Positions 1-64,000 of a stretch of 64,000 bases of DNA are shown here, in pieces. Numbering within the stretch: position 1 is the first letter of the stretch; every line of letters begins with the position of its first letter. The position numbers were made by a program, and so were the translations under genes. Origin of the DNA: a virus (lineage: Duplodnaviria > Caudoviricetes); IMG/VR virus record IMGVR_UViG_3300033068_000911, positions 5,537 to 69,536 of that record; one strand, written 5' to 3'. The notes below the pieces were generated by a model. It was not told where the DNA came from and did not search any database. It saw only the letters and a program-made list of their open reading frames with translations.

Positions 1-119
1 GGGATGCGGCAGTGCGCGCGCTCCGGAATTTCGGCTACATTCTGTAGCGACAGACCAGAGTGATTCTGGCAACGAGCAAGGGTCGGCGTGAGGTCGTCCA
101 ATCCGAGAGGGACAAGTCA

Positions 120-842
120 ATGACGCTTCGCAAGACGATTCAACCCCTAGGCTTCCTGGCTGACGGAGCACCCTTTTGGGCCTACTTTGGCGCAGAGGGC
201 GAGGACGATGGTGGCGGGGATAATCCTGGCGATGGTGGCGAAAATGATGAGGATGGCTCGGAAGACGAAGATGAGGATAACGATTCGCTAGACGAGAACG
301 GGCTGAACTCGCGGGGCCGCAAGGCTATCGAGTCCGAGCGGAACTCGGCTAAGCGTGCTCGCGATCGGTACAGGCCGTGGGGCGCGCTAAGCCGCGAACT
401 CGGAATGACGCCCGATCAGATTCGTGAAGCAATCGCAGGCAAGGCAAGCGGGAAGGGTGAAGGCGAGGGCCAGGCCGATGCTGAAGAGATTCGGCGGCAG
501 GTCACTCGTGAAGTGATGGAAAAGGCCAATCAGCGACTGATTGGCGCAGCCGTCACTGCCGAAGCGGCAAGTCTTCTCCGTGACCCGAGCGATGCGGCTC
601 GTTATCTTGATCTTACCGACTACCACGTGGATGAGAACGGAAACGTCGATTCCGACGAAATTCGCAAGGATATCCGAAGCCTGATCCGGGATAAGCCTTA
701 TCTCGGCGTTGCTCGCAAGGGTGACGGATCGGGTGGCGGAAATCCTGATTTCGACGGTGGTGCGAGGAGCGGAGCCACCGGCACTGTCTCCATGAGCGAT
801 CTTATCCGCAATGCAGCCGGGTACGGCAGGAATAGACGCTAA
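120..842 (+). CDS. Capsid scaffolding protein
   Basis: Directly upstream of the MCP; acidic low-complexity N-terminal region, helical core, C-terminal LIRDKPYL...DFDGGAR...MSDLIR motif typical of siphovirus scaffolds. ATG at 120 follows GAGAGGGA; the ORF track starts at 60. Confidence 0.8.
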   Translation: MTLRKTIQPLGFLADGAPFWAYFGAEGEDDGGGDNPGDGGENDEDGSEDEDEDNDSLDENGLNSRGRKAIESERNSAKRARDRYRPWGALSRELGMTPDQIREAIAGKASGKGEGEGQADAEEIRRQVTREVMEKANQRLIGAAVTAEAASLLRDPSDAARYLDLTDYHVDENGNVDSDEIRKDIRSLIRDKPYLGVARKGDGSGGGNPDFDGGARSGATGTVSMSDLIRNAAGYGRNRR

Positions 843-865
843 ACTTCCCGAAAAGGAGAAATCCC

Positions 866-1894
866 TTGAATTACCAGGGCATCATCGGCTATCAGCACTC
901 TGGTGCGCCGATCTACGCCTACTCTGGTGGCGCGTACGACAATGTTACGTCGCGTACCGATGTCGCCGCTCTGATCCCTGAAGAGGTCAGCAATGCGATG
1001 CTCGGCAAGTCGACCGAAACCTCTGCGACACTGGCGCTGTTTGGCCGCGTCACCGTGGGGCGCACTCAGTTGCGATTCCCGATCCTCTCTGCGCTGCCTG
1101 TCGCATACTGGGTCGCTGGTGACACGGGCCTGAAGCAGACGACCGAAATCGCATGGGCCAACAAGTACCTGAATGTCGAGGAAATCGCGGTCATCATGCC
1201 CGTTCCCGACAACGTACTTGCCGATGTCGAGGCGAATATCTGGGATGAGGCTCAGCCGCTTCTCGCAGAGGCCTTTGGTCGGACTCTCGACTCCGCTGTG
1301 TTCTTCGGCACGAACGCCCCCGCGTCGTTCCCGACGAATGTCATTGCGGCGATCGACGCAGCGGGCAACTCGGTTAACGAGGGAGTCAACGCTGTCGCGA
1401 ACGGCGGATTCTTCGGTGACCTTGATGACCTGTACGGCAAGGTCGAGCAGGATGGCTTCGAGGTCAACGGTTTCGTTGCCCCCACGAGCATGAAGGCCAA
1501 GCTTCGCAAGGTGCGCGGTACTGATGGCCGGAAGCTCGATGAGGGCCGCACGAGCGGCGATCTTTCGACACTGGATGGATTCCCCGTCCATTACGTGATG
1601 AAGGGCATGTGGCCCCAGGCGGGCGGCGTCGGTGTCAACGGCGTGCGTGCGATCGCTGGCGACTGGTCGCAGTTCGTCGTCGGTGTCCGTCAGGACATCC
1701 AGATGAAGATCCTCACCGAGGCTGTCATCCAGGACAACACTGGTGCGATTGTCTTCAACCTGGCTCAGCAGGACATGACTGCTGTGCGTTTGACGTTCCG
1801 CGCCGGATGGCAGGTCGCTAACACGATCAACAACGAGAACCCCAACGCGGCCACGCGATACCCGGCTGGGTATCTCAAGGTCGTTGGCGCGTAA
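866..1894 (+). CDS. Major capsid protein (HK97 fold)
   Basis: 342 aa; AALIPEEVSNAML, EEIAVIMPV, LDGFPV, GDWSQ and NLAQQDMTAVRLTFRAGWQV match actinophage MCP patterns; AAGGAG SD before a TTG start. Confidence 0.92.
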   Translation: MNYQGIIGYQHSGAPIYAYSGGAYDNVTSRTDVAALIPEEVSNAMLGKSTETSATLALFGRVTVGRTQLRFPILSALPVAYWVAGDTGLKQTTEIAWANKYLNVEEIAVIMPVPDNVLADVEANIWDEAQPLLAEAFGRTLDSAVFFGTNAPASFPTNVIAAIDAAGNSVNEGVNAVANGGFFGDLDDLYGKVEQDGFEVNGFVAPTSMKAKLRKVRGTDGRKLDEGRTSGDLSTLDGFPVHYVMKGMWPQAGGVGVNGVRAIAGDWSQFVVGVRQDIQMKILTEAVIQDNTGAIVFNLAQQDMTAVRLTFRAGWQVANTINNENPNAATRYPAGYLKVVGA

Positions 1895-1905
1895 GGAGAG
1901 CGAAG

Positions 1906-2142
1906 ATGGCTGAGCCCAAGCCGAAGGTCAAGACGAAGAGCGAAGAGCGCCTTGGCGATCCTCGCATCTCGATTCAGGATGCAACCGAGCGCGGTTTCTA
2001 CGGTGAGGTTGCTGATCCGACTCCGAATCGAAACTACACCCTCGCGGGCGTTACCGATCCGAACACGCACGTGCCGGAAGAGTTCAAGCAGAAGACCGGT
2101 GAAATCGTCTTTCCGGATGTTCCGGATGGCGTCAAGGCCTAG
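1906..2142 (+). CDS. Small head-associated protein (hypothetical)
   Basis: 78 aa, AAGGAG SD, immediately after the MCP; GFYGEVADPTPNRNYT motif resembles small post-capsid actinophage proteins. Confidence 0.6.
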   Translation: MAEPKPKVKTKSEERLGDPRISIQDATERGFYGEVADPTPNRNYTLAGVTDPNTHVPEEFKQKTGEIVFPDVPDGVKA

Positions 2143-2216
2143 TCTTGCGTGAATAATCAGGGGCGATAGGTCTACACCAGGCCTATTGCCCCTGATTGGC
2201 ACGAGGGGAGAAAATC

Positions 2217-2699
2217 ATGCCTTATGGCGTCACTGTTGCCGATGTCGAGAATCGGTGGCGACCACTACAGCCCGCAGAGGCATCCGTCGCTTCGTATATT
2301 ATTGGCGACCTACTCAACGACCTGGCGCTGCATCGCCCGGCCCTGGCCATCTTGGTCAACGGACTGGAAGCGTCGATCAATCCAGAGGACCATGCGCAGG
2401 CGGAAGCACTGAAGCGCGTCATTACCAAGGTTCTCGCATATGCAGTGAAGCGCATTCTTCGGAATCCCGAAGCGATGCGAAACATGAATATTGGTGCCGA
2501 CGGTTCAATTGGCATCGGATATGACAATGATCTAGAAGCTTTGCAGGGCGTCGAATTGACTCGTGACGAATTCGCGGACATCGACGCGGCAGCCGGGGCC
2601 GTTGGTGACGATCTGGCATCGCGAACGAGTAGCATCAAGATGCAGGCATACCCTGAGCGATATGCACCCCCGGATATGTCGATACTTCCCACACCATAG
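2217..2699 (+). CDS. Head-to-tail adaptor (Gp19/Gp15/Gp42-like)
   Basis: N-terminal TVADVENRWRPL motif, VKRILRNPE motif and position after the capsid genes. Confidence 0.75.
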   Translation: MPYGVTVADVENRWRPLQPAEASVASYIIGDLLNDLALHRPALAILVNGLEASINPEDHAQAEALKRVITKVLAYAVKRILRNPEAMRNMNIGADGSIGIGYDNDLEALQGVELTRDEFADIDAAAGAVGDDLASRTSSIKMQAYPERYAPPDMSILPTP

Positions 2700-2711
2700 G
2701 AGTAAACCGGA

Positions 2712-3413
2712 ATGAACAGCGTTAAGTCTGAGGGAAACATCGGCGTTTCCAGGATTCCACTTCTCAAGCGTCCGGCGATTCGCACGCTGGCCGATGCTAT
2801 TCGATACGGCTCTCCGCAGGTTAGCGATGCCAATATCGCTCGCCGTGACTGGCAGCGCGCAAATCGCAAGAACTTTGAGCGATCCTTGCATGACCAGCGA
2901 GCATTCGAGAGTGGCGATCGCGCAAGTCTCGGAAATCGTCTCGGAGTCATCGGCCATCTCTGGTTGGCGAAGGTGGGCCAGGGCGGGGGGGTTGCGGACC
3001 TGGGCCTCGCGTCCTGTCGCGTCGTGACTACTGCTGGCGTGAATTTCATCGTTGATGCATTCCAGAACCTCGTGGAACTCGAAGATATGAAGTATCACGG
3101 GATCGGCACCGGCACTACGGCTGAGGCGGTCGGCCAGACGGCTCTCATCACAGAGCTCTCTACGCAGTACTCGACCAGCAACACGCGCCCCGCTGGCTCC
3201 ACTGGCGAACAGTCTGGAAATGCCAACGTTTATGAGACGACGGCGACGATCACCGTTTCTGCGAGCGTCGCCGCGACTGAGCACGGCATTTTCTCGCGCG
3301 CAGCCACGGGTGGCGGCGTGCTTCTCGACCGTTCCGTATTCGCGGCAGTCAACCTCGCATCCGGTGAGTCGCTTCAGGCGACGTATTCTCTGACGTTCCC
3401 GAGTGGCGGCTAA
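2712..3413 (+). CDS. Virion structural protein (collar/fibre-base-like)
   Basis: GIGTGTTAEAVGQTAL...TEHGIFS...LLDRSVFAAVNLASGESLQATYSLTF resembles tail-collar/fibre N-terminal domains; GGAG SD. Confidence 0.55.
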   Translation: MNSVKSEGNIGVSRIPLLKRPAIRTLADAIRYGSPQVSDANIARRDWQRANRKNFERSLHDQRAFESGDRASLGNRLGVIGHLWLAKVGQGGGVADLGLASCRVVTTAGVNFIVDAFQNLVELEDMKYHGIGTGTTAEAVGQTALITELSTQYSTSNTRPAGSTGEQSGNANVYETTATITVSASVAATEHGIFSRAATGGGVLLDRSVFAAVNLASGESLQATYSLTFPSGG

Positions 3414-3441
3414 TCCTCCGATCCCGTGAGGGAAAGGGGTA

Positions 3442-5238
3442 TTGGTGGCGACACTTCCCTTCACTGACAGAACGTCTGTCAGTTTTACTGGCGCATCGCA
3501 GACGTCGAATTACCATGCATGGGCTAGCGGCATGGGGCCAGGTGCCGGATTACTGATCTGGTTGCACGGCGACGGCGCATACGAGCACAGCAATCCGACA
3601 AACACCTACTGTTTCGGCGGATCGAACGGTGTTGTCGCGCTCGCGAAGGCCAGGGGATACATCGTCATCTCTGCGCGCACGCCGGACAACACGGGCGATA
3701 TCACGTGGTGGGAATCGGGACAGACGCGCTCGAACTACCTCCAAGCGCTGATTACGTCACTTGTCAGTGGGTATGAGTCCGATCCGGCGAAGACCGTCCT
3801 TGCTGGATTCTCCGGTGGCGCGCAGCAGATCACGCAGTTCTACATGGACTATCAGCGTGATAATGCGCAAGGTGCCGGTACATGTGTTTTCGGCGGTGGC
3901 GAGGCTCCCGACAATGATCGCACCTATTCGACAGGACTTAAGAATTCCTGGAAAATGGGATGGATCGTCGGAGCCCTCGACACTGCCGCGAATGCTGAAG
4001 ATGGATTCGACGGACGCGGGGCGGCGGAATTTGGTGAGGCGTGGTTTCGCGGCAAAGGCTTTACGACGTCGATCAATGTACTTCCTGGGAAATATCATGA
4101 TCTGCCTGGCGAGTTCGGAACATATCTCGCCGGATGGATGGATGCAAACGGATTAGGTGGGAGTCCTCCGGTGGCACAGAATTCGCTCATGCCGTCTGGT
4201 GGAGTCCAGACCTTCACCGGAACCAATGGAACGCAGTGGATCAAGCCTGGAACCGTTGATTTCGTAGATGGTATTGACCAGGGTGTCGGCTGGGGATACT
4301 ACAACAACAATCAGGGCCGGATGCAATCCGGCACGACCGCTGGCTATCGGTTCAGTGCGCGATTGGATATCGCAGCGCGCGCGGATATCGAACTCCTTTT
4401 TGACTGGGTTATCCCATCAGGTGGCGAAGCGAGCGGGTATCCTCGCGTCCTCTTGCGTGGCGGTAGTGAACTCGACACAAATACGTCGTACTTCCTGACG
4501 CTTGAGCGTACTCAGATGGAAGTTGGTCGTTATAACGCGTCGTACTCCGGAACGACGATCACGACCAAATCTTACTCCGGTCGAAACGCTGGTGACATCG
4601 TTCGGACGCGTATTGCGATCTTCGGTAATAAGATCAAGGCGCGATCATGGCCTTCCTCAAATACCGAAGATGTCTCGACATGGGATATCGACATCACCGA
4701 TTCCACTGTTTCGGCAGCGGGATACTTCGGTATCACGATGGCTGGCAGTACGTCGGGTACGAAGTACTTCAGCATCGACAATTTCAACGCGTTCGACTCG
4801 GAGACCCCGAGCCAGAAGACGACAACGCAGTCTGGCTCGAATACTCCATCCGGAATCCTCATCAAGACAGTTCCAAAGCGTCCCGGTGGCTCACTGACGT
4901 CTTCTGGTGTTCTCTCGATTCGCCGCGTCGTGCTACGAACATTCAGCGGAAGCGTCAGTGTTGGCGGCGCGCTGAATGGCAAGTCCGGTCAGAAGAACAT
5001 GGGCGGTTCGGTCGCCCCCGTGGGCACACTTCGCAAGGTCGCGAGGAAGCGCGTCGGCGGAAGTATCGGCATCTCGGCTACGATTGACCGCAGGCTGTGG
5101 AAGCGACTCTTTGGACAGGTCGCCACAACAACTCACCGAAAACTAGAGAACAAAGGTCGAGTCTCCGGAAAGCCGGGAATCGTCATCATGTGGATCAACA
5201 AGGCGGGCGAATCTCGCGCACGGGTCAGGAAGGGGTAG
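3442..5238 (+). CDS. Virion protein: alpha/beta-hydrolase (esterase) + lectin-like beta-sandwich + basic repeats
   Basis: WLHGDG oxyanion region, GFSGG nucleophile elbow, candidate Asp (GALD) and His (KYHD); ConA-like RIAIFGNKIKARSW...WDIDITD segment; C-terminal K/R-G repeats. Confidence 0.65.
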   Translation: MVATLPFTDRTSVSFTGASQTSNYHAWASGMGPGAGLLIWLHGDGAYEHSNPTNTYCFGGSNGVVALAKARGYIVISARTPDNTGDITWWESGQTRSNYLQALITSLVSGYESDPAKTVLAGFSGGAQQITQFYMDYQRDNAQGAGTCVFGGGEAPDNDRTYSTGLKNSWKMGWIVGALDTAANAEDGFDGRGAAEFGEAWFRGKGFTTSINVLPGKYHDLPGEFGTYLAGWMDANGLGGSPPVAQNSLMPSGGVQTFTGTNGTQWIKPGTVDFVDGIDQGVGWGYYNNNQGRMQSGTTAGYRFSARLDIAARADIELLFDWVIPSGGEASGYPRVLLRGGSELDTNTSYFLTLERTQMEVGRYNASYSGTTITTKSYSGRNAGDIVRTRIAIFGNKIKARSWPSSNTEDVSTWDIDITDSTVSAAGYFGITMAGSTSGTKYFSIDNFNAFDSETPSQKTTTQSGSNTPSGILIKTVPKRPGGSLTSSGVLSIRRVVLRTFSGSVSVGGALNGKSGQKNMGGSVAPVGTLRKVARKRVGGSIGISATIDRRLWKRLFGQVATTTHRKLENKGRVSGKPGIVIMWINKAGESRARVRKG

Positions 5239-5240
5239 GG

Positions 5241-5549
5241 GTGTCTATATCCATTCCGGATCATGTGCCGTTCTTCGTTGGGCAGCGAATCCTCGTTGAA
5301 GTGGAGTTTCGCCTCCTCGGCGTCCCGACCGATCCAACGATCGTCCAGGTGGTATCGAAAAGTCCAGTTACCCATAGCCAAGCCACGCTTGTCTATCCTG
5401 ACGAGAATCTGACGCGAGTGGACACCGGACTCTACGAAGCGGCCATCATTGTGGACGATCCGGGACAATGGCACTTCCGCGCAGAAGGTGCGGGTGTTGT
5501 AGATGCAGTTACCGAAGTTGCGCTAGAGGTTCTACCGACTGGCGTATGA
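5241..5549 (+). CDS. Small Ig-like virion protein (hypothetical)
   Basis: GTG start directly after the previous stop; all-beta pattern with TGLYEAAIIVDDPGQWHFRAEG. Confidence 0.55.
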   Translation: MSISIPDHVPFFVGQRILVEVEFRLLGVPTDPTIVQVVSKSPVTHSQATLVYPDENLTRVDTGLYEAAIIVDDPGQWHFRAEGAGVVDAVTEVALEVLPTGV

Positions 5550-5563
5550 GAGGAGAAAAGGGA

Positions 5564-5713
5564 ATGGCACGAACGAAGCAACCGCGGACTAAGCCGCAGC
5601 CGGAAGAGCCGCAGCCTGCTCCGGTTCGCGAATACGCTGAGAGGCCCTATGAAAAGGCCGTTACTCCTGAGCATCTCGAAGTTCTCCGCGAAGCCGGACA
5701 GGCACCCGAGTAG
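5564..5713 (+). CDS. Hypothetical protein (49 aa)
   Basis: AGGAG SD, ATG at 5564, fills the gap in the operon. Confidence 0.45.
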   Translation: MARTKQPRTKPQPEEPQPAPVREYAERPYEKAVTPEHLEVLREAGQAPE

Positions 5714-5716
5714 GCC

Positions 5717-7177
5717 ATGAGTATCGCCGCCGTTGTCAATGCAGGGCGTCGCCTTATCGCGACAGCCTTCCTTGACTCATGCGCAATCGCGGACAGGGTC
5801 GAAGTCCGCGATTCGCGCGGCGGCACCAGGGCAACATGGGTCAACAGGCACAAGACGCCACCGCAGGTTGTCTCCGGCGGCAACGGCTCAACGGCGACCG
5901 TTGTTGCCAGAGACGACTCCGGCAAGATTCTCGGCACGTGGGTTTTGCCACTTTCGACACTGGAGACTATCGAAGACACGGGAAGTGTCGCTCCACTGGG
6001 CGAACTTACGAAGCAGGCTGCGAAGGAATTCACAGCAAGCCTCGTTGGCCAGGGCGTGGTTTCAGTGCTTCCGATGAAGAGCCTGAGCGGCAATATCACC
6101 ATTACAGGAGAGTTCACCAAGTTTGCGACGAAGCGCCTGACTGGTGGCGTCGCTCCGGCTGGAGGACTTCGTAAGGTCGTCTCGATTCACCTGCACGGCG
6201 CGATCGGAATAAGCGGCGAAACCCGCAAGGCTGCTCGGATCATCCGGGCGGGCGAGATTGCGGTAGGTGGTGACGCGCTTCCCGTCAAGCAGACTACGGA
6301 CATCGTTCTGGGCGGCGATATGACCATTGCGGGAGGGTTTACCAAGTTTGCGACGAAACGCCTGACCGGTGGCGTCACTTCGGCTGGCGTCGTAAACAAA
6401 GCTCCTCGCAAGCTTCTCGCTGGAACTGCAACATCTTCCGGGACTGTCGCGAAGTCTCCGCGTAAGCGACTGTCTGGATCATCCAAGCCTGTCGGAGTGG
6501 TGAAGCGAGGACCCGCGAAGCGATTCGCCGGAAGCGTTACGCCCAGTGGTGCCCTGTTTGCAGAGCGTGCGCCTGATGTCTTCACAGACTTCAATAGCGC
6601 GGTGGGCGGCGCGCCCTGGCCTGCTCCGTGGTCTCAAGTCCCGAGAGGTGACTCGATCGCGGAGGTGCGCGGTGGTCTCGGTCATCTTTCTGCTGACTCT
6701 ACCGTGGGCAACTATGAATGGACGGGCCAGGTGTTGATTGACGGTGTTCCTGGCCCCGTTGAAGTGATGTTCGACATTCGCCCGAACACTAATTCGCGAA
6801 CACACTTCTTGATGGTGGGAAGTTGGGATACTGGGAACGTTGTTGACGTCATCCCCTCCCCTTATTCCGACTCCGTAAGCAATACGTGGTTCAAAGTTCT
6901 TTCAAATTGGTCCGGACCTTCATATTCTACGGCAGGAGCGAGTGGCACGGGGGCGTGGTTTACTTTTCGGATTCGACTCGAAGTCGGTCGCTTGCGGTTG
7001 AAGCGCTGGGCGACTGGCTCCGCTGAGCCAGGCTCATGGAGCCTAGATATTACTGATGCAAATATCGCCTACGCCACTGCTGCATTCGCCTTCATTCAAG
7101 AGTCTTCTGTGAATGCCCTCAACTCCCCGGATTCTCGCTCGCTTGACGTCGATAATTTCAAGCTCTGGGAGTTGTAA
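5717..7177 (+). CDS. Fusion: N-terminal half of a head-closure-like protein + basic repeats + lectin-like domain
   Basis: First about 45 aa (FLDSCAIADRVEVRDSRGGTRATW) match the stopper N-terminal pattern; internal repeat FTKFATKRLTGGV twice; C-terminal RIRLEVGRLRLKRW...WSLDITD beta-sandwich. Confidence 0.55.
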   Translation: MSIAAVVNAGRRLIATAFLDSCAIADRVEVRDSRGGTRATWVNRHKTPPQVVSGGNGSTATVVARDDSGKILGTWVLPLSTLETIEDTGSVAPLGELTKQAAKEFTASLVGQGVVSVLPMKSLSGNITITGEFTKFATKRLTGGVAPAGGLRKVVSIHLHGAIGISGETRKAARIIRAGEIAVGGDALPVKQTTDIVLGGDMTIAGGFTKFATKRLTGGVTSAGVVNKAPRKLLAGTATSSGTVAKSPRKRLSGSSKPVGVVKRGPAKRFAGSVTPSGALFAERAPDVFTDFNSAVGGAPWPAPWSQVPRGDSIAEVRGGLGHLSADSTVGNYEWTGQVLIDGVPGPVEVMFDIRPNTNSRTHFLMVGSWDTGNVVDVIPSPYSDSVSNTWFKVLSNWSGPSYSTAGASGTGAWFTFRIRLEVGRLRLKRWATGSAEPGSWSLDITDANIAYATAAFAFIQESSVNALNSPDSRSLDVDNFKLWEL

Positions 7178-7551
7178 TGGCGACGATCATCGACCCGAGC
7201 GACAGACCGACGGCGATTAGCCAGGATGTCATTCTGCCCAACGTCCCTGGTGTGACGTGGGAAGTCAATGGAACTGAGTATCCGAGCCAGGAAGCATTCA
7301 CCGAAACTCAGGAATGCTGGTTTGCTTCACTGACCGATGAGACGCCGACCGTCGAGGCCAATCAGACGTTCGGCGTGCCAACTGCCGTGTGGCTTGCGCC
7401 GCTCGGTGTGGACATTGCGGAAGGCGACAGGATCATGAATCTCATCGACGGTTCCCTGTGGATCGTCACGAGCATCCTTACGCCACGCTCGAATGTCTCC
7501 GTCTCGACGCGATGCGGAATCAGGGAAGCCGGGAAGGGTGAAGTCTCATAA
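7177..7551 (+). CDS. C-terminal half of a head-closure-like protein
   Basis: ECWFAS...VWLAPLGVDIAEGDRI...WIVTSILTPRS...CGIRE matches the C-terminal two-thirds of gp16-like stoppers; TAATG coupling to the previous gene. Confidence 0.6.
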   Translation: MATIIDPSDRPTAISQDVILPNVPGVTWEVNGTEYPSQEAFTETQECWFASLTDETPTVEANQTFGVPTAVWLAPLGVDIAEGDRIMNLIDGSLWIVTSILTPRSNVSVSTRCGIREAGKGEVS

Positions 7552-7904
7552 TGGCTGGCGTCAGGATCAAGAAAAATCTGTTTCCGAAGATCATCGCTGC
7601 GCTCCCCGATGCCATTGATGATGAGGTCGATGAGGCGGCAGCGGACCTTGCATCGGTCCTGAAGTCAATCCTCTGGGTCAATACAGGAAAGCTTCGCCGG
7701 GTGACGACGGACCACCCTCCCGGTCGGAATCACGCAGAAGTTCACGTCGGCTACTACTTGGGTCACGGTTTCTATTCAGGTTTCCAGGAGTTCGGTACGG
7801 TAAAGCAAGCGCCGCGCCCGATCGTCACCCCGACTGCCCATGAGTTTGAGCCTGTCTATGCGGCGAATATGACCAAAGCTGTCAAGAATGCCTGTAAGGT
7901 GTAG
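7551..7904 (+). CDS. HK97 gp10-like neck protein
   Basis: VNTGKLRR and FQEFGTVKQAPRPIVTP motifs. Confidence 0.8.
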   Translation: MAGVRIKKNLFPKIIAALPDAIDDEVDEAAADLASVLKSILWVNTGKLRRVTTDHPPGRNHAEVHVGYYLGHGFYSGFQEFGTVKQAPRPIVTPTAHEFEPVYAANMTKAVKNACKV

Positions 7905-7906
7905 GC

Positions 7907-8341
7907 GTGACCGCCGAGACTGTAGATATCATCGAACCGTGGCTTTACGGCCAAATCTCCACTGACTCAGACTTGCTGAGCCTGGTCAATGGCCTAGATC
8001 ATATCTCAGACGCCCAGAGTCTCGAAGAGATGCCCTTGCCCTACGTCTCGTTCGCGCTCATGTCGTCGCGAGACATACAGGGCAATGCTGGACGAATCAT
8101 CGCAGTGGACTGCATCTATCTTGTGAAGGCCACAGATGCTACGGCATCGTGGGATGACCTCATATCTATCGAAGCACGGCTGCATGTCCTGTTGCACCAC
8201 GAAAACATGACGGTGACCACATCGAACGGCAGTCTCTCGTGTGTTCGTGAGAGGATTCACCAGCAAACTGAAACAATCGAAGGTGTCCAATATCGGCACC
8301 TCGGAGCCACGTGGCGCATCCGTGCGTCGCGCGACATCTAG
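7907..8341 (+). CDS. Tail terminator (DUF3168-like)
   Basis: 144 aa; LPYVSF and YRHLGATWRI motifs; canonical position before the tail tube gene. Confidence 0.7.
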   Translation: MTAETVDIIEPWLYGQISTDSDLLSLVNGLDHISDAQSLEEMPLPYVSFALMSSRDIQGNAGRIIAVDCIYLVKATDATASWDDLISIEARLHVLLHHENMTVTTSNGSLSCVRERIHQQTETIEGVQYRHLGATWRIRASRDI

Positions 8342-8348
8342 GAGCACC

Positions 8349-9632
8349 ATGAAGTGGAATCCGAAGGCCGTGGCGATCACGACGGCGGCGAGCCTTACTG
8401 CCGCCGCGCTCGTCGCAGCACCCGCCCTGGCCTCCAGTGAGGGCCAGGGCGGAGGTCAGTGCCGTACGCAGGCCGAAGCCCTCGCATGTCTCGACAGCCT
8501 GCGAGAGTACGTCCTGGCGCACCCTGATGCGCCGCTGCCGACGCCGACGCCGACAGCCCCAGCCCCCACGACATCCTCGCCAGCGCCGACGACTTCGGCC
8601 CCCACGACATCCTCGCCAGCGCCGACGACTTCGGCCCCCACGACATCCTCGCCGACGCCGACGACTTCGGCCCCCATGACATCCTCGCCGACGCCGACGA
8701 CCCCCGCGCCAACGAGCACGACAGTCCCTGCGAAGCCGTACGCTTCCGGTTTGCCGTGGTCGAGTGGCGCATTCACCGATCACAAGGCGTCCGTCGCGAA
8801 TGACTTCGCCGCGATGCGTGGCCGCGCGCTGGACAACATTTCGGTGTTTCCGTCGCGTGAGTCTTGGTCCGAGATGCAGAACTCCTGGTTTCTCGATTCC
8901 AAGCGAATCCCGAACGATTTCCAGGGTGACATTGTTGTTGGCGTGCCGCTGTGGCCCGAGAATGGCAGCCTCGGATCGAATGACGATGCCCAGTGGAAGA
9001 AGTTCGCTCAGACTGTCGCCGCCAAGGATTCCGACGCGATCGTTCGTCTCGGCTGGGAGATGAATTTGCCCGGATGGTATTTCCACATTACGAAGTCAAA
9101 TCAGGATCAGTGGGCCGCGAAGTTCAACAAGTCCGTTGAGGCCATGCATTCGGTAGCCCCGAATCTCCGGATTGCCTACAATCCGAACTGGGGTCCGGAT
9201 CAGACCAGTGGTGACAGTCGCCAGGTATTCCAGAAGGTCAAGCACAATGTCGATTACTACGGTATCGACATGTACGATGAGTGGCCTCCGGATACTTCCG
9301 ATAGCGCATGGCAGCAGCGACTCAATGGCGCTGGTGGTCTTCAGGACTCCCTGAACTATGCGAAGGCCAACGGCAAGAAGTTCGCATTGCCCGAATGGGG
9401 CGTAGCCTGCAACGGGTCCGGCTGCCAGTGGCAGGGTCACGCAGGCGGCGACAATCCTCGCTACGTGAATAACACTCTGGGATTCCTGATCCAGAACAAG
9501 GCACACGTGGCGTTCGATTCGTGGTTTAATGAGGATGGGAGTTACATCAAGTCCAACCTCGTTCCGACGACGACTAACCCGAAGGCTGCCGCAGCCTACA
9601 AGGCGAAGCTTACCGAGGCCGCAAACTCGTAA
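8349..9632 (+). CDS. Secreted glycoside hydrolase family 26 with Pro/Thr linker
   Basis: Sec signal peptide (MKWNPKAVAITTAASLTAAALVAAPALA); IVRLGWEMN (acid/base Glu), GIDMYD and FALPEWG (nucleophile Glu). Confidence 0.85.
   Translation: MKWNPKAVAITTAASLTAAALVAAPALASSEGQGGGQCRTQAEALACLDSLREYVLAHPDAPLPTPTPTAPAPTTSSPAPTTSAPTTSSPAPTTSAPTTSSPTPTTSAPMTSSPTPTTPAPTSTTVPAKPYASGLPWSSGAFTDHKASVANDFAAMRGRALDNISVFPSRESWSEMQNSWFLDSKRIPNDFQGDIVVGVPLWPENGSLGSNDDAQWKKFAQTVAAKDSDAIVRLGWEMNLPGWYFHITKSNQDQWAAKFNKSVEAMHSVAPNLRIAYNPNWGPDQTSGDSRQVFQKVKHNVDYYGIDMYDEWPPDTSDSAWQQRLNGAGGLQDSLNYAKANGKKFALPEWGVACNGSGCQWQGHAGGDNPRYVNNTLGFLIQNKAHVAFDSWFNEDGSYIKSNLVPTTTNPKAAAAYKAKLTEAANS
8562..8705 (+). repeat. Four tandem 36-bp units encoding APTTSSPAPTTS linker
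   Basis: Unit gcccccacgacatcctcgccagcgccgacgacttcg, read directly. Confidence 0.9.
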
Positions 9633-9645
9633 GCTCCACAATCCG

Positions 9646-9689
9646 CCGCTCGCGCCCAACCCCCCCTTGGGCGCGGGCGGTGTCGTTTT
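9646..9689 (+). terminator. Intrinsic terminator after the GH26 gene
   Basis: cgctcgcgcccaa / ttgggcgcgggcg stem followed by tgtcgtttt. Confidence 0.65.
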
Positions 9690-9781
9690 CAGGTAAACCG
9701 ATGTGCGATTAAGCGCGATAGGGCCGCGCGGCAGTATCGTGGCGACGACAGAACGAAACGCCTGAATGCGTCCGGAAGGAT

Positions 9782-10819
9782 TTGCATTCTCACTCAAAGA
9801 GGGTGGACGTCATCGCGGAACGCAGTACGATCACACAAAGTGTTCAGATTGGCGTCGAGTCGACGCCCGGTGTCGCAGTCGCGGCTAATCAGCGACTTGG
9901 CTCGATGGGATTCGCCATCGGCCCGCAGACTGAGTTCAAGCCGCTTCGGCCTATTGGGCAGAAGTATCCGAGCCTTCAGATTCTCGGCAAGGAATGGGCC
10001 GAGGCTGATCTTGAAGGGTCGCCGGTTTACACCGAGCTTCCCTATGCGTTCGCCAGCCTCATCAATTCTCCGACTGTCAGTCAGATTATGGATGGCGCAA
10101 CACCGACTGGCGCTTACCTCTGGACCTTCCAGTCCAACACGTATGGCGATGACACTCCCAAGACATTTACTGTTGAGCAGGGATCAGGTTTTCGCGCGCA
10201 TCGCGTTTCGAACTGCATCCTCACTGAGTATTCGATGGAGTGGGGCCGCGAGGAGATCGAACTCTCCGGCACGTGGCTTGCTCGCGCTATCGAGGATGGC
10301 GTCTCGCTGACGGCGAGTCCGCAGGCACTTCCGCAGATTCCGGTCAAGCCCGCCGACCTGTCGGTCTATCTGGACACCACGTCGGCGGCACTGGGTACGA
10401 CGAAGCAGACCCGCACGCTGAAGGGTGAGTTCACTGTCGAGGATCGCTACGCGCCTCTATGGGTCGTGGATGCCGCTCAGCCGTCGTTTGTGACGACGAT
10501 CGAGTCCGAGCCGACTGTCGAATTCAAGATGACCCAGATGGCCGACGCACAGGCGATGCAGAGCCTTGTTGCGATGCGCGGTGGGATCACCTCTTTCCTC
10601 CGGCTCGAAGGTGTTGGTCCGGTGATTTTCACTCCCACGGTGGGCGACCCGATCCGCCACCGCATGACGCTGGACATTGCAGGTCAGGTCAGCGACGTGT
10701 CTTCGTTTGACGACGAGGACGGTGTTTATGCCATTGAGTGGACCTTCAGCGCGGTCCACGATCCCACATGGGGCAAGGCTTTCCGGGCGACCGTCGTTAC
10801 GACGACGGACAGCCTGTAG
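9782..10819 (+). CDS. Major tail (tube) protein
   Basis: 345 aa; SVQIGVESTPG N-terminal motif, PKTFTVEQG; precedes the chaperone and tape measure genes. Start codon uncertain. Confidence 0.85.
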   Translation: MHSHSKRVDVIAERSTITQSVQIGVESTPGVAVAANQRLGSMGFAIGPQTEFKPLRPIGQKYPSLQILGKEWAEADLEGSPVYTELPYAFASLINSPTVSQIMDGATPTGAYLWTFQSNTYGDDTPKTFTVEQGSGFRAHRVSNCILTEYSMEWGREEIELSGTWLARAIEDGVSLTASPQALPQIPVKPADLSVYLDTTSAALGTTKQTRTLKGEFTVEDRYAPLWVVDAAQPSFVTTIESEPTVEFKMTQMADAQAMQSLVAMRGGITSFLRLEGVGPVIFTPTVGDPIRHRMTLDIAGQVSDVSSFDDEDGVYAIEWTFSAVHDPTWGKAFRATVVTTTDSL

Positions 10820-10905
10820 TAGACCGCAGAGGGACCAGGGTTCGGCAATGGAGGGGCTCGGACTCTGGTCCTTTTGCATGCCCGAATCCCTGTTAGCATT
10901 CCGTC

Positions 10906-11277
10906 ATGCGTATCTCTGATGCAGTCTCTCCGGCCCGCCCGCTCGAAGTCCACTTCGCCACGGGTACTCTCAATATCGAATATCGACCCTCGTCCTACAC
11001 GATCGCTGAGGCCGATAAGCTTGTCACCGAATCGGCTGAATTCAATGAACAAGCAACACCCGAACAGAAGCGCGAGCGTCTTCACAAGGTGGCCGACACG
11101 ATCGCTAGCATCATCGTCGCTTGGGATTTGGAGCACGACGACGGCACTCCGATCAGCCCTCAGGACAAAGACGCATTGGCGCACATTCCGATGTCGATCT
11201 TCACGGAAATCATCGGAGCCGTAAATGCCGACCAGAAGGTGACGCCGGGGGAAACAGAGCCCTCCGACGCTTCCTAG
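10906..11277 (+). CDS. Tail assembly chaperone (G)
   Basis: IIVAWDLEHDDGTPI motif; between the tail tube and tape measure genes. Confidence 0.85.
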   Translation: MRISDAVSPARPLEVHFATGTLNIEYRPSSYTIAEADKLVTESAEFNEQATPEQKRERLHKVADTIASIIVAWDLEHDDGTPISPQDKDALAHIPMSIFTEIIGAVNADQKVTPGETEPSDAS

Positions 11278-11471
11278 CAACGGAGGGCGTCACAGGCGCA
11301 TGTCCCCGCTGGTATCGGCTCATCACGGCGGCGCGCTATCTTCGCGTGCCGCCGTGGGAGTTGGCGCAGCGACCTGTCTATTGGACTGAGATAGCCTTAG
11401 CAGCGCAGGGCGCGGAGGCGGCGGCGGATAAGGCCAGGGCCAAGCGCAAGGTGGCGAGCAAGGGCGGTTAA
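10906..11471 (+). CDS. Tail assembly chaperone G-T frameshift fusion
   Basis: -1 frame ORF 11121..11471 overlaps the slippery site and ends 3 nt before the tape measure start. Confidence 0.8.
11247..11253 (+). other. Programmed -1 frameshift slippery site G GGG GAA
   Basis: In-frame heptamer near the chaperone 3' end; the -1 frame stays open to 11471 (CPRWYRLITAARYLRVPPWEL), giving the G-T fusion. Confidence 0.85.
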
Positions 11472-11474
11472 CCA

Positions 11475-14400
11475 ATGCCAACGGTTGCAGAACTTGACGT
11501 CCTTATCGACGCCAATGACAAGGCTACTGCAACCCTCGCCAAAATCGACGCACTCATCAAGTCGATGGAAGGCGATGATGTCGCTTTCGACATCACGGCC
11601 AACGCTGACGACGCTACCGCCGATCTGACGCGAGTCGAGGCAGCCATCCGTGACCTGGATGGCGAAATCGTCAATATCTCGGTGGACCTGGATTCTGCCG
11701 CAGCATCGGCGGAAATTGCATCGCTAACGGCTTCCATTGAGCGTTTAGGCGATATGGTTGCCGATCCAGAGGTGGATATCGACACCGCCGCAACCCTTGC
11801 GCAGATCGAAGCCCTCCGAGCCCAACTTGAAGCGCTCGACAGCCAGAACGTCGATATCGACGTCGAAGCTGACACGGCGGCGGCTATGGCACAACTAGCC
11901 GCGCTTGAACGCATGGTCAGCGACCTTGATAGCAGCAACGTCGATATCGAAGTAGACGCCGACACTGCGCAGGCAACTTCAGAACTTCTGCGAATCGAAG
12001 CGCTTCTCGACCGAATCGGCAGCATAGTCGCTGGCCCCAAAGTTGACATAGACACCGCTGCCGCGCTAGCAGACCTTGCTGCACTCCGGTCGATGCTTCA
12101 GTCCTTGGATAACGACGACATCGACATTGATGTCGATGTCGATGTTGCCAGTGCCCTGGCGAAGATCGCAAGCCTTGAAGGGGCACTTGCGGCGATAGAT
12201 AATCGTGAAACCATCACCGTTGACGTTGATACGAAGAACGCTGCCGCGAATCTGCGAAAGCTCTCAAATGAGTGGCAGACGATGTCTGAGAACATCGACG
12301 GCACGGTGGCTGCGGTGCTCACGCTCTACCCCGCCCTGGCCCCCCTTGGCGGCGTCGCAGCGGCAGGTGTCGGAGCGCTCGCGACAGCCTTCACGACGGC
12401 GGGGATTGGCGCTGGCCTCTTCGGGGCCGTCGCCGTTTCCGCATTCGATGGAATCGGCGCAGCGCTAAAGGGTACGAAAGGTGCTTACGCTAAACTGGAC
12501 GCCGAGCAACGGAAGATGTTCGCCAGTATCCAGGAATTCCAGGGCGTCTGGAAGAACTTCGTAGATCAGTTCAAGCCTCAGGTTTTCGAGATTGCCACGG
12601 TCGGACTTAAGGGCATCGCGTCGATCCTGCCATCCCTTGCTCCCATCGTCGAGAACACGGGCAAGGCATTCCTAAACCTTGAGAAATCGGCAATCGCTGC
12701 ACTTCAAGGTCCATTCTGGCAATCGTTCATTTCCACGGTCGGGAGCAGCGTCCAGCCGATCCTTGAGGGTCTTGGCCGATCCATCGGCAACATTATCACC
12801 GCATTTGCGGGAATGGTGAAAGCCTTCACTCCATTGACCCTTGAGTTCGTCGCAGGACTTGAGGAGATGACCGCGGGCTGGGCTGCATGGGGCCAGTCGC
12901 TTTCATCCAATCATCAATTCCAGGCGTTTATTGACTATGCGAAGGAGAATCTTCCACGAGTTAAGCAATTCCTCATCGACCTAGGTAAGGCGTTCGTTGA
13001 CCTCATGCAAGCCGCCGCGCCCGTAGGTGCGGCAATGCTTGACATCGCAAGCAAGGCTCTTAGCGCTTTCTCAAGATTCCAGGATGCGCATCCCATGCTT
13101 ACGTCAGTTGCGGTTGCGCTCGGTTCTCTTGCACTCGCGGCAATGAAGGTCGGCGGGCCGCTTCTCAACATGGCCTCTGGTGGAAGCGCCGTCCTTGGCC
13201 TCATGAGAATTCTTCCGGCCCCGGTTCTCATTGCTGGTGCTGCGATTGCCGCGATCGCCGCAGCATTCGTCGTTGCCTACTCCGAGAGCGAAACTTTCCG
13301 CACGCAGGTCCAACAGGCCGTTAGTGCCGTTACGACATTCGTCCAAGCAGAAGTGAAGAAATGGGAGGATTTCTTTACCGAGTTTGGTGATGTTTTTGAC
13401 AAGGTTGGTCAGACGTGGGGTCCAGCACTCCGGAAAGCCTGGGACGGCGTAGTTGCCGCCGTTCAAGCCGGATGGGAGCGACTTAAAGGTATTCTTGAGG
13501 CGGCAATGGATGGGTTTCGCGGATCTATCCTCGCCTGGGCTGGCGGACTGTCCGGCGATTTCGGAACAATGTTCAAGGGTTTGGGCGATGCCGTCGTAGG
13601 CTTTGGAAAGGCGATTGGCTTAGCGATCAAAGCGATTCTCGATGGGCTTTCTGGTATCGGCGGTATTATTGCTGACGCAATTGCGGAAGTAACCCTTTCT
13701 GCACTTAAGGCAATTGCTGACTTCGCGGGACAGCTTTTCAAGTCGGGTGTGGCATTCTTCGCTGACTTTGCAAAGGGCCTCGCCCAAGGTGGCTCAGTCA
13801 TCGCTGGCATCATCCAGGGCATCATTGCCGGTGGCGCGGCATTCCTTCCTGGCTCTCCTGCCGAAAAGGGGCCGCTCTCCGGTAGTGGCTGGACGCATAC
13901 GCGAGGCGTCAACATGATGACCGACTTCGCAGACGGCATCACGTCAGCGTCGGGATTGGTAACATCGGCAGTTCAGTCGATCATGGATGCTATTGCAGCG
14001 ATTCTTAGCCAAGCAGGCGCTTCGTTCAATGTTGCATTCACTGCTGCATGGACTGGCATTCTTGAAAGCGTAACCGCTGAATGGTTGGCCATTCAGGCGG
14101 CCATTGATTCTGCGATGTCTGCCATTCGATCCGCAATCGACGCGGGAATGCTTGCAATTCAAGCTTCTGTCACTGCTGCAATGACAGCCGTTCAGGCAGC
14201 CATGACTAGCGGATGGACTGAGATTCAGGCGGCTATCGCGGCAGCGATGGCAGGCATTCAAACTGCTATCACAGCGGCAATGACGGCGATCCAAACCGCT
14301 ATTGAATCTGCAATGACAGCCATTCAAGCCGCGATGACCTCGCAGTGGCAGTCAATTCAGAACGCCGTGACCGCTGCGATGACGGCGATCCAGACGAGCA

Positions 14401-16634
14401 TTCAGACAGCAATGTCCACAATCCAGACTGATATTACAAGCGCAATGCTTGCGATTCTGCTCGTCATGACTTTGCAGTGGCAGGCAATCCAGATCGCCGT
14501 GCAGAATGCCATGCTGGCCATTCAGACGACGATTCAAGCCGCGATGATGCAGATTCAGAATGACATCACCGCTGCGATGCTCGTCATCCAGGCTGCCATG
14601 ACCACACAGTGGCAGGCCATCCAGACCGCGATCCAGACTGCAATGCTGGCTATTCAACTCATTGTCCAGACTGGCATGACTCAGATTCAGACGGCCATCC
14701 AGAATGGCATGACACTGATTCAGGCAGTCATGCTCACGTCATGGGCATTAATTCAAGTCACCGTGCAGACAGCATTGATCGCCATCCAGACTGCCGTAAT
14801 CGTAGGAATGGCGGCAATCGTAGCGGCAGTTACGGCGGGAATGACTGCAATGAGTCTTGCTGTAACTTTGGGCATGACTGCAATGACGCTGGCAGTTACC
14901 ACAGGCATGACTGCGATGACACTGGCCGTCACCGTGGGCATGACTGCGATGGCCGCTTCAGTGACCGCTGGCATTGCTCTCATCGTTGCCAGCATGGCAG
15001 CGGGCTGGGCGCAAGTTCAGGCCACCGTTCAAGCAGTTCTTACAGTCATTGAGACAATCATCAATGTCTCGTGGAGTATGACCATTCCTGGCTCCATTAT
15101 GGCGGCGCTGGCAACGCTCGCCGGGATCGTCACAGCCGGATGGGCTCCGGTACAGGCTGCTGTTCAGGCGGTCTTGACGGTAATCGAGACAATCATTAGC
15201 GTTTCGTGGAGTATGACCATTCCCGGCTTTATTATGGCGGCGCTGGCAACGCTCGCCGGGATCGTCACAGCCGGATGGGCTCCGGTACAAGCCGCCGTTC
15301 AGGCAGCTCTTACGGCTATCGAAACGATCATTAGCGTTTCGTGGAGTGCGACCATTCCTGGCTTTATTCAGCAGGCACTTGCAGTCATCGTCGCCAATGT
15401 AGCGGCAGGCTGGGCTCAGGTTCAGGCTGCCGTACAGACAGCGATGACTGCAATCCAGACTGCTGTTCAGACAGCATGGACAGCTATCCAGACTGCCATT
15501 CAAACAGCAATGACAACGATTCAAAGTATTGTCACGGCTGGCTGGACTGCAATTCAGAGTGCTGTCACCACGGCCATGACTGCAATCCAGACTGCCGTGC
15601 AGACGGCATGGACGGCCATCCAGACTGCCGTTCAGACGGCAATGACGCAGATTCAGAATATCATCACCACCGCATGGACGGCTATCCAGAACGCTGTACA
15701 AACTGCACTTACGGCGATTCAAAATGCCGTGCAGACCGCTTGGCAGGCAATCCAGAACGCTATTCAGACTGCAATGACGCAGATTCAGAATATCATCACT
15801 ACCGCATGGACGGCTATCCAGAACGCTGTACAAACTGCACTTACGGCGATTCAAAATGCCGTGCAGACCGCTTGGCAGGCAATCCAGAACGCTATCCAAA
15901 CTGCCATGACCGCGATCCAAAACCTCATCACCTCGGCTTGGCAGGCAATTCTTACGGCAATTCAGAGCGCATTGAACACAATTCTCAGCGCCGTGACAAG
16001 TACATGGAATCAGATCGTCAGTGCCGTTCAAAGCGCAATGACCAGCCTAGTTAACGCGATTACTCAAGGAATGTCTCAGGCAGTCTCTGCTATCCAGAAT
16101 GGCCTAAGTCAGATGCTCAGTGCCATTACAAGTGCCGCTGGGCAATTCGCGAGCGCAGGCCTAGCGCTCATGCAGAACTTTGCTTCGGGTATCGCCTCGG
16201 GTGTTAGTGCCGCCGTCTCGGCTGTCAGTAGCGCAGTTTCCGCAGTCACCGCACTTCTACCTGGCTCTCCGGCGAAAATCGGACCCCTCTCCGGTCAAGG
16301 CTGGACGCAGGTCCGTGGCCGCCACTTGGTGGAAGACCTCGCCGCAGGCCTGGAATTCACGCGCCCGCTGGACCGGGCAGCCTCCGCCCTGGCCAACTCG
16401 ATGGCCTGGCCCCTTGACGGCATGGCACGATTCGATGCGCTCGCCGGGGGCCAGGGCTGGGGGGTCGGTGGCTTGGGTCGAGAGGGTTCCGCGCCGATCA
16501 CCATCACGGTCGAGGCCGGTGCCATAGTCTTGACTCTCGGAGAAGGCGTTGATCCCGAAGCGGCGCGAAGCGCATTCGACAGCGCGGGTGATGAGATTGC
16601 CAGCGCACTCCTGACCGCCCTGCAACGCCGATGA
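11475..16634 (+). CDS. Tape measure protein (1719 aa)
   Basis: Longest ORF; DVDADT-type N-terminal repeats, Ala/Gly/Ile-rich helices, long run of about 11-aa repeats (IQTAIQTAMTA) with periodic Trp. Confidence 0.95.
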   Translation: MPTVAELDVLIDANDKATATLAKIDALIKSMEGDDVAFDITANADDATADLTRVEAAIRDLDGEIVNISVDLDSAAASAEIASLTASIERLGDMVADPEVDIDTAATLAQIEALRAQLEALDSQNVDIDVEADTAAAMAQLAALERMVSDLDSSNVDIEVDADTAQATSELLRIEALLDRIGSIVAGPKVDIDTAAALADLAALRSMLQSLDNDDIDIDVDVDVASALAKIASLEGALAAIDNRETITVDVDTKNAAANLRKLSNEWQTMSENIDGTVAAVLTLYPALAPLGGVAAAGVGALATAFTTAGIGAGLFGAVAVSAFDGIGAALKGTKGAYAKLDAEQRKMFASIQEFQGVWKNFVDQFKPQVFEIATVGLKGIASILPSLAPIVENTGKAFLNLEKSAIAALQGPFWQSFISTVGSSVQPILEGLGRSIGNIITAFAGMVKAFTPLTLEFVAGLEEMTAGWAAWGQSLSSNHQFQAFIDYAKENLPRVKQFLIDLGKAFVDLMQAAAPVGAAMLDIASKALSAFSRFQDAHPMLTSVAVALGSLALAAMKVGGPLLNMASGGSAVLGLMRILPAPVLIAGAAIAAIAAAFVVAYSESETFRTQVQQAVSAVTTFVQAEVKKWEDFFTEFGDVFDKVGQTWGPALRKAWDGVVAAVQAGWERLKGILEAAMDGFRGSILAWAGGLSGDFGTMFKGLGDAVVGFGKAIGLAIKAILDGLSGIGGIIADAIAEVTLSALKAIADFAGQLFKSGVAFFADFAKGLAQGGSVIAGIIQGIIAGGAAFLPGSPAEKGPLSGSGWTHTRGVNMMTDFADGITSASGLVTSAVQSIMDAIAAILSQAGASFNVAFTAAWTGILESVTAEWLAIQAAIDSAMSAIRSAIDAGMLAIQASVTAAMTAVQAAMTSGWTEIQAAIAAAMAGIQTAITAAMTAIQTAIESAMTAIQAAMTSQWQSIQNAVTAAMTAIQTSIQTAMSTIQTDITSAMLAILLVMTLQWQAIQIAVQNAMLAIQTTIQAAMMQIQNDITAAMLVIQAAMTTQWQAIQTAIQTAMLAIQLIVQTGMTQIQTAIQNGMTLIQAVMLTSWALIQVTVQTALIAIQTAVIVGMAAIVAAVTAGMTAMSLAVTLGMTAMTLAVTTGMTAMTLAVTVGMTAMAASVTAGIALIVASMAAGWAQVQATVQAVLTVIETIINVSWSMTIPGSIMAALATLAGIVTAGWAPVQAAVQAVLTVIETIISVSWSMTIPGFIMAALATLAGIVTAGWAPVQAAVQAALTAIETIISVSWSATIPGFIQQALAVIVANVAAGWAQVQAAVQTAMTAIQTAVQTAWTAIQTAIQTAMTTIQSIVTAGWTAIQSAVTTAMTAIQTAVQTAWTAIQTAVQTAMTQIQNIITTAWTAIQNAVQTALTAIQNAVQTAWQAIQNAIQTAMTQIQNIITTAWTAIQNAVQTALTAIQNAVQTAWQAIQNAIQTAMTAIQNLITSAWQAILTAIQSALNTILSAVTSTWNQIVSAVQSAMTSLVNAITQGMSQAVSAIQNGLSQMLSAITSAAGQFASAGLALMQNFASGIASGVSAAVSAVSSAVSAVTALLPGSPAKIGPLSGQGWTQVRGRHLVEDLAAGLEFTRPLDRAASALANSMAWPLDGMARFDALAGGQGWGVGGLGREGSAPITITVEAGAIVLTLGEGVDPEAARSAFDSAGDEIASALLTALQRR

Positions 16635-16647
16635 AGAGGTAGGCAGC

Positions 16648-19600
16648 ATGCCAACGAGGATCACCTACGGGAATCATGGAGATTCGCTTCAGGGTTCACC
16701 AGAGAAGCGCTTGGATGTCGCACCGGATGGAACGCTCTACGCGGCCATTGTTGACACCGATGACTGTAGGGACGGATATCTCAAGTTCTTCCAGTCGGTC
16801 AATGGTGGCTCAACGTGGTCTTACGTTTCGCGGTCTGACCTTGATCTTGAGCAGACGACGGCTGTTCCTTCGTTCTTTGTCGACTCTGACGGATACGCGC
16901 ACGTCTCATGGGTGACATGGGGTTGCGACCCGCAATATGTCATCTACGCACGCGGCACCCCTCGCTCCGGTGGCGGATGGTCATGGAAAACGAAGTGGAT
17001 CAAGCCTGCGCTCGGGCGAATGGGCGTCGATAGCGATATCGTTGCATTCCGGCAGGGCTCGGGCTGGGTTGCATGGATTTCGTGGAATACGCATTCAGGT
17101 GGCCACACGTCGCGCGTTCGCATCTCGGCGTCAGGAACACTGACCGTCGAGGCCACAACCTCCGGACCTGCGTCCGGTTCGTCGGGGTATCAGCCGGGTG
17201 CGATGGAGTTCGTGCACACTGGCGATGGCCGAACCCCTGCGACCGCACCGTCGATTCTCTACACGAACTTTATGCAGGGCTCGTCGGGTCCGATTCGCTT
17301 GAATCGAGCGCTGTACTCAGGTGGATCATGGACATGGGAATCCCCGGTGCAAGCCGTTGCTTCCGTGAACATCAGCAAAACAACGCTCGTTCAGGCGTTC
17401 GACGGTACGCGGCTCATCGTCGCCTATTCCGGTAGCGGATCGTCTACGGTCAGTTGCCTCCAGTGGGTCCCTGGTGCTGGCTCAGTGACGAGCATCAATC
17501 CTCCGGGCGCGCCTGGTGGCACTGGTGAAGTGCTCGGTATCAGCATGTCGATTGATCCATTGACAAACGACATCTATCTTGCGTATTACGACATCACCAA
17601 TGGCAATATCCGGTGGTCTCGCTACAATCGTACGGCGGGCACGTGGAGCGCATGGGCCGTTGCGATCACGCGTAGTCCGAGCAGCGCGGACGGCAAGGTC
17701 CAGTTAGTTCGGCATCCCCCACGTGATTCCGTCGATATGATCTACGCGACGGGCTCCGGTTCGTCGTGGCAGATTTACAGCCATCAGTTGACCGCGCTTG
17801 TGCGCGCGCCGACCGCTCCGACACTTCTCGACCCTCCATCGGGCGCTCTGCGCAACTTGGCGGCAGGCTACACGTTCACATGGAAGTACAACCCTGTAAG
17901 CCCTGGCGACACTCAGCAGGGCTGGTTTTTCCGTCGCAAGGCGGGGGCTGGCAGCGCTGAGTACTGGAATGCCGCATCCGGCACCTGGGGCGCAAGCGAA
18001 ATCCTGAATACCGGATCAGGCGCGTCTGCCTCATTCCCTCCCGGCACTTGGGCTAGCGGAACGTCATTCACATGGAGCGTCAAGACGCGCTCCGCAACGG
18101 GCCTCGATTCCCCCTGGGCCGCAGATCGCACGGTTGTCGCAACGTCAGCGCCCGTCGTCACCGTAACCGGCCCGGTCGGCATTGTCTACGGTGAATCAAC
18201 TCCGCTTATCACCTGGGACTACTCGGGCATCGATGCGCAGCTTTCTTACCAGGCTGCCGTTTTCACAGAACTTCAGGCGTCGATCCCTGGATTTAATCCG
18301 GCGTCCAGTCCCGCAGCATGGCGAGGCGATGTCACATCCAGTGCCATTGCCCGCAGTGCGCGCGTCGATACACCGCTCGATGATCGAGTTGGCTTCCGTG
18401 CTTACGTGCGATGCACATCGGCCATCGGTGTCGCGAGCGAATGGGGCTACGAGTCTTTCGTCATTTCGATCAATCCGCCCGCAGGGCCGATCGTAGAGCT
18501 CCGGGAAGAGATTAAGTATGAGACGGAAGTTCCGCGTGTTCGGCTTGATGTGACTGGCCAAAGCAACTTTATGGACCAGATGCAAGCCATCGGTACTGAG
18601 GGCTGGGACGCCGAGACGAACGTGACAGTTGCCGCAGAGGTTGATGATCCGCAGAACCAGCTTTCCCGGTCCCTCAAGATGACATCAAATGCGGCAGGTC
18701 TCATCAGCGCACAGTCCGCTGTGGGATCACCTCCGCTTGCGCCAATAGGTGAAGAACAGCCCCTTGGGCCACTGTCGTGGCCAGTCGTTGGCGGGTCGCC
18801 GTACACCGCTCTCGCATCGTTCAAGGCGGCGGCGACGGCCAGGGCGGCGCGTGTGGCTATCCGGTGGTACGACGCGGACGACGGGACCGGAAATCTCATC
18901 GAAGAGACGACGGGGGATCAGGTTGTCACAGGCTCCACGATGTTCGAGGCCGCGTACGCCACCGCCCTGGCCCCACCTGGCGCGAAGCTTGCGCGGGTTG
19001 CCGTGCAGGTACTCGGCACGACGGCGGCAGGTGAGGCGTTCTGGGCGACTGGCCTGTCGTTCGCCCCTGGTCGTTCGCTGACGTGGAGCGCGGGCGGGTA
19101 TGCGACGACGCAGACGGTGCGCGTGGAGCGCTCACTGGATGGCGGATCGACGTGGAAGCTTGCGGCTGATCGAGTGAAGACGAGCCTTTATCAGCGAGCG
19201 ATCGCTTACGACCGAGAGATGCCTTATCGTGTTGATGCGAAGTATCGTGCGGCAACTGTAGTTGATCTGGGGTTTTCGTCAATCGTCAGTGGGTGGTCGC
19301 TAATTTCCACGATCAAGATCGTTCATGACCTGTGGTCAATTCGCGATCCCGACGATGATGTAGGTGAACTCAACGCCATCGTGACTGAATTTACGGAACA
19401 TGATGATGAATCGTCATCAGTGCATCGGCCCGCTGGCCGCGAGTACCCCGTGATCGACACTGAGGGTTACCGGGCAAGCGAAGGAACGATGACTGTATTC
19501 GTCGGATCAGGGAAGTTGGATAAGGCGAAGGGTGTTCTCACGCGCACCGTTCCGATGATTGTCCAGTCTCCGGCTGGCCGCGTCATGTGGGTGCGATTCC

Positions 19601-19677
19601 CGAACCGTGACTACGATGTCGAAGCTTTGCGGCACAGGCTCGTAAAGATTAAGTTCTACTCGATCGGCGCAGTCTAG
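16648..19677 (+). CDS. Large minor tail protein (beta-propeller-like + Fn3-like domains)
   Basis: 1009 aa after the TMP; SVNGGSTWSY and SLDGGSTW BNR-like motifs; Fn3-like FTWKYNP and FTWSVKT. Confidence 0.75.
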   Translation: MPTRITYGNHGDSLQGSPEKRLDVAPDGTLYAAIVDTDDCRDGYLKFFQSVNGGSTWSYVSRSDLDLEQTTAVPSFFVDSDGYAHVSWVTWGCDPQYVIYARGTPRSGGGWSWKTKWIKPALGRMGVDSDIVAFRQGSGWVAWISWNTHSGGHTSRVRISASGTLTVEATTSGPASGSSGYQPGAMEFVHTGDGRTPATAPSILYTNFMQGSSGPIRLNRALYSGGSWTWESPVQAVASVNISKTTLVQAFDGTRLIVAYSGSGSSTVSCLQWVPGAGSVTSINPPGAPGGTGEVLGISMSIDPLTNDIYLAYYDITNGNIRWSRYNRTAGTWSAWAVAITRSPSSADGKVQLVRHPPRDSVDMIYATGSGSSWQIYSHQLTALVRAPTAPTLLDPPSGALRNLAAGYTFTWKYNPVSPGDTQQGWFFRRKAGAGSAEYWNAASGTWGASEILNTGSGASASFPPGTWASGTSFTWSVKTRSATGLDSPWAADRTVVATSAPVVTVTGPVGIVYGESTPLITWDYSGIDAQLSYQAAVFTELQASIPGFNPASSPAAWRGDVTSSAIARSARVDTPLDDRVGFRAYVRCTSAIGVASEWGYESFVISINPPAGPIVELREEIKYETEVPRVRLDVTGQSNFMDQMQAIGTEGWDAETNVTVAAEVDDPQNQLSRSLKMTSNAAGLISAQSAVGSPPLAPIGEEQPLGPLSWPVVGGSPYTALASFKAAATARAARVAIRWYDADDGTGNLIEETTGDQVVTGSTMFEAAYATALAPPGAKLARVAVQVLGTTAAGEAFWATGLSFAPGRSLTWSAGGYATTQTVRVERSLDGGSTWKLAADRVKTSLYQRAIAYDREMPYRVDAKYRAATVVDLGFSSIVSGWSLISTIKIVHDLWSIRDPDDDVGELNAIVTEFTEHDDESSSVHRPAGREYPVIDTEGYRASEGTMTVFVGSGKLDKAKGVLTRTVPMIVQSPAGRVMWVRFPNRDYDVEALRHRLVKIKFYSIGAV

Positions 19678-20774
19678 TGTGGGCGACATCACCTGAGTTC
19701 GATATGGCACTCCATGCTGACTCGCGACGCTGGGGAACGAAGATTGAGATTCTCTACGGAACGGACGTTGTCCTAGCGAGCGATGTCGTCATCAGTGGGT
19801 ATGTCGGTCTCGATAATGTCGCCGTGCGCCGCGAGATTCACGTGACATTCGTGGATGCCGACGGTCTTCTCACTCCGACGAAGGCGACCGATCTTCTCGC
19901 GCCCAAAGGTACGGAGATGCGCGCATGGCGCGGTCTCTACATTCCACAGCGTGACGATTACGAATGGGTGCCCCTGGGCGTCTTCGGTGTCGTCAAGCCA
20001 GAGGTTCGTAGCCATAGCGATGGTGTCGTTCTTGAAGTCAAGGGTTTCGATCGCGTTGACTCTGTTCGCTCGCGTCGATTCACTGCACCGTGGGTCGTTC
20101 CGAAGGGAACGTTGGTCACGCAGGCGATCAGGGATATTGTGTCTTCGCGGCTCAATGTCCCGGCGCTTGTTGCTGCATCGAGTTTCACGACACCTGAAAT
20201 GGTGTTCGATCGCTTATCGAATCCCTGGGATGCGGTGCGAGCGCTTGCAGCAGCGTCCAGTATGGTCGCTAGTTTCGATCAACTCGGCTCATTGGTTATC
20301 GCACCAGCATCAGGTCAGGAAACGGGCGTTACGTACACTATTGGCCACGACAAGGCCACGCTTATGAATGTCAAGCGAACAATCGACGCATTGGACACTT
20401 ACTCAGGAGTTATGGTCCGTGGAGAGAATCCCGATCAAACCACATTCGCCGTTGAAAAATGGGACCTGGACCCGACGAGCCCGACATATGCCGATGGACC
20501 GTTTGGTCGCCGCCCTTATGGGTTCTTCTCTGAACTCATCACCACAACTGAGCAAGCGCAAGCTAAGGCGGATAGTCTATTCGCCGAACGAATAAAGATG
20601 CGCCAAGAGGTGGAGATTACGACGGTCGGCACCGTTGCGCATGATGTCGATGACATCATTCACGTCACAGACCCGCGATCGAAAACCGACGGTGACTACC
20701 GCATCATCTCGGGAACAGTGCCGCTTCGCCCAACTCAGGGTGACCTTATTCGTTGGCGATGCGAGGAGCGCTAA
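19677..20774 (+). CDS. Minor tail protein (DUF5047-like hub)
   Basis: LLAPKGTEMRAWRG, WVPLGVF and PTYADGPFGRRP motifs typical of actinophage DUF5047 proteins. Confidence 0.75.
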   Translation: MWATSPEFDMALHADSRRWGTKIEILYGTDVVLASDVVISGYVGLDNVAVRREIHVTFVDADGLLTPTKATDLLAPKGTEMRAWRGLYIPQRDDYEWVPLGVFGVVKPEVRSHSDGVVLEVKGFDRVDSVRSRRFTAPWVVPKGTLVTQAIRDIVSSRLNVPALVAASSFTTPEMVFDRLSNPWDAVRALAAASSMVASFDQLGSLVIAPASGQETGVTYTIGHDKATLMNVKRTIDALDTYSGVMVRGENPDQTTFAVEKWDLDPTSPTYADGPFGRRPYGFFSELITTTEQAQAKADSLFAERIKMRQEVEITTVGTVAHDVDDIIHVTDPRSKTDGDYRIISGTVPLRPTQGDLIRWRCEER

Positions 20775-21509
20775 ATGGCCGAATTGATGACAACACTGGC
20801 CGACCAGATCGCCGCTCCCGCAGACGCGCCGAGTGCTGCATTGCGGATCGGAACCATCACGGCTATCGAGGTTGGCGGATCGGGACGCGTGCAGACGGAC
20901 TCGACCCTCGGCGCATGGCTCTCCCGTGATGCCGACTCCTTGCTCTCGGTCGGTGACCGGGTGTGGATTCTTCAGCAAGGCACCGTCTGGCTCGTGTGCG
21001 GGCGCGTGGGCGTCGGCACAGGTGTCCCGGTAGGATCACTCACCCCGTACGCCGGATCGTCCAGCAGCGTGCCTCCTGGGTGGCTCTCGTGCGACGGGAG
21101 CGCCGTCAACAGGGCGACGTACGCCGCACTGTTCATGGCCATCGGGACGACCTACGGCAATGGCAACGGCTCCACGACGTTCAACCTGCCGAATCTGACG
21201 AACCGCATGCCAGTCGGCTCGGGTGGTGACTATGGACGCGGCTCGACGGGTGGCGCGTCCACTGTCACCTTGTCGGTCGCCCAGATGCCCGCACACAACC
21301 ACGGTGGCGCGGGCGACCACACGCACACCGGATCAATGGGCAGCGGTCGAGCGACGGTACAGTCAGGGTCCGGCATCATCGTGAGCAACGCAGGATATGT
21401 CGATTCGGGCGAAGCGGGCTGGCATACGCACGCAACGCAGGGGTCGGGTGCGGCTCACGAGAACATGCCGCCCTATGTCGCGATGCCGTGGATCATCCGA
21501 GCGCTCTAA
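20775..21509 (+). CDS. Tail fibre protein with tail collar domain
   Basis: PVGSLTPYAG...PPGWLSCDGSAVNRATYAALFMAIGTTYG.G.GSTTFNLPNL...HENMPPY is the canonical collar motif. Confidence 0.9.
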   Translation: MAELMTTLADQIAAPADAPSAALRIGTITAIEVGGSGRVQTDSTLGAWLSRDADSLLSVGDRVWILQQGTVWLVCGRVGVGTGVPVGSLTPYAGSSSSVPPGWLSCDGSAVNRATYAALFMAIGTTYGNGNGSTTFNLPNLTNRMPVGSGGDYGRGSTGGASTVTLSVAQMPAHNHGGAGDHTHTGSMGSGRATVQSGSGIIVSNAGYVDSGEAGWHTHATQGSGAAHENMPPYVAMPWIIRAL

Positions 21510-21534
21510 CCCTCGAACGTGTCACGATGCTTAG

Positions 21535-21957
21535 GTGAAGCATTTTCGCGATCTTGCGCTCAATTATCCGGTTGAGTGTGGCGTTACTTTGTGGGCCGCG
21601 ATCATCGGTCCCGTCTCGCTGTTAAGTTCGCCACCTTTTGTAACGATTTCCCGCCTACCTCCGATTGTCGGAGATGTGTGGTCCTGGTATATCACTTTCG
21701 CTGCCATCGCCATGATGCTGGGTCTGTACTACCGACGCATTTCGCCCGTGCTCTCCAATGCGATGCACCTTATGGCGGCGGGATTGGCGGTCTATGGATC
21801 GACAATCATCGGCTTTACATCGTTCTGGGCAGGCGGTGCAACGGGAACTCTCGCACTCATCATCGCTACTGTGTGCGTACTTCGGGCGATCAATCTTCGG
21901 GCTAAGTTCAGACTATTGCTGGCCGACGTGGAAATCGAGAACGGCAGGTGTCGGTAA
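21535..21957 (+). CDS. Multi-pass membrane protein (lysis cassette, holin-like)
   Basis: About four hydrophobic segments, basic C-terminus, directly after the tail genes. Confidence 0.55.
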   Translation: MKHFRDLALNYPVECGVTLWAAIIGPVSLLSSPPFVTISRLPPIVGDVWSWYITFAAIAMMLGLYYRRISPVLSNAMHLMAAGLAVYGSTIIGFTSFWAGGATGTLALIIATVCVLRAINLRAKFRLLLADVEIENGRCR

Positions 21958-21960
21958 AGC

Positions 21961-22392
21961 ATGACGCCACCACAAGTCGAATTGGATACCTGGATCACAG
22001 CACTTCTCGCATTACTCTCGGGTGGCGGTGCGAAATTCGTCTGGGATACCTACAAGGATTATCGAAACCTGCCAAGCAGAGCGCGGCGACAGGCGGCGGA
22101 CATCGACACGAGCATCCTTACGGTGGCCAGGGCGCGGGATGAACTCGAAGAGGACAACGTTCGCATCCGGCAAACACTGGCTGAAGAACGTAAGCAATGG
22201 TCGGAGGAGCGCGAGCGCTACCAAACCGATCGTCTCTCCTGGTATGAAGAGCGCAAATCTCTCCATGGGGAGATAGAGACGCTTCGCGAGCGCATCCGCA
22301 CACAGCGGGACGAAGACGCCGCCCGCTACGAAAAACTTCTGGCTGACGTGGCCAGATTGTCCAGCCTCACAAACGAGGCTCCGGCACAGTAA
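21961..22392 (+). CDS. Membrane-anchored coiled-coil protein (holin-associated)
   Basis: One N-terminal TM segment followed by a charged coiled coil. Confidence 0.55.
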   Translation: MTPPQVELDTWITALLALLSGGGAKFVWDTYKDYRNLPSRARRQAADIDTSILTVARARDELEEDNVRIRQTLAEERKQWSEERERYQTDRLSWYEERKSLHGEIETLRERIRTQRDEDAARYEKLLADVARLSSLTNEAPAQ

Positions 22393-22395
22393 GGA

Positions 22396-22905
22396 ATGAC
22401 CATCATGCAGTATGCCCGCAAGGCGATCCTCTATGTCCTGACGACCGTCCTCGGAACGAATCTCGCCGCGTTCGCCCTGCGTGGCGAGTGGACGAGCGAT
22501 AACTCGTGGACCCTGGGCATCACGGTCCTTGGCGCGGTCCTCGTGTACTTCAAGGCCAACACGCCCGACGACCCGCACGCCAAGTACTGGCTGGCGCTGA
22601 TCGTCCCCGGCCTCCTCGCGATCCAGGCGGCGATCAGCGACTCCACCTTCACTGCCGACGAGGTGGCACCCATCCTCCTGGCCTTCCTGGGGGCCTTGCA
22701 GGTCCGGGATGCAGCCAACGTTGGGGATGCCCTCGATCGGGCCGCAGCGGGCCAGGGCGCGGGTCTCGCCTCCACGACTGGCGACGCAGCCGCAGGCGGG
22801 GGCCAGGGCGCGGGTCTCGCCGCCTCTCCTGGCGACGCAGCCGCAGGCGGGGGCCAGGGCGCGGGGGTCGCCTCCACGACTGGCGAAATTGCCGATGTGA
22901 CCTAG
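22396..22905 (+). CDS. Holin-like protein with repetitive C-terminal tail
   Basis: Four short TM segments in a duplicated two-TM pattern; tail of 17-aa repeats. Confidence 0.6.
   Translation: MTIMQYARKAILYVLTTVLGTNLAAFALRGEWTSDNSWTLGITVLGAVLVYFKANTPDDPHAKYWLALIVPGLLAIQAAISDSTFTADEVAPILLAFLGALQVRDAANVGDALDRAAAGQGAGLASTTGDAAAGGGQGAGLAASPGDAAAGGGQGAGVASTTGEIADVT
22741..22880 (+). repeat. About 2.7 tandem 51-bp units, each with GGCCAGGGCG
   Basis: The motif starts at 22750, 22801 and 22852, exactly 51 bp apart. Confidence 0.85.
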
Positions 22906-22921
22906 GTCACGAAAATCACCC

Positions 22922-22960
22922 AAGGGGGGGCACGAGAGCGGAAAATCTCGTGCCCCCCTT
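22922..22960 (+). terminator. Strong hairpin ending the structural/lysis operon
   Basis: aagggggggcacgaga / tctcgtgcccccctt stem; no U-tract. Confidence 0.5.
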
Positions 22961-23143
22961 CGCATGCCCCCTGACCTGCGAAAACGCGAAGAGGGGGCAG
23001 GGGGGGGCAGCTTTTTGCCCCACCCTATCCATCGTGTAGGCGCGGGGGGAAGGATAGGGAAACTGCCCCCCCTGCCCCCAAGGCTTACCTAATTTTGGCT
23101 CTGACCAGCAGTTTGTACATATGTGCGGGGGCACGGGGGGCAT
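22931..23143. repeat. G/C-tract locus A (inverted copy of 55797..56008)
   Basis: The reverse complement shares an about 60-bp block (ttaggtaagccttgggggcagggggggcagtttc.ctatccttccccccgcgcc) and a 31-bp block (ccctgccccctcttcgcgttttcgcaggtca) with locus B. Confidence 0.85.
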
Positions 23144-23378
23144 GGCGTCAGTAAACGCTGACGAAGACCCCTGAGGTGACTAGGAGAAATGCCACCTGCT
23201 ACTATGCGCCGCCCCCGGAAGGACCCTGCCGCAGCCGCCGCCGCCCGCCCTGGCCCCCGGAGCGAGTTCGACTGCGAGACAAGCGTTTTGGACGATCGCC
23301 CAATTCAGAGTCCACTACTGCTTGTGGTACGCTTAACCACGCAACCGACACCCAAACGACGAGGGGATTCGCACAGAA

Positions 23379-23663
23379 ATGCACATCGTTACGGAAATGA
23401 CCCTTGCGGCACCCGCCGCGTTCGACATTGACAGGGGCCTAGGCAACCTGGAAAAGCTTGCTGTTGGCATCGCCACGGCTTTCTTCATTCTCCTGGGCGC
23501 GGCGATTCTCCTGCGAGGATTGAGGTCTCAACAGGTTTCCAAGGCAGCGGATGGGGCCATAATCGGCATCTTCGCGGCTATTCCGATTGCGCTTGGCCTC
23601 GGTGGAATTGTTTACTTCACCGGGATCGGTACGGGAGTGCTGAAGTTCTTCGGCGCGATCTAA
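23379..23663 (+). CDS. Pilin/TcpD-like small membrane protein
   Basis: 94 aa, two TM segments, first gene before the VirB4-type cluster. Confidence 0.5.
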   Translation: MHIVTEMTLAAPAAFDIDRGLGNLEKLAVGIATAFFILLGAAILLRGLRSQQVSKAADGAIIGIFAAIPIALGLGGIVYFTGIGTGVLKFFGAI

Positions 23664-24178
23664 TGCCGCAGTACAGCGACGACGATGCACGGAACCTCCG
23701 CGCTGTTTACCTTGGCCCGGAGGGCTTTCGCGCCCTTCAAGATTTCACCTACATGCAGTATGGGGTGAGCATCGCTCTCGGATTCATCCTTGGCATCCCG
23801 ATTGCTTACCTCATCCCGGCGATCATCACTATCGGGGTAGTTGGATGGATCATCGCATCGTTCGCTTCTCGGTTTTTCGAGAGGCGAACGCTTATTCATT
23901 GGACGACGTTCTCAATGTTCGTCTCGCTCTACCTCCTGCTCGACCCTAGCCCCGCTCACTGGATTCTGCCGCTGAACATCTTTGCCACTCTGGCACTGGT
24001 GCTTGTCGCGGCGAATGTCATTACGGCGAAGGTCGGCAAGCACATCACCGGGGAGCGTCCGATCGGCCACTGGCTATCACTCCCCATGAAGGTCGCGGAT
24101 GCTCCGCGACGAAACAGCGGAAGCCGCACGGGGGTGGCTTACGCGCTAACGACGAAGCGTAAGAGGTTCAGGAAGTGA
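23663..24178 (+). CDS. TcpE/VirB3-like membrane protein
   Basis: Multi-TM protein with basic tail, translationally coupled to the VirB4-like ATPase. Confidence 0.55.
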   Translation: MPQYSDDDARNLRAVYLGPEGFRALQDFTYMQYGVSIALGFILGIPIAYLIPAIITIGVVGWIIASFASRFFERRTLIHWTTFSMFVSLYLLLDPSPAHWILPLNIFATLALVLVAANVITAKVGKHITGERPIGHWLSLPMKVADAPRRNSGSRTGVAYALTTKRKRFRK

Positions 24179-26751
24179 ACGATTCACAAGTCTCGAAGAA
24201 TGTGCGGCAGATGGTCGGGAATCTGCTTCTCACGAAGTCTGGCAAGGTTCTTGCTGGATACCGGATTCCCGATGTTCGCTGGGCATTTACGACGCAATCT
24301 GCAAAACAGCACCTCATCCACATCTCATCGGAATGTTGGGCTAATCTGGCATTGCCGAAGGGGCGTGCGTTCCACGAGTACGTGACGACTCAGCCGTTCC
24401 CCGTGACGGCGTGGGCACGGCAGTTGGACTTGCGCCACCCGAATCCACTGCCGGATATCCATACATGCGAAGGATTCACTGAACATGACATGAACCTTGG
24501 TCTCTGTGGATGCGAGACCTGGAATGGCCACCTGGCGCGCACTCAGCAGCGAGCGGCCCGATGCGGCCAGGGGATCAAGCGAACCTATCGTTACGTCGAG
24601 ATTGGGAAGATTGGTCCACTTGAACGCCTCTCGGGTCGAAAGCTCGAAGAGCTCCGCAGGGAGGAGGCCGTGATCCGTGCGCTCATCGGTGGGTGGAATC
24701 CGGTTCCGCTGACCGAGCGCCAGCAGGCCTGGCTGCGACTACGCGCCCTGGCCCCCGGTGTCATTCCGTCAGAACTTCCCACATCCGATGAAGGATATGA
24801 CGAGGCCGATCTTGACGCGATGGCTTCACCTATCCGCTGGGATGAAGACGAGTTCGCACGGCATATCGTTACGACGACATTCCGTGAGGGTAAGCCGATA
24901 GAGCGGGCGGTTCAGCCCGTTTCGGTGACCCGCTTCCGGAAGATGACTTATCCGGAGAATCAGATCGAACCGTGGCAAGCGTTCGCAGAGCGGGCGATGG
25001 ACCCGCGAAAGATGCCTTTCCCGGTTTCATGGTCCATCTCTGGTGAGGTTCACCCTGGCGAGGATTTTGCCGGTAAGGCGGATCGTCGCTTTCGCCTCGC
25101 AGTCAATCTTGGACGTGACTACCGCAAGCACGGCGAGGTTCCGCCCGATCATATCGAACGTGGGATCAAGGCGGCATTCCGCGCACGCGAAGAGGTGTCC
25201 GGCAACGACGCGGCGAAGGCCGTGCGGATTCCCTGCACAATTGATGCCATCGTTTATGGTGAGGCGCATGGTGACTTGACAGCCTCGCAGGTTGTGGAGG
25301 AGCGCTCCGCTGCACTCATGCGACTCTACGGGGCACCGCCACTGAAAATCGGCATGGCAATTGATTACGTGCCGTGGAGTCGGATGCTTGCGACGATCCC
25401 CGGCGAAGAGCGCGAGCGCACTCGATTTCAGCGGGAGATGCGCGCCGATCAACTCGCAGTAGGCATGCCCAACGTTTCCTCATCAGTTGGCGATGGTGTT
25501 GGGCCATACATCGGATACACGCGGGATGCTGCACAGTCTTCCGTGCATATCGACTCGCACTATGCCACAGCAGGCCAGGGCGCGCTTGGGCGCGGCCAGA
25601 ACTTCTGGCTCGTTGTCGCGACCCTTGGCGGCGGAAAGTCGATGTTCGCTGGGAAGCGCGCCTACGAGGATGTACGGCTCGGGAAGCGTGTCATTATTGT
25701 TGATCCGTCCGGACCTCTCCGAAAGCTGTGCTATTTGCCGGAATTCGCTGGTTCACAGGATGTCAACCTTCTCGAAGGTCATCCGGGCATGATGAATCCG
25801 TGTGCGCTGATTCGTGAACCGAAGCGTCGCGAATTCGACAGTGAGGAAGATTGGAAGGCGGCGGTAGCTCGGGCGTCACGCGAGCGCCGCGCATTGCTCA
25901 TCGACTCGGCGCGGCGCATGCTTCCGCCCGACCTGTACGAGGATGCACGGACTCCTGGACTTCTCATCAGTACGTGTCGTGGAAAGATGTTCACTCAACA
26001 GGATTCGATTTGGTGGCTTATCAATCGGCTCAATGAGCGTCGCGATCCGCTCGCGAATTCTATTGCTTCCGCACTGATCGACGCAGCCGAGATTCCCGGA
26101 TTTGAACTCCTGTTCCCTGACCATTCATCGACTGAACACATGGCCGTGAGGTCCGATGCGCCACTGACGGTCATCTCGATGCCAGGACTTCAGCGGGCCG
26201 ACGACACGATCGCGCGCGCCTCGTGGTCCGAGTCGGAGCAGGCGGCAGACCTTCTCTGGCGTCTTGCGTCGTTCTACGTGGATCGCCTGGCTTATGACAA
26301 GCCGATGGGTGAGCCGATCACGCTCATTTTCGATGAAGCGGAATCCATGATGGATACAGGTATCGGGCGCTCGCGCATGAATCGCTTGGGCCGGGATCAC
26401 TCGAAGTGGAATATGCATATTCTGTTCCTTCTGAAGTCCCTGACTGAGCAAATGCTCTCTGGTGAACTGCGCAACTTCATTGGCGGCGTGCTTCTCGGCA
26501 AGCAGGTGGATCTAGATACGGCGAGGAACCTTCTACGCTTGGTCAACATTGCCGATGAATCCTATGCTCAGATGATGCTCAAGTTGAGCACGACCTATCC
26601 AGGCGAGTTCATCGTCAGCGACTACGACCGGAATGCCGGAACAATGCGAGTCGATCTGGAATATCAGCCGAGGCTGAAATCTGTGCTTCTCACCGATCCA
26701 GCGAAGGAAGGTAGCGACCACTGGTCATCTCTGATCGAGGAAGAGGTCTGA
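24175..26751 (+). CDS. virB4: VirB4/TcpF/ConE-like conjugation ATPase
   Basis: 858 aa; Walker A TLGGGKS, RVIIVDPSG, Walker B LIFDEAE, RLGRDHSKWN, C-terminal GEFIVSDYDRNAGTMRVD. Confidence 0.85.
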   Translation: MNDSQVSKNVRQMVGNLLLTKSGKVLAGYRIPDVRWAFTTQSAKQHLIHISSECWANLALPKGRAFHEYVTTQPFPVTAWARQLDLRHPNPLPDIHTCEGFTEHDMNLGLCGCETWNGHLARTQQRAARCGQGIKRTYRYVEIGKIGPLERLSGRKLEELRREEAVIRALIGGWNPVPLTERQQAWLRLRALAPGVIPSELPTSDEGYDEADLDAMASPIRWDEDEFARHIVTTTFREGKPIERAVQPVSVTRFRKMTYPENQIEPWQAFAERAMDPRKMPFPVSWSISGEVHPGEDFAGKADRRFRLAVNLGRDYRKHGEVPPDHIERGIKAAFRAREEVSGNDAAKAVRIPCTIDAIVYGEAHGDLTASQVVEERSAALMRLYGAPPLKIGMAIDYVPWSRMLATIPGEERERTRFQREMRADQLAVGMPNVSSSVGDGVGPYIGYTRDAAQSSVHIDSHYATAGQGALGRGQNFWLVVATLGGGKSMFAGKRAYEDVRLGKRVIIVDPSGPLRKLCYLPEFAGSQDVNLLEGHPGMMNPCALIREPKRREFDSEEDWKAAVARASRERRALLIDSARRMLPPDLYEDARTPGLLISTCRGKMFTQQDSIWWLINRLNERRDPLANSIASALIDAAEIPGFELLFPDHSSTEHMAVRSDAPLTVISMPGLQRADDTIARASWSESEQAADLLWRLASFYVDRLAYDKPMGEPITLIFDEAESMMDTGIGRSRMNRLGRDHSKWNMHILFLLKSLTEQMLSGELRNFIGGVLLGKQVDLDTARNLLRLVNIADESYAQMMLKLSTTYPGEFIVSDYDRNAGTMRVDLEYQPRLKSVLLTDPAKEGSDHWSSLIEEEV

Positions 26752-28601
26752 TGCGCCGCGCCCTCGCCGCAGTTGCCCTCGCCCTGGCCTGCCTGACGTT
26801 CGCCGGTGGCTCCGCGTCTGCCGCACCCTCGCACCCGTCGATTGACATTCTCTGCAAGACACCCGCACCACCTGCGCAGGTACCGGGCAGTGGGCTTCGT
26901 GGCACGATGGGTGAAACGCGGCCTGATGATGCGGTCATTGATGCAAACAAGACGCTTCGCACTGACAACATCCTCGCAAACGGAGGATACGCCGGTCTTG
27001 AATCCACGGCGTATGACAACGGATGCGATGTTGATCCGACGAAACTCTATGATCGTATGGAAACGTCGATGCGCCTGAGTAAGGTCAATGCGATCGTGGC
27101 TTTCGGTCAGGGAATCTCGACACTCACGACAGCCATCGAGGCAAAGGTGTGGAGTCCCGACTGGATCGCTGGTCTTCTCGGACGTCTGGCAAAAGATGCG
27201 ATCACCCTGGTTTGGGATCGGTTCTGGGTTGCCGGGATGGTTTCGATTGGCCTCATCGCAACGACGGCAGCCTTGCTCTATCGAGCGATTCGCAACGATC
27301 CTTCCGGTGTCATCGGTGGCCTTGCTTGGATGGGGATCGTTCTCATCGGTTCGTCGTTCATCCTAGTGAATCCTATCGCCATCCCATCGGCTACCGTCGC
27401 AGCGGGGCAGTCGTTCGTCAATTCGATCAACTCTGGCTCTCAGGCCGAAACGGCGGCGACGGCGGTGCAGTATTCCGGATACTTGCGCCGAACGTTCGGA
27501 AGCGAAGATTCTGCGCTTGCGAAGGAATACGGGATTCCACTTCTCGCCGCTTCGCGTCTCTCGTGGGCCGAAGAGCGTGACACGGCCAACGATCCAAAGG
27601 CACGCGATGCGCTCATGGCGAAAGATGCAGCGGCATTCAAGAAGATTGCCGACGACATCAAGGAGCGCAGCCCGAATGACGTCTATCCGCGAATCCAGGG
27701 CCAGAAGCAAAGTTCAGGTGAAGCGCTATTCGAGGCGGTGGCGGCATTGTTTGTCAACCTGTTCCGGCTCATGACAGCATCGGTTGTTTTCATCGGTGCG
27801 ATCTTCATGGTAATTCTCGGAATCACGTGGCTCACAGCAGCGGCATACACAGTGACACCAGCGGGGCAAGCATTCGGTCGGTCACTATTCGACAAGATGA
27901 TGCTTTGCATTGCTAACATCGTCGTCTGTGCGATCGGAGCATGGCTTTACATCCTATGGACGCAATATGCCCTAGCGCCAGGAAACCCCGACTGGCTCGC
28001 AGTGTTCCTCATGGTTGTGGGAACCGTCGTTTTCTGGACTGCCGTGCGCCCAGATCGCAAGATGCTCTCGCTCATGTCGCTTGGACATATTTCGCCCACA
28101 AGTCAGCGAGGCTTGGGCCGACTCCTGAAGGGGCTCGCCTTCTCCTGGCTCGCCGGACGCGTCGCTGGTGAAACACTCAGGGAAGACAGGGAGTCGGAGG
28201 CCAGGCCAGACCCGACGCCCACTGAGCCGCCCGTCGTTGCGCCACCACCGCTCGCCATCGAGGCCGGACCGTCGCTCGCTCCGCAGGCCATCGAGGCGGC
28301 ACCCACGGAGCGTATCGTCCACGAAGGCGAAGTCATCCACCACGGAGAGCCGGGAGAAGGCGGCTTGCCGCAGAGTGCCGAACCGACGCCGGATGTCGTG
28401 GAGGGCGAGGTCATTTATCGCGAGCCGGAGCAACTGCCGGACGGGACGACGCCGTACCAGCGTCCGCTCGACGATGAGGATTCCGCCTCATCGCCACCGT
28501 CCGGAGCAGTCGGAGAGGTGGAACTCTACAATCGACCCGAAGGCTTTGCAGATTCCGACGAATCTGATACTGTCGCAACAGGATCAAGCGAAGGGAAGTG
28601 A
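26751..28601 (+). CDS. VirB6/TcpH/ConG-like channel protein
   Basis: Signal peptide, extracellular domain, several TM helices, long Pro/Glu-rich tail; follows VirB4. Confidence 0.7.
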   Translation: MRRALAAVALALACLTFAGGSASAAPSHPSIDILCKTPAPPAQVPGSGLRGTMGETRPDDAVIDANKTLRTDNILANGGYAGLESTAYDNGCDVDPTKLYDRMETSMRLSKVNAIVAFGQGISTLTTAIEAKVWSPDWIAGLLGRLAKDAITLVWDRFWVAGMVSIGLIATTAALLYRAIRNDPSGVIGGLAWMGIVLIGSSFILVNPIAIPSATVAAGQSFVNSINSGSQAETAATAVQYSGYLRRTFGSEDSALAKEYGIPLLAASRLSWAEERDTANDPKARDALMAKDAAAFKKIADDIKERSPNDVYPRIQGQKQSSGEALFEAVAALFVNLFRLMTASVVFIGAIFMVILGITWLTAAAYTVTPAGQAFGRSLFDKMMLCIANIVVCAIGAWLYILWTQYALAPGNPDWLAVFLMVVGTVVFWTAVRPDRKMLSLMSLGHISPTSQRGLGRLLKGLAFSWLAGRVAGETLREDRESEARPDPTPTEPPVVAPPPLAIEAGPSLAPQAIEAAPTERIVHEGEVIHHGEPGEGGLPQSAEPTPDVVEGEVIYREPEQLPDGTTPYQRPLDDEDSASSPPSGAVGEVELYNRPEGFADSDESDTVATGSSEGK

Positions 28602-28602
28602 A

Positions 28603-29157
28603 ATGCCGAAGACAAGCGAACTGCTCAAGAAGGCTCTCAGCAACGGGCGAACCGCACGAAAAGTGCGGCTTGCCGTCATAGCGACTCTCGTTCTGCTCGT
28701 CTTCGTCATGTGGGGCATCAAGTCAGGGTTGAGTGCCAGGGAGGGCCAGGGCGCGGGTGAGGTGGCGTCGCCCACCCCGACGCGCACCTATGATGCCGAC
28801 CTCCTGCCGCCGACGACGGGAGCAACGTCAGTGCCGGACGCATCGACGCCGCGCCCTCCCGGCACTCTCATGGCTGCATATATGACCGTGCGTGAGGCGG
28901 CAGAGCTTTTCCTCAAGGGTGACGCACTGTCGTTCGCGAATCTCGCAGACGGCGAGACGGGCAAGAAGGTGGCGGCATCCGAGCCGCCCCCGCCTGGCCT
29001 CGTGATCGAGGAAATCACCGGTGTTGACGACCCGAACAGTCCGTTTATCCAGGAGGGCACTGTCAAGACATCGGGCGGGCATGCCTGGTCACTTCAGGTG
29101 ACTTGGAGCGATGAGCGCCAACGGTGGCTGGTCAGTAACGTCGAGTACCTGCCGTGA
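28603..29157 (+). CDS. Bitopic membrane protein, TcpC/VirB8-like
   Basis: Basic N-terminus, one TM, Pro/Thr linker, small NTF2-like-looking domain ending WSLQVTWSDERQRWLVSNV. Confidence 0.5.
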   Translation: MPKTSELLKKALSNGRTARKVRLAVIATLVLLVFVMWGIKSGLSAREGQGAGEVASPTPTRTYDADLLPPTTGATSVPDASTPRPPGTLMAAYMTVREAAELFLKGDALSFANLADGETGKKVAASEPPPPGLVIEEITGVDDPNSPFIQEGTVKTSGGHAWSLQVTWSDERQRWLVSNVEYLP

Positions 29158-30662
29158 TTATCGAGGCGGTCGCTGCCGAGGCGACGCGCCGGACGGCCCG
29201 CAAGGTCGTGCCGGTCGTCGTCCTCGTCGGTGTCGCAGCGATCGGCACACCCGTCGCGCTCCTCACTGCTGGGCAGGCTCAAGCCGACCTCGCGGCGAAG
29301 GCGGCAGCGGAAGCGGCGGGCACGTGCGTCCAGCAGGTGACCGAGACCCGCGCCCTGGCCCCCATCGCCAGCAAGGGGGCGCTCACACCCGCGCAAATCG
29401 CCCAGGCTGTTGTAAGCGCTGGATTCCCTGCGAACGAGGTCGAGACCGCCGTGGCGGTAGCAATGGCCGAATCCAGTGGTGTTCCGACAGCGACGAATCG
29501 CAACACGAACGGTTCCACTGATTACGGCCTGTTTCAGATCAATTCTATCCATTCTGGGATTCTCGCACGTGGCACTTGGTCATCACCGGTCGATAATGCA
29601 GTGATGGCACTCAAGGTGTGGCGAGACGCAGGCGGATCATGGTCTCCGTGGGTGACATATAAGACCGGGGCGTATCGCAAATACATGGGCACCTCTGTAC
29701 CATCTCAGAATGTCGGTTCTGTTCCGCTGCCTGTCGCCGTAAATTGCGCTGATCCGCAGATTCCGTCGATTACTCAGTGTGGTGGCAATGATTCGCCCGT
29801 ATCTCAACCATCCGTCCGGGGCAAAATTAGGACAGTGAACGAGTCGGGCATGCAGCCGAACGCGCGCGCGCTGGGGGAACTCATCAAGCGTGAATTTCCC
29901 ACGGTTCTCGAAATTGGAGGCTATCGTCCTGGTGATCCGCAAGACCACGGACAAGGGCTCGCTGTTGATGTCATGGTGTCGAGAATCGGAACATATGCCA
30001 AAGGTCAACAGAAGGTGACGGGAGATAAGGTTGCCGCGTGGGCGAAAGCTAACGCCGCGTCTCTCGGCATTACGTATGTGATCTGGGAAAATCGCATATG
30101 GAACATCAAGCGCGATGGTGAGGGTTGGCGCTCTCAGGGAAAATTGGGCGCAACGGATGGTCACTGGGATCACGTACATATCTCCGTCAAGCGAGGCGGG
30201 AGTGTCGCGAACGCACCCCAGATCGTGGCGCACGCCGATGTGACGAAGTTTGCGAATGGCCAGATACCTACGGAGTACCTATGTCCGCTTTCCGTCGATA
30301 AGACGAAGCTCTTGCGCGCGGATGCGGCAGATGCCTTTAATCGACTCTCGAAAGCTTACAAGGGTAAGTTTGGCTCAGATATCTGCGTGACCGACGCTTA
30401 TCGTTCCCTGGCTGAGCAAATCGACGTGAAGCGCCGAAAGCCGAAGTTAGCAGCCGCTCCCGGCACATCGAATCATGGGCTCGGACTCGCTGTCGATCTT
30501 GGCTGTGGCGCACGGACCTTCGGAACGCCTGTTGACCTATGGCTTCGCGCCAATGCTCCGAGCTTCGGATGGGTTCATCCGAAGTGGGCCGATCCGTCAG
30601 GATCGAAACCGGAGCCATGGCATTGGGAATACGCGAGCGGCGTTACCGCCGCTCGGCGTTGA
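29154..30662 (+). CDS. Multi-domain cell-wall hydrolase (lytic transglycosylase + M15-like + VanY-like peptidase), VirB1/CwlT analogue
   Basis: SLT motifs AESSG, DYGLFQIN, GSWSPW; middle GGYR...DHGQGLAVD...HWDHVHIS; C-terminal DAYRS...PGTSNHGLGLAVDL...EPWHWEY; N-terminal membrane anchor. Confidence 0.85.
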   Translation: MIIEAVAAEATRRTARKVVPVVVLVGVAAIGTPVALLTAGQAQADLAAKAAAEAAGTCVQQVTETRALAPIASKGALTPAQIAQAVVSAGFPANEVETAVAVAMAESSGVPTATNRNTNGSTDYGLFQINSIHSGILARGTWSSPVDNAVMALKVWRDAGGSWSPWVTYKTGAYRKYMGTSVPSQNVGSVPLPVAVNCADPQIPSITQCGGNDSPVSQPSVRGKIRTVNESGMQPNARALGELIKREFPTVLEIGGYRPGDPQDHGQGLAVDVMVSRIGTYAKGQQKVTGDKVAAWAKANAASLGITYVIWENRIWNIKRDGEGWRSQGKLGATDGHWDHVHISVKRGGSVANAPQIVAHADVTKFANGQIPTEYLCPLSVDKTKLLRADAADAFNRLSKAYKGKFGSDICVTDAYRSLAEQIDVKRRKPKLAAAPGTSNHGLGLAVDLGCGARTFGTPVDLWLRANAPSFGWVHPKWADPSGSKPEPWHWEYASGVTAARR

Positions 30663-31110
30663 CGGTCAGGTAATCAGGTCGGTGATGATGCTTCAGAAAC
30701 CCCTCGCCCTTGTTGTCGTGCGACGCCTTGTGTAGTGCTGCAAGATCGGTGAGTGTGGCATCTTCGCTGACATCTCTTACGCGGATTCCGTGGAAAATGT
30801 AGAGGTGCGCGAGCAGCGCTCCCGGCTGGCCGTAATCGACAGGACACGCGGGGGCTTCATCGTCTTCCTGGACATGAAGAACTTCGCCACCGAGGACATC
30901 CGCGAATGTGTCAATTGCGGACGCTACCTCATCGTCGGAACTAGACACGCGCGCGACGCTTCCGGTCATTTCCTTACTGAATGGGCGTCGGCCCGAGCGT
31001 TCGAGCACGAAGCGCAATCCGCTCCGCGCCGCGACTTCCCAATCTTTTCCGTCGCCACCGCGCACAACATCGCCCACGCGGATATCGTTCCAGTCCACTA
31101 TCACTGTCAT
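30643..31110 (-). CDS. Hypothetical protein (SH3-like N-terminus), probably leaderless
   Basis: WNDIRVGDVVRGGDG motif; ATG lies 7 nt after a TAGGCT -10. Confidence 0.55.
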   Translation of the reverse strand: MTVIVDWNDIRVGDVVRGGDGKDWEVAARSGLRFVLERSGRRPFSKEMTGSVARVSSSDDEVASAIDTFADVLGGEVLHVQEDDEAPACPVDYGQPGALLAHLYIFHGIRVRDVSEDATLTDLAALHKASHDNKGEGFLKHHHRPDYLTVNAERR

Positions 31111-31117
31111 GGTGACG

Positions 31118-31154
31118 AGCCTAGTTGACTAGTAGTAGTGGAGTCAACTAGACT
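31118..31154. promoter_or_regulatory. Overlapping divergent sigma70-type promoters on a palindrome
   Basis: Rightward TTGACT(31125-30)-N18-TAGACT(31149-54); leftward TTGACT(31147-42)-N18-TAGGCT(31123-18); inverted repeat ctagttgact/agtcaactag. Confidence 0.7.
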
Positions 31155-31197
31155 AGTGGAGTCTCACCGAGTACATCTACCGAGGAGTAATCCAAAT

Positions 31198-31410
31198 ATG
31201 GGAATACCTGTCCGCTATACCGAGCAGATGTCCATTGTCGGAACGATCGAGCAAAAGGAAGCCATCGAGGATTTTGCGCACAAGCACGAGATTTCCCAGG
31301 CAGCGGCAGTCCGCCAAGCTCTCGATGCATTCTTCGGACTCGTGGACGGCGAGCATCCGCCAACTGAATTCGGCACGCTGACACCAGCATTCAAGTCGCC
31401 GCGCCAGTAG
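31198..31410 (+). CDS. Ribbon-helix-helix (CopG-like) regulator
   Basis: QMSIVGTIEQKEAIEDFAHKHEISQAAAVRQALDAF gives a beta-helix-helix pattern; GAGGAG SD. Confidence 0.7.
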   Translation: MGIPVRYTEQMSIVGTIEQKEAIEDFAHKHEISQAAAVRQALDAFFGLVDGEHPPTEFGTLTPAFKSPRQ

Positions 31411-31431
31411 CTATCCTCTAGTCATCGGGGG

Positions 31432-33855
31432 GTGCGACGATACCCAACGCTTCCGTTGGGTGGATCGGAGATTATTGCTGTGTCAAATAGTACAGGATTG
31501 CTCTCAATCCCGGAGATTGATCCTGAGCAAGGATTGATTCACGCAGCGCTTAAATATGCGAGCGCCGGATGGTACGTGATTCCCGTTGAGCCTGAATCCA
31601 AGATGCCATCCAAGAGATTCAGGCATTGGGCCGAGGCGTCGAGTCGCGATCCTGAAGAGATTGTCGGATGGTTCACGGGAACGAGCGACCTCCTCGCTAT
31701 CCATGCTGGCCGATCAGGTGCGGTTATCTTCGATGTCGACGATCCGGATATCGTTCCCGAACGGCTTAGCGCCCACTTCACAAAGAACGTTCCGTTTCAA
31801 TCGACGCGTGTTGATAGGCCAGGGCGGGGGCACTACGTCTTCGCCCAGCCGGAAGGTCGAATGCTCGGCAATTCGCGCGGAGAACTGGGCACCTCAAAGT
31901 GGGGTGAAATTCGCGGCACGAATGCGATCATCGTCGTTTCGCCATCTACCCATACGAAAAAGGGTGGTCGGTACCAATGGATGCAGCACGGTCCCGTTCC
32001 TGTTCTGCCCGCCGATCTTGCGAACGCGCTTCCGGACTACACGGGCAAGATCGGCTCAGCGAGCAACAAGGCCGTTCAGGCGTTCCTCGCGGCACACATC
32101 AGCCAATCGGACAAGCTCCTATTGCGAGCCGTCATCGACAAGTTCCGCCTAGAAGCGAAGAATGGGCGTCATGAGGCACTTGTTGCTCACCTAGCGCAAG
32201 CCATGCGCGAGGCGGCGATGGGTTTCTACTCGGCACAGAATGCAGTCGATGAACTGCGCATCGAGTGGAATCGCGTCATGGTTGGTGAGGCCAACTTTCG
32301 AAAGGTGTCCGAGTTTGAATCTGTGCTTTCTTGGGCAGTCGGTGCCGCGCTTGATCTACTGGGCGATCCCGACAAGTTGGCGTCACGGAAGTTAGATATC
32401 GAGAAGCGCATCGCTGACACGAAGATCATGCCGGAACTCGATGCACCCAAGGCGACCGCTTATCAGCCGGAACTTGCATTCGCTCGACCCGAACGGCCCT
32501 CTCGCCCGCCGACGCGTGATGTTGAAGACTATTTCGACAAGGCTGGCCCAAAGGTTGCGCTTATCGCAGAAGATGTGCAGGGGCTCAGCCTTATTCGCGT
32601 AGGCGAGGACAATACGTTTTGGAAGTATCTGGATGGTGGCGTATGGGTGCGAGACAAAGGGATCGTCACATCGCGGTGCGTCACTCTCCTGGCCAACAGG
32701 TTTCGCAATGGCCATGCAGCAGCCGTCAACACGGTGGTGCAGTACAGCGTGCCGCGCTTGAAAGCCGATCCGACCGAAGAGCACATGAATTTTCTTAACG
32801 GGATGCTTGAGTGGCGAACCGGAAAGATGGTGCCACACTCGCCGGACTTTTGCTCAACCGTGCAGTTTCCGCACGAGTGGCAGCCGGACGAGACAGAATG
32901 CCCGATGTTCGATAAGTTTCTAGAATCCGTTCTTGAGCCCGACTACGTGCAGATCGCCTGGGAGATGATCGGGTATCTCATGATGTCAGGGAATCCGCTT
33001 CAGAAGGCATTTATGCTTGTGGGCACTGGGGGGAACGGCAAGGGAACGCTTATCCGCGTAATTGAGGATATTCTGGGCAGGCACAACTGCGCTTCACAAT
33101 CACTCGACGCACTGAAGAATCGGTTTGCACCTGCAACGCTGCACGGGAAGATAGCCAATATCGCCGGAGACATCGACAAGACTTATCAGGAATCGACGGC
33201 ACAGTTCAAGGGCCTCACTGGCGAAGATACTCTATCGGCTGAGTATAAATACGGAGATTCGTTCATGTTCCGTAACTGGGCGGTGCCGGTCTTCTCAGCC
33301 AACGCAATCCCCGGATCGGCTGACACGAGCAAGGGATACTTGCGACGTTGGGTGCCGATCATGTTCAATCGCACGATCAGCGACGATAAGGCGAAACCTG
33401 GCCTCTCGCTCGAACTGAGCCAAGAGGCCCCTGCGATCATGACCAAGGCTGTCGCCGCATTGCGCGTGATGATGGAGCGCAACCACGGGAAAGGTGCGTT
33501 TCACACGTCACAGGAAATTCAGGAAGGCCTGGAGGACTTTGCGAAGAACATTGACCAGATCAGAATGTGGCTGGACTCAGAGAAGGTCGTCGTTCGCGAG
33601 GAAGTCCATCAGTCGCGCACCGATTTGTTTGCTGCCTATAAGGCATGGGCACAAGAGAATCACTACGGAATGCTGAGTTCCGGGGAGTTCTATCGGCGAC
33701 TTTCGGGCATCAACGGTATCCGTGAGGTCAAGATTCGCGGAAACCGGCATTTCAGAGGCGTGGCGATCGTGGAAACGACATTGATCGAACGAGGCAGAAC
33801 GGTGCGCCAGCAAGGCCACCTACACGCAGTAAACGACGATGAAGGTGACATATGA
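31432..33855 (+). CDS. Bifunctional primase-polymerase fused to D5/P4-type SF3 helicase
   Basis: Prim-Pol motifs GWYVIPV, FDVDD, GRGHYVF, EIRG...SPSTH; helicase GTGGNGKGT, AEYKYG, NAIPG, RRWVPIMF. Confidence 0.9.
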   Translation: MRRYPTLPLGGSEIIAVSNSTGLLSIPEIDPEQGLIHAALKYASAGWYVIPVEPESKMPSKRFRHWAEASSRDPEEIVGWFTGTSDLLAIHAGRSGAVIFDVDDPDIVPERLSAHFTKNVPFQSTRVDRPGRGHYVFAQPEGRMLGNSRGELGTSKWGEIRGTNAIIVVSPSTHTKKGGRYQWMQHGPVPVLPADLANALPDYTGKIGSASNKAVQAFLAAHISQSDKLLLRAVIDKFRLEAKNGRHEALVAHLAQAMREAAMGFYSAQNAVDELRIEWNRVMVGEANFRKVSEFESVLSWAVGAALDLLGDPDKLASRKLDIEKRIADTKIMPELDAPKATAYQPELAFARPERPSRPPTRDVEDYFDKAGPKVALIAEDVQGLSLIRVGEDNTFWKYLDGGVWVRDKGIVTSRCVTLLANRFRNGHAAAVNTVVQYSVPRLKADPTEEHMNFLNGMLEWRTGKMVPHSPDFCSTVQFPHEWQPDETECPMFDKFLESVLEPDYVQIAWEMIGYLMMSGNPLQKAFMLVGTGGNGKGTLIRVIEDILGRHNCASQSLDALKNRFAPATLHGKIANIAGDIDKTYQESTAQFKGLTGEDTLSAEYKYGDSFMFRNWAVPVFSANAIPGSADTSKGYLRRWVPIMFNRTISDDKAKPGLSLELSQEAPAIMTKAVAALRVMMERNHGKGAFHTSQEIQEGLEDFAKNIDQIRMWLDSEKVVVREEVHQSRTDLFAAYKAWAQENHYGMLSSGEFYRRLSGINGIREVKIRGNRHFRGVAIVETTLIERGRTVRQQGHLHAVNDDEGDI

Positions 33856-34067
33856 AAAAGCTATGGCGGCGCATCTTCCCGCGCCGATCCTGGTACGTCC
33901 TGGCGCTTGAAGAGGGTGGCTGGACGGTGCTCTCGGTGCATCGGACGCGCCTGGATGCATACTTAGCGCTCCCGGTGGGATCGGGTGCTGAGTACTGGGT
34001 CGCACGCTCTCGCGAGACCGACCTTGTCGGTGCCTACTGGCAGGGTGTGACCCATGACGACAACTGA
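33852..34067 (+). CDS. Hypothetical protein
   Basis: ATGA coupling to the primase gene. Confidence 0.5.
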   Translation: MKKLWRRIFPRRSWYVLALEEGGWTVLSVHRTRLDAYLALPVGSGAEYWVARSRETDLVGAYWQGVTHDDN

Positions 34068-35139
34068 CGCATCCTTCGATTCGCCCGCCCTGGACCACTT
34101 TGCTGACGATGCAGGCATGGAGCGCCCAGAGCGCACCGAGGACCGAGTGGACCGTGATCGCTGGGGCAAGCCGCGCATCCTGCCGCTCGGAGAGTCCATG
34201 CCAGGCACCGAGGCTGCACGCAAGCGAGCGCTCCGCTCCTACTACCGTCCATCTTCATTTGCCGAGGTCTTGGAAAATCACTGGAATTTAGAGCGGTGGA
34301 GCGAGCGGATGATGGCGAACGGACTCATGGCTGAGCGACGCCTCCGTGCGGCCTATGCGGCCATCGGGCCGACTGAGGAGAGCTCCGAGACCAAAGAGGC
34401 GGCGAACAACGTCCTGGCCGAGGCGAAGAAAGCGGCCAGGGCGCTGGACAAGGCCGACGAGGGTACGGCGGTCCATGCGCTCACCGAGCGCCATGATCTT
34501 GGGCTACCGATCAGCTTCGTGCCCGACGAGTTCGCCGGGAATCTCGATGATTGGAAGCGACTCACTGCATGCTTCGAGATTGTCGATGTCGAGTGCTTCG
34601 TCGTTGAGGATCAGTATCGCCTTGCCGGAACGTTCGATCGGCTCGTGAAGTATTACGAGCCGTGCCCGAATTGCGGAGCCGTCTATTATATCGCCGACTT
34701 GAAGACGGGCACGATCCAGTGGGGCGGCATGAAGATGGGCGCACAACTCGGAATCTACGCACACGGGGCTTATTACGATCCGACGACTGGCCTACGTACC
34801 CCGCTACCGCAGGTCTGCCAGTGCCGAGGCATCATCTTCCATATCCCATCCGGCCAGCCGTACGGCTCTGGTGAGCGCAAGTGGCTGAACATTGGGCAGG
34901 GCTGGAATCTCGCCGTTCGCTTGGCTCACGAAGTGCGTGAGGCGCGCAAAAAGTCGAATTGGTGGCTAGACTTCACCGAGGGGCCAAACCTCCCTGCGAT
35001 GGTCTCGGATGCGACTACACGCGAGGAACTGGTGGCGCTCTATCGGCTCTACAAGAGTCACTGGCGCGAAGAGCACACGACGCTGGTCAACGTGAGGCTG
35101 ACCGAGATTGCGAGTAGTAATGGATGCGAAGAGGGCTGA
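34054..35139 (+). CDS. PD-(D/E)XK exonuclease (RecB/Cas4-like)
   Basis: GTAVHALTE, LAGTFDRL, IADLKTG and AQLGIYA motifs. Confidence 0.85.
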   Translation: MTTTDASFDSPALDHFADDAGMERPERTEDRVDRDRWGKPRILPLGESMPGTEAARKRALRSYYRPSSFAEVLENHWNLERWSERMMANGLMAERRLRAAYAAIGPTEESSETKEAANNVLAEAKKAARALDKADEGTAVHALTERHDLGLPISFVPDEFAGNLDDWKRLTACFEIVDVECFVVEDQYRLAGTFDRLVKYYEPCPNCGAVYYIADLKTGTIQWGGMKMGAQLGIYAHGAYYDPTTGLRTPLPQVCQCRGIIFHIPSGQPYGSGERKWLNIGQGWNLAVRLAHEVREARKKSNWWLDFTEGPNLPAMVSDATTREELVALYRLYKSHWREEHTTLVNVRLTEIASSNGCEEG

Positions 35140-35347
35140 CAAGCCCCGTCCGGTTCCCGTGGACGGCGAGGCGGTCGTGCGCCGCCTCGCCCGCGCCCTG
35201 GCCGATAATTACGTCTCGGGTGAGCGTGCTGCCGAGATTGTTGCAGAGATCATCGACGTACTTGGGGTCACCGATGTGTCGGTGGCTGATGGCGACCCTT
35301 GGATCGAGCACGCCTTCAGGATCGCCGCAGCAAGGATGGACCGATGA
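35120..35347 (+). CDS. Hypothetical protein
   Basis: Tightly packed in the operon. Confidence 0.5.
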   Translation: MDAKRADKPRPVPVDGEAVVRRLARALADNYVSGERAAEIVAEIIDVLGVTDVSVADGDPWIEHAFRIAAARMDR

Positions 35348-35634
35348 ATAGCTTCACTTCCGGCCTCATGCTGGACGAACCGCGAGGCATGCCCCGGATG
35401 GTCATCGTTGGACCGCGAGCCGGTGAAGTTTACTCAAGCCCGCACTATGAAATCCGGCCCGCGGCCAGCGATGTGGTTCTCCTACCTGGCGTCGTGTTTC
35501 TCGGCCTGACGAAGCGGTCTTATCGAGTCTGGACTAACTCACGAAGCCCTGAGCGTAACGCCGAGTCTTTGACGCTAGCGCTGATTCGGAGCGATCCCGA
35601 AACTCATTCGTCCGTCGAGTTGCCAATCGACTAA
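35344..35634 (+). CDS. Hypothetical protein
   Basis: ATGA overlap with the previous gene. Confidence 0.5.
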   Translation: MNSFTSGLMLDEPRGMPRMVIVGPRAGEVYSSPHYEIRPAASDVVLLPGVVFLGLTKRSYRVWTNSRSPERNAESLTLALIRSDPETHSSVELPID

Positions 35635-35701
35635 AAGCTGTTGTAGACTGAGCGAGTCAGGCAGTAACGACGATCACCCACTATCACCCACTAGGACCAA
35701 C

Positions 35702-36340
35702 ATGACCCAAGAGCTTGACGATTTCTTCGAGACAGGTAGCGGCGGCGCACCAGGCATGACCTGGGATGGCATCAAGGCTCCGGCAGTGTTCCGGGGTGTC
35801 ATCGTTCCTCGCGATGCGGAGAACTTGGACGCCGCCTACGAAACGGTTCAGATGACCGACATCAAGACGGGAGCGCTGCTCTTCTGGAAGCAGAAGGGCG
35901 ACCCCGGCTCGTGGTTCATCACTGAATCCAAGAGCAACGGCATCGAGAACCGCGCAGCCACTCAGGCTGTCTTCACTGTGCAGTTGCAGGAGTTCACTCC
36001 GATGCAGTGGATGACCGATAAGGCTATCGAGCGAGCCCAGCAGGATGAAGAGTTTCAGGACGTTGGTCTTCGTCGCTTCTTCCTCCGAGGATCGACGGCC
36101 AGCAAGAGCTTCCGCGAGTCGCTGAAGAAGGCAGGACTTCGTAAGCCTGAAATCGGCGGCATTCTTGAGGTGGAGCTCCTCAAGCGCGAAGCGAACGATC
36201 ATGGGGGAAAGACGAACATTGTCGATGCCCGCTATATCAAGCCGACTGCTGCATCGCTCGCCGTTGCGGCGAAGCGCGCAACCGAGTTGCGGGATTCGGC
36301 ACCAACCGACGAGGGCGACTACCAGGAGCCGCCCTTCTAA
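35702..36340 (+). CDS. Single-stranded DNA-binding-like protein
   Basis: Follows the exonuclease; OB-like beta pattern; acidic tail ending DYQEPPF. Confidence 0.65.
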   Translation: MTQELDDFFETGSGGAPGMTWDGIKAPAVFRGVIVPRDAENLDAAYETVQMTDIKTGALLFWKQKGDPGSWFITESKSNGIENRAATQAVFTVQLQEFTPMQWMTDKAIERAQQDEEFQDVGLRRFFLRGSTASKSFRESLKKAGLRKPEIGGILEVELLKREANDHGGKTNIVDARYIKPTAASLAVAAKRATELRDSAPTDEGDYQEPPF

Positions 36341-36364
36341 ATCCGAAAGAGAGTGTGAGTCGAA

Positions 36365-36820
36365 ATGGCGACTGAGCAGGAACGCCTGATCGAGAAGTAC
36401 CAGAAGGCCGTTGAGCGCGCCGAGAAGCGCGTTGAGCGACTTGGCGCGAAGGTCGAGAAGGCCAATGCTCGCCGCCAGCGCAGTGCGGACGAGATCGCCA
36501 AGGCGAAGGATGCCAAGGTGCGCGCCGAGGAGCGCATCGAGCGCGCCGAGCAGAAGGCGCAGCGCGCCGAGGAGTCCATTCAGCGCAGCCTTGAGCCCGT
36601 TCGTCGGGCCGAGGGTGTTCTCAACGAGGCGAAGTCTCGCCTTGAGTGGTCCAAGGCGATGCCGTCTGGTGGCGTCGTCGAGGTCGTGGAGGATGCGGAC
36701 TTCGACTCCGGTGTCGATGACGACGACTTCGAGGAAGAGGACTTCGACTCCGACGAAGACGAAGACCTTGAGGATGACGAAGAGGTCGAGGCTGAGCAGG
36801 AAGAGGCTCTAGTTTTCTGA
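36365..36820 (+). CDS. Coiled-coil protein with very acidic C-terminus
   Basis: Heptad-rich K/E/A/R N-terminal region, then a D/E tract. Confidence 0.65.
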   Translation: MATEQERLIEKYQKAVERAEKRVERLGAKVEKANARRQRSADEIAKAKDAKVRAEERIERAEQKAQRAEESIQRSLEPVRRAEGVLNEAKSRLEWSKAMPSGGVVEVVEDADFDSGVDDDDFEEEDFDSDEDEDLEDDEEVEAEQEEALVF

Positions 36821-36825
36821 GTCCT

Positions 36826-36869
36826 GCGAAAAGGGCGGTGTTCCGGTAACGGGATTCCGCCCTTTTCGC
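36826..36869 (+). terminator. Intrinsic terminator
   Basis: gcgaaaagggcgg / ccgcccttttcgc inverted repeat. Confidence 0.65.
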
Positions 36870-36887
36870 ATATCTGAAAGGATATCG

Positions 36888-37445
36888 ATGGCAAAAAAGC
36901 CATGCGCGTGCGGGCAAGATAAGGCGAAGCGCCGCACACGTTGCATCGAGTGCTGGCTACGCGCTCAACCGATGCAGTATCGTGCCGAAGTTGCGAAGCG
37001 TCGAATCTCGATGATCCCCGAAGAGTTTCGACTCAAGCGCGTACCGAAAGACGATTGGCCACCAGGGCGGCGTTGGTGTGCAGGATGTCAGTCGTTCGTC
37101 TTACTGAAGGATGCGTCAGCATCTCGATGCAAGGCGTGCCTCTCGATCGGCGCGCACGCGTCAGCAGTACAGCGGACGTACGGCATCAGCGCCGATGAGT
37201 ACAACGCGATCCTCGCGGCACAGGGCGGTCGCTGCTATATCTGCCAGCGACAGACACGCACCAGGCGGCTCGCTGTCGATCACGACCATGCAACCGGCGA
37301 AGTGCGCGGCCTCCTCTGCGCCGACTCAGAGCGCGGCTGCAACCACGCGATCCTGGGAAACATTCGCGATGTCGAGATGGCTCGCAGGATCGTCGCCTAC
37401 CTGGAGAGCCCGCCCGCGCGGCGAGTGTTAGGAGCGTCACAGTGA
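36888..37445 (+). CDS. Recombination endonuclease VII-like protein
   Basis: YGISADEYNAILAAQGGRCYIC...LAVDHDHATGEVRGLLC...CNHAILG. Confidence 0.9.
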   Translation: MAKKPCACGQDKAKRRTRCIECWLRAQPMQYRAEVAKRRISMIPEEFRLKRVPKDDWPPGRRWCAGCQSFVLLKDASASRCKACLSIGAHASAVQRTYGISADEYNAILAAQGGRCYICQRQTRTRRLAVDHDHATGEVRGLLCADSERGCNHAILGNIRDVEMARRIVAYLESPPARRVLGASQ

Positions 37446-37675
37446 CCCTGTTTACCAATCCGTACGAAGACCTGTTCTCGGGGGCCGCAACGACGCTCCG
37501 CGAAGACGAGACGATCTGGGCGTCACCGCAGGTCATTGAGGCGGCGGCAGCGCTCATGGATGCGTTTTCGCGACACTATGCGGTCATGGATGCCGTCAGG
37601 GTCGCGAAGAAGCCAGGGAAGGCCGAGGCCGCAGCCCTCGCCCTGGCCACCGAGATTCGCCGTCAGCAGGCTTGA
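37442..37675 (+). CDS. Hypothetical protein
   Basis: GTGA-type coupling, GGAG SD. Confidence 0.5.
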   Translation: MTLFTNPYEDLFSGAATTLREDETIWASPQVIEAAAALMDAFSRHYAVMDAVRVAKKPGKAEAAALALATEIRRQQA

Positions 37676-37721
37676 CAACCAGTTAACTACTGTGCGAAAG
37701 TGGGGTTATGGCGAAAGCCAG

Positions 37722-37766
37722 ATCATCCTCTCTCCCGAATGGCGACGGGTCGGGAGAGAGGATGAT
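37722..37766 (+). other. Perfect 17-bp hairpin in the leader of the tmRNA-like RNA
   Basis: atcatcctctctcccga / tcgggagagaggatgat. Confidence 0.85.
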
Positions 37767-37772
37767 TCCAAA

Positions 37773-37853
37773 GGGGCCGGAATCGGTTTCGACGGTGATC
37801 TAAAACCTCCTGTAGGAAGTCACCGGACCTGGGTTCGATTCCCAGCGGCTCCA
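37773..37853 (+). ncRNA. ssrA: Mini-tmRNA: tRNA-like domain only
   Basis: Acceptor GGGGCCG/CGGCTCC with G3:U70 and discriminator A; stemless D-loop ...GGTTTCGAC; P2 GGTGA/TCACC; GAC then T-arm CTGGG-TTCGATT-CCCAG; only 21 nt where the mRNA-like domain should be. Confidence 0.85.
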
Positions 37854-37854
37854 C

Positions 37855-38043
37855 ATGGCAATCATTATCCACGAATTGCAGGGATTAAGCGACAATCCCG
37901 ATGAGATGTGGTGGCACTGCCGCTGTGGGCAGTATGAGACATATTCGAGAGTTCCGGAAAACCTCGGTGACCTCGCGCCGTGGAAGTTCCTCATCACTCA
38001 GTTCGAGGGACATGTCATCATATCGGAGGAGTCGGGGCGATGA
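37855..38043 (+). CDS. Small CxC-containing protein
   Basis: WWHCRCG; ATG starts 2 nt after the mini-tmRNA discriminator. Confidence 0.45.
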   Translation: MAIIIHELQGLSDNPDEMWWHCRCGQYETYSRVPENLGDLAPWKFLITQFEGHVIISEESGR

Positions 38044-38225
38044 GTCATGATGAGTGGTCGATCGAACTAACCGATGAGTCTGTCGTATGGCGCTGCGAAT
38101 GCGGCGCAACTGGCGAGCGTAGGCGACCTTATCGGTTCACGGATGACCAGATGCGCAGGGTTGCGACCTGGGCGCTCAATACTCACGCGAGGCGGGCGCG
38201 TATTCTTAGGGAGACTCGGTGGTGA
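38040..38225 (+). CDS. Small CxC-containing protein
   Basis: VWRCECG; ATGA coupling. Confidence 0.5.
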   Translation: MSHDEWSIELTDESVVWRCECGATGERRRPYRFTDDQMRRVATWALNTHARRARILRETRW

Positions 38226-38389
38226 ATCACACATTGAGGGTAGTGATCGGCACCATTATCACGACAGCCGTAGTGGCCCTTGTGCTCATATTCTTAGGCA
38301 TTGGCAACCCCGCGCTTATCGCAATCTTCGCCAATGTAGCGATGACATCTACGTTCGCTCTCTATGCTCTATTTGGACAGAAGCTATGA
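38222..38389 (+). CDS. Small two-TM membrane protein (55 aa)
   Basis: Read manually (MNHTLRVVIGTIITTAVVALVLIFLG...); overlaps both neighbours. Confidence 0.5.
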   Translation: MNHTLRVVIGTIITTAVVALVLIFLGIGNPALIAIFANVAMTSTFALYALFGQKL

Positions 38390-38661
38390 TTCGCATTCGT
38401 GCGATCTGCCGAACGTGCCGGACTATCGCTCGGTTCGATCTTGACGAGACGGCGAAGCAACAGGCCTGGTGGATGAAACACGACGGTCATGAGCGCGAGT
38501 TGACACGAACTCGGATTCGCGCGGGAGCACAGCCGCTTCCAACCGGGCGCAGTTTTGGAGTTCTCGCCTTCTGTCAGCGGTGCATCAGTGGCGACTATCT
38601 CAAGGATTTTGACAAGGAATATGATGCATGGTCCGCGAGACACCGCACTTGCAAGCTTTAG
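38386..38661 (+). CDS. Zn-binding hypothetical protein
   Basis: Duplicated CxxC...H pattern (CRTC, CQRC). Confidence 0.55.
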   Translation: MIRIRAICRTCRTIARFDLDETAKQQAWWMKHDGHERELTRTRIRAGAQPLPTGRSFGVLAFCQRCISGDYLKDFDKEYDAWSARHRTCKL

Positions 38662-38795
38662 TTACGAAGACGTCGCCCGTCAACGAACGCTCGCGCTAGT
38701 TGCGCTTGGGTTTACGTGCGACGATCCGGAATGGGCCAAGCACCCATTCCCCACATTCCCGTGCATGAGCACGGCACACAGAAAGGGAGGCACAC

Positions 38796-38948
38796 ATGAA
38801 GAAGGTTCTCATCGCAATGGTCATCGCGGGGGCGAGCGTGACCGTCGCTGCTCCGGCAATGGCTGCGCCGACGAACGGAACGGGGCCGTCGATCACGGTT
38901 CCGTCTGACTCGGGTCAGTTCATCCTGCGCAAGACGCCTCGGTGGTGA
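38796..38948 (+). CDS. 50-aa secreted peptide precursor
   Basis: GAAAGGGAGG SD; Sec signal MKKVLIAMVIAGASVTVAAPAMA; predicted mature part APTNGTGPSITVPSDSGQFILRKTPRW. Not in the ORF track. Confidence 0.7.
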   Translation: MKKVLIAMVIAGASVTVAAPAMAAPTNGTGPSITVPSDSGQFILRKTPRW

Positions 38949-38963
38949 TCTGACCGAATCGAA

Positions 38964-39000
38964 CCAACGGCCCCTCCGATCGGAGGGGCCGTTGGTTTTT
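38964..39000 (+). terminator. Intrinsic terminator
   Basis: ccaacggcccctcc-gatc-ggaggggccgttgg then ttttt. Confidence 0.85.
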
Positions 39001-39003
39001 GGG

Positions 39004-39033
39004 TTGACTAGCAGTAGTGAAGTCAGGTATGAT
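39004..39033 (+). promoter_or_regulatory. Sigma70-type promoter for a leaderless gene
   Basis: TTGACT-N18-TATGAT; ATG at 39041; contains the TGACT-N11-AGTCA palindrome also present at 31126. Confidence 0.75.
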
Positions 39034-39040
39034 CGCCTTC

Positions 39041-39310
39041 ATGAAAGAAACCCCTCTCGAACCGACGCGAATCGCGATTCTCAAGATTCTTGAGAATATG
39101 CTTGATGAAACCTTCTCGAACTCAAGCTTGAACAGGGGCGACATTGCGAAGATCACTACAGTGGCAAAGTCAATCCTCAATGACTTACCGCCGCTCAGCC
39201 CATCTTATGGATCAGGGAACATCGCACTACAGCGCGCCCTGATGCGAGCGCTTGAGCACAAACTTGCAATTTTGGAAGCCTACGCTAGGGAAGAGGAGAT
39301 TCTGGAATGA
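39041..39310 (+). CDS. Hypothetical helical protein
   Basis: ATG 7 nt after the -10 box. Confidence 0.55.
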   Translation: MKETPLEPTRIAILKILENMLDETFSNSSLNRGDIAKITTVAKSILNDLPPLSPSYGSGNIALQRALMRALEHKLAILEAYAREEEILE

Positions 39311-39771
39311 AGAAGGAATCCAAGTCATTTCATTGGCTCGTAGAAAACATGTACGAATGCGAGATTACGATGATCGCCGCGCATTGGCATGTTATGCACG
39401 CCGCTGCAACTATGAATGAGCAAATCTGCCCTGCGCAGGACAAGATGGCACTTGCGATCACGCATAGCATCCATGAGCAACTTGACGATGCGCTAGCAAG
39501 CGCGCTGCCCAATAATGCATTCGAGTCTCCCGATCCGAATCAGCTTCTCACGACAACGATCACCGTACCTGTCCTCATCGCGGGAATCGCACAGGTGCAA
39601 GACATCGTAACAATGATGGGTGACATCGAGGCTGATGTCCTTCTCCTCTCGCACAATGCTCCACATCTCGACTTGAAGCGCTATGGAAGTGCGACCCTTA
39701 CGTCACTGTGGGAATATGTAAGGTTCCGCGGCTCAGAGGAACTGAAGCACATGAAGGTTATCATTCCGTGA
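39307..39771 (+). CDS. Hypothetical protein
   Basis: ATGA coupling. Confidence 0.55.
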   Translation: MKKESKSFHWLVENMYECEITMIAAHWHVMHAAATMNEQICPAQDKMALAITHSIHEQLDDALASALPNNAFESPDPNQLLTTTITVPVLIAGIAQVQDIVTMMGDIEADVLLLSHNAPHLDLKRYGSATLTSLWEYVRFRGSEELKHMKVIIP

Positions 39772-41342
39772 GTTCAACACTCCCGAAAGCTACAATTGAG
39801 GCGGTACGCGCGGCAGCGCGCATCTCGCCGGGATTTGTGCGCTGCGCAGGATGTGGCCGGGTGTACTCCGAACGGGAATGCCACATCGACCACATTGTGC
39901 CGGAAGCGGACGGCGGATCACATGATCCCGCGAATCTGCAAATTCTCTGCGCCCCTGCGAAAGGCAAGGGGTGTCATCGAGTCAAGACGAGAATCGAGGC
40001 GAAGAAGAGGGCCAGGGCGCGGGGCGGGGCGGACCCGTGGTCCATCGTGGCTGGCGCTGGCTTCGTGGGGGTTGGTGGCCTCGGGGCCTACGGGCTCGCA
40101 ACCGGCGCGCCGATCGCGGGGCTCATGCAGGATGCGGCGCTGTATGTCGGCGTGGGGGCGGCACTGGGGCTCGCGGCCACGCATCTCCTGCCCCCGCGCC
40201 AGATGGCGATCCGTGAGTCACTGAGCGAGGATACGGCAGTCTTGCCGGTAACCGGGTCCGGCGACCTGGCGGACCGCGCGCTTGCCGCCCTGGCCCCCCT
40301 GATGGGCGAAATTGACGTCAGTGCGACGACGATCGGAGATGGGCGAAAAGGTGTCGTCGTGGCGTATGGATCGGACGTTTCCGATCATTCGGAGGCAGAG
40401 AGGCTGAAGGTCCAAGAGCGCACGAACATGAAGCTCGGGGGCCGATGGGAGCTTTTGTGGAACGGCACACGGAATGAACTGACGATCGTGCCGCGTCCGA
40501 CGCTCCCCCGCATGATTCGCCATCCTGGATTGCCAGACGCACGGAAATGGTACGAAATCCCCATTGGACCGCAGGCGACCATTGACTTGTCTGTGACGGC
40601 CCACGTTCTCATCACTGGCACAACGGGCTCAGGCAAGACGTCGGTCATGCGAAGCATCGTCCTAGCGGCGACTGACTCCGCGAAGCGAGGTGAGGCTGAA
40701 GTCATCCTGGCTGATCCGAAGCGCTGTGAACTCATCGGATTCCGTGGCTGGCCAGGTGTGCGCGGCGTCATGACTGACGACGACTCGTTGTGGGATATGC
40801 CGATTCGCCTACGCAAGGAGATGGAGGAGCGTTATCGCAAGAGCGAGGAAGAAGGCGTGCAACTCGGCTCGTTCACGCCGATCATCGCCGTTATTGATGA
40901 GTATCGAGAGTTTGCCGCACGAATGCGCGGCATGTATGCGATGAACGATCCGATCACTGGGAAGCCTCGTCGCATCACCGGCCAGTCGGAGCCAACACCA
41001 TTACTTGCGGTCGGCTCACTTCTCTCGATGGCGCGCATGTGTGGAATCCACCTCATCATCGGCACTCAACGCGCCGATGCCAAGATCGTCGGTGGTGATT
41101 CGCGAGACAATATCCAAGGTCGGGTTGGCGTCGGGCCACTGAACAAGGATGCTGCATTGATGCTTTTTGACCGTTCAGATTACGGTCGCGACCTTCCCGC
41201 CGACGCGAAGGGAAGGATCACATTTCAGCAGGGCGATGGGGGCTTTATTGAGGACCAGAGTTATTGGGTTCCCGATCCGGGCGACGCCAAGGGAACGAAT
41301 GCGGAGGAGGACTGGGAGCACCTAGAGAGGCTGAAGGCATGA
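39768..41342 (+). CDS. HNH endonuclease - TM - FtsK/SpoIIIE-type ATPase fusion
   Basis: CAGC...HIDHIVPEADGGSHDPANLQILC...CHRVKT; two TM segments; GTTGSGKT, ILADPK, VIDEY, ARMCGIHLIIGTQR. Confidence 0.85.
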   Translation: MSSTLPKATIEAVRAAARISPGFVRCAGCGRVYSERECHIDHIVPEADGGSHDPANLQILCAPAKGKGCHRVKTRIEAKKRARARGGADPWSIVAGAGFVGVGGLGAYGLATGAPIAGLMQDAALYVGVGAALGLAATHLLPPRQMAIRESLSEDTAVLPVTGSGDLADRALAALAPLMGEIDVSATTIGDGRKGVVVAYGSDVSDHSEAERLKVQERTNMKLGGRWELLWNGTRNELTIVPRPTLPRMIRHPGLPDARKWYEIPIGPQATIDLSVTAHVLITGTTGSGKTSVMRSIVLAATDSAKRGEAEVILADPKRCELIGFRGWPGVRGVMTDDDSLWDMPIRLRKEMEERYRKSEEEGVQLGSFTPIIAVIDEYREFAARMRGMYAMNDPITGKPRRITGQSEPTPLLAVGSLLSMARMCGIHLIIGTQRADAKIVGGDSRDNIQGRVGVGPLNKDAALMLFDRSDYGRDLPADAKGRITFQQGDGGFIEDQSYWVPDPGDAKGTNAEEDWEHLERLKA

Positions 41343-41722
41343 TGAATGCGTATACTGATGAATATTACGAGTACACTCCAAGGCGAATGGGGAAGGGCGA
41401 GAGATTGTCTAGGGCAAGAGAGATTGAGAAGATCGAGTGTAAGATCGATGAACTCAAGCGTGAGATTCAGAATCTCAAAGAGAAATCGCAGATTCCGAAG
41501 GAGCCAGAGAATGGCCTTGTGTATTTCCAGGTTCGTTATCTCGGCGGAGTCGGAAAACTCTACACATTCATGGCCGTGAGAGGGTTGAGTGGCAAATGGT
41601 CGTCTACTGGAAGCCGGGGTCAGTTCAATGCACCCAGTTGGGTGGAGTTCGTTAAGCTTGTCCGTAATCGCTGTGTCGAATCAACATTCTCGGAAGTTGC
41701 CGTTGGCGAGGAGTTGCGATGA
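41339..41722 (+). CDS. Hypothetical protein
   Basis: ATGA coupling; KLYTFMAVRGLSGKWSSTG. Confidence 0.55.
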   Translation: MMNAYTDEYYEYTPRRMGKGERLSRAREIEKIECKIDELKREIQNLKEKSQIPKEPENGLVYFQVRYLGGVGKLYTFMAVRGLSGKWSSTGSRGQFNAPSWVEFVKLVRNRCVESTFSEVAVGEELR

Positions 41723-41940
41723 TGGACTCAGAGCAGAGGCACCGGCACGCGCTGCGCATCGCGCGAGAAGCCATTGAGAGCATCGAGTTTTTGACCATTG
41801 CGGAAGATGATGAAATTGCAGAAGCAATGGATGGCTTCACTAGCGAAGAGGTTGAGGCAACCTGGGCTGACATTCACATGATCGCCACTCGTTACACTGA
41901 GGTGCGCATTATCCCCTCTCGCAAGATTCGCAACGACTGA
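41719..41940 (+). CDS. Hypothetical protein
   Basis: Last rightward gene; overlaps the 3' end of the sigma gene. Confidence 0.45.
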   Translation: MMDSEQRHRHALRIAREAIESIEFLTIAEDDEIAEAMDGFTSEEVEATWADIHMIATRYTEVRIIPSRKIRND

Positions 41941-42557
41941 GTATGAATCTGGCTGATTCGTGATCCGCTCACACCGAGAGCCTGTGCGATCTTGTCGCGA
42001 GTGATTCCTCGCCAGTAGATATCGTGCATGATTCTCGCTTGGCGCTCGGTGAGGCTTCCCAGGGCCTCATCGAGCGCCTTTGCATGTCTCTCATGAAATG
42101 AATATCGCGTTTGGCTTGGCGCTACCGGATCGTGGATTTCAACGTCGATAGACAGCGGCGCGCCAGCCGCCCTGGCCAGCAGGGTCGCTTCCACGTGCTT
42201 CAGTGGCACTTTGAGTTCGTCGGCCAGTTCGATGTTCGTAGGTTCGCGTCCGAATTGCATCGAGAGACGATGATTCGCATCCTTCAGTTCCTTGATGCGA
42301 AGCTGCATTGTCCGCGCTACAAGGCTTTCCTTGCGTACGTCATCAATGATCTTCAGTTCGATGCGCTGCCATGCCCAACGTTTCGCAGAATATCCCTTGT
42401 TAGGATCGAATGTCTTCGCGGCGATGAAAAGGCCTTCCCACGCGGCTGGCTCCAGGTCATCGGCGTCAATCCACGCAGGAAGGCGTGCGGCGACTTGAAT
42501 GGATATGACTCTGGGAAGTTGAGCAAATTCGATACAGAACTTCTCGGTCGCATCCAT
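41892..42557 (-). CDS. Sigma-70 family factor, FliA/WhiG (group 3) type
   Basis: Region 2 DADDL...EGLFIAAKTFDPNKG...IIDDVR; region 3 REPTNIELADEL; region 4 LTERQARIM...IAQALGVSGSRISQIH. Confidence 0.88.
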   Translation of the reverse strand: MDATEKFCIEFAQLPRVISIQVAARLPAWIDADDLEPAAWEGLFIAAKTFDPNKGYSAKRWAWQRIELKIIDDVRKESLVARTMQLRIKELKDANHRLSMQFGREPTNIELADELKVPLKHVEATLLARAAGAPLSIDVEIHDPVAPSQTRYSFHERHAKALDEALGSLTERQARIMHDIYWRGITRDKIAQALGVSGSRISQIHTQSLRILREGIMRTSV

Positions 42558-42572
42558 GCAAGGGCCTTTCCT

Positions 42573-43391
42573 CTACATAGCCCCCCACGTCTTCGGCCCA
42601 ACGAGGCCATCGACTGCGATCTTAGCCTTGCGCTGCCAGTTCTTGACGGCAGCCTTCGTCGCCCCACCGTAGTAACCATCGGCTCGCGTCCCGGCTATTG
42701 ACTGGATACGGCTGACGTTGTATCGGTCGGCAGCGCGAGCCCCGGAATGGCTTCGGATCGTTCCATCGTTCGGGCCGTACCAGTGGCCACGGGCGAGTGG
42801 AAATGGACCACGAATGACGACCCCAGTAGGCGGTGGCGCAGTAGCGATCGGGGGCATCGGCGTTCCGCCATTTGCAGCCCTGATCCACGAAAGATACTCG
42901 GACCATGGGAAATTCTTCCCGACATCATGATGATCCGAAAGTCGATAGACCTGAGATGCCTGGCTGTGCGCGATGATCCCCGCGTAACCGGCCCTCAGTT
43001 GCGAGTTGGTCAGGTGTCGAATCGGGATGTTGTGGCGCGCGCAGATGCCCGCGACAAGGGGCGCAGACATATTGCGAAGCATTGACGTGGAGTAGGCGTC
43101 CAGCCACTTCTCCCGCGTTTGTGACGCATATCCTGCATGTTCGAGTTGGATGCCGTCAGCATTTGCCCCCGGTGCCGCAAAGGCCGTATGCGCCTCGCGG
43201 ACACCTTGGATGATGGTGTTGTTGTCGATGTAGTAGTGCGCACTCGCCATGGGCGAGTTCCCCGCGCTAAAGTACCCCGCACACCATTCCGCCGCGTTCT
43301 CACGCTCGGGATACTCCATATCGTGAATCACAACAAGCCGGACTGCGCGAGTCCGGCCTGCGTGGAAATTCTTAGCTTGCTTGAAAAGCAT
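42573..43391 (-). CDS. Endolysin: N-acetylmuramoyl-L-alanine amidase + peptidoglycan-binding domain
   Basis: VVIHDME, SAHYYID, GIQLEH, GIIAH...DVG; C-terminal ADGYYGGATKAAVKNWQ...DGLVGPKTW; AGGAG SD before ATG at 43391. Confidence 0.88.
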   Translation of the reverse strand: MLFKQAKNFHAGRTRAVRLVVIHDMEYPERENAAEWCAGYFSAGNSPMASAHYYIDNNTIIQGVREAHTAFAAPGANADGIQLEHAGYASQTREKWLDAYSTSMLRNMSAPLVAGICARHNIPIRHLTNSQLRAGYAGIIAHSQASQVYRLSDHHDVGKNFPWSEYLSWIRAANGGTPMPPIATAPPPTGVVIRGPFPLARGHWYGPNDGTIRSHSGARAADRYNVSRIQSIAGTRADGYYGGATKAAVKNWQRKAKIAVDGLVGPKTWGAM

Positions 43392-43428
43392 GACTTCTCC
43401 TGGTCGGGGCCAGAGTGGCCCTTCCAGG

Positions 43429-44235
43429 CTAGCGCCTACCGTAGGAAAGCTTCGCAGGGAACACTGCGGACACGTACTGTGACAAAAGTCGCGCCGACTC
43501 GAAATCGTCACCTTCGATACAATCTGCCATGCGCCGGGAGGCCAGGGCGGCGCGGTCTCTTAGCCGCGCTGCCTGGGGCGACTCCGTGAGCACCTTCGCA
43601 CTGAGCACGCGCTCAGTCAGCATTTGGCGTGGATCGGTAAGTCGGCTCGGGTCGATGTGCAACATGACGCCGCCTGTCTTTTCCTCCGAAAAGCTCTTGA
43701 TCGTGGCCACAAGCGTACGTTCTGGCTTGCCGCTGTGTGGTCGCGCGTAGGTCAGTGCCGTGCGATTTCCGGGCGTCAGCGCCCACGGGACGGGCGGCGG
43801 CTCAAGCATCGGCAGATCGGTGCTGATCGTTACTTCGGTGGCCTCGGGCTGCCCAATGAACGCCAGGGAGATGCGCCAGGCGCGAAGCTCCGGACATCCA
43901 TCGACGGCGAGCCCCACGATGAGATACGCGGGCGAATGGTCTGGCGTGGCCAGGTCGGTGGTCGATGGGACTGGAGCCGATGACGGGTGACTGTGCACAA
44001 CCGCCAGGTGCTCCATCGTTGGCCGGGACTTAAATGCGGCGATCACCTCGGGTGGATTCATCGCAAAAGCTGAACGTGGCTCCGGGTGCACATTGGAAAT
44101 AGGCTCATACTCAGAGCCCATCCCACGGCGGCCAAATATCAATCCGCACGCTTCGCGATCCTTCGATTTCTCGACTTGCGCATGATTGATGACTTGGCGG
44201 ATCACATCGGCGGTAACGTTCAGCGAATGATTCAC
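43429..44235 (-). CDS. JAB/MPN (JAMM) metalloprotease + unknown C-terminal domain
   Basis: REACGLIFG and complete VHSHP...PSTTD (HxH-x7-S-x2-D) motif. Confidence 0.85.
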   Translation of the reverse strand: MNHSLNVTADVIRQVINHAQVEKSKDREACGLIFGRRGMGSEYEPISNVHPEPRSAFAMNPPEVIAAFKSRPTMEHLAVVHSHPSSAPVPSTTDLATPDHSPAYLIVGLAVDGCPELRAWRISLAFIGQPEATEVTISTDLPMLEPPPVPWALTPGNRTALTYARPHSGKPERTLVATIKSFSEEKTGGVMLHIDPSRLTDPRQMLTERVLSAKVLTESPQAARLRDRAALASRRMADCIEGDDFESARLLSQYVSAVFPAKLSYGRR

Positions 44236-44798
44236 GGGAGGAGCGCCTTTATCTCGGGGATACTGAGCACGAAATACACCTGTGCTGCGATCAGCATAAC
44301 GTTGAGAGTCATTTCCCCGAAGTTCATCGGCGCAGGCTTAGGGTCGCTCGTGCGCAAGCGTAGGAGTCGGTATCGAGTCCGCGTGAACGGCCAGAGCAGA
44401 GCGCAGCCGCGCTCGGTCAGCAGGTCTGCGCCAATGCCACCGAACCACCCAGCGAGCGCCGCCAAGCCTGCGAGCGGAGCGAACTTCGGGTCCACTGCGG
44501 CAGCCAAACCAGCGGCCACGATTGCAGCGAGAAGCGCCGCCAGCAGTGAATGCGTGCCCATCCTCGGCGGGCCGAAAATCACCCGAACGACTCGATGCAC
44601 CGTATGGCCAAACGGGGTTACTGACGTAGCCTTGGACATGCGATGGTCAATATCCGGCGCATAGGCCGTCACGGTGGCGATCGCCATGCCGGACGCAAGA
44701 AGCACGGCATTTTCAACATTGACGTGCGGCGAAATGACGAGCGGTGCGCACCATAGCCAAATAGTGCGCCCCGACCGAGCGTGCGTGAGTCCTCTCAC
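44232..44798 (-). CDS. YdjM-like membrane metal-dependent hydrolase
   Basis: THARSG, APDIDH, RMGTHSL and DLLTERGCALLWPF motifs with TM segments. Confidence 0.75.
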   Translation of the reverse strand: MRGLTHARSGRTIWLWCAPLVISPHVNVENAVLLASGMAIATVTAYAPDIDHRMSKATSVTPFGHTVHRVVRVIFGPPRMGTHSLLAALLAAIVAAGLAAAVDPKFAPLAGLAALAGWFGGIGADLLTERGCALLWPFTRTRYRLLRLRTSDPKPAPMNFGEMTLNVMLIAAQVYFVLSIPEIKALLP

Positions 44799-44977
44799 GA
44801 GGGGAGCTCCACCAGGTCGGCGGGCGACCCATCCTCATAGAAAGCTTCGTCAGGATAGGCAGTCAAGCATTCGCAGCCGATAGGTTCATTGAGCCCTGGG
44901 CCGTGATATTCGTAAGTCGTTCCGGTGCCTTGACATTCGGGGCACTGCTTGTCGGCGTACCACTTCACTTCGTTCAC
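44795..44977 (-). CDS. Small Zn-finger protein
   Basis: CPECQGTG...CEC. Confidence 0.5.
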   Translation of the reverse strand: MNEVKWYADKQCPECQGTGTTYEYHGPGLNEPIGCECLTAYPDEAFYEDGSPADLVELPS

Positions 44978-45585
44978 TTGTCCTGCACCTCTTCCCCTCC
45001 GCCGACAAGCGTGGGCATGTCGCCGTAATCAATGCCAGTGGCGAGAAGCGTTTCACCGCAAGCGCCCCGCCTCTTATCTTTGAGAAGATTGACTCTCATA
45101 TCTTCCGCGATGTAGCGACCCGTGTCGGGCAGAAAGTACCCAACGGTCACATGGGGAATGTATTGATTCTGCGTATTGACGTGCGGAAGGCGCGACAGCC
45201 TTTTATTCGCCTCACTGCAAAGGTTAGCGCTCCGTCCAAACAAAACGCCGACAACGCAGTCATATCCATCACCCTGGAAAACCTCAAAGCCTCCAATATC
45301 GACGGTGTCGCAACTCCACCCTTCGAGAGTCATGTCAACGTAGGGTTTCATCTCATGCCCGGACTTCATGAGACCGTAGATGAGAGTCACGTGCGGTGCA
45401 ACTTCTGCACCGTTAGCGATACAGCCTCCCGGTAGTGGTCCCCGGTAGGCGAGCGGTTCGCAGATCGCCGGAAGGGCCGAGTAGGGCGTGACCTTCATTC
45501 CTACGTAGCCAAACTGTGGGCCGATGCCCATCTCTTCGTGGATGCGACGCATCTTCAGCAGATGAATCGCTGACTCTTTACTCAT
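44974..45585 (-). CDS. 2H phosphoesterase, Acb1/T4 57B-like
   Basis: Two HxT motifs (PHVTLIYG, YIPHVTVGY) with a FEVFQGDGYDCVV...LSRLPH segment between them. Confidence 0.8.
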   Translation of the reverse strand: MSKESAIHLLKMRRIHEEMGIGPQFGYVGMKVTPYSALPAICEPLAYRGPLPGGCIANGAEVAPHVTLIYGLMKSGHEMKPYVDMTLEGWSCDTVDIGGFEVFQGDGYDCVVGVLFGRSANLCSEANKRLSRLPHVNTQNQYIPHVTVGYFLPDTGRYIAEDMRVNLLKDKRRGACGETLLATGIDYGDMPTLVGGGEEVQDK

Positions 45586-45739
45586 TGTCTGGGTTACCTT
45601 TCTCCTCGGATGCCCTGTTGTCGCGAGCCGTCTTGACGAACGCCCAAACCAGAATGACCATGATGTAGCCAACCGTGAAAACGACAATGGCCAAGATAAT
45701 GACCGTGATAAACCACGTAATGAGGGATTGAATGTCCAT
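45578..45739 (-). CDS. Small single-TM protein (53 aa)
   Basis: Read manually: MDIQSLITWFITVIILAIVVFTVGYIMVILVWAFVK... Confidence 0.5.
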   Translation of the reverse strand: MDIQSLITWFITVIILAIVVFTVGYIMVILVWAFVKTARDNRASEEKGNPDNE

Positions 45740-45741
45740 GT

Positions 45742-46002
45742 TCAGGATTCCTTAGTTTTTGTGATTCGCGCGAGGCATCCCTGGGGATACCAGTGAGACT
45801 CGTGAGTATCATCCGAATATGTAAAAGCGAATGCCGCAAGGCCTAACTTCTCATCCAGGAAGTACTCATAGGCCATCTTCTCGGCCTCGTCATACGTTTC
45901 AGCAACGAACTCAAACCAGCCATCAGGGTGTGCGCGTTCGTCAATCGGATGCGGTTCGGTCCGATACTTCTGACCGAACGTTACATAGCAGGTTTTCATC
46001 AC
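45742..46002 (-). CDS. Hypothetical protein
   Basis: YVTFGQKY...HPDGWFEF; coupled to its neighbours. Confidence 0.55.
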   Translation of the reverse strand: MMKTCYVTFGQKYRTEPHPIDERAHPDGWFEFVAETYDEAEKMAYEYFLDEKLGLAAFAFTYSDDTHESHWYPQGCLARITKTKES

Positions 46003-46568
46003 TGGCGACCTTTCGCATCGTGGGCAAGTACCCGATCAATGAGCGCCACGAGTCGGCGCAAACCTTCCTTGCGGACATGGACGGTCGGCTTATCCCTATC
46101 TGCGTTTGCCGCGCTACGCACGGTAGCCAGCAGGTCAGCTTCGTCCTTCGTGAGCGTCAGCGGGGGCAGCCCAGCGCCCTGGCCTGCTCGATTCCGTCCG
46201 TATGCTGCGGTCGGTCGGTTGCCCACATGCTCGGGGAGAACGTAAACTGAGCACTTTACGCGCTGCACGGTGGCGAGACGCGCGATGACTCCGGCTTTAT
46301 GGAGGTTGCTGAGCGCCCCTGTAGCCATTCCGTGATGCCAGTGATAATGCGCTGCGAGGTCACGCCAGGTGGCACCGAGCGGCCCCGTCGCGTCGAGAAA
46401 CGTCACAACCTCGCGCTGCCGTCGCGCCGTTGTGCCGTCTGCATCTTCGCGCTCTCGCGCCTCTGCGCTGGCTTGCGATCCGCCACGTCCGGATGTCCCG
46501 CCGTATGGCATCACGCCATCATCGGGCAGGCCAGCGTCGAACTCTGGATCACTCGTTGTCGTCGTCAT
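45999..46568 (-). CDS. Putative winged-helix DNA-binding protein
   Basis: GATWRDLA...HHGMATGALSNLHKAGVIARL. Confidence 0.55.
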   Translation of the reverse strand: MTTTTSDPEFDAGLPDDGVMPYGGTSGRGGSQASAEAREREDADGTTARRQREVVTFLDATGPLGATWRDLAAHYHWHHGMATGALSNLHKAGVIARLATVQRVKCSVYVLPEHVGNRPTAAYGRNRAGQGAGLPPLTLTKDEADLLATVRSAANADRDKPTVHVRKEGLRRLVALIDRVLAHDAKGRQ

Positions 46569-47016
46569 TGCAGATGAGTCCAATCATATCGAGAAGTTCA
46601 TGAATGCCGATCAAGACTGAGTAGGAAGTGTGACCCGTAGGTGCGAGCGCATTCACGCGATCCTTGGCGGCACAGTCCGGCACAAGTTCATTGAACTTCT
46701 GAACTGCATCTAGATCGCGCTGTTTCTGAGCTTCCCTGACTCGATTCCGCGCAGCCTTGGCAGATTCTCGCCCAGCCTGGACCTTCACCTCTTCATTCCA
46801 GGTACGCCAGATCATGCGACCAGAGATAACGCCAGACAGGTCGGAGTACAGGCCGCGTGACTTCGGTGCGATCTGCTTCACTCTCACATCGCGCGGAGCG
46901 ATCTTCTCCACGATCTGCACGCACCGGGCTCGCGCTGCGGCGCGGTCCTTACTTCCGTGGCCAGCGGAGTACAACTCCCCGACCTTGATGTCATCGAATT
47001 TCATCGTGCCTTCCAC
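46549..47016 (-). CDS. Hypothetical protein (SH3-like N-terminus)
   Basis: KFDDIKVGELY start; operon packing. Confidence 0.5.
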   Translation of the reverse strand: MEGTMKFDDIKVGELYSAGHGSKDRAAARARCVQIVEKIAPRDVRVKQIAPKSRGLYSDLSGVISGRMIWRTWNEEVKVQAGRESAKAARNRVREAQKQRDLDAVQKFNELVPDCAAKDRVNALAPTGHTSYSVLIGIHELLDMIGLICNDDDNE

Positions 47017-47186
47017 CTCTTAATGGCTGCATCGAGAGCGGCCTGTTGTGTTGGTTCTATTCCGCGATAATGCCGCCCGCCCTTCCAGCATCGCCAGAAC
47101 CAGAAGTTACCCCGATAATCGGGTGCCAATGACTTGAAAACCCTGATTGGCTTGGATATATAGCGAGGTTCGTCGTTGCTGCTCAT
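47001..47186 (-). CDS. Hypothetical leaderless protein
   Basis: ATG 6 nt downstream of a TAGCAT -10. Confidence 0.55.
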   Translation of the reverse strand: MSSNDEPRYISKPIRVFKSLAPDYRGNFWFWRCWKGGRHYRGIEPTQQAALDAAIKRWKAR

Positions 47187-47192
47187 GGTGCC

Positions 47193-47221
47193 ATGCTAGC
47201 ACGTCAATCTTCAGTCGTCAA
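47193..47221 (-). promoter_or_regulatory. Leftward promoter
   Basis: TTGACG-N17-TAGCAT; near-identical to the promoter at 53071..53099. Confidence 0.7.
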
Positions 47222-47594
47222 CGAGCGTCGGAGCTTTCGGGCGTCGCAAATTACAACGCTGGTGAACCATGCGATCGCCTCGCGCGAACGGATTATCAAC
47301 GATGCGAAGCGAGTGGTCTAGCTCCAGTCGCTCAGAGCGAAGCATCGTCTCCCCGCATAGTGGGCAGATGCGCTCTTGCGGCGGGAGGCGAAACAGCGCA
47401 CGCATAAGCCGCGTTCTGGTCCGCTGGTGCTCGCCGCCATAGCCGCGCATCGCGGCAGTTCCTCGGGTCCGCTCATGCTCCTTGCGATGCTCGTCGCATA
47501 AATTGTCATCTCGGGAGGCCAGGGCGGGGCAATTGCGGCGTTCGCCGTCTTCGTCAACGATCTTCGCTGAGCAGGTCCGTCGCGCGCGGGGCAT
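47211..47594 (-). CDS. HNH endonuclease (terminase-associated type)
   Basis: LCDEH...RGYGGEHQR...CPLCG...LELDH...MVHQRCN. Confidence 0.75.
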   Translation of the reverse strand: MPRARRTCSAKIVDEDGERRNCPALASRDDNLCDEHRKEHERTRGTAAMRGYGGEHQRTRTRLMRALFRLPPQERICPLCGETMLRSERLELDHSLRIVDNPFARGDRMVHQRCNLRRPKAPTLVDD

Positions 47595-48159
47595 TCTTGA
47601 TCTTCTCCTTCCACTCCGTGAATCCGATATATTGCGGACACTCGAATCCTGGCACCCAGTAGCCGAACATGTGCGGCTTTCCGTCGATCCACATTCCAGC
47701 GACGGCCATCGTGTGAATCCATGCACGAACGACGATCGAGTCGATGGGCTCCGGTTCGCGGTATCCGACGCAAACGCGAGTTCGCGTGTCGTTTTCGGTG
47801 GGCTCGCGGTGATCCCATATCTGCGCTCGCTTCATCTCGCCATGACCGTCGAGTGCCCAGCCGCGCGCGTAGGTCGCCGCCGCTCGCCCGCCCTGGCCTA
47901 CGATGAGCCTGAGTGATCCGGTAATGCTTGCGCTGGTCGGATATGACTCGTGCAGTGCAACGGACTTGACGCGACCCTCGGGATTGACTTTGCTTGGCCG
48001 CGTCCATTCAATGAGAATCGGAACGTTCGTCGCGCGCACAAGCGGCTCGTGGATTACGGGGGGTTTCCATGATTTGTCGACTTCTGGCGGACGCTTGAAC
48101 AGGTCCGGGTTCTCATGAGGAAGCAAGGAGATGTACTTTCGCCTTAGCTTTCCCTGCAA
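47554..48159 (-). CDS. Hypothetical protein
   Basis: Open frame that fills the - strand operon; start uncertain. Confidence 0.45.
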   Translation of the reverse strand: MQGKLRRKYISLLPHENPDLFKRPPEVDKSWKPPVIHEPLVRATNVPILIEWTRPSKVNPEGRVKSVALHESYPTSASITGSLRLIVGQGGRAAATYARGWALDGHGEMKRAQIWDHREPTENDTRTRVCVGYREPEPIDSIVVRAWIHTMAVAGMWIDGKPHMFGYWVPGFECPQYIGFTEWKEKIKNAPRATDLLSEDR

Positions 48160-48760
48160 CCCTAAGGGAGCCTATTGTCATCGGGTATGCATTGAGAATT
48201 ATCATGCTTGGCAAATATCCAATCAATCCTCTGTCCGTACTTGCGAAGATGATTTGACGATTCTCCGTGTGAATCATGCTTCCACTGGCGCTAAACGTCA
48301 CGTACCTAGCTTTGAGTTGCCTCATAAGCTCGTTTTGCAATGCGATGTTAGCTTTCAGTGTTCCCATGATGGCAATGTCGCCACCAGTATGCTGCGCCAC
48401 CCTGGCGATAGTATCGACGTCAATGCGTTTCGGAAGGTGGCGTTCGTAGATGTCACCCCATCGGATTGTGAAGATGAGTCCTTGTCCATGAAGGGCATCG
48501 AGCGTGGCGTAGTAATACCGCTCGGGGTCGCTAGTGTTGATTCTCACCCTCTCAAGAATGAGATAGGGATCAGGCGGGAAGACGTGTTCCGCAGCATCAC
48601 CTTCGGTGATCTGCAATCCCTGGCGTCGAATGCCCACGAGAACGGTCGCGAGGATTGTTGCATACGATGGATACATGATGGCTTCTGCGTTGTCCATCTT
48701 CATGAGGGAATCAACGATGGCGGGGCGGTCGATGCTCACTTCTGGCTTCCCTTCCAGCAT
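48113..48760 (-). CDS. Hypothetical protein (lower-GC segment)
   Basis: 215-aa ORF on the operon strand. Confidence 0.5.
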   Translation of the reverse strand: MLEGKPEVSIDRPAIVDSLMKMDNAEAIMYPSYATILATVLVGIRRQGLQITEGDAAEHVFPPDPYLILERVRINTSDPERYYYATLDALHGQGLIFTIRWGDIYERHLPKRIDVDTIARVAQHTGGDIAIMGTLKANIALQNELMRQLKARYVTFSASGSMIHTENRQIIFASTDRGLIGYLPSMIILNAYPMTIGSLRVAGKAKAKVHLLASS

Positions 48761-48975
48761 TCCTTGTGACGATCCTCGTCGTCATCATAGTTGTTACAAT
48801 CGGAGATTCCTGTGTCACTGCCGGATAGCCAGTAGACATGGCAGTGAGTGCAGTAGTATTCGTTATCATCGTTTTCAAGTCGGTCGCCGCATCGACTGCA
48901 ATATGCGGTAAACTCGATATGCGGAACGGGCTCCGATTTACTTTCTCCGTCAGTGAAATCGATCATTTCTACCAT
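48736..48975 (-). CDS. Small Zn-ribbon protein following array 5
   Basis: GAAGGGA SD; CSRCG...CTHC. Confidence 0.55.
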   Translation of the reverse strand: MVEMIDFTDGESKSEPVPHIEFTAYCSRCGDRLENDDNEYYCTHCHVYWLSGSDTGISDCNNYDDDEDRHKECWKGSQK

Positions 48976-48985
48976 GATGTCCCTT

Positions 48986-49051
48986 CGTCCTTGCCTTGCC
49001 CCGCCATGCCGAGCCTCGCCCAGCCAAGCCGAGCCCGGCCTCGTTGCGCGT
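48986..49051 (-). ncRNA. GGC-NN pentamer array 5 (candidate guide RNA)
   Basis: CGCAAC-GA, then GGC + CG,TC,TT,TG,GA,TC,AT,GG,AA,AA, then GGA-CG; strict 5-nt period. Confidence 0.8.
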
Positions 49052-49087
49052 CTCGCGCAGGTGTGAAACTGCGCGAAACTTGGATAC

Positions 49088-49160
49088 TGCCCTTGCCTTG
49101 CCCCGCCATGCCCTGTCATACCATGCCACGCCTTGCCTTGCCGGGCCAAGCCCTGTTGCG
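49088..49160 (-). ncRNA. GGY-NN pentamer array 4 (candidate guide RNA)
   Basis: CGCAAC-AG, then NN = TT,CC,AA,AA,GT,AT,AT(after GGT),AG(after GAC),AT,GG,AA,AA. Confidence 0.8.
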
Positions 49161-49191
49161 CTCCCCGGTGAGGTGTCGAGCCTCACCGGGG

Positions 49192-49246
49192 ATTCCTTGC
49201 CACGCCTTGCCGTGCCCGGCCATGCCGTGCCAGGCCTCGTCAGGTC
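49192..49246 (-). ncRNA. GGC-NN pentamer array 3 (candidate guide RNA)
   Basis: GAC-CT, GAC-GA, then GGC + CT,AC,AT,CG,AC,AA,GT,AA, then GGA-AT. Confidence 0.75.
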
Positions 49247-49722
49247 TGGTGATTGAGAACTTCGGCCATTTCGCGCTCGCGGCGCATCGCTGCCGCGATA
49301 GCCTGCTCTGCCGCTGCTGTCGCCACGATGTGACGACCGAAGCGGTTGCGCACTGCATTCGTTGCGTTCGTCAGATCGGGCGTTTCTAGCGTTTTCCGCG
49401 CACGCTTCATTGCTTTTCGTGAGCGCTCCTGGTGCCGCGTCGCAAGGGTCAAGTGATCTTCCACGCTGATGATCTGGTAGCCAACGAGGCGCACGGTCTC
49501 AGCGGTGCGGTGGTCGTCCTCCTGAAGCTTGCGCCGCGCTCGTTGAGAGAGTTGCTGTAGTCGCTGCAAGCCATCTTTTGAATGGGGCAGCATGAGCAGA
49601 TCGAGAAGTTCGGCATACTTGACAATCTCGCCTTCCGACATATCGCGGAGCCGGTCATAAATCTTCTGCCAGTCTTCGATCTTGTCGCGAACGGGCACCT
49701 CGTGGGTGATGGTGTCGGTCAC
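49240..49722 (-). CDS. Accessory protein of the RAMP operon (wHTH-like N-terminus, helical C-terminus)
   Basis: WQKIYDRLRDMSEGEIVKYAELLDLL...VRLVGYQI; lies between the RAMP-like gene and array 3. Confidence 0.6.
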   Translation of the reverse strand: MTDTITHEVPVRDKIEDWQKIYDRLRDMSEGEIVKYAELLDLLMLPHSKDGLQRLQQLSQRARRKLQEDDHRTAETVRLVGYQIISVEDHLTLATRHQERSRKAMKRARKTLETPDLTNATNAVRNRFGRHIVATAAAEQAIAAAMRREREMAEVLNHQT

Positions 49723-49768
49723 TCTTCCTCTCCAATCAGGTCAGTCATGCTAGGAATTTCTTTCAATG

Positions 49769-50344
49769 CTACGACACCTTTTCCAGGATCACGGAGAAGC
49801 GACCGAAACGCGGACGCCAGTCGCCAAGGCCGACGAATCCAGAACGGCCCACGATGGCCGAGAAGTCATCCCATGAAAGCGTGGAATCATCCAGCATCCC
49901 CGTCGTTTCAATGCTCCACTCGCTGAACTGCGGACGCGTGCGCATCACACGAGAGTTCGTCACGCGGACGGAACTCACGTTGCGGAACTGCGGGTGCTCC
50001 CAAAGTCCATCGGCGTCGCGAGGGCCGTCGTACCGAAGCGGAATCTCCAGGTTGTCGAGAATCAACGACTTAATGACCGCCTGGCCGTGCCGCGTCGCCT
50101 TGCCCGCGTCCTGAATGCAGCGCACGAGGTTCGCGTCCGGAATGTAGGGGCCGTTCTTGTTGATATAGAGACCGGCGACGAACTCAAGCCGCTGGAGCTC
50201 TTCGATATCCTTGTCGGTCTTATTCGTCTTCTTCGACGTGATGGCCTTCATGGCCTTCGTGATCGGGTCACTCGGATCAACCGAGCGATCCGAGTGCATG
50301 AGAAGGGGAGTGATGCCCTCGATGAAAATGTGGAACTTCTGCAT
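49769..50344 (-). CDS. Stand-alone Cas7/RAMP-like RNA-binding protein (Vipr-like), 191 aa
   Basis: N-terminal strand FIEGITPLLMH, GPYIPDANL (compare Cas7 PYIPGSS), RTRPQF..W, C-terminal Gly-rich loop GFVGLGDWRPRFGRF. Confidence 0.8.
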   Translation of the reverse strand: MQKFHIFIEGITPLLMHSDRSVDPSDPITKAMKAITSKKTNKTDKDIEELQRLEFVAGLYINKNGPYIPDANLVRCIQDAGKATRHGQAVIKSLILDNLEIPLRYDGPRDADGLWEHPQFRNVSSVRVTNSRVMRTRPQFSEWSIETTGMLDDSTLSWDDFSAIVGRSGFVGLGDWRPRFGRFSVILEKVS

Positions 50345-50365
50345 TGTCTTGCCTCTCGTCGTTGT

Positions 50366-50428
50366 TTGCCTTGCCTTGCCGTGCCGCGCCTTGCCGTGCC
50401 AAGCCGTGCCGAGCCCCGCCAAGTTGCG
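50366..50428 (-). ncRNA. GGC-NN pentamer array 2 (candidate guide RNA)
   Basis: CGCAAC-TT, then GGC + GG,TC,AC,TT,AC,AA,GC,AC,AA,AA,AA. Confidence 0.8.
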
Positions 50429-50470
50429 TTTCCCAATGAGGAGTCGAACCTCATTTCGACCATCCGAAAA
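50429..50470 (-). other. tRNA-elbow mimic between arrays 1 and 2
   Basis: TTTTCG-GATGGTCGA-AATGAGG-TTCGACT-CCTCATT-GGGAAA: canonical T-loop with a D-loop-like GG bulge. Confidence 0.65.
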
Positions 50471-50524
50471 AACCCTGCCACGCCCTGCCGTGCCATGCCA
50501 GGCCTAGCCTGGCCACGTTTCGCC
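50470..50524 (-). ncRNA. GGY-NN pentamer array 1 (candidate guide RNA)
   Basis: GGC-GA, AAC-GT, then GGC + CA,TA,CT,AT,AC,AG,GT,AG, then GGT-TT. Confidence 0.8.
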
Positions 50525-50535
50525 CTGGTGGTGCT

Positions 50536-50565
50536 AGCTTAGCGCACCGATTCCCGTCGTTTCAA
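50536..50565 (-). promoter_or_regulatory. Promoter of the RAMP/array operon
   Basis: TTGAAA-N18-TAAGCT followed by GCACCAC, as in the other right-arm promoters. Confidence 0.7.
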
Positions 50566-50721
50566 GCGGCACCTGGGGCAATAATCCAAGTCCATCGCTT
50601 TTCCTAGCCAACCTTCGATAGCCGCCTGCGCCCTCACCTCGGCGAGAGTTCCTGGCATGCCTGGATCGAAAATCTCGCCACACTGGTCACAAGTAAGCGT
50701 CCAGATGAGATAGGCGGTCAC
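50539..50721 (-). CDS. Small Zn-finger protein
   Basis: TCDQCG...DYCPRC. Confidence 0.6.
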   Translation of the reverse strand: MTAYLIWTLTCDQCGEIFDPGMPGTLAEVRAQAAIEGWLGKAMDLDYCPRCRLKRRESVR

Positions 50722-51194
50722 TTCTGCAACCTAGGCACGTCGATCGTCAATGGCTGGTCGCTGTAGATGATCGGAAGGTCCGTCTGAACCATCGTGCCAT
50801 CCGCAAGAAAGAAGAACTTGCCAGGATCGCCATCACCATAGGTGTTGTCATCCTGCTTGGAATCGAGAACATGGCACGACTCATAACTAGTGCCCTTGCA
50901 AATGACCTCTTGTTCTGGGCCAATCTGAGAGCCGGACGACGAAACCTTGCCTTTGATGACGTAATACCCGATGACGCTGCCGTAACTGACGATGTAGACG
51001 TAGCCAACGTTCGACGGGTCGTTTTCCCGCTTCGCGAGTTCGCGGAGATTCTTCTGCTCTAGCGACTGGCCCTGGATGACTGCGCTGTTTTTCTGTTCTT
51101 GCTTGCGCTGTTCGTACTCTTCGCCCGTGCATCCGGTCAGGGCCAGGGCGGTGGTTACCGCCAGCGCCGCGATACGTCGATGCGTCGTTTTCAC
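50718..51194 (-). CDS. Lipoprotein
   Basis: Signal peptide with lipobox LTG-C. Confidence 0.75.
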   Translation of the reverse strand: MKTTHRRIAALAVTTALALTGCTGEEYEQRKQEQKNSAVIQGQSLEQKNLRELAKRENDPSNVGYVYIVSYGSVIGYYVIKGKVSSSGSQIGPEQEVICKGTSYESCHVLDSKQDDNTYGDGDPGKFFFLADGTMVQTDLPIIYSDQPLTIDVPRLQK

Positions 51195-51598
51195 AGATCA
51201 TCCTTACTGGGCATGCAATCCAGCGCGGGATCGCTGATGTCAATCCTGTCGGGGAGTTCCATGTCTCGGAAGTCTTTCGAGTTGTACTCGTTGGACTTGC
51301 TGTTGTATTCGGCAATGCGACTCAGGCAGTACGTCTGAGTGCCAAGCATGTTCTGCTGTGCGGTCTTGTCGTCCGGATTGGCCTTCGCCGCCTTCGCGAG
51401 AACGTCAAGCTTCATGTCCGTGGCGCGGATGTCTTCGATGATCCGATGAAACTCCTGCTGCGCCTGGACTCGGTTGACGCCCGACTGCTGATTTCGGTAC
51501 GCGTCGGCTTGACCGCGAGGTCCGGCGAGCCAAACGCCGCCGCCGATGGCCAGGGCGGTGGTTGCGGCCAGCGCCACTGCTGCGATCGTCCGATTCAT
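51191..51598 (-). CDS. Membrane-anchored or secreted helical protein
   Basis: N-terminal hydrophobic segment; YCLSRIAEYNSKS motif. Confidence 0.6.
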   Translation of the reverse strand: MNRTIAAVALAATTALAIGGGVWLAGPRGQADAYRNQQSGVNRVQAQQEFHRIIEDIRATDMKLDVLAKAAKANPDDKTAQQNMLGTQTYCLSRIAEYNSKSNEYNSKDFRDMELPDRIDISDPALDCMPSKDDL

Positions 51599-51816
51599 GC
51601 TGGCCTCAATTGTGACGATCGCGTCTCGTGAATGACGATTTCCTGAATCTGCGGGAAGGTTTCAACGAGAGTATGGAGCTCGTCGATCACCTCGGCATGC
51701 AAGATGCTATCCGCTTCCAAAGTGACGCTTGAACTACTATTTTTCATGATAGTGACAGTCGTGCGATAGGTCCCTTCGTACACCTTCACCTCGGGCTGTA
51801 GTGGCCCAGAATCCAC
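51595..51816 (-). CDS. Hypothetical protein
   Basis: Operon packing. Confidence 0.45.
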   Translation of the reverse strand: MDSGPLQPEVKVYEGTYRTTVTIMKNSSSSVTLEADSILHAEVIDELHTLVETFPQIQEIVIHETRSSQLRPA

Positions 51817-52073
51817 TGCCTTACCTCCTGCCAGTCGTAGATGCTCGTGCTCTTCAAGGTGACGATGGGCTCAGGGAATCCATTACCCGATCGGTATGCG
51901 CCGCTGGACTTCTCTTGCTTTGGCTTGCGGCGGTCGATCCACGTGCTCATGAGCGAGCGCGCGGTGTTGAACTGCTCGGGGTCGTAATCGCTGACTCGCA
52001 TGTCGATGAACCGTTCGGTCATCTCGTACGTGCCCACAAGGTCATCCGGATCAATCGTGATCGCTTCGGACAT
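51786..52073 (-). CDS. AlpA/excisionase-like HTH DNA-binding protein
   Basis: DLVGTYEM...STW...FPEPIVTL...IYDWQEVRQW. Confidence 0.65.
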   Translation of the reverse strand: MSEAITIDPDDLVGTYEMTERFIDMRVSDYDPEQFNTARSLMSTWIDRRKPKQEKSSGAYRSGNGFPEPIVTLKSTSIYDWQEVRQWILGHYSPR

Positions 52074-52413
52074 GGCTACCTCTTCCTCTCTTCGTCATTT
52101 GTCCTGTTGGCGAATCCTTGTGCGTTTCCGCGTAGAATTCACCCCTGTCGATGTATCGGCCTTTCCTGGCGAACCAATGCAGTCGAGCGCCCCGACCGAT
52201 CCGAACGGCACCCACGCGGTGCCTGCGCGCCGCCCTGGCCACGTAGACTACTGTCGCCTCACCTTCCCTCTTGTCGTCGGGGATGATCCAGAATCCCTTG
52301 TGCCCGCCAACTGGTGGCGCTTCACACCAGAACTCTCCGACTCTTCGCTCTTCGGTGGCATCGGTGTTGATCTGCGTCCACTCGATGTAGGAACCAGCCA
52401 TCCCGGCCCGCAT
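52051..52413 (-). CDS. Hypothetical protein
   Basis: Coupled to the nuclease stop codon. Confidence 0.5.
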   Translation of the reverse strand: MRAGMAGSYIEWTQINTDATEERRVGEFWCEAPPVGGHKGFWIIPDDKREGEATVVYVARAARRHRVGAVRIGRGARLHWFARKGRYIDRGEFYAETHKDSPTGQMTKRGRGSHVRSDHD

Positions 52414-52889
52414 CACTTCACGCCCTCGCACATGTGCACCGTCTCGGCATCGGCCCGGTGATACTCGGCCTCGTGTGGATGTTTCGCATATCCGTCGCGG
52501 CTGTCATATCGAGCGTTTGCGACGCCCATCTTGATCTGCCAGAGGCCAAGATCAGTGCCGTTGCCGTTCTTCACGTAGCGCACGAGACGCCCGTAGCGGT
52601 CCCGCGTATTTGAGCCCGCCTTCTCAAGTGCGACTCGCTTCGATGGCCCCAGGAACTCCGTGACGCTCGTCGTCGCCTCTTTGTAGCCGCACTGGCCGCG
52701 CTCGGGAGTGTCAATGCCCGCGACACGAACGGTTGAGCCGTCGTCCATCTCGATGGTGTCGCCGTCGATGACGCGAGCAACGATCTGGCCATCCGGGACC
52801 GGTTCGGCATTTCGACCGACCGTGACCCCCGTTACCGGAATGGCGACGAGAATCGCGATAGCGACGATCCGCTTGCGATCTACTGCCAT
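52413..52889 (-). CDS. Exported thermonuclease (SNase-like)
   Basis: RVIDGDTIE, VRVAGIDTPE, DRYGRLVRYV; N-terminal signal or anchor. Confidence 0.9.
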   Translation of the reverse strand: MAVDRKRIVAIAILVAIPVTGVTVGRNAEPVPDGQIVARVIDGDTIEMDDGSTVRVAGIDTPERGQCGYKEATTSVTEFLGPSKRVALEKAGSNTRDRYGRLVRYVKNGNGTDLGLWQIKMGVANARYDSRDGYAKHPHEAEYHRADAETVHMCEGVK

Positions 52890-53032
52890 TGCCGCCACCT
52901 CTTCAAGTGCAGCATGCGATCCTGCATGATGTTACGTCGCATGCGTTTGTACTCAATGATGATCGCCACATTAATAACGGTCATGATGACGGCAATAATT
53001 GTGAAGATGATCTGAAGATGAAGTGCCGTCAT
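52880..53032 (-). CDS. Small single-TM protein
   Basis: Hydrophobic core; preceded by a coupled 11-codon leaderless ORF (MNERGKKVRII). Confidence 0.5.
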   Translation of the reverse strand: MTALHLQIIFTIIAVIMTVINVAIIIEYKRMRRNIMQDRMLHLKRWRQWQ

Positions 53033-53070
53033 ATGATGCGCACCTTCTTGCCGCGTTCGTTCATGGTGCC

Positions 53071-53099
53071 AGCCTAGCACGTCAATCTTCGAGCGTCAA
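53071..53099 (-). promoter_or_regulatory. Leftward promoter
   Basis: TTGACG-N17-TAGGCT, then GGCACC-ATG. Confidence 0.7.
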
Positions 53100-53251
53100 G
53101 TCATGCGACGGTCCATGTCCCGTCAGGTGCTCGTGAACTTCCACGCCCCGGCGAACCACTCCATAATCGCCCGTCATCTTCCATGCGCACGTTGTGCAGG
53201 TGGCCAAGTAGACCCAATGGCCGTGATTCATGATTAGCTTTAATCGAAACA

Positions 53252-53620
53252 TCACGATGCCTCTATGACATGATCGGACCAGTACTGAATGGGGATGCCA
53301 AGTAAGCGAGCCGTGTTGTACTCAGCAGTGCATCCGCGCGAATATGACCAGCGCGGCCCCATGAGAACGATGTCACACGTCAGCATCTCGATAAGATCGG
53401 CTCGCAGGTAGCACAATCCGCTGTGCTCGCTCCCGCTGATGCCATAGTCCCTCGCTTCAGGACATGGGCCGTCGTGGTCATAGACGGGGATGTCGTGGGG
53501 AACCACGGCGATGTCGCCGCGCTGTTCGATCTTCGCCGCCATCTCGCGTGCCAGCGGCTCATTGAGGTTCGCGTGGCCACGCATCGGGATACTGATGTAG
53601 TACTTCACTTCTTGATCCAT
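53252..53620 (-). CDS. DUF4406-family (nucleoside deoxyribosyltransferase-like) protein
   Basis: YYISIPMRG...NEP...CDIVLMGPRWSYSRGCTAEYNTARLLGIPI. Confidence 0.75.
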   Translation of the reverse strand: MDQEVKYYISIPMRGHANLNEPLAREMAAKIEQRGDIAVVPHDIPVYDHDGPCPEARDYGISGSEHSGLCYLRADLIEMLTCDIVLMGPRWSYSRGCTAEYNTARLLGIPIQYWSDHVIEAS

Positions 53621-53961
53621 TCGTACCATTCGCAATTCCATTGCGGCTCGATGTCGAATCTGCCAATCTCGAACTCTTGACGCTTTGCGCTTCCGTTGAG
53701 TTCGGGAAGGATGTCCGGGTCGCTGTTCAGCCATTCGCAGATATTGCAGAACCCGGCATCTGTCATCTTGTGATACTCGATATCGCCGTTTCCAAGGTCG
53801 AGAACGTGCTGCATCTGGCCATCGGTGGTTGCGCAAACAATCTCGATATATTCGCAACCTTCGCTGCACGTGAGGCGGCACCGAGAACCTTCATCCGCGC
53901 CGCAAACCGCCTTGAACTTCACGCAATCCGTGTCGAACGTAACGACAATGCTGTGAATCAT
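53605..53961 (-). CDS. Cys-rich hypothetical protein
   Basis: Several CxxC pairs. Confidence 0.5.
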   Translation of the reverse strand: MIHSIVVTFDTDCVKFKAVCGADEGSRCRLTCSEGCEYIEIVCATTDGQMQHVLDLGNGDIEYHKMTDAGFCNICEWLNSDPDILPELNGSAKRQEFEIGRFDIEPQWNCEWYEWIKK

Positions 53962-53962
53962 G

Positions 53963-54214
53963 TCAGTCCAACGCCTTTCGGAGTGCGATGATCAAGTCGG
54001 GATTAACATTGATCCTCAGTTGAATAACGCGAGATGGAACGAAGTTCCGGTATGAGGGGGGAAGAATGAGCACCAGATCATGCGTTACCCCGTCGTCATT
54101 AGTCGCTGCGTTGCTGGCGAGGATATATGACCCACCCTTAGTAAAATAGGCGCACGTCCACGTGTCGATCTTGCCGACACGATATGCCTCCACGGCCTCG
54201 ATGATCTTTTCCAT
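53963..54214 (-). CDS. Hypothetical protein
   Basis: GAAGGGA-type SD; operon packing. Confidence 0.5.
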   Translation of the reverse strand: MEKIIEAVEAYRVGKIDTWTCAYFTKGGSYILASNAATNDDGVTHDLVLILPPSYRNFVPSRVIQLRINVNPDLIIALRKALD

Positions 54215-54229
54215 GACTCTGCCTTCCCT

Positions 54230-54631
54230 TCAGAACTTTCGACTGTGTAGATGTTCCCTGGTTTCGTTGTAAGCGATCTTTTCCAGGATCGCCTCGCCCA
54301 GGTCGATACCCCAAGCTCCCGCGAAGTCGAAACACCGAATGACGACATCGGCAATCTCAGACGGGACGCCTTCCGGCTTGCCAGGCTTGTCCGGGGATTC
54401 ATACCTCTCATGCGGCTCGCGGCCACTGCGAATCTCCTCGTGCGCTTCGGCCACTTCGCCAACGATGAGCATCAGCGCATTGCCCTGGACCCTTCGCATG
54501 TACTGCACATCACCAGAGTCGATGGCTCGTTGGCTCTCGGTGCGGAATCCATTCTTCATGTTGATGCGACCGACAATTGCCTGAAGGTCGTTAAAGACGT
54601 TCACTGTGAGATCGTGTTGCCACTTGTTCAT
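54230..54631 (-). CDS. MazG-like nucleotide pyrophosphohydrolase
   Basis: LIVGEVAEAHEEIR...SEIADVVIRCFD...AILEKIAYNETR. Confidence 0.85.
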   Translation of the reverse strand: MNKWQHDLTVNVFNDLQAIVGRINMKNGFRTESQRAIDSGDVQYMRRVQGNALMLIVGEVAEAHEEIRSGREPHERYESPDKPGKPEGVPSEIADVVIRCFDFAGAWGIDLGEAILEKIAYNETREHLHSRKF

Positions 54632-54822
54632 CGCTGAGCCCTCCTGCGTCGCGCCGCTTCCCTGTCTAGTGGCCTTGCCAGATCAGCCCTGCCTGCCCGT
54701 CGTAATGCACGGGCAACTCGATCCAGTGCGGTGATGTCAGATATTGCCGCGAAAGCGTCGGGACCGATCGTCTCGATGTCATTAATGAGCGCTTCGCGAC
54801 GCTCCAATACTATTTGGTTCAC
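54628..54822 (-). CDS. Hypothetical protein
   Basis: ATGA/GTGA coupling on both sides. Confidence 0.45.
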   Translation of the reverse strand: MNQIVLERREALINDIETIGPDAFAAISDITALDRVARALRRAGRADLARPLDREAARRRRAQR

Positions 54823-55298
54823 GACGCGGCGCTGTTCTTCAGGATGATTTCCTGGCGAACCTTGACGAAGTTCACGACCGGAGACTCCACAAGCCGCTTA
54901 GCTTCTTCCATAGCGACATCGAAAGACTCCATAACGGTTGGCCTCGCGACGGAATGTCCGACGCTCACATATAGAGTTACCTTCTCTTCCATATTTCCTT
55001 CCTCATTGAGTGGAGTAATGAATGTTCGATTGATAATCGAAATGGTGGAACCATCATCCGCCAAAGCTGATGCGCTGAAGGGTGTAACGCTGGTGACCGT
55101 ACCCACTTTTTCCACCCCATGTGTTCTGAAGCGCGCCCTCATCCCGACGGTCAGTTTGAACGCATCGCCCTCTTCAGTACCGTTGGCGCGCTGAACAAGC
55201 GGGCCAGTAAGGAGAATCTTGTGATCATTCCAGAGTATCGATTGAATGGAATCCGGGGATGGTACCCCGGCCTTCGACTCATGAAGGATGGCACTCAC
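54819..55298 (-). CDS. Hypothetical protein (may start at 54992)
   Basis: Open frame; internal GAGGAAGGA SD before MEEKVTL. Confidence 0.4.
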   Translation of the reverse strand: MSAILHESKAGVPSPDSIQSILWNDHKILLTGPLVQRANGTEEGDAFKLTVGMRARFRTHGVEKVGTVTSVTPFSASALADDGSTISIINRTFITPLNEEGNMEEKVTLYVSVGHSVARPTVMESFDVAMEEAKRLVESPVVNFVKVRQEIILKNSAAS

Positions 55299-55358
55299 CC
55301 CATCCTCTCCTTTGCAAATGAGGCGCGCTGTAATGCCGTTTGTACCTATAAATGATCT

Positions 55359-55670
55359 TCACTTACTTGCCTTCCTTCGATGTGTGATCGGAAATGCCGC
55401 GATGTTGGCCAGGGCGGGGGGGTCGGCGGCTCGGACTTGCCGCCACGCGAAGCCTGGCGGCGGTTCGCCGTGAAACGCCAGGCCAATGGCTCGTGCTGCG
55501 CTCATCTTCACTACGCCGCCCTCGTGACGCATGCGAAGCATGGGCGTGCCACCCCCCGATGTCGTCGCTTTCAGTGACCTCCTGGCACCGATCCGGCACA
55601 CCTCGCCTGCCTCCGATGCGAGGTAGTTCAGGGCTCCGACGCGACGCCATGCGGGCTCCTCGTCTTCCAT
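55359..55670 (-). CDS. Degenerate NUMOD4-HNH-like protein
   Basis: WRRVGALNYLASEAGEVCR...LKA...LRMRHEG...ARAIGLAFHGEPP...LANI follows the NUMOD4-HNH layout but lacks the catalytic His residues. Confidence 0.5.
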   Translation of the reverse strand: MEDEEPAWRRVGALNYLASEAGEVCRIGARRSLKATTSGGGTPMLRMRHEGGVVKMSAARAIGLAFHGEPPPGFAWRQVRAADPPALANIAAFPITHRRKASK

Positions 55671-55796
55671 GCCCTCATCCTGACACATGGGGGCACATTT
55701 TTGCAAGCTTTTTGGGGTGTCTAGGGAAATCTTGGGCTGTCTAGGGAAATCTAGCGTCAATCCAATACAACAGAGCCCCGAAACGGCCAAAATCGG

Positions 55797-56008
55797 TGCC
55801 CCCCGCGTGCCCCACCACAAATGTCCTATAAAGCCACCCTGAGCAGCCGAAAGGGCCAAAAGTTAGGTAAGCCTTGGGGGCAGGGGGGGCAGTTTCGCTA
55901 TCCTTCCCCCCGCGCCCAGGCGGCAGGCTAGGTAGGGCCGAATTCCGCCCCACCCTGCCCCCTCTTCGCGTTTTCGCAGGTCAAGTGGCACTTTTGGGGG
56001 GGCACGGC
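55797..56008. repeat. G/C-tract locus B (inverted copy of 22931..23143)
   Basis: See locus A; best-matching core 55855..55983. Confidence 0.85.
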
Positions 56009-56216
56009 TTCGAGCCCCCTCCTGCCCCCTCCTGCCCCCCTTTTTGCGCCCCTTTGGGAACCGCCCGTCGGCCCGCCGCGCCCTGGCCCCTCCCCGGCTG
56101 GAAGGGTCGAATTCGCTCATCTCAGGATCGCTGGCTGGCGCTGGGGTCGATCGTGGGTGTCAGTGCCAGCCTGTCTCAGATCGCCGCTCAGGGCGGCTCG
56201 CGTGTAGCCTGGTGCC

Positions 56217-56504
56217 ATGACGACAATCAAGCGACTTCCGGTGCCAGCGGCACCGTCGCTTGTGCGCGCCGACATCCTCGGGCAGTTCGAGAAGATCGAC
56301 GGTCGCCGCTGTGCCCTCGCCGCGATGGAGGGTGCGCGCTACGGGCGTCGCGTCGTCGGAGAGCTCTACGTCGCGGGCGGATATCCCTACGTCGATGTCG
56401 CGTGGGAGCCGGATTGGTACAAAGCGATCATCGCGGGCGAAGGATTGAAACGCCGACCATGGCCAGCCGGATGTGTCTGGATTGAGCAAACCCCCGCCGA
56501 GTAA
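56217..56504 (+). CDS. Lone rightward hypothetical protein
   Basis: 95 aa, followed by a terminator. Confidence 0.55.
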   Translation: MTTIKRLPVPAAPSLVRADILGQFEKIDGRRCALAAMEGARYGRRVVGELYVAGGYPYVDVAWEPDWYKAIIAGEGLKRRPWPAGCVWIEQTPAE

Positions 56505-56519
56505 GTCGGCGGGGGTTTT
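56488..56519 (+). terminator. Intrinsic terminator, possibly bidirectional
   Basis: aaacccccgccga-gtaag-tcggcgggggtttt. Confidence 0.8.
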
Positions 56520-56607
56520 GCCATCCCCCATCGCCTCGGGCCTGCAGCCCACCGCTGCATCACGCCCGGAATCTCGCGCCGCGCCGGAAATCTCCCCTCT
56601 TCGCTCG

Positions 56608-58026
56608 CTACTGCTTCGTTCCTCGCATTCGCTCGCTACGCGGGGAGCCTACTCGCTGTGTCAAATCCGGCGCATTTGAGTGCGCGAAACCGAACTCGGT
56701 GAGGATGTGGCGGCGGCGGGCCGCTTCGGCGCGCTGCAACAGGTTCGTTCCTCGAACGTGGTTGATCCGTGCGATGACTTCATGCCGCGTTCGCCCGCCT
56801 CGCTTCTCGGCTCGGGTGACGATCGCGCACTTGCCCATGTAGCCGGTCGAGACGTCGATCCGGTAGGACACCTCGGCGTCGGAGCCGCCGACCCCTCCGC
56901 CCTGGCCCCTGCCGCATTTCTCGACGTCCTTGTGCGTCTTGGCGAGGCTTGAGCAGGTCTTGAGGTCCGTCTTGCCGACCGACGCACCCACCACGTCGAT
57001 GATGAGCGCCTCTGTCTTGCCTCGACTGAGGCGCAGCACGCGACCGACCATCTGGGTATAGAGAGCCCTGCTGGCCGTTGGCCGGGCAATGACCGCGACT
57101 TCGAGTTGCGGCATGTCGAATCCCTCGGTCAGTACCATGACATTGACGAGCACCTGAATTTGCCCGCGCCGCGTTCGGTGATAGATGAGTTCCCGATCTT
57201 CTGCCTTCGTATCGCCGCTGATGACGGCAGCCGGAATCTTCCGGGTCGTGAAGGCCTTGGCGATCTCCGTCGCCAAGGCGACAGTCGGTGCGAAGACGAC
57301 ACCTTGCTTGTATGGACAATGGTCTCGGTAGGCTTGTGCGACTGCTTCGGGAGCATGCGCGTCCTGCATTGCCTTGCCGAGTTCCGTGGCGCTCAGATCG
57401 CCTGAGCGTGTCTTCCTGACGCCCTCCAGGCGAAGCTCCGACAGGACGACCGTCTTCGTCTTCGGTTTCACGAGATAGCCGTTGTCGATTGCATATCTGA
57501 TGTCTCGGGTATAGACGACTTTCTGCCAAACGTCACCTAGGCCCAGGTCGTCGGATCGTTCGAGCGTCGCCGTGAATCCGGCAACCCTCGTGTCCTTGAA
57601 TCCCCCAAGACCCTTGATCGTCGCCATGTAGGTGTTCGCTACGGCGTGGTGACATTCATCCACGATGACAAGCCCGACTTTGCCGAGCGCTTGGCGTCGA
57701 GCCTCGGAACGTCCGAGCGTTTGGACGCTGGCGACGATGACCTGATTGTCAACCTCATTCCGGGACGCCTTGACGATTCCGACATTTAAGCCTGGATTCC
57801 AGTGCTCGACCTTCTCCTTGGCCTGAGTGACCAGTTCGTCGCGATGCACGAGAACGAGAGCCTTGCTGCCGACATTGCTTCTCAGGTGACGGGTAATCAG
57901 GTTGCTGAAGATGACCGTCTTGCCCATGCCGGTTGGGAGTAGGACAACGAGGCGATTCGCATTGCCTCGTTGCCACTCGGCCTCTAGTGCATTGAGCGCT
58001 TCGGTCTGATAGGGCCGGAGCTTCAT
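56608..58026 (-). CDS. SF2 DEAD/DEAH-box helicase (RadD/Irc3-like)
   Basis: LRPYQ Q-motif, LPTGMGKT, DECHH, TAT, VLTEGFD, QMVGRVLR. Confidence 0.92.
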   Translation of the reverse strand: MKLRPYQTEALNALEAEWQRGNANRLVVLLPTGMGKTVIFSNLITRHLRSNVGSKALVLVHRDELVTQAKEKVEHWNPGLNVGIVKASRNEVDNQVIVASVQTLGRSEARRQALGKVGLVIVDECHHAVANTYMATIKGLGGFKDTRVAGFTATLERSDDLGLGDVWQKVVYTRDIRYAIDNGYLVKPKTKTVVLSELRLEGVRKTRSGDLSATELGKAMQDAHAPEAVAQAYRDHCPYKQGVVFAPTVALATEIAKAFTTRKIPAAVISGDTKAEDRELIYHRTRRGQIQVLVNVMVLTEGFDMPQLEVAVIARPTASRALYTQMVGRVLRLSRGKTEALIIDVVGASVGKTDLKTCSSLAKTHKDVEKCGRGQGGGVGGSDAEVSYRIDVSTGYMGKCAIVTRAEKRGGRTRHEVIARINHVRGTNLLQRAEAARRRHILTEFGFAHSNAPDLTQRVGSPRSERMRGTKQ

Positions 58027-58257
58027 TTAAAATCCTCCCAGATATTCTCGATACTCCTCCTCACATACCGGGGAGCAAATCCTGTTGGCATTCCATTCTT
58101 CGGTGAACTGGTAGGGCATGCCACAATTAGCGCATTTATCCCAGTGCTCACCACGATCCCGGATTCCGATGTTGATCCGGGCGTAGATTCGGTGAATGTG
58201 CAATGAGTTCGGATCGGCCAGAATGGCATCGGGATCGTATGTCTTACCCATCGACAT
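58027..58257 (-). CDS. Small Zn-binding protein
   Basis: CANCG...CSPVC. Confidence 0.5.
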   Translation of the reverse strand: MSMGKTYDPDAILADPNSLHIHRIYARINIGIRDRGEHWDKCANCGMPYQFTEEWNANRICSPVCEEEYREYLGGF

Positions 58258-58546
58258 TGATCCTGTCCAGGATTCCATTAAGAAGCCTGCGTCGCCCTTC
58301 CCTTATCCGTTCATCGTTGCCACGAATGAGATTGGCGAGCGCCCGGATATCTTCACTCTTGTGTTGATATCCTTCGTCCACTTCGGTCAGGAAGCAAAGG
58401 TCTTGGATAAGGCCTGCCAGGGTGAAATCGAGCGCTTCGCTTCCGTTCATTTGGGTAAAGTGGAGAATAGCGCGCCAGTTGCGGATTGTCTTGTTGACGA
58501 TCCTTTCCTCAAGTTCAGAAAAGTTCTCAGCGCTGGATAGATTCAC
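58244..58546 (-). CDS. Hypothetical helical protein
   Basis: GTGA coupling. Confidence 0.5.
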   Translation of the reverse strand: MNLSSAENFSELEERIVNKTIRNWRAILHFTQMNGSEALDFTLAGLIQDLCFLTEVDEGYQHKSEDIRALANLIRGNDERIREGRRRLLNGILDRINVDG

Positions 58547-58788
58547 AATGTCACCTCAATGTGTACTGTGTGCCAGTAGTAGCACGATCCGTCTTCAGTG
58601 AATTCGGCCTTGCGGGAGACGTACACTCTCCCCGTTGCGCCGGGGTAGTCCACAAGGTCTACGGTTTCTGCGATGTATCGCGCATTCCCCTCGCTCAGGA
58701 ACTTCTCTCGCTGATGGTGCGGCACGAGAGTTGTGTCGTCGCCTGCGTGCAACCCGTAGGGTCGCGGGATGATCTCGTTCATGTCCAT
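58543..58788 (-). CDS. Hypothetical protein
   Basis: GGAG SD; operon packing. Confidence 0.5.
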   Translation of the reverse strand: MDMNEIIPRPYGLHAGDDTTLVPHHQREKFLSEGNARYIAETVDLVDYPGATGRVYVSRKAEFTEDGSCYYWHTVHIEVTL

Positions 58789-59060
58789 GTCTCCACATAT
58801 AGGTTGTATTCATATCCGCTGGCCATTGGCAATCGCTCGATGTAGATGTATCCCGTCGCGTTTTCGTAGCGTGGCCGATTGAGATTCATGTGCCTTGCAC
58901 CCTCGATCGCGTCGCGCTCCCTGGTGCAGTAGACATGCTCAACGGGAATCAGGTTCACCTCCGTGCGGCCGATCCCTAAGTCGTTGACGAAAGTTCGGCC
59001 TTCGTCGTCTTTGACGAACCACTGCGCGCTTTCTTCGTAGAGCCTCCGAACTGTGTTCAT
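58779..59060 (-). CDS. Hypothetical protein
   Basis: AAAGGAG SD before ATG at 59060. Confidence 0.55.
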   Translation of the reverse strand: MNTVRRLYEESAQWFVKDDEGRTFVNDLGIGRTEVNLIPVEHVYCTRERDAIEGARHMNLNRPRYENATGYIYIERLPMASGYEYNLYVETWT

Positions 59061-59086
59061 TGCTGGCTCCTTTCTAGTTGCTTGCC

Positions 59087-59114
59087 TTGCCCATGTTCGA
59101 TCGAACATGGGCAA
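59087..59114. terminator. Perfect 28-bp palindrome with a degenerate copy at about 60838..60878
   Basis: ttgcccatgttcga|tcgaacatgggcaa; both copies continue gcaagacgaacgact. Confidence 0.65.
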
Positions 59115-59123
59115 GACGAACGA

Positions 59124-59390
59124 CTAGAAGTGGCTTTCAAGCACATCCCATAGCCGTTCGGGGAACATGAGAACTTCCGCCGTGATGACCTCGGGCGAGA
59201 TGCGTACACCCTTGCTGCATCCCCAGACGACCGGACCATCGGCGTCCCTTTCGACGCTGATCCACGAATCGCCGCGCGCGAATCCGATGACCTCAGGGCG
59301 CTTACGTGACTCCTCGTGAAATCCGTGCTTTTCTGCGAATACTTCCACGATCGCAAGCGCCTCTGCGTTTTTCATCGGAAGCCTTTTCAT
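59124..59390 (-). CDS. Hypothetical protein
   Basis: First gene after the promoter at 59422..59451. Confidence 0.55.
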   Translation of the reverse strand: MKRLPMKNAEALAIVEVFAEKHGFHEESRKRPEVIGFARGDSWISVERDADGPVVWGCSKGVRISPEVITAEVLMFPERLWDVLESHF

Positions 59391-59421
59391 GATGCTCACC
59401 TCTCGTCGTCATTGTGGTGCA

Positions 59422-59451
59422 AGCCTAGCACCCATTGTCTCCGGGTTTCAA
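59422..59451 (-). promoter_or_regulatory. Leftward promoter with conserved leader
   Basis: TTGAAA-N18-TAGGCT, then GCACCACAATGACGACGAGAGG. Confidence 0.7.
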
Positions 59452-59454
59452 CCA

Positions 59455-59802
59455 CTACACCCAGACGATCCGCTTGTGCTTGACCGTCGCCAGGACAGTT
59501 CTGCCGTGCCAGACCTTGCCCGTATCGCCCTTCACGACATAGGCAAGCGGAGACTTGTTCGTAACCGCTGACTTAGGCTGTTTGATGTAGATAATGCGCG
59601 ATCCCCGATCGAACGAGACGAACGAGCGTCCGCCTCGCTTCTTGCCATCCCACCAGCACGCTCCCTGCCCCGTGCCGTCCGATCGCTCGCACGACGCAGT
59701 GATGAGTGTCCGAGAGTCTGCCGATGCGGCAGGGGCTGCGACAGTGGCCACACTGGCCATGAGTGCGACGGTTACCGTCGTTGCTGCGATGCTTGATGTC
59801 AC
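59455..59802 (-). CDS. Secreted Cys-containing protein
   Basis: Sec signal ending APAASA; SCERSDGTGQGACWWDG. Confidence 0.6.
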   Translation of the reverse strand: MTSSIAATTVTVALMASVATVAAPAASADSRTLITASCERSDGTGQGACWWDGKKRGGRSFVSFDRGSRIIYIKQPKSAVTNKSPLAYVVKGDTGKVWHGRTVLATVKHKRIVWV

Positions 59803-59871
59803 GATTCCTCCGTTGCTGAAGTTTGATTCCCCCACCCTCCCCACGTGCAAGACGTGGGGAAGATGCGAGGA

Positions 59872-60765
59872 TCAGATTTCGTCCAAGATTGCGTTGATGA
59901 TCCGCTTCGACGTTCGTGTAATGCGATTGGCAGCCTTGATCACGACATCGGCGTCTCGGTTCGCCCAATGAGCGAGGTAACCAGCAGAATGAGTTTCGGA
60001 GTCGATCCCGAAGTAACGAGCGACGACATATGCTGTACCCTCGGCCTCGACCTGTCCGCGATGCTTGGCATAGTCGAACTCTTCGCCTTCGTGCCCACAG
60101 TGGAGCAGCACGTGCGCCACCTCGTGGACCTTCGTGACGAACTCGGCGGCACTCCCCGCGTCGCGGCGATCCGTGAGGAAAATCTTCTTTGCCTTCGGGT
60201 CGGTGTATCCGGCTGCACTGCCGGTCGCCCCCCGCTCAACTGAGTATCCGAGCGAGCGAATGAACGCATCTAGGCCAGATTCGACGTTCGGGTCAACGTC
60301 ACCCGATGCATCGGTCTCATATGCCTTCGTTGCCGGATTGGCGGGCACGGTTTCGGGACTCTCGACCTGCTGAACATCCCAGACATAGGCCTTGCGGAAA
60401 CCGATGAGCTTTTGCTTGTTCTGACCTTCCACATATCCACCCTCACCGGGCTTGATCTTGACGAGCATCGGCGCGTAGATCGCTAGACCCTTCTCACCCT
60501 TGCGCACTGGGTGCCCCATGTCGCGCCACTTGGCTAACGGCGCGAGCCTCGTTGGGTCGCTCATCTTGCGTCCAGCGCACTGCATGTGTGCTAGCAGAAC
60601 GTTGTTGAACGAGTAATTGTGGAACCTTGCGCACCAGTCGAGATACACAGTCCACGTCTCGTCATCGGAGATGTTCTTGACTGCATCCACGATCTGGCTG
60701 TGCATCGCCTTAAGTTCACCTTCGCGCTGCTCAGGTGACTTGCGAGCCCTTGTTGTCGTTGCCAT
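59872..60765 (-). CDS. ardC: ArdC-like antirestriction/ssDNA-binding protein
   Basis: FHNYSFNNVLL, KWRDMGHPVRKGEKG, YVWDVQQ; C-terminal HEVAH zincin-like motif and EAE...AYVV...SAGYLAHW. Confidence 0.85.
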   Translation of the reverse strand: MATTTRARKSPEQREGELKAMHSQIVDAVKNISDDETWTVYLDWCARFHNYSFNNVLLAHMQCAGRKMSDPTRLAPLAKWRDMGHPVRKGEKGLAIYAPMLVKIKPGEGGYVEGQNKQKLIGFRKAYVWDVQQVESPETVPANPATKAYETDASGDVDPNVESGLDAFIRSLGYSVERGATGSAAGYTDPKAKKIFLTDRRDAGSAAEFVTKVHEVAHVLLHCGHEGEEFDYAKHRGQVEAEGTAYVVARYFGIDSETHSAGYLAHWANRDADVVIKAANRITRTSKRIINAILDEI

Positions 60766-60798
60766 GTCGCCACGCCCTTCCGTCGTTGTTGTGGTGCC

Positions 60799-60830
60799 AG
60801 CTTAGCACCATACATACGGGGAGATGTCAA
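60799..60830 (-). promoter_or_regulatory. Leftward promoter with conserved leader (long spacer)
   Basis: TTGACA-N20-TAAGCT, then GCACCACAACAACGACGGAAGGGCG. Confidence 0.5.
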
Positions 60831-60877
60831 GTCCCTTGCCCTGCCCATGTTGCTAGAACGTGAGCAAGACGAACGAC

Positions 60878-61693
60878 TCAATCCTTGATGAACTCGGCCT
60901 TATTCGGGCGAGTGAAGAAACCGAACTCGACGTCTTCGCGCGACCGCTCAACGCGTGCCGTGAACGTGACCCGCTTGCCTTTGAGGTGGTCAAGCCAGCA
61001 TTCCGGGCCGTAGTCATATACACTCTTGACGGACTCCCGCCATTCGTAGTAGGCCTCTTCGGCAAGGCTACTGGCGAGCGATCCGTAGATACGGAAACCT
61101 CGATCGTCCGCGATAGTCACCTTGTGACTTGATCCCCACTGAGTCTCGACAGACTTGGCGCTTACGATCGTTCCGGTGATGACGCCGCGCCCTTCGATAA
61201 CTTCGGTTTTCGGGCGCGCAGCCTCGGCCTTCTCCTTGTCGATGACCCGCACCATCGCGGCTGCCATCGGTTCGGTCATGAAGCCCTCATTGAGTGCTTT
61301 ATCTCGCATTGAGGTGACGAACGGATTCCGCGTTGCCACGTTGCCCCATTCGTCCACTTCGAGCGATTCAAGATAGGCCATGACTTCGGGGTACTTGCGA
61401 CGCAGGGCATCCACCTTTGCATCACGCTTCGCGACCAGTTCGAGCCGCTTCGCCTCTGCGGCCGCGATTCGCCGCGCCCTGGCCTTCGCCCGCGTCTTCG
61501 CGTGCTTGACTGCTGCATCACGGTCGCCAACTTTGCGACCGAGACGACCCGCAAGGACGCCTCCACAGGCGTAGCAGATCGAATCGAACCCGTTGAACGA
61601 GTACTGTCCCGTCCCGCCGCACCTGCGGCACCCAGCGTAATACTTCCCATTGTGGAAGATGTAGTTGTATCCCTCGATGCCTTCGTTTTTCAT
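60878..61693 (-). CDS. Zn-ribbon + OB-fold-like protein
   Basis: CRRCGGTG...CYACGG; C-terminal ITGTIVSAK...HKVTI...RVTFTARVE. Confidence 0.6.
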   Translation of the reverse strand: MKNEGIEGYNYIFHNGKYYAGCRRCGGTGQYSFNGFDSICYACGGVLAGRLGRKVGDRDAAVKHAKTRAKARARRIAAAEAKRLELVAKRDAKVDALRRKYPEVMAYLESLEVDEWGNVATRNPFVTSMRDKALNEGFMTEPMAAAMVRVIDKEKAEAARPKTEVIEGRGVITGTIVSAKSVETQWGSSHKVTIADDRGFRIYGSLASSLAEEAYYEWRESVKSVYDYGPECWLDHLKGKRVTFTARVERSREDVEFGFFTRPNKAEFIKD

Positions 61694-61731
61694 GATGCAC
61701 GCCCTTTCGTCGTCATTGTGCTTGTGGTGCG

Positions 61732-61760
61732 AGCCTAGCACACGCTGCTAGGTGTGTCAA
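61732..61760 (-). promoter_or_regulatory. Leftward promoter with conserved leader
   Basis: TTGACA-N17-TAGGCT, then GCACCACAAGCACAATGACGACGAAAGGGCG. Confidence 0.75.
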
Positions 61761-61762
61761 GT

Positions 61763-61803
61763 GCCCGTGCCGGGAGTCGAACTCGGCATGCGACCATCCG
61801 GGC
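61763..61803 (-). other. tRNA-elbow mimic (second copy)
   Basis: GCCCG-GATGGTCGCA-TGCCGAG-TTCGACT-CCCGGCA-CGGGC. Confidence 0.6.
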
Positions 61804-61812
61804 TGAGTTGTC

Positions 61813-62466
61813 CTACGTGATTGAGTAACGCTCTCCATGCATCGGCATTACGTATGCCAGGAAGTCCTCATCGGGACCGAAGCCCATGCGAGACAGGCGG
61901 ATCGGATTCCGCTCGCCGCGCCCTTCGATTTGCAGGGCAGCCGTTGATTTCCCATCACCGGGCAGCCGAACACTGCACGCCCTGGCGAGTCTCATGGGAT
62001 CGACTAGCGCGAATTCGCTTTCGCCATTCTTCGCTGTCATCTTGGACATAAGATTTTCAAGCGCTGGCCATTCGCCATCGATTGGCGAACAGGTGAGAGT
62101 CTGGACATGGTTTCCCATGTAGTCGGCAATGTCGAAATGCACATTTCCTGATTCGTGGTCAGTAATCTTGACCAGGCCTCGCGTCCCGACTGCGCGAACG
62201 AGGTTCGTGAGCAATTCCTTACTCAGCAAGACGGACGTTTCGTCACCCGTCACCTCTCGGTCTTCCTTGTCGATGCGGAATCGCATCCGGCCAAGGATGT
62301 ACCGATCGCTCGCCCATGCCGTGAGCAAGCCACCCTTTGTGTGAACTCGAATGTTCCGAAGAATGGGATATGCATTACCCTCGGCCACGGGTACCGCGTA
62401 GAATTTCTGTAGACCCTGAAGTGCCTTCAGTTGGTTCTGGTCAAGCATGAAAGTACCTGCAAACAT
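61813..62466 (-). CDS. DNA polymerase III beta-clamp-like protein (two-domain)
   Basis: YPILRNI, ASDRYILG (compare ATDRYRLA), IDGEWPALENL, C-terminal FLAYVMPM. Confidence 0.75.
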   Translation of the reverse strand: MFAGTFMLDQNQLKALQGLQKFYAVPVAEGNAYPILRNIRVHTKGGLLTAWASDRYILGRMRFRIDKEDREVTGDETSVLLSKELLTNLVRAVGTRGLVKITDHESGNVHFDIADYMGNHVQTLTCSPIDGEWPALENLMSKMTAKNGESEFALVDPMRLARACSVRLPGDGKSTAALQIEGRGERNPIRLSRMGFGPDEDFLAYVMPMHGERYSIT

Positions 62467-62613
62467 GGCGAATACGCCCTTTCGTCGTGTCTTGTGGAAG
62501 TCGATGCGTCTGGCATCTTGCCCCGCACTCATCAGCGATGAGTGCGAGACGAAACGTCAGTAGCCAAATCGTGCGGCGCGTCTCTCAGCCGCGATGATGG
62601 TCGGTGAGCCGCA

Positions 62614-63003
62614 TCATCGGAGAATCGCCGCGTTGCGAGCGAGCACGTCGCGCCCATGAACTACGCGCATCGACGTCGGTTGATCGTCGGTCGAGTAGAT
62701 CGTGATCCGGATCGGGTCGGCGTCGGTCACGGGTCGCTTCGGTGAGCGAACGTGAGCGTATCCGTCGCCCGCGTCGATGTTGATGACGCTCGTTCCGATT
62801 CCGTTGCCGGATCGGCCAGCATCCCAGATACAGGGATCGTCGGTCTCGGAGCCGTCCTCATGGACGCATGCCTGACTTGTGACGATCGGTGCACTTGCGT
62901 GCACCTCGTTTGCGATGGCCTCATCGGCAATCGCAAAAGCGGTCGGTATCGCGATAGCGGCAACAAGCGCCGCATCGAATGCGATATTACGGCCAAGTCT
63001 CAT
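62614..63003 (-). CDS. Secreted Cys-containing protein
   Basis: Signal peptide; ACVHEDGSETDDPCIWDAGRSGNGIG. Confidence 0.6.
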   Translation of the reverse strand: MRLGRNIAFDAALVAAIAIPTAFAIADEAIANEVHASAPIVTSQACVHEDGSETDDPCIWDAGRSGNGIGTSVINIDAGDGYAHVRSPKRPVTDADPIRITIYSTDDQPTSMRVVHGRDVLARNAAILR

Positions 63004-63086
63004 CGGTGAGCCTTTCGTCGTTGATTTCGGTGCAATCTGGCACCTTGCCCCGGACTCATCGCAGCCGATGAGTTCGAGACGAGAGG

Positions 63087-63347
63087 TCAGATGTTACCTA
63101 GAGGCTTGAGCAAGTCCTCAATTTCGCCGACCTCTGCGATTTTGTGCAGCCGGTCAACGAAAGCTTGCGAGCCGTAGATGCGCTCATCGCCATCGTTGTG
63201 AATGATGTAGTGCTCACAGTGCATCTTGCCATTATAGAGCGTCCAGGTCATTGAGACGGCAACGATAGCGCCATCCCTGGTAAAGGCGTGGATGGATGAG
63301 TCCGAAAGCCTAAGGATGTCCACATCGAGCCCGAACATTTTGGTCAT
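63087..63347 (-). CDS. Hypothetical protein
   Basis: GAAAGGGCG SD. Confidence 0.55.
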   Translation of the reverse strand: MTKMFGLDVDILRLSDSSIHAFTRDGAIVAVSMTWTLYNGKMHCEHYIIHNDGDERIYGSQAFVDRLHKIAEVGEIEDLLKPLGNI

Positions 63348-63769
63348 GTCTCTACGCCCTTTCGTTGTTGTTTGCGTGGGCCGGGATGAGTTCGAGTCCT
63401 AGCATCCGTTCGCCACCCTGGTGAACCATGCTTCCCGGCCCTTGTTTTTGTGTCCCTGTCACCGCGACCCGGATCAAGTCTCACCAAAATGCGAGGCATC
63501 CCGCATCTTGGGCGTCTTGGGATAACGCATCCCAAAACAGAGCCCTCCACGAACAGTCTTAGTGCCGCTTGCGATGGTTGCTTGCCATCGCTGGCGCTAT
63601 GGGTACGGTTCCCGATGCCAGCCACGCTCCCGTGCACTTACCGACGAGATGCCCCGTCAATCCACGTTCACGTACCTGGGCGGTAAACTGACCCACCTCA
63701 TGCTGTAGCAGGTGGCCTAGGCCAGTGTGGCCTTGCCGTTGCCCCGCTGTCGTCATTGCTTGTGGTGCA

Positions 63770-63799
63770 AACCTAGCACCCTTGCTGCCTTACTGTCAA
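63770..63799 (-). promoter_or_regulatory. Leftward promoter with conserved leader
   Basis: TTGACA-N18-TAGGTT, then GCACCACAAGCAATGACGAC. Confidence 0.7.
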
Positions 63800-64000
63800 C
63801 CTGGCCAGTGTGGCCATTGTGCGAGTGCCGTGCGAACCAGTGTGTGCACTGTGGCAATCACACGAGGCGTCGCGTTGCTCTCGACTCTCGCAAGCTTTGG
63901 TGGCCTTTGGCCTAACCGTTTGTTGCGATGTCCTCATCATGGTGCAAGGTCGGCACCAGGCGCAACGTGGTCCGAATGGTGAGACGTTGCAGGTCAGCGG

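Follow-up and report, generated by a model that had tools for sequence, protein, structure and literature searches.

Why does a phage genome carry one exact ten-base word tens of times, on both strands and in every reading frame? The window analysed here, to which all coordinates refer, is a stretch of 64,000 nucleotides from a 69.5-kb siphovirus (full genome, 69,536 bp). Within the window GGCCAGGGCG occurs 37 times, 18 times on the plus and 19 times on the minus strand, and the full genome contains 41 exact copies (20 plus, 21 minus), a density of 590 per Mb. Each of the 37 positions and strands listed in the original prediction was exact on recount, whereas the GC content of 62% assumed there has to be corrected to 58.3%, as measured on the full genome. 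The expectation of about 0.6 copies given at that time agrees with ours of 0.3-0.6: Markov models of orders 0-3 yield 0.25-0.53 copies, and dinucleotide shuffles of the window a mean of 0.29 with a maximum of 3. Codon-preserving shuffles, which had been proposed as a check, leave 4.3 +/- 1.5 copies when synonymous codons are exchanged and 2.6 +/- 0.8 when codon order is permuted, compared with the 37 real ones. Since just 2.6-4.3 copies remain, a refutation of the dicodon type fails, and the central idea of a cis-acting DNA signal instead of a codon effect is upheld. The signal is also sharp. The 30 one-mismatch variants of the word sum to 11 copies, against 41 exact ones. This is their background level, the expectation being about 12, and transition precursors are not clearly depleted among these neighbours; the reversed word, used as a control, is absent from the full genome. 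GGCCAGGGCG is distinct from, and longer than, the octamers TGTGGTTA and TGTGGGCA.

On the plus strand, single sites lie at 2976-2985, 6047-6056 (read as GQG), 18837-18846 (ARA; VRA in the related genome G001), 22125-22134, 25573-25582 (GQG; GRG in G001), 28744-28753, 31817-31826 (within the prim-pol gene), 34434-34443 (ARA; ART in G001), 40010-40019 (in the HNH-FtsK gene), 43540-43549, 47517-47526, 51141-51150, 51548-51557 and 55407-55416, and three further sites (22750, 22801 and 22852; together 22750-22861) ride on a 51-bp tandem repeat. Those on the minus strand are found at 6612-6621 (PWP), 12332-12341 (tape-measure gene, ALA; ALV in G001), 16385-16394, 18963-18972 (ALA; FTA in G001), 23246-23255, 24744-24753 (VirB4-like gene, ALA; SLA in G001), 26780-26789, 29351-29360, 35194-35203, 37639-37648, 40286-40295 (again in the HNH-FtsK gene), 42168-42177 (sigma-factor gene), 46175-46184, 47889-47898, 52231-52240, 56079-56088, 56898-56907 (helicase gene) and 61475-61484. 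One site of each orientation (8423 minus, 8442 plus) forms a divergent inverted pair at 8423-8451 within a coding region, with 9 bp between the two. The crude gene map has no ORF over the sites at 35194-35203 and 43540-43549.

Open reading frames thus hold 35 of the 37 sites, which are translated as ALA (15), PWP (6), GQG (5), ARA (5) or RPG (4), the remaining 2 being intergenic. All six classes of frame and orientation are occupied, so that the claims of a word placed in every frame on both strands, and explained by no single codon pattern, both hold. The word leaves its mark on the proteins. GCC-CTG-GCC encodes 15 of the 43 Ala-Leu-Ala tripeptides, where 0.8 would be expected, and the rare AGG codon is used in 6 of the 17 Ala-Arg-Ala tripeptides. 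Compared with the orthologues in G001, the residues differ at nearly all of the approximately 13 sites that can be aligned, and these sites originated by amino-acid-changing substitutions. GGCCAGGGCG is under selection at the level of the DNA.

The arrangement of the sites is regular on each strand taken separately. Gaps on the minus strand are more even than chance (CV 0.475, P = 0.0003-0.0004), and those on the plus strand have a CV of 0.59 (P = 0.016) if the 51-bp tandem triple is collapsed and of 0.71 (P = 0.09) if it is not, which bears out the fairly even spread described earlier. With both strands pooled the spacing is less striking (P = 0.03-0.08), and the two orientations alternate more often than chance (runs test, P = 0.02). 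Of the sites in genes, 12 point along the gene and 23 against it, a difference that is not significant; together with the interleaving of 20 plus and 21 minus sites this agrees with the reported lack of polarity. The flanks had been described as variable, and they are indeed soft, not invariant, but they are enriched in particular bases: of the 37 window sites, 29 have G at position -3 and 34 have either G or C at +1, and G is found 24 times at +2, 29 times at +3 and 25 times at +4. The fuller motif is G-N-N-GGCCAGGGCG-S-G-G-G, with one-sided flanks, and the complementary strand of a site reads 5'-CCC-S-CGCCCTGGCC-3'.

A candidate reader is encoded at 31480-33855 on the plus strand. This 791-residue protein combines a PrimPol catalytic domain, a helix bundle and a D5_N-SF3 helicase, as assigned by PHROGs, by Pfam (PF09250, E = 3.7e-23; PF08706; PF19263) and by fold matches. 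In a model of its N-terminal 400 residues (pLDDT 79.7) the catalytic domain is followed by a helical bundle at residues 196-315, and Foldseek matched this part to the prim-pol and helix bundle of pRN1 ORF904 (3M1M, E = 3.7e-7; 9AAM, TM 0.50) and to the N300 fragment of NrS-1 polymerase (7RR4, 6JON, 6A9W). It is the sole recognisable primase or polymerase of the genome, in which no PolA, PolB or DnaG-type primase was found.

On the basis of these results, we consider it close to an even chance that the GGCCAGGGCG grid represents template recognition sites for the phage's own prim-pol/helicase. We infer both the reading of the word by the prim-pol and a start of priming beside it. By analogy to pRN1 ORF904 and NrS-1 polymerase, the helix bundle would bind the ten-base word on the single-stranded template, and the catalytic domain would place the first primer nucleotide opposite one of the two bases that adjoin the word on its 5' side, so that primers would start with (S)GGG. 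As the phage's only primase, and a seemingly very sequence-specific one, the enzyme would need a start site every few kilobases on each strand, to support either discontinuous synthesis or a restart. About 20 sites per strand may then have been established by selection, wherever the proteins tolerate ALA, GQG, ARA, RPG or PWP. Even cover of each strand and interleaving of the two orientations are what per-strand priming needs. Primase start sites had headed an unranked list of functions in the original prediction; this first item is the best supported, by a motif family that appears to co-vary among phages with this type of prim-pol, a fold like that of pRN1 and NrS-1, a one-sided purine/G flank and per-strand even spacing.

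Experimentally defined prim-pol sites are GTG for pRN1, and GTGG or GTGA together with TTTGGTTA for NrS-1 (PMC8718748). For NrS-1 polymerase, synthesis begins at the base immediately 5' of the site, and bases can be skipped. The GTG core is not found in the template word of our phage, since CGCCCTGGCC has CTGG; the template words of three relatives (G411, G413 and G414) have GTGG, and only a TGG core (CGCC-N-TGG on the template strand) is kept in every variant of the family. As judged from base composition only, one G or C and then three G follow the word in our phage. In the relatives the next base is a purine at 25 of 33 sites in G411, at 10 of 12 in G413 and at nearly all sites in L379-L381. 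With ten invariant bases, GGCCAGGGCG is far longer than the known sites of this enzyme class, which have 3-8 nt.

The family motif, (NN)CCA-N-GGCG followed by a purine, recurs in relatives that share the PrimPol-helix-bundle-D5N-SF3 helicase. In order of declining prim-pol identity these are L379 (53%), with 9 copies of GGCCARGGCG in 15 kb; L380 (49%), with 10 copies of GGCCAAGGCG in 22 kb; L381 (47%), with 22 copies of GGCCANGGCG; G411 (46%), with 33 copies of CTCCACGGCG in 78 kb and 1 of its control; and G414 (43%), with 20 copies of CGCCACGGA. Each of these words is much more frequent than in codon-shuffled sequence and is spread over several frames. G413, whose prim-pol is likewise 46% identical, has 12 copies of CGCCACGGCG, compared with 1.3 +/- 1.0. 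Motif similarity declines with prim-pol identity. Even spacing is significant in our phage, weak in G411 and not significant in G414. G001 encodes a prim-pol of the same architecture at 21% identity, and its enriched word CGGCCAGGA, mostly on one strand, has GGCCAGG in common with GGCCAGGGCG. G412 and L384 encode the prim-pol but carry no word that clearly belongs to the motif family, and no such grid exists in mycobacteriophage Gengar, in which a PrimPol domain of 40% identity is joined to another helicase.

A second potential reader is encoded at 39708-41342 on the plus strand, a protein in which an HNH nuclease is joined to an FtsK/SpoIIIE-type ATPase and which resembles T4SS coupling proteins. 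It might load, orient or nick at GGCCAGGGCG, which would turn the sites into dispersed DNA-transfer signals of the oriT, KOPS or TRS kind. The phage indeed carries genes for a VirB4-like AAA_10 ATPase, a 616-residue membrane protein, an SLT+VanY hydrolase and ArdC alongside HNH-FtsK, and the TraB protein of Streptomyces is a precedent for the reading of 8-bp repeats. In G001 the HNH-FtsK protein is 49% identical and the GGCCAGG core is shared. The module is present wherever the grids are strongest (our phage, G411 and L379-L381), and is therefore confounded with the prim-pol lineage. Yet G413 keeps a member of the motif family with neither VirB4-like nor HNH-FtsK genes detectable, and VirB4-like identity stays flat at 38-41% across relatives with differing motifs. 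The resemblance to KOPS noted previously is real, as GGCCAGGG is one mismatch away from the consensus GGGNAGGG, but known translocase signals are polar and the GGCCAGGGCG sites are not. Moreover, HNH-FtsK ends about 20 residues past the motor, the FtsK gamma domain (PF09397) is absent from it at E <= 1, and no other winged-helix reader was found in the genome. We regard a role of this module as the reader as unlikely.

The word might instead be directed at the host, either as a Chi-like sequence that tames RecBCD or AdnAB on linear phage DNA or as an uptake-type sequence common to the host chromosome. The layout would suit such a signal: the sites lie in both orientations at even distances, occupy all frames with a preference for peptides that can be tolerated, and include an inverted pair. 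Chi-rich phages are on record in at least one report (PMC3784561). The motif-family phages, however, span GC contents of 58%, 62%, 66-68% and 69%, so that their hosts probably differ and a phage-encoded reader fits better. Among 406 Actinomycetota genomes no comparably sharp enrichment was found, the density of GGCCAGGGCG ranging from 0 to 430 per Mb against a phage value of 590 per Mb. Genomes of this sample that are dense in the word have 72-75% GC, except G118 at 68% (a 5.7-kb sample), and in the only one with enough sequence for a test (G303, 60 kb) GGCCAGGGCG ranks level with other GC-rich words, and its one-mismatch neighbours number 163. Known Chi sequences are shorter (5-8 nt), the interleaved plus and minus sites lack a Chi-type orientation bias, and an exonuclease and a resolvase are encoded by the phage itself. 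The uptake reading has no specific support; the density of about 1 per kb that marks an uptake sequence in its host chromosome was not seen in the genomes searched. To our knowledge, neither a Chi nor an uptake sequence is established for Actinobacteria. A host-directed signal is distinctly unlikely.

Programmed single-strand nicks or site-specific modification of virion DNA, comparable to the nick consensus of T5-like and tf/LUZ24-like phages, are very unlikely. A long, asymmetric, exact word in tens of copies on both strands would be in keeping with them, and nucleases of the HNH, SNase-like and endonuclease VII types are encoded. None of these nucleases is tied to GGCCAGGGCG, however, no C5 or N4/N6 methyltransferase is detectable in the genome, and neither process evidently accounts for even spacing per strand or for one flank opening with a purine. 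It is highly improbable that the word accumulated without function by biased repair or gene conversion, such as very-short-patch repair at CCWGG, or that it binds a nucleoid-condensing or partition protein. CCAGG does lie within GGCCAGGGCG, and biased repair has been proposed to explain how iterated words arise, cyanobacterial HIP1 among them; but the one-mismatch neighbours are at background, ten invariant bases with flanks exceed any known repair context, and many sites needed amino-acid changes. A duplex-binding protein predicts regular pooled spacing, whereas the regularity is stronger per strand, and condensation, partition and nicking all lack specific support. Actinophage stoperators and start-associated sequences are intergenic and of one orientation, unlike the sites described here.

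Returning to priming by the prim-pol, we find it plausible, if somewhat short of an even chance, that a clade of actinophage-like siphoviruses of 69-78 kb has co-evolved with an unusually stringent enzyme, the whole genome having been turned into a two-strand grid of start sites, each of 10 nt, for which many amino acids had to change. The grids are densest where a Gram-positive-type, T4SS-like module with ArdC is present, and might serve complementary-strand synthesis after single-stranded DNA transfer as well. If so, the specificity of a primase can shape a whole viral genome, its proteins included, and the recognition sequence of an uncharacterised prim-pol can be read from genome statistics. 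This would make it cheap to assign specificities across a large enzyme family on which little work has been done, and would yield defined pairs of template and enzyme with which to study the structural basis of DNA reading by helix bundles; recoding may destroy start sites, which would constrain phage engineering. Should one of the alternatives be true instead, the word would represent a new signal, read in Actinobacteria by a translocase, a nickase or a host nuclease.

Among known systems, the DUS of Neisseria and the USS of Pasteurellaceae are similar in layout, being words of 9-12 nt that stand on both strands at even distances, use every frame where the peptide is tolerated and in some cases form inverted pairs, but they are a property of the chromosomes of naturally competent bacteria, and no such host was seen among the genomes searched. 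KOPS, SRS (SpoIIIE) and TRS are likewise G-rich words for FtsK-family motors, one of which is encoded here; they are 8-mers, polar or clustered, and are read by a gamma or winged-helix domain that our protein lacks. Chi is also a short asymmetric word, over-represented in phages and acting on one strand, with both orientations useful on linear DNA. It is set by the host nuclease, enriched in the host, 5-8 nt long and usually orientation-biased, whereas the present motif varies among related phages, with no enriched host among the genomes searched. T7 gp4 is a sequence-specific primase as well (5'-GTC-3', with preferred pentamers); the 3' part of its site is cryptic and synthesis proceeds toward the 5' side of the template. 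It is a DnaG/Toprim-type enzyme, and its very short sites need no genome-wide enrichment. The closest likeness is to pRN1 ORF904 and NrS-1 polymerase, which combine PrimPol, helix bundle and SF3 helicase in a matching fold and read asymmetric sites on one strand; a TGG core recurs in the template motif family, and the flank composition fits initiation 1-2 bases 5' of the site. In the literature searched, no selected grid across a whole genome is described for sites of the pRN1/NrS-1 type. Those sites have 3-8 nt, whereas the phage word has ten invariant bases plus flanks, CTGG in place of GTG, and about 20 evenly placed copies per strand, made by non-synonymous change.

The grid formed by this phage's exact, asymmetric ten-base sequence (the word) is real and under strong DNA-level selection, and variant forms of it are common to a phage clade. 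All 37 coordinates and strands in the original prediction proved exact (18 plus, 19 minus in the window). The whole 69,536-bp source record, from base 5537 of which the window runs to the last base, holds 41 exact copies (20 plus, 21 minus) and no copy of the reversed control word. Dinucleotide shuffles predict 0.29 copies and Markov models of orders 0-3 predict 0.25-0.53. The excess also persists under codon-preserving shuffles, the check proposed earlier, with 37 copies versus 4.3 ± 1.5 for synonymous-codon and 2.6 ± 0.8 for codon-order shuffling, both expectations counting two copies outside the shuffled ORFs. All 30 one-mismatch variants pooled amount to 11 occurrences, approximately background, and the next commonest 10-mers in the genome are extensions of the word itself.

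Word sites occupy all six frame/orientation classes, in agreement with the earlier statement that no single codon pattern explains them. GCC-CTG-GCC encodes 15 of the 43 Ala-Leu-Ala tripeptides versus 0.8 expected, and the rare AGG codon is used in 6 of 17 Ala-Arg-Ala tripeptides. At nearly all alignable word sites, the orthologues in G001, the relative with the closest capsid (80% identical), carry another residue (ALV, FTA, SLA, GRG, VRA, ART, RLDGL), indicating that the word arose by protein-changing substitutions. Two details of the original prediction required revision: the GC content is 58.3% rather than the estimated 62%, and the flanks, described as variable, are constrained: of the 37 sites, 29 have G at -3, 34 have G or C at +1, and 24-29 have G at each of positions +2 to +4. 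As the sites lie in different frames, this G-rich flank is part of the signal.

The regularity of the grid is clearest strand by strand. Compared with random placement, minus-strand gaps across the genome have a coefficient of variation (CV) of 0.475 (P = 0.0003-0.0004), and plus-strand gaps one of 0.59 (P = 0.016) if the copies in a 51-bp repeat are counted once, or else 0.71 (P = 0.09). Pooling both strands yields P = 0.03-0.08; no pooled gap exceeds 4577 bp, a short maximum (P = 0.016); and strand labels alternate beyond chance (27 runs versus 20.4 expected, P = 0.02). As the tests are related to one another and all concern a single genome, we regard the spacing evidence as moderate. Plus-then-minus pairs less than 800 bp apart looked over-represented in the window (9 of 14 short gaps), but genome-wide this excess weakened to 9 versus 3 and was rejected. 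The 51-bp tandem repeat (window 22750-22900) comprises three units with one word copy each, and its translation from either strand is a low-complexity peptide. At 8423-8451, in the N-terminal part of an ORF, a divergent word pair with a 9-bp spacer creates a perfect 10-bp inverted repeat; if the word directs priming, two divergent starts would lie here.

By gene content the phage is a siphovirus, and its record is 96% complete (CheckV). Genes for a scaffold protein, the major capsid protein, a 1719-aa tape-measure protein and tail proteins are followed by those for a VirB4-like AAA_10 ATPase, a 616-aa membrane protein and an SLT+VanY hydrolase, and then by PrimPol/helicase, exonuclease, endonuclease VII and HNH-FtsK fusion genes. 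The leftward arm encodes a sigma factor, an amidase endolysin, JAB/YdjM/2H proteins, an SNase-like nuclease, a helicase and ArdC. The ATPase, membrane protein, hydrolase, HNH-FtsK fusion and ArdC constitute a T4SS-like set of Gram-positive type within a tailed-phage genome (23379-30662, 39708-41342 and 59872-60765); it is kept in G001, G411, G414 and the contigs L379-L382 (28-41% identity) and missing from G412 and G413. The JAB (Prok-JAB), YdjM-like and 2H-phosphoesterase genes lie side by side at 43429-45687 (-), and JAB adjoins YdjM in L380-L382 too. The sigma-70 family factor (41892-42557, minus strand; regions 2, 3 and 4) was not found in G001-G004; the word as its promoter is ruled out, as the sites are intragenic and in both orientations. 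Two non-coding stretches of about 260 bp each (22900-23160 and 55780-56050), 82% identical, inverted and 33 kb apart, together hold 17 of the window's 23 GGGGGCA(G) words, densely packed and in either orientation, and look like iteron clusters; the same word is enriched in the relatives L383/G413, L392 and L397. The two stretches recall ori and crr of P4, a satellite phage whose alpha protein likewise combines primase and helicase.

The candidate reader of the word is a 791-aa protein (31480-33855, plus strand) with PrimPol, D5_N and DUF5906 (SF3 helicase) domains; no PolA, PolB or DnaG-type primase was found in the phage genome. A model of residues 1-400 (pLDDT 79.7) displays a catalytic domain and, after it, a helical bundle, with best fold matches to the prim-pol and helix bundle of pRN1 ORF904 (3M1M, 9AAM) and to NrS-1 N300 (7RR4, 6JON, 6A9W). 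The host is probably an actinobacterium, as the nearest database relatives of this replication protein come from actinobacteriophages and Actinomycetota genomes. Megablast of 8 kb of the phage against 50,697 phage records gave no match, and no close relatives were found with the prim-pol, VirB4-like or HNH-FtsK protein as single query. An alignment of prim-pols retrieved full-length homologues, 34-54% identical, on 69-78 kb contigs syntenic with the phage.

Six of these relatives carry words of their own: GGCCARGGCG in L379 (prim-pol identity 53%; 9 in 15 kb), GGCCAAGGCG in L380 (49%; 10 in 22 kb), GGCCANGGCG in L381 (47%; 22 in 22 kb), CTCCACGGCG in G411 (46%; 33 in 78 kb, 22 plus and 11 minus, reversed control 1), CGCCACGGA in G414 (43%; 20 in 44 kb) and CGCCACGGCG in G413 (46%; 12 in 69 kb). 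Each exceeds synonymous-codon shuffles 3- to 30-fold and is used in several frames. Aligned, they form one family, (NN)CCA-N-GGCG, or CGCC-N-TGG on the other strand. A purine follows the word at 25 of 33 sites in G411, 10 of 12 in G413 and nearly all sites in L379-L381; in the main phage G or C comes next, then GGG. G411 (77.9 kb, loci L527-L530) is complete, has terminal repeats and also contains TTGACAAC 21 times. Other repeated words occur among the capsid relatives. In seven of about 69% GC (L052, L055, L065, L070, L071, L072, L076), the palindromic 10-mer CGAGCTCGAG is found 16 to 36 times per 5-16 kb, far denser than other words, and in 21 kb of the distant L079 (62% GC) there are 13 copies of GTGTAACA and 7 of CTTGTTACAC. 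In G001, GTGAGTG-type repeats form a tandem array at 67.7-69.7 kb.

The best-supported mechanism is that the grid consists of putative template recognition sites of the phage's only primase, which would read 5'-CCCGCGCCCTGGCC-3' on the template strand; in relatives the variants are CGCCTTGGCC and CGCCGTGGAG, the latter being the one that a G411-type enzyme would prefer on this model. We give this reading slightly less than even weight, as no known site of this enzyme class is as long as ten invariant bases. A simple enzyme-motif rule is counted against by G001, whose prim-pol has the same architecture and is only 21% identical, and which carries CGGCCAGGA 46 times (36 on one strand, three-fold over dicodon expectation; loci L081-L084), mostly as in-frame xTC-CTG-GCC, with GGCCAGG common to the main phage's word. 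It is also counted against by G412 and L384, which lack a clear family member, and by mycobacteriophage Gengar, whose PrimPol domain is 40% identical and fused to a DnaB-like helicase. Gengar has no word grid, its motifs being the known start-associated one and one further short motif; hence, the phenomenon is not general to all PrimPol phages.

Instead of priming, the word might be a signal for the HNH-FtsK/T4SS-like machinery, a possible but unlikely reading. The VirB4-like/HNH-FtsK module accompanies all of the strongest grids and is thus confounded with enzyme lineage; yet G413 lacks it and has a family member well above expectation, the HNH-FtsK protein contains neither gamma nor another reader domain, and the sites lack polarity.

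A Chi-like or uptake-like host signal is more doubtful still. Word density is 0 to ~430 per Mb across 406 Actinomycetota genomes, which may not include the host, versus 590 per Mb in the phage. Of the 401 genomes sampled, fifteen carry an unpublished flag (G130, G011, G184, G401, G236, G058, G249, G028, G346, G158, G092, G278, G328, G353, G098); they enter solely into this aggregate density statement, which stands without them. The samples taken from dense genomes are of 72-75% GC, except that from G118 (5.7 kb), which is of 68% GC. In G303 (60 kb), the sole dense genome with enough sequence, other GC-rich 10-mers are as frequent as the word, and its one-mismatch neighbours number 163 per 60 kb. 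In moderate-GC genomes of this set where the word far outnumbers its control, its density does not exceed ~100 per Mb and it is not sharp. Compositional bias from a very GC-rich host is rejected for this phage of 58% GC; in genomes of 72-75% GC the word is just one among many of equal frequency. The word is absent from eighty capsid relatives and four complete relatives, and IMG/VR scans with the 14-mer GGCCAGGGCGCGGG and with tandem or inverted word pairs yielded background matches only, in GC-rich contigs, where the word encodes Ala-Leu-Ala in frame on one strand without a G-rich flank. Nick or modification sites are very unlikely, and non-functional accumulation or a duplex-binding protein site is the least probable explanation.

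Sequence-specific priming is already known. Through their helix bundles, NrS-1 polymerase recognises 5'-TTTGGTTA-3' and 5'-GTGG/GTGA-3', and pRN1 recognises 5'-GTG-3' (PMC8718748). In the literature searched, we found no published description of a selected genome-wide grid of a 10-nt priming site, which would be a new form of such priming. On the priming model, the purine or GGG flank lies on the side where an NrS-1-like enzyme would start its primer, and the CGCC-N-TGG family has a TGG core, like the NrS-1 sites.

Follow-up and report, generated by a model that had tools for sequence, protein, structure and literature searches.

Phages and conjugative elements are usually seen as separate routes of horizontal transfer. 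SLP2, a linear plasmid of Streptomyces, needs six cassette genes for its conjugal transfer, and the chromosomal genes cmdABCDEF act in sporulation and chromosome segregation; cmd mutants do not affect SLP2 transfer (PMC2782261). Linear plasmids move as dsDNA by means of an FtsK-type motor, a partner protein that is VirB4-like and others that resemble VirB6 and VirB8, and with no nickase (PMC13492992). TraB drives dsDNA both from cell to cell and inside the mycelium (PMC4447253). Phage-plasmids encode Par and Rep functions, and no conjugative example is known (PMC12282955); for the 'conjugative prophage' Phi1207.3, genes for a T4SS, VirB4, a relaxase or FtsK are not reported, and 'conjugation' is operationally defined (PMC4260502). 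Here, we describe a cassette of the SLP2 type in the genome of a tailed phage, which we analysed as a window of 64,000 nt (IMGVR_UViG_3300033068_000911:5537-69536) from a whole phage of ~69.5 kb.

A tailed actinophage and its six-gene cassette

The window is that of a complete tailed actinophage (i.e. a phage of high-GC Gram-positive hosts) from an uncultured lineage. An earlier note on this DNA had called the genome a complete tailed phage, and we indeed found the structural and packaging gene set, with TerL, an SPP1-type portal, a protease, a scaffold, an HK97-type capsid, a Collar fibre and a tape measure of 1719 amino acids. No tRNAs were found in the record. We rejected the large ORF at 3442-5238 as the terminase gene, the real TerL lying upstream, in L002; this ORF had no match among sequenced phages.

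Six genes on the same strand, g1 to g6, span 23379-30662 (Table 1), and all of their junctions overlap or abut (in order, TAATG, GTGA, TGATG, TGAAATG and GTGA). Judged by these junctions, the six genes are translationally coupled, as had been claimed. The placement of the cassette directly after the lysis genes did not hold up: the endolysin lies 12 kb downstream of the cassette end on the opposite strand, and the genes immediately upstream encode only small holin-like membrane proteins, with a hairpin 3' of them, before the cassette. The non-coding G/C-tract region between these genes and g1 is probably the regulatory region of the cassette operon; a promoter/terminator consensus scan performed no better than on shuffled sequence. 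The same region holds the left arm of an inverted repeat, the two arms of which are 78% complementary with a near-identical core of ~100 nt.

Table 1. Features of the phage genome, in coordinates of the window
Feature	Coordinates	Strand	Remarks
Non-coding G/C-tract region	22906..23378	none	upstream of g1
176-nt inverted repeat, left arm	22921-23096		inside 22906..23378
g1, small membrane protein, 94 aa	23379..23663	+	2-3 predicted hydrophobic segments
g2, membrane protein, 171 aa	23663..24178	+	position 2
g3, VirB4-type ATPase, 858 aa	24175..26751	+	
g4, polytopic membrane protein, 616 aa	26751..28601	+	
g5, bitopic protein, 184 aa	28603..29157	+	
g6, secreted/anchored cell-wall hydrolase, 502 aa	29154..30662	+	
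gp037, function not assigned, 151 aa	30643..31098	-	next to cassette in every relative
HNH-FtsK fusion	39708..41342	+	HNH + FtsK/SpoIIIE motor
Endolysin	42573-43391	-	Amidase_2 + PG_binding_1
176-nt inverted repeat, right arm	55859..56034		upstream of leftward gene block
ArdC-N	59872-60765		Pfam family match

The earlier note had assigned a VirB4 ATPase with intact Walker motifs to the third gene, and this is borne out by both motif and fold. Gene g3 matched Pfam AAA_10 at 48.8 bits (cut-off 27.5), and its Walker A (ATLGGGKS; G485/G487/K488) and Walker B (LIFDE; D720/E721) motifs are invariant in 15 homologs. The AlphaFold model of g3 (pLDDT 86, pTM 0.81) was compared with the PDB by Foldseek, and the top 12 matches were all R388 TrwK/VirB4, aligned at full length over ~870 columns (TM 0.58-0.62, E 6e-21 to 2e-16), whereas HerA, DndH and TrwB reached E 5e-9 or worse with TMq ≤0.31. 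A PDB profile search, which gave only weak, P-loop-centred matches (4AG5, E 1.5e-4), is superseded by this fold search. On its model, g3 has a true VirB4 fold with an N-terminal domain and a C-terminal ATPase domain, as opposed to that of HerA, FtsK or VirD4. The nearest named families are TcpF and the mycoplasma ICE VirB4; g3 scored 44 bits against an NCBIfam TcpF cut-off of 1100 and also missed the mycoplasma VirB4 equivalog cut-off, and is thus not an ortholog of either.

The remaining membrane proteins resemble known channel components to varying degrees, and no VirB6, VirB8/TcpC or TcpE/VirB3 model of Pfam, PHROG or NCBIfam matched g2, g4 or g5. Gene g4 is predicted to have a signal peptide, an extracytoplasmic domain, ~6 TM helices and an acidic/Pro-rich tail. 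It matched position-4 genes of plasmids and chromosomes by BLASTP (E 1e-14 to 1e-22) and, in the ESM Atlas, Actinomycetota clusters with PF04610 TrbL in 15-25% of their members (feature score 0.96, structural TM 0.65), which agrees with the VirB6-like assignment made before and suggests a VirB6/TrbL-like protein. Gene g5, the start of which is most likely the ATG at 28603 as opposed to the GTG at 28168 of the longest ORF, has an N-terminal TM helix, a Pro/Thr linker and a C-terminal NTF2-like domain. Its residues 94-184 gave middling scores to NTF2/cystatin-like folds (Z 5-6.5; TcpC 3UB1 Z 6.3, OrfG 6ZGN Z 5.9, VirB8 2CC3 Z 5.2), from a low-confidence model (pLDDT 58) that speaks to fold class only; the earlier VirB8/TcpC-like label appears sound at the level of architecture. 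The plasmid counterpart of g5 has a sub-threshold DUF3828 match.

For the two smallest genes, the earlier labels fared less well. Gene g1, with hydrophobic segments predicted at ~21-49 and 60-78, is VirB2-like in size and topology only; it matched no family in Pfam, PHROG or NCBIfam, and 'pilin-like' gained no significant sequence support. A small gene also occupies position 1 of plasmid and chromosomal cassettes, and the exact g1 protein occurs in 167 indexed blocks of the sequence collection. 'TcpE-like' for g2 likewise found no significant sequence support; a plasmid homolog gave a sub-threshold TcpE match (E 0.095). By BLASTP, g2 matched the position-2 genes of phage relatives, Streptomyces plasmids and a Dactylosporangium locus, and it has a conserved N-terminal motif and hydrophobic hairpins. 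We regard it as a candidate partner for the ATPase, of the VirB3/TcpE type. The cell-wall hydrolase, g6, was recognised correctly: it has an N-terminal signal anchor, SLT_3 at 84-168, a middle domain at ~230-360 and a VanY/M15 peptidase at 386-494. As the phage has a separate endolysin, from which g6 differs, g6 is not the lysis enzyme. The neighbouring gp037 has no Pfam family; its relatives (32-37% identity) are always adjacent to the cassette, with dN/dS 0.33.

The HNH-FtsK fusion and the search for a relaxase

An FtsK-type ATPase had been reported outside the cassette; it is present and tracks the cassette across the lineage, being found in every lineage record ≥90% complete. The protein carries an HNH nuclease at residues 46-83, two weak hydrophobic segments within 113-161 and a motor with Walker A (GTTGSGKT) at 304 and Walker B at 393. 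Its start codon is ambiguous (39708, 39768 or 39837; a start at 39861 would truncate the HNH domain). It scored E 1.5e-13 against FtsK_SpoIIIE and E 5e-4 against TrwB_AAD_bind, and the FtsK gamma/wHTH domain was not detected in it. With the FtsK/SpoIIIE Tra encoded beside a Streptomyces plasmid cassette, the motor shares 28% identity (E 4e-30), and the family has ~16 members, all metagenomic. We consider the protein a membrane-associated DNA translocase and a candidate FtsK-like coupling protein or pump, atypical by its HNH fusion; under the logic of CONJScan, it supplies the coupling protein (VirD4/TcpA/FtsK-like). The distance between pump and cassette is 9 kb here and 1.4 kb in the related contig L009.

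Pfam scans of all called ORFs found no relaxase (MOB) family, and six-frame searches of five lineage records with PF03432 and PF08751 were negative while the positive controls worked; MOB families beyond these two were covered by the ORF scans. A six-frame search for integrase (PF00589) in G000, G001, G002, G003 and G011 was likewise negative, and the ORF scans of the genome showed no recombinase family, in agreement with the earlier note, which recognised no integrase or canonical relaxase in the window. Neither an oriT nor a clt-like recognition element was identified in the genome. The 10-mer GGCCAGGGCG, present in 37 copies here, was considered as a pump recognition site; given the 0-3 copies at related, plasmid and chromosomal loci, it was rejected as a feature of the lineage, and its over-representation is specific to this genome. 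Several observations speak against a transfer function: no relaxase, oriT, gamma/wHTH or clt-like element was identified, the matches of g1, g2 and g5 are weak or architectural, and the pump of this genome is 9 kb away from the cassette.

Cellular kin and the phage lineage

By sequence and gene order, the closest kin of the phage cassette appear to be the Streptomyces linear-plasmid cassette of the SLP2.19-23 type and the chromosomal paralogs of the cmdABCDEF type, and not pCW3, ICEBs1 or Tn916. We compared the plasmids pSM17C (NZ_CP029341), NZ_CP050694, NZ_CP029542 and Rhodococcus NC_023144; SLP2.19-23 and SCO4126-4131 were represented by stand-ins, namely 80 chromosomal loci and further linear plasmids of Streptomyces. 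The SLP2.19-23/pQC542.1c-6c type has the same succession of two small genes, a VirB4-like ATPase, a large polytopic protein, a bitopic protein of ~180 residues and a wall hydrolase, and the phage cassette is collinear with it, with the ATPase at position 3 and the hydrolase at position 6. BLASTP shows homology to the Streptomyces and Rhodococcus plasmid cassettes at positions 2, 3 and 4 (26-28% identity over 97-98% of length for the ATPase); positions 1 and 5 have no BLAST similarity to the plasmid genes and are alike in size, topology and fold class only. At position 6, the enzyme family differs (SLT+M15 in the phage versus NlpC/P60 or M23 in plasmids and chromosomes). The plasmid cassettes, like that of the phage, are accompanied by an FtsK/SpoIIIE-type translocase, found beside the cassette in all four plasmid contexts, and have no relaxase annotated; the phage pump differs in being shorter, in its N-terminal HNH domain and in its distance from the cassette. 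ParA is present on the cassette-bearing plasmids and absent from the phage, and one of the Streptomyces plasmids with a cassette has a primase/polymerase.

Chromosomal homologs are common, with matches in no fewer than 595 species genomes and, in a sample of 201 Actinomycetes genomes, in 13; they are vertically inherited, track host taxonomy and share a conserved synteny beside folP-folB-folK. The cmdABCDEF genes (SCO4126-4131) are of the same cassette type as the phage genes, with a VirB4-like CmdB; in contrast to the phage, such chromosomal loci have no nearby FtsK-like pump (none of the 80 within 10 kb), the surveyed loci being equated with SCO4126-4131 on the basis of the literature. As the chromosomal type serves sporulation and segregation, the cassette alone does not imply conjugation.

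Phage relatives keep the cassette in conserved synteny with a VirB4 that is 38-42% identical, one of these genomes being closed by terminal repeats, and all sufficiently complete members of the lineage carry both the cassette and the FtsK-type translocase. The dN/dS of the cassette genes is 0.19-0.51, compared with values above 1 in many spurious overlapping frames (the L004/L095 pair is too diverged to inform), and by this measure the cassette is kept under purifying selection. Twenty phage ATPases form one deep clade, and the nearest cellular ATPase, L040, belongs to a plain chromosomal cassette; that this clade lies apart from the plasmid ATPases, with a chromosomal sequence as its nearest cellular neighbour, speaks against a transfer function. 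Most relatives have a Prim-Pol/D5 gene close to the cassette, and L009, with an integrase and an HTH repressor, is temperate. ArdC, listed before along with the transfer genes, is present as stated; it was rejected as a component of the system and is accessory, being found in one of four relatives. In IMG/VR, a single-sequence scan found nothing and a profile scan found 12 records; a VirB4 search of sequenced phages gave only three weak matches, in Streptococcus and Enterococcus phage records, and no prophage relative was found among 595 genome matches, all of 27-32% identity. Overall, we are nearly certain of the identity of the system and of its residency in a phage genome.

Possible functions and comparison with known systems

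The explanation that we tentatively prefer, at slightly below an even chance, is that the cassette and HNH-FtsK together function as a relaxase-free device for dsDNA transfer. The apparatus would be assembled in the infected cell, where the g6 hydrolase would open the wall and the membrane channel would be made up of VirB4, the two small proteins and those resembling VirB6 and VirB8; HNH-FtsK would cut or engage replicated phage DNA and drive it into a neighbouring cell or hyphal compartment. The outcome would be a virion-independent spread of the phage, comparable with the 'first-end' dsDNA model of linear plasmids, and the HNH-FtsK fusion suggests a possible way to make a DNA end without a relaxase. 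In favour of a transfer device are the VirB4 identity of g3, the collinear homologs on Streptomyces and Rhodococcus plasmids, the pairing of cassette and pump on plasmids and phages but at none of the 80 chromosomal loci, the separate endolysin, and the retention of the system across the lineage under selection. Spread by virions as well as from cell to cell, as the earlier note proposed, stays our leading hypothesis; in its full form, i.e. a conjugative tailed-phage lineage that cuts and pumps its own dsDNA relaxase-free through the channel, during infection or a carrier state, and spreads by virions and cell contact, it is somewhat unlikely. A lytic phage would seem to profit little from exporting DNA out of a cell on the verge of lysis, except where transfer happens earlier than lysis or extends to cells beyond the reach of virions.

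The cassette could instead have a Cmd-like role and remodel the envelope, septa or DNA partitioning of a multicellular host with no separate recipient, for example by keeping compartments connected or by moving replicating DNA among the compartments or pre-spores of one organism. The commonness of the chromosomal homologs, which follow host taxonomy with folP-folB-folK synteny, the sporulation and segregation defects of cmd mutants with SLP2 transfer unaffected (PMC2782261) and the chromosomal position of L040 all fit such a role, which is nonetheless unlikely given that the pump, adjacent in 0/80 chromosomal loci, is always present in the phage lineage and has a motor homologous to plasmid Tra. 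The strict co-occurrence with a nuclease-fused DNA translocase also points to a DNA substrate and makes it quite improbable that the T4SS was repurposed for protein secretion, interbacterial antagonism or superinfection/entry exclusion. T4SSs have been exapted repeatedly for protein delivery (PMC3548315, PMC12857230), no relaxase was found and the conserved neighbour gp037 could be an effector or regulator; against this, no gene stood out as a candidate effector or as part of a toxin-immunity pair, and SLP2, the closest experimentally studied cassette, serves DNA transfer.

Least probable among the biological readings, and very improbable in our judgement, is a conjugative phage-plasmid, i.e. 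a plasmid prophage that mates like a conjugative plasmid. The term 'phage-plasmid' had been used before, and the plasmid-type channel and pump genes, the temperate relative L009 and the Prim-Pol/D5 gene near the cassette of most relatives, with its parallel in the primase/polymerase of a cassette-bearing Streptomyces plasmid, would suit it. However, family scans found no ParA, ParB, Rep or integrase in any ORF of the genome, whereas cassette plasmids carry ParA, and Prim-Pol/D5 genes are ordinary phage replication genes. As for an artefact, either a chimeric assembly, raised earlier for the regions near 23 kb and 31 kb, or a prophage beside an ICE in a chromosome, the record is metagenomic, classed as linear and without detectable terminal repeats; yet three independent assemblies from different samples span both phage-cassette junctions and further ones cross the right-hand junction, the 38-42%-identical relatives, including the genome closed by terminal repeats, share the synteny, the cassette has phage genes to either side of it and the record is uniform in GC content. 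The artefact reading is refuted for practical purposes.

In the cassette and the pump, a whole tailed-phage lineage keeps both halves of the actinomycete machinery for dsDNA transfer. If functional, this machinery would give a virus a second route of spread, independent of receptors and virions, with consequences for how host range, resistance to phages and the flow of genes through soil and wastewater communities are understood. Even without transfer, plasmids and phages with cassette and pump and chromosomes with no pump offer a natural three-way comparison, and the contrast could help to explain the poorly understood Cmd/SLP2-type systems.

The match to pCW3, ICEBs1 and Tn916 that had been put forward stands only at the superfamily level; the actinobacterial plasmid and chromosomal cassettes are closer, as collinear homologs. 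With the MPF_FA/FATA systems (pCW3 Tcp, ICEBs1 Con/CwlT, Tn916 and pIP501), the phage shares a functional parts list of VirB4 (TcpF/ConE), VirB6-like and VirB8/TcpC-like NTF2 proteins, an FtsK-like coupling protein (TcpA) and a bifunctional secreted wall hydrolase (CwlT/TcpG-like), the TcpE, TcpC and TrbL models scoring below significance on the phage proteins; it differs in lacking a relaxase and in its coupling protein being an HNH fusion. The TraB/Spd and pELF systems (TraD-D4, TraC-B4 and TraG-B6) transfer dsDNA without a relaxase by an FtsK-type hexameric motor and membrane proteins, and their operons are translationally coupled, as is the phage cassette. TraB reads clt through its C-terminal wHTH, which was not detected in the phage pump, and pELF TraC and TraG are merely analogues of VirB4 and VirB6, whereas the modelled g3 has a true VirB4 fold. 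Finally, the P1, N15 and SSU5 phage-plasmids and the 'conjugative prophage' Phi1207.3 likewise blur the border between phage, plasmid and conjugative element.

The cassette and its VirB4 ATPase

As the earlier note had read from the sequence, the cassette consists of six coupled plus-strand genes (g1 to g6) that fill their interval, each junction being overlapping or abutting (see the table for coordinates). We found that g3, which had been described as a VirB4 ATPase with intact Walker motifs, belongs to the Pfam family AAA_10 and that its Walker A and Walker B residues are invariant across 15 homologs. A confident structure model of g3 (pLDDT 86, pTM 0.81) had R388 TrwK/VirB4 as its best 12 PDB matches, over the full length (~870 columns; TM 0.58-0.62, E down to 6e-21), with HerA, DndH and TrwB ranking after these (E 5e-9 or worse). 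The nearest named sequence families were the conjugal ATPases TcpF and mycoplasma ICE VirB4, far under the equivalog cut-offs. From these fold and family matches, and the scores below the cut-offs, we conclude that g3 is a genuine VirB4 and not an ortholog of the Firmicute proteins.

The product of g4 is a membrane protein of about six helices that also contains a signal peptide, an extracytoplasmic domain and a proline-rich acidic tail. Its ESM Atlas neighbors, whether judged by features (0.96) or by structure (TM 0.65), are Actinomycetota clusters whose members carry the TrbL/VirB6 family in 15-25% of cases. For g5, the most likely start is the ATG at 28603; its protein is anchored in the membrane, and a Pro/Thr linker leads to a small C-terminal domain, which in a low-confidence model and in an Atlas model resembles NTF2-like proteins including TcpC, OrfG and VirB8 (Z 5-6.5); this modeled resemblance is compatible with, but no proof of, a VirB8-class protein. 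For g1 and g2, both small membrane proteins, no family match was significant, and nothing beyond size and topology stands behind the labels "pilin-like" and "TcpE-like" given to them earlier. The last protein, g6, combines two enzymatic domains, an SLT_3 lytic transglycosylase and a VanY/M15 peptidase, with a signal anchor and a middle domain; because the phage endolysin is separate and on the other strand, g6 is an extra hydrolase dedicated to the cassette. The cassette does not lie directly after the lysis genes, only small holin-like genes preceding it. We note that the endolysin is ~20 kb away from these holin-like genes (21.5-22.9 kb) and adjoins a sigma-70-type factor, and that in a relative (contig L009) a sigma factor is directly 5' of the cassette. 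In an independent assembly of a near-identical phage (L107 15716-17439; ENA ERZ28614773 scaffold_117), the hydrolase is called at 270 aa only, with an antisense ORF ahead, a sign either of a frameshift variant or of faulty assembly.

Features of the phage genome (window positions unless stated)
Feature	Position	Strand	Detail
Large terminase TerL	within the 5.5 kb upstream of window		PHROG E 5e-137
SPP1-type portal, head protease, scaffold	within the 5.5 kb upstream of window
HK97-type major capsid protein	866-1894
Tape measure	11475-16634		1719 aa
Tail protein; DUF5047 protein; Collar-domain fibre	in window		tail protein 1009 aa
Small membrane gene	22405-22905
176-nt inverted repeat	22921-23096 and 55859-56034		78% complementary; core ~100 nt, near-identical, G/C-tract
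Cassette g1-g6	23379-30662	plus
gp037	30643-31098	minus	151 aa; without family match
HNH-FtsK	39708-41342	plus	intact HNH motif, two weak hydrophobic segments, FtsK motor with Walker A and B
Sigma-70-type factor	41892-42557	minus
Endolysin	42573-43391	minus	Amidase_2 and PG_binding_1; beside sigma factor
JAB, YdjM and 2H-phosphoesterase (2'-5' RNA ligase superfamily) genes	43429-45585	minus	clustered
ArdC-N-like protein	59872-60765	minus	Pfam E 1e-6, N-terminal domain only

Conservation of the cassette in the phage lineage

The IMG/VR virus record (69,536 bp, linear class, ~96% complete by CheckV), of which the window is bases 5537-69536, contains no tRNAs and no terminal repeats, and the GC content (~58%) is even along the sequence. 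Since TerL shares no more than 50% identity with terminases from Arthrobacter, Gordonia and Streptomyces phages, the record represents a new lineage of tailed actinophage. Of the genes clustered beside the endolysin, JAB and YdjM both occur in relative L008, and in the fetched flanks of L004 and L009 we saw only Prok-JAB and only YdjM, respectively.

Only ~14 close homologs of g3 were present among 5.8 billion protein clusters, all metagenomic except one distant Dactylosporangium protein, and around the VirB4 homologs the phage tail genes, the Prim-Pol genes and the cassette recur. A profile scan of IMG/VR yielded seven lineage records, with identities of 38-42% for VirB4 and 63-71% for TerL; completeness reaches 98-100% in three, of which one is closed by direct terminal repeats. 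The window's order of tail genes, holin-like genes, cassette, gp037 and then replication genes is found in five of the seven, and the cassette is inverted in the other two. Three independent assemblies of near-same phage from different samples span both the 23-kb and the 31-kb junctions, and further assemblies cross the right-hand one; an index of the collection places the exact g1 protein in 167 blocks. Samples containing the phage include ENA ERZ28614566, ERZ28614773 and ERZ28668903. Together with the synteny kept in relatives, the three spanning assemblies effectively rule out the chimeric assembly that the earlier note had named as grounds for refutation, and we conclude that the presence of the cassette in the phage is neither an artefact nor recent.

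In the pair L093/L094, where dS is ~0.6-0.7, the cassette genes had dN/dS values of 0.51 (g2), 0.26 (VirB4), 0.36 (g4) and 0.19 (hydrolase), and gp037 one of 0.33, against 0.04-0.16 in tail genes and >1 in many spurious overlapping frames. In a FastTree tree, the 20 phage ATPases group in a single deeply branched clade with strong support; given its midpoint root and long branches, the tree is to be read with caution. The VirB4 of L009 (Logan SRR29836489, 51.5-kb contig), a temperate relative with a tyrosine integrase and an HTH repressor, branches near the plasmids and outside this clade, a hint that the cassette was replaced within the lineage. Four viral or proviral records (L096-L099, IMG/VR G007-G010; 70-163 kb), each with a 700-785-aa FtsK-like gene nearby and two with TerL-like genes, have VirB4 proteins grouping with chromosomal clades; they may be further cassette-bearing phage lineages or provirus calls including host DNA.

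Plasmid and chromosomal relatives and the HNH-FtsK pump

Plasmids of Rhodococcus, Nonomuraea and Pseudonocardia and small linear plasmids of Streptomyces carry full-length g3 homologs (26-28% identity). In the four plasmid contexts, the six-gene order is the same as in the phage, with an NlpC/P60 or M23 protein as the final hydrolase, and BLASTP linked g2, g3 and g4 to plasmid-cassette genes at the same positions. ParA is annotated in three of these contexts, and all four have an FtsK/SpoIIIE or T4CP gene a few kb from the cassette. Chromosomal homologs matched at least 595 species genomes and were present in 13 of 201 sampled Actinomycetes genomes, with ATPase clades that track taxonomy in the tree. 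At 34 of 80 chromosomal loci, all from Micromonosporaceae or related unclassified MAGs, folP-folB-folK adjoins the cassette, a conserved synteny that points to vertical inheritance. These loci are L005 and 33 among L047-L089 (genera Actinoplanes, Dactylosporangium, Virgisporangium and others), and a subset including the Dactylosporangium locus L005 has folE and ftsH on the cassette's other side.

The FtsK-type ATPase pointed out previously proved to be an HNH-FtsK fusion, in which no gamma domain was detected and which is kept in every lineage record at least 90% complete. Its motor is 28% identical (E 4e-30) to an FtsK/SpoIIIE protein adjoining the cassette of a Streptomyces plasmid, and in L009 a 44% identical HNH-FtsK is encoded 1.4 kb 3' of the cassette. 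The fusion family has ~16 full-length members, all metagenomic, with no full-length counterpart among sequenced phages. At the 80 chromosomal loci, a g4-type gene was present in 77 and the hydrolase in ~69, and an FtsK-like gene within 10 kb of the cassette in none; the presence of the pump thus sets plasmid and phage cassettes apart from chromosomal ones.

The arms of the 176-nt inverted repeat are 32.8 kb apart, one just upstream of g1 and the other upstream of a leftward gene block, so that each precedes an inward-pointing block. The repeat is probably a regulatory element common to two convergent transcription units, and the positions of its arms suggest that the cassette heads one of two co-regulated units also holding the replication genes and the pump; the cassette would then be expressed with DNA replication and not with the late genes. 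Separately, the 10-mer GGCCAGGGCG occurs in 37 copies on both strands (0.29 expected) at sites from 2976 to 61484, three of them (22750, 22801 and 22852) in a 51-nt tandem repeat of a small membrane gene. In the related phage, plasmid and chromosomal loci that were checked, the count is only 0-3 per locus, so this over-representation is specific to the window's genome.

Proposed role and comparison with known systems

Overall, the envelope cassette with its true VirB4 and the HNH-FtsK motor are both conserved, phage-resident and under selection. We consider it possible, at somewhat below an even chance, that together they transfer DNA, and the chief argument for DNA handling by the phage system is pump linkage. 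In such a transfer, g6 would open the wall locally, VirB4 with g1, g2, g4 and g5 would form a membrane channel, the HNH domain would supply a nick or end in replicated phage DNA, and the FtsK motor would pump double-stranded DNA into an adjacent cell or compartment. An intracellular or intra-organism role like that of Cmd strikes us as unlikely. The chromosomal paralog cmdABCDEF, whose CmdB is VirB4-like, influences sporulation and chromosome segregation, and transfer of the linear plasmid SLP2 is unaltered when the paralog is deleted; six genes that are co-transcribed, SLP2.19-23, are needed for that conjugal transfer (PMC2782261). We give still less credence to protein secretion or exclusion. 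The neighbor gp037, 32-37% identical in the relatives and adjacent to the cassette in all of them, may act in regulation or exclusion or be a substrate.

Among the called ORFs, none belonged to a relaxase, integrase, recombinase, ParA/B or Rep family, and six-frame searches for PF00589, PF03432 and PF08751 were negative in five lineage records, with controls that worked, in line with the first reading, which had recognised no integrase or canonical relaxase. The ArdC gene of that reading is present, but as a single one of four related genomes, all complete or nearly so, carries it, it is accessory rather than part of the system. The proposal of a phage-plasmid is therefore unsupported, and classical relaxase-dependent conjugation is excluded within the limits of known families.

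No description of an actinophage T4SS cassette turned up in our literature search. The "conjugative prophage" Phi1207.3 is so named by an operational definition, in a paper that mentions no T4SS, VirB4, relaxase or FtsK genes (PMC4260502). What is new here is the combination of parts and their residence in a phage, the parts themselves all being of known kinds; our analysis adds the contrast in pump linkage between plasmid or phage and chromosomal cassettes, the cross-sample assembly evidence and the selection analysis. The absence of a relaxase fits the actinomycete and linear-plasmid mode of transfer. TraB pumps double-stranded DNA from cell to cell and through the mycelium (PMC4447253), and for SLP2 and pELF-type linear plasmids the transfer is believed to proceed end-first, as double-stranded DNA and with no nickase, by means of an FtsK-type motor, a partner similar to VirB4 and proteins like VirB6 and VirB8 (PMC13492992).

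Follow-up and report, generated by a model that had tools for sequence, protein, structure and literature searches.

Covariance models and a scripted segmentation confirmed, at the level of sequence, that the 81-nt element at positions 37773 to 37853 (+ strand) is a real gene for a tmRNA consisting of the tRNA-like domain (TLD) only, a mini-tmRNA of the same kind as that of mycobacteriophage DS6A. The stretch of DNA analyzed, hereafter the window, comprises 64,000 nucleotides (bases 5537 to 69536 of the 69,536-bp IMG/VR record IMGVR_UViG_3300033068_000911; completeness about 96% by CheckV). An Rfam scan of the window and of the whole genome returned a single RNA match at gathering level, the tmRNA model RF00023 at 37773 to 37856 (+), with a score of 67.1 bits against a gathering cutoff of 47 bits (E = 5.6e-24, computed over the window). 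The alignment covers model positions 1 to 374, with 15 nt standing in for 306 internal positions. A second covariance model (R1), built from 18 other phage sequences with the window element left out, scored the element at 73.7 bits (E = 4.9e-14). The first-pass annotation had proposed a TLD-only tmRNA on this strand together with a covariance-model search to check it; the Rfam match above the cutoff and the R1 score bear the proposal out. The segmentation divided the gene as follows.

37773 to 37853, + strand: mini-tmRNA (TLD-only) gene, 81 nt (Rfam tmRNA model, family model R1, and segmentation)
37773 to 37779, + strand: acceptor 5′ strand, GGGGCCG
37780 to 37792, + strand: D-region, 13 nt, stemless, with GGTTTCGA at its 3′ end
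37793 to 37799, + strand: P2 5′ strand, CGGTGAT
37800 to 37818, + strand: 19-nt insert in place of the mRNA-like domain
37819 to 37825, + strand: P2 3′ strand, GTCACCG
37826 to 37828, + strand: GAC
37829 to 37845, + strand: T-arm, CTGGG/TTCGATT/CCCAG, with a 5-bp stem and a 7-nt loop
37846 to 37852, + strand: acceptor 3′ strand, CGGCTCC
37853, + strand: discriminator A (A73)

The acceptor is of the alanine type expected of tmRNA: a 7-bp stem (GGGGCCG/CGGCTCC) with G3:U70, followed by A. The stemless D-loop (GG..UUCGA), the GAC/GGAC around P2a, and the T-arm likewise agree with tmRNA in both the cmscan alignment and the segmentation. Segmentation recovered every hallmark named in the first-pass annotation (G3:U70, the discriminator A, the stemless D-loop, GAC before the T-arm, and the TTCGATT loop) and corrected two of its measurements: P2 has 7 bp rather than 5, and the replacement of the mRNA-like domain is 19 nt long rather than 21. 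The P2 pairs (C:G plus 6, U.G among them) are bracketed by the tmRNA-typical GAC and GGAC. The bases after position 37853 are CAT, so that CCA is not encoded, as had been noted before. The insert consists of an A-rich 5′ loop (CUAAAA), a 3-bp hairpin, CCU(CCUGU)AGG, and then AA, which is the layout of the family consensus described below (uAAAr, a CC...GG hairpin with a small loop, and A(n)), and it is too short to hold a tag reading frame or pseudoknots. As in DS6A, both TLD halves lie within about 75 to 90 nt and P2 is closed by a short capped loop. Two other identities were considered and rejected. A canonical full-length tmRNA is at odds with the 19 nt between the P2 strands and the 306 missing model positions; for tRNA-Ala, segmentation finds no anticodon arm in the element, and ARAGORN calls no tRNA anywhere in the whole genome, the window included. 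ARAGORN also reports nothing for the mini-tmRNA itself, in the window or in the whole genome. The minimum free energy (MFE) fold of the single sequence (−32.2 kcal/mol) differs from the canonical cloverleaf-like structure (−29.3 kcal/mol; z-score, −1.4). Because single-sequence MFE folding is uninformative for tRNA-like RNAs, we used covariation across related sequences in its place.

The element belongs to a family of more than 150 IMG/VR loci. A first search pattern, consisting of TTCGAC, a gap of 20 to 50 nt, and GGAC with the T-arm and 3′ acceptor end but leaving the 5′ acceptor strand unspecified, matched at least 119 viral contigs. In 114 of the 119 listed, the 5′ strand pairs with the 3′ acceptor strand at 7 of 7 positions. 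These paired matches represent 81 unique sequences among those listed, of which 70 are 77 to 81 nt long; CCA is encoded in 35 and absent in 46. Their common layout runs from the acceptor through the D-region, a P2 of mostly 5 to 10 pairs, an A-rich loop (uAAAr), and a small CC...GG hairpin to one to three bases, GAC, the T-arm, and the acceptor. Across 86 family sequences fitted to R1, 96.2% of cells form standard pairs, compared with 42 to 55% when the partners are slid by 1 to 3 columns; changes on both sides occur in 18 of 23 pairs, and the covariation score is 0.581 versus 0.119 in shuffles (0 of 500 shuffles reach 0.581). Fitting to R1 biases this alignment toward the structure; fixed motifs, however, pin the positions of the acceptor, T-stem, and outer P2 pairs, for which the same result was obtained in the unfitted segmentation.

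A second pattern, which left the acceptor stem unconstrained, yielded 38 further loci, 36 of them with a 7/7 acceptor stem. In all 36 loci with a complete acceptor, G1-C72, G2-C71, G3:U70, and A73 are present; pairs 4:69, 5:68, and 6:67, in contrast, differ among loci and covary. Because this identity set is invariant even where the search left the acceptor free, alanine charging, through recognition by alanyl-tRNA synthetase (AlaRS), appears to be under selection in the family. Two related loci that match the pattern (L066, 6663 to 6744; L023, 3851 to 3932) form only 5 of 7 acceptor pairs (GGGCGCG...) and reach about 29 bits under R1; diverged or decaying family relatives are a possible explanation.

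Viral matches to the pattern are nearly all of the mini form. When a relaxed pattern was applied to bacterial genomes (185,579 species), the mini layout was found in 5 of the 116 scorable matches listed. Most of the other listed bacterial matches have a tmRNA-type 3′ acceptor strand and resemble the 3′ ends of ordinary full-length tmRNAs, and ARAGORN called full-length tmRNAs in 78 of the listed bacterial loci. The mini form is enriched in viruses. Among the five bacterial or metagenome-assembled genome (MAG) records with the mini form (L265, L283, L321, L327, and L364) are Butyrivibrio, a Pseudanabaenaceae cyanobacterium, and a Saccharibacteria MAG; such copies may belong to prophages or be tmRNAs of the cells themselves that lack a coding sequence. 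We also asked if the combination of A-rich loop and CC motif is just the universal P2a/P2b junction of full-length tmRNAs; it is present in only 7 of 78 of these, mostly of the gammaproteobacterial type, and we base no claim on it.

Carriers of the mini form were also found among cultured phages. A blastn search of the element against 50,697 phage records gave partial matches only, from which carriers were identified on follow-up; a search with positions 37600 to 38000 gave no match in cultured phages. Stenotrophomonas virus Jojan60 (ON045087.1) has a complete, unannotated mini-tmRNA (82.4 bits with R1; locus L202, 1452 to 1531) that adjoins a tRNA cluster just upstream of the DNA primase gene. 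Streptomyces phage LuckySocke (OR725497.1), whose host is Streptomyces lividans, likewise has a complete, unannotated mini-tmRNA (82.4 bits; locus L201, 1456 to 1533), here inside a tRNA cluster. In mycobacteriophage DS6A (JN698994.1), R1 finds the published element at 28478 to 28557 (61.2 bits; locus L208, 1501 to 1580), between gp33 and the DNA polymerase III gene, where the GenBank record has no annotation. Similar partial blastn matches occur in Streptomyces phages Alone3 and pSt2308, with no annotated feature there, and in GiJojo, beneath a coding sequence annotated as a hypothetical protein.

DS6A is the single phage example that we found in the literature. It is listed as "TLD only" by Hudson, Lau and Williams (PMC4131195) and in the tmRNA Website under tmID 11587, and it supplies the precedent that the first-pass annotation mentioned. 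According to the passage of PMC4131195 that cites Mao et al. 2009, a molecule similar to that of DS6A is a strong inhibitor of tmRNA in both chargeable and non-chargeable form, perhaps through titration of SmpB; as that passage has it, the experiment concerned an Escherichia coli analogue. A 2025 tmRNA database paper (PMC11915505) repeats this account of DS6A and the inhibition and names no second phage case. The literature searched does not mention how large the family is, that ARAGORN overlooks it, or that its alanine set is invariant. A survey of phage tmRNAs based on ARAGORN reported 402 of 18,146 genomes (PMC9004378). Because ARAGORN calls just 2 of 125 members of the family, such surveys would miss the mini form. 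Mini-tmRNAs are common in phages but go unannotated.

In the window, the gene sits inside a rightward block of replication and recombination genes. The features of this region to which we refer below are the following.

31432 to 33855, + strand: primase/polymerase
34054 to 35139, + strand: PD-(D/E)XK exonuclease
36888 to 37445, + strand: endonuclease VII (PF02945, 7.5e-22; phrog_307, 8.4e-37)
37442 to 37675, + strand: small upstream open reading frame (ORF), 77 aa, with a coding-like codon-position GC profile
37672 to 37677, + strand: TTGACA hexamer overlapping the TGA stop (37673 to 37675) of the upstream ORF; unsupported as a promoter
37721 to 37767, + strand: stable hairpin with an 18-bp stem, −33.8 kcal/mol, no U-tract (folding)
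37855 to 38043, + strand: small downstream ORF, 62 aa, with a coding-like GC profile (0.52/0.40/0.67)
39708 to 41342, + strand: HNH-FtsK

The ATG of the 62-aa ORF (37855) starts 1 nt past the discriminator base. The 77-aa ORF has no family match, and tblastn found no homologue of the 62-aa ORF in cultured phages. A 122-aa ORF that overlaps the mini-tmRNA is probably no gene, its codon-position GC profile being flat. The 62-aa ORF and the ORF at 38040 to 38225 (+) stand in tandem with an ATGA start/stop overlap and have in common a W[HR]C[RE]CG motif (pairwise E = 0.009). The two products are possibly paralogues that bind zinc, and no homologues of the pair were found in cultured phages. A leftward block begins farther on, with a sigma-factor-like gene at 41892 to 42557 (−; phrog_351, 1.7e-18), an endolysin at 42573 to 43511 (−), and a gene at 44974 to 45687 (−) with a weak match to an RNA-ligase PHROG (phrog_755, 6.6e-5). 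Within 48975 to 50565 (−) are runs of a GGCNN pentamer repeat, and between them, at 50435 to 50465 (−), lies GGATGGTCGAA together with a 6-bp hairpin bearing a TTCGACT loop, a D-loop-like plus T-arm-like "elbow" with no acceptor stem. This site near 50.4 kb (−) was considered as a second TLD-like element and rejected: R1 matches the T-arm-like hairpin only, at 10.8 bits.

No SmpB gene was found in the whole genome. The major capsid protein shares 68% identity with its counterparts in Arthrobacter phages, and the primase about 40% with mycobacteriophage primases; the host is therefore probably an actinobacterium. Many actinobacterial tRNA genes likewise lack an encoded CCA. No relatives were found through the downstream ORF at 38074 to 38661, and none of 80 loci carrying relatives of the endonuclease VII has a mini-tmRNA within 3 kb; one such contig (L123/L080) has one at another position, about 10.5 kb away. 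Neither of two metagenome scans detected a near-identical element. The first gave no match; the second yielded 5 loci that have the acceptor stem in common with the element but whose P2 and insert are unrelated to it. Since no close relative carries the element at the same place, conservation holds for the family rather than for this phage lineage.

We also examined how the RNA might be expressed. The TTGACA hexamer to which the first-pass annotation pointed at 37672 (+) is indeed present, but a role as a promoter found no support: no −10 box lies at the proper spacing, and a promoter scan found no sigma-70-like promoter in 36800 to 38800. A terminator scan found no intrinsic terminator near the gene. 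The hairpin at 37721 to 37767 ends 5 nt short of the RNA 5′ end. Of the 123 family members with sufficient flanking sequence, 36 (29%) have a strong hairpin within 60 nt upstream, compared with 4% downstream and a background of 5% by definition; none of these upstream hairpins is a tRNA. The simplest reading would be that RNase P and 3′ processing excise the RNA from a longer transcript and that the hairpin forms the protected 3′ end of the upstream message. Upstream of the hairpin, GUGGGGUU at 37700 to 37707 (+) can pair with GGCUCCAC in the 3′ acceptor strand in the MFE fold of a 185-nt region, which is possibly an alternative pairing in the precursor and may also be chance. In 10 sampled loci, the next downstream gene encodes primase (twice), DNA polymerase, or DnaB helicase in four independent lineages, and in three further loci belongs to phrog_2554, an unknown family. 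Because the DNA polymerase III gene of DS6A and the primase gene of Jojan60 are placed in the same way, these loci, though a small sample, suggest that the preferred site is the head of replication modules and hence that expression is early or middle.

Given these features, we consider it rather probable that the mini-tmRNA is charged with alanine, competes with host tmRNA for SmpB and stalled ribosomes, and so suppresses tagging. It would be transcribed along with the rightward replication-module genes, excised by host RNase P and 3′ trimming enzymes, and given its CCA by the host CCA-adding enzyme. AlaRS would then load alanine by way of G3:U70 and A73, and host SmpB would bind through the D-loop and the GAC/GGAC region. 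In consequence, host tmRNA would be outcompeted for SmpB, EF-Tu, and stalled ribosomes, and trans-translation tagging would be suppressed during infection. That the RNA is transcribed, processed, charged, and bound by SmpB, and that it affects the host, are all points that we infer. The gene keeps every feature needed for recognition by AlaRS, EF-Tu, and SmpB and has nothing decodable, from which we expect that the RNA must compete with host tmRNA; lacking a resume codon, a tag frame, and pseudoknots, it could add no degradation tag. In light of tmRNA-ribosome structures, the insert, which lies some 7 bp away from the elbow, is not expected to extend as far as the decoding center. Charging would go beyond simple titration, because inhibition in the E. 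coli test needed no charging and yet the alanine set is invariant in nature. This invariance favors a charged RNA over a purely passive decoy, and we think that in nature the RNA carries alanine and gains entry to stalled ribosomes. Counting against the charged competitor are the lack of a recognizable promoter and of a close relative with the element at the same place. It also counts against this reading that some phages need trans-translation and that others carry full-length tmRNAs.

The same features can be read in another way, as those of a tag-free rescuer. Alanyl-mini-tmRNA with SmpB would enter the stalled ribosome and take the nascent chain, and the chain with one extra alanine would be freed by drop-off and peptidyl-tRNA hydrolase or by an alternative rescue factor; ribosomes would be recycled, and the phage products of cut or non-stop mRNAs would avoid the degradation tag. 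The alanine identity set, invariant in loci found without requiring it, is in keeping with such rescue, as are the tRNA-like, narrowly kept length and the location among early or replication genes. The P2 and hairpin would be short enough to pass through the ribosome like a long variable arm, to judge from what Bessho et al. reportedly described in 2007. A ribosome left with no message in the A site may, however, just stay blocked, and the sole experiment cited, as the passage of PMC4131195 relates Mao et al. 2009, shows inhibition and not rescue. We regard this tag-free rescue as unlikely.

Two further explanations take the RNA product to be incidental or functionless. If the element were a cis-acting processing signal (tRNA punctuation), RNase P and RNase Z would cut apart a hairpin-capped upstream message and a downstream message starting 1 nt before an ATG, and the released RNA would be a by-product. 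The hairpin end 5 nt upstream, the ATG of a coding-like ORF 1 nt downstream, the enrichment of upstream hairpins in the family, and the failure to find a promoter for the element itself all fit this proposal. Such a signal would have no need of G3:U70, A73, the tmRNA-specific D-loop, or GAC/GGAC, yet all are kept; few family members (5 of 106) have an ORF that begins within 5 nt of the element, so that such a start is not typical of the family, and many members have their own −10-like box or upstream terminator. Processing as the main function strikes us as quite improbable. That the element is a functionless remnant, either the attP core of an ssrA-integrating phage, as the first-pass annotation had allowed, or a decaying full-length phage tmRNA, we regard as scarcely credible. 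Phages do harbor tmRNA 3′ fragments beside integrases: in mycobacteriophages Shandong1 and Milly, such a fragment lies about 90 nt upstream of a tyrosine integrase, which fits the attB-9 class, in which the attP core of a temperate actinophage overlaps the tmRNA gene (PMC10865867). These fragments, from which the 5′ half is missing, reach only about 12 bits under R1, compared with 73.7 bits for the window element, in which the two halves are both present and in register. Neither a tyrosine nor a serine recombinase domain (PF00589, Phage_integrase; PF00239, Resolvase) is present in the whole 69.5-kb genome (about 96% complete), and decay would not produce a compact layout with covariation that recurs in more than 150 loci.

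A bolder reading is that mini-tmRNAs are not passive SmpB sponges: the alanine-charged RNA would enter stalled ribosomes and end trans-translation without a tag, as a widespread phage countermeasure to rescue. We advance this reading tentatively and consider it doubtful. Were it correct, phage proteins from damaged or nuclease-cut mRNAs would escape proteolysis, or ribosomes would be held, and the mini-tmRNA might in turn be sensed by host defense proteins that contain SmpB-like domains (CoCoNuT systems, PMC11090510). A phage RNA able to turn off or reroute trans-translation would be a simple takeover device made of RNA only. The choice between a decoy and a tag-free rescuer is directly testable, given the large family, the invariant alanine set, the frequent location at the heads of replication modules, and the carriers cultured on harmless hosts, such as LuckySocke. 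Annotation of mini-tmRNAs should rely on covariance models instead of tRNA or tmRNA finders. Trans-translation itself is close to universal in bacteria.

Several known systems resemble the window element in part. The attP cores that overlap tmRNA genes have T-arm and 3′ acceptor sequence in common with it; in contrast, they contain the 3′ part of tmRNA only and lie directly beside a tyrosine integrase, whereas the window element is complete and its genome has no integrase. The tmRNAs of Mallomonadaceae plastids that lack a coding sequence (about 65 bp; PMC11915505), and other organellar forms without one, are likewise cut down to the tRNA-like domain, but they belong to organelle lineages, are non-viral, and are presumed to be part of the cell's own system with a nucleus-encoded SmpB (PMC11915505). 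Full-length phage tmRNAs (Bxz1-like and Wildcat mycobacteriophages, Streptomyces phage Faust, and Gordonia phage GMA2) have the same tRNA-like domain; they are 350 to 410 nt long with a tag reading frame (ANSKNASAYALAA in Faust), where the window element has 19 nt. The full-length tmRNA of GMA2 (KR063281.1, 60389 to 60800, −; locus L368) measures 412 nt, scores 94.6 bits with Rfam, and adjoins a tRNA cluster, with no feature annotated there.

The closest counterpart is DS6A. The two elements are alike in architecture and size, in an identical acceptor (GGGGCCG/CGGCTCC) with G3:U70 and A73, in the stemless D-loop, the short P2, the A-rich loop with a CC...GG hairpin, and the absence of an encoded CCA; both lie next to replication genes, and both are matched by R1 (61.2 bits for DS6A and 73.7 bits for the window element). 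They differ in that DS6A has GTCGAC and GCAC where the window element has TTCGAC and GGAC, and the T-stem differs as well. The DS6A element falls under the Rfam cutoff (43.2 bits), whereas the window element exceeds it; the former is upstream of the DNA polymerase III gene and the latter downstream of endonuclease VII, and the phage lineage and probable host are different. Taken together, these comparisons indicate that this kind of mini-tmRNA was already known from DS6A and that the window element is a further case, from a different phage lineage.
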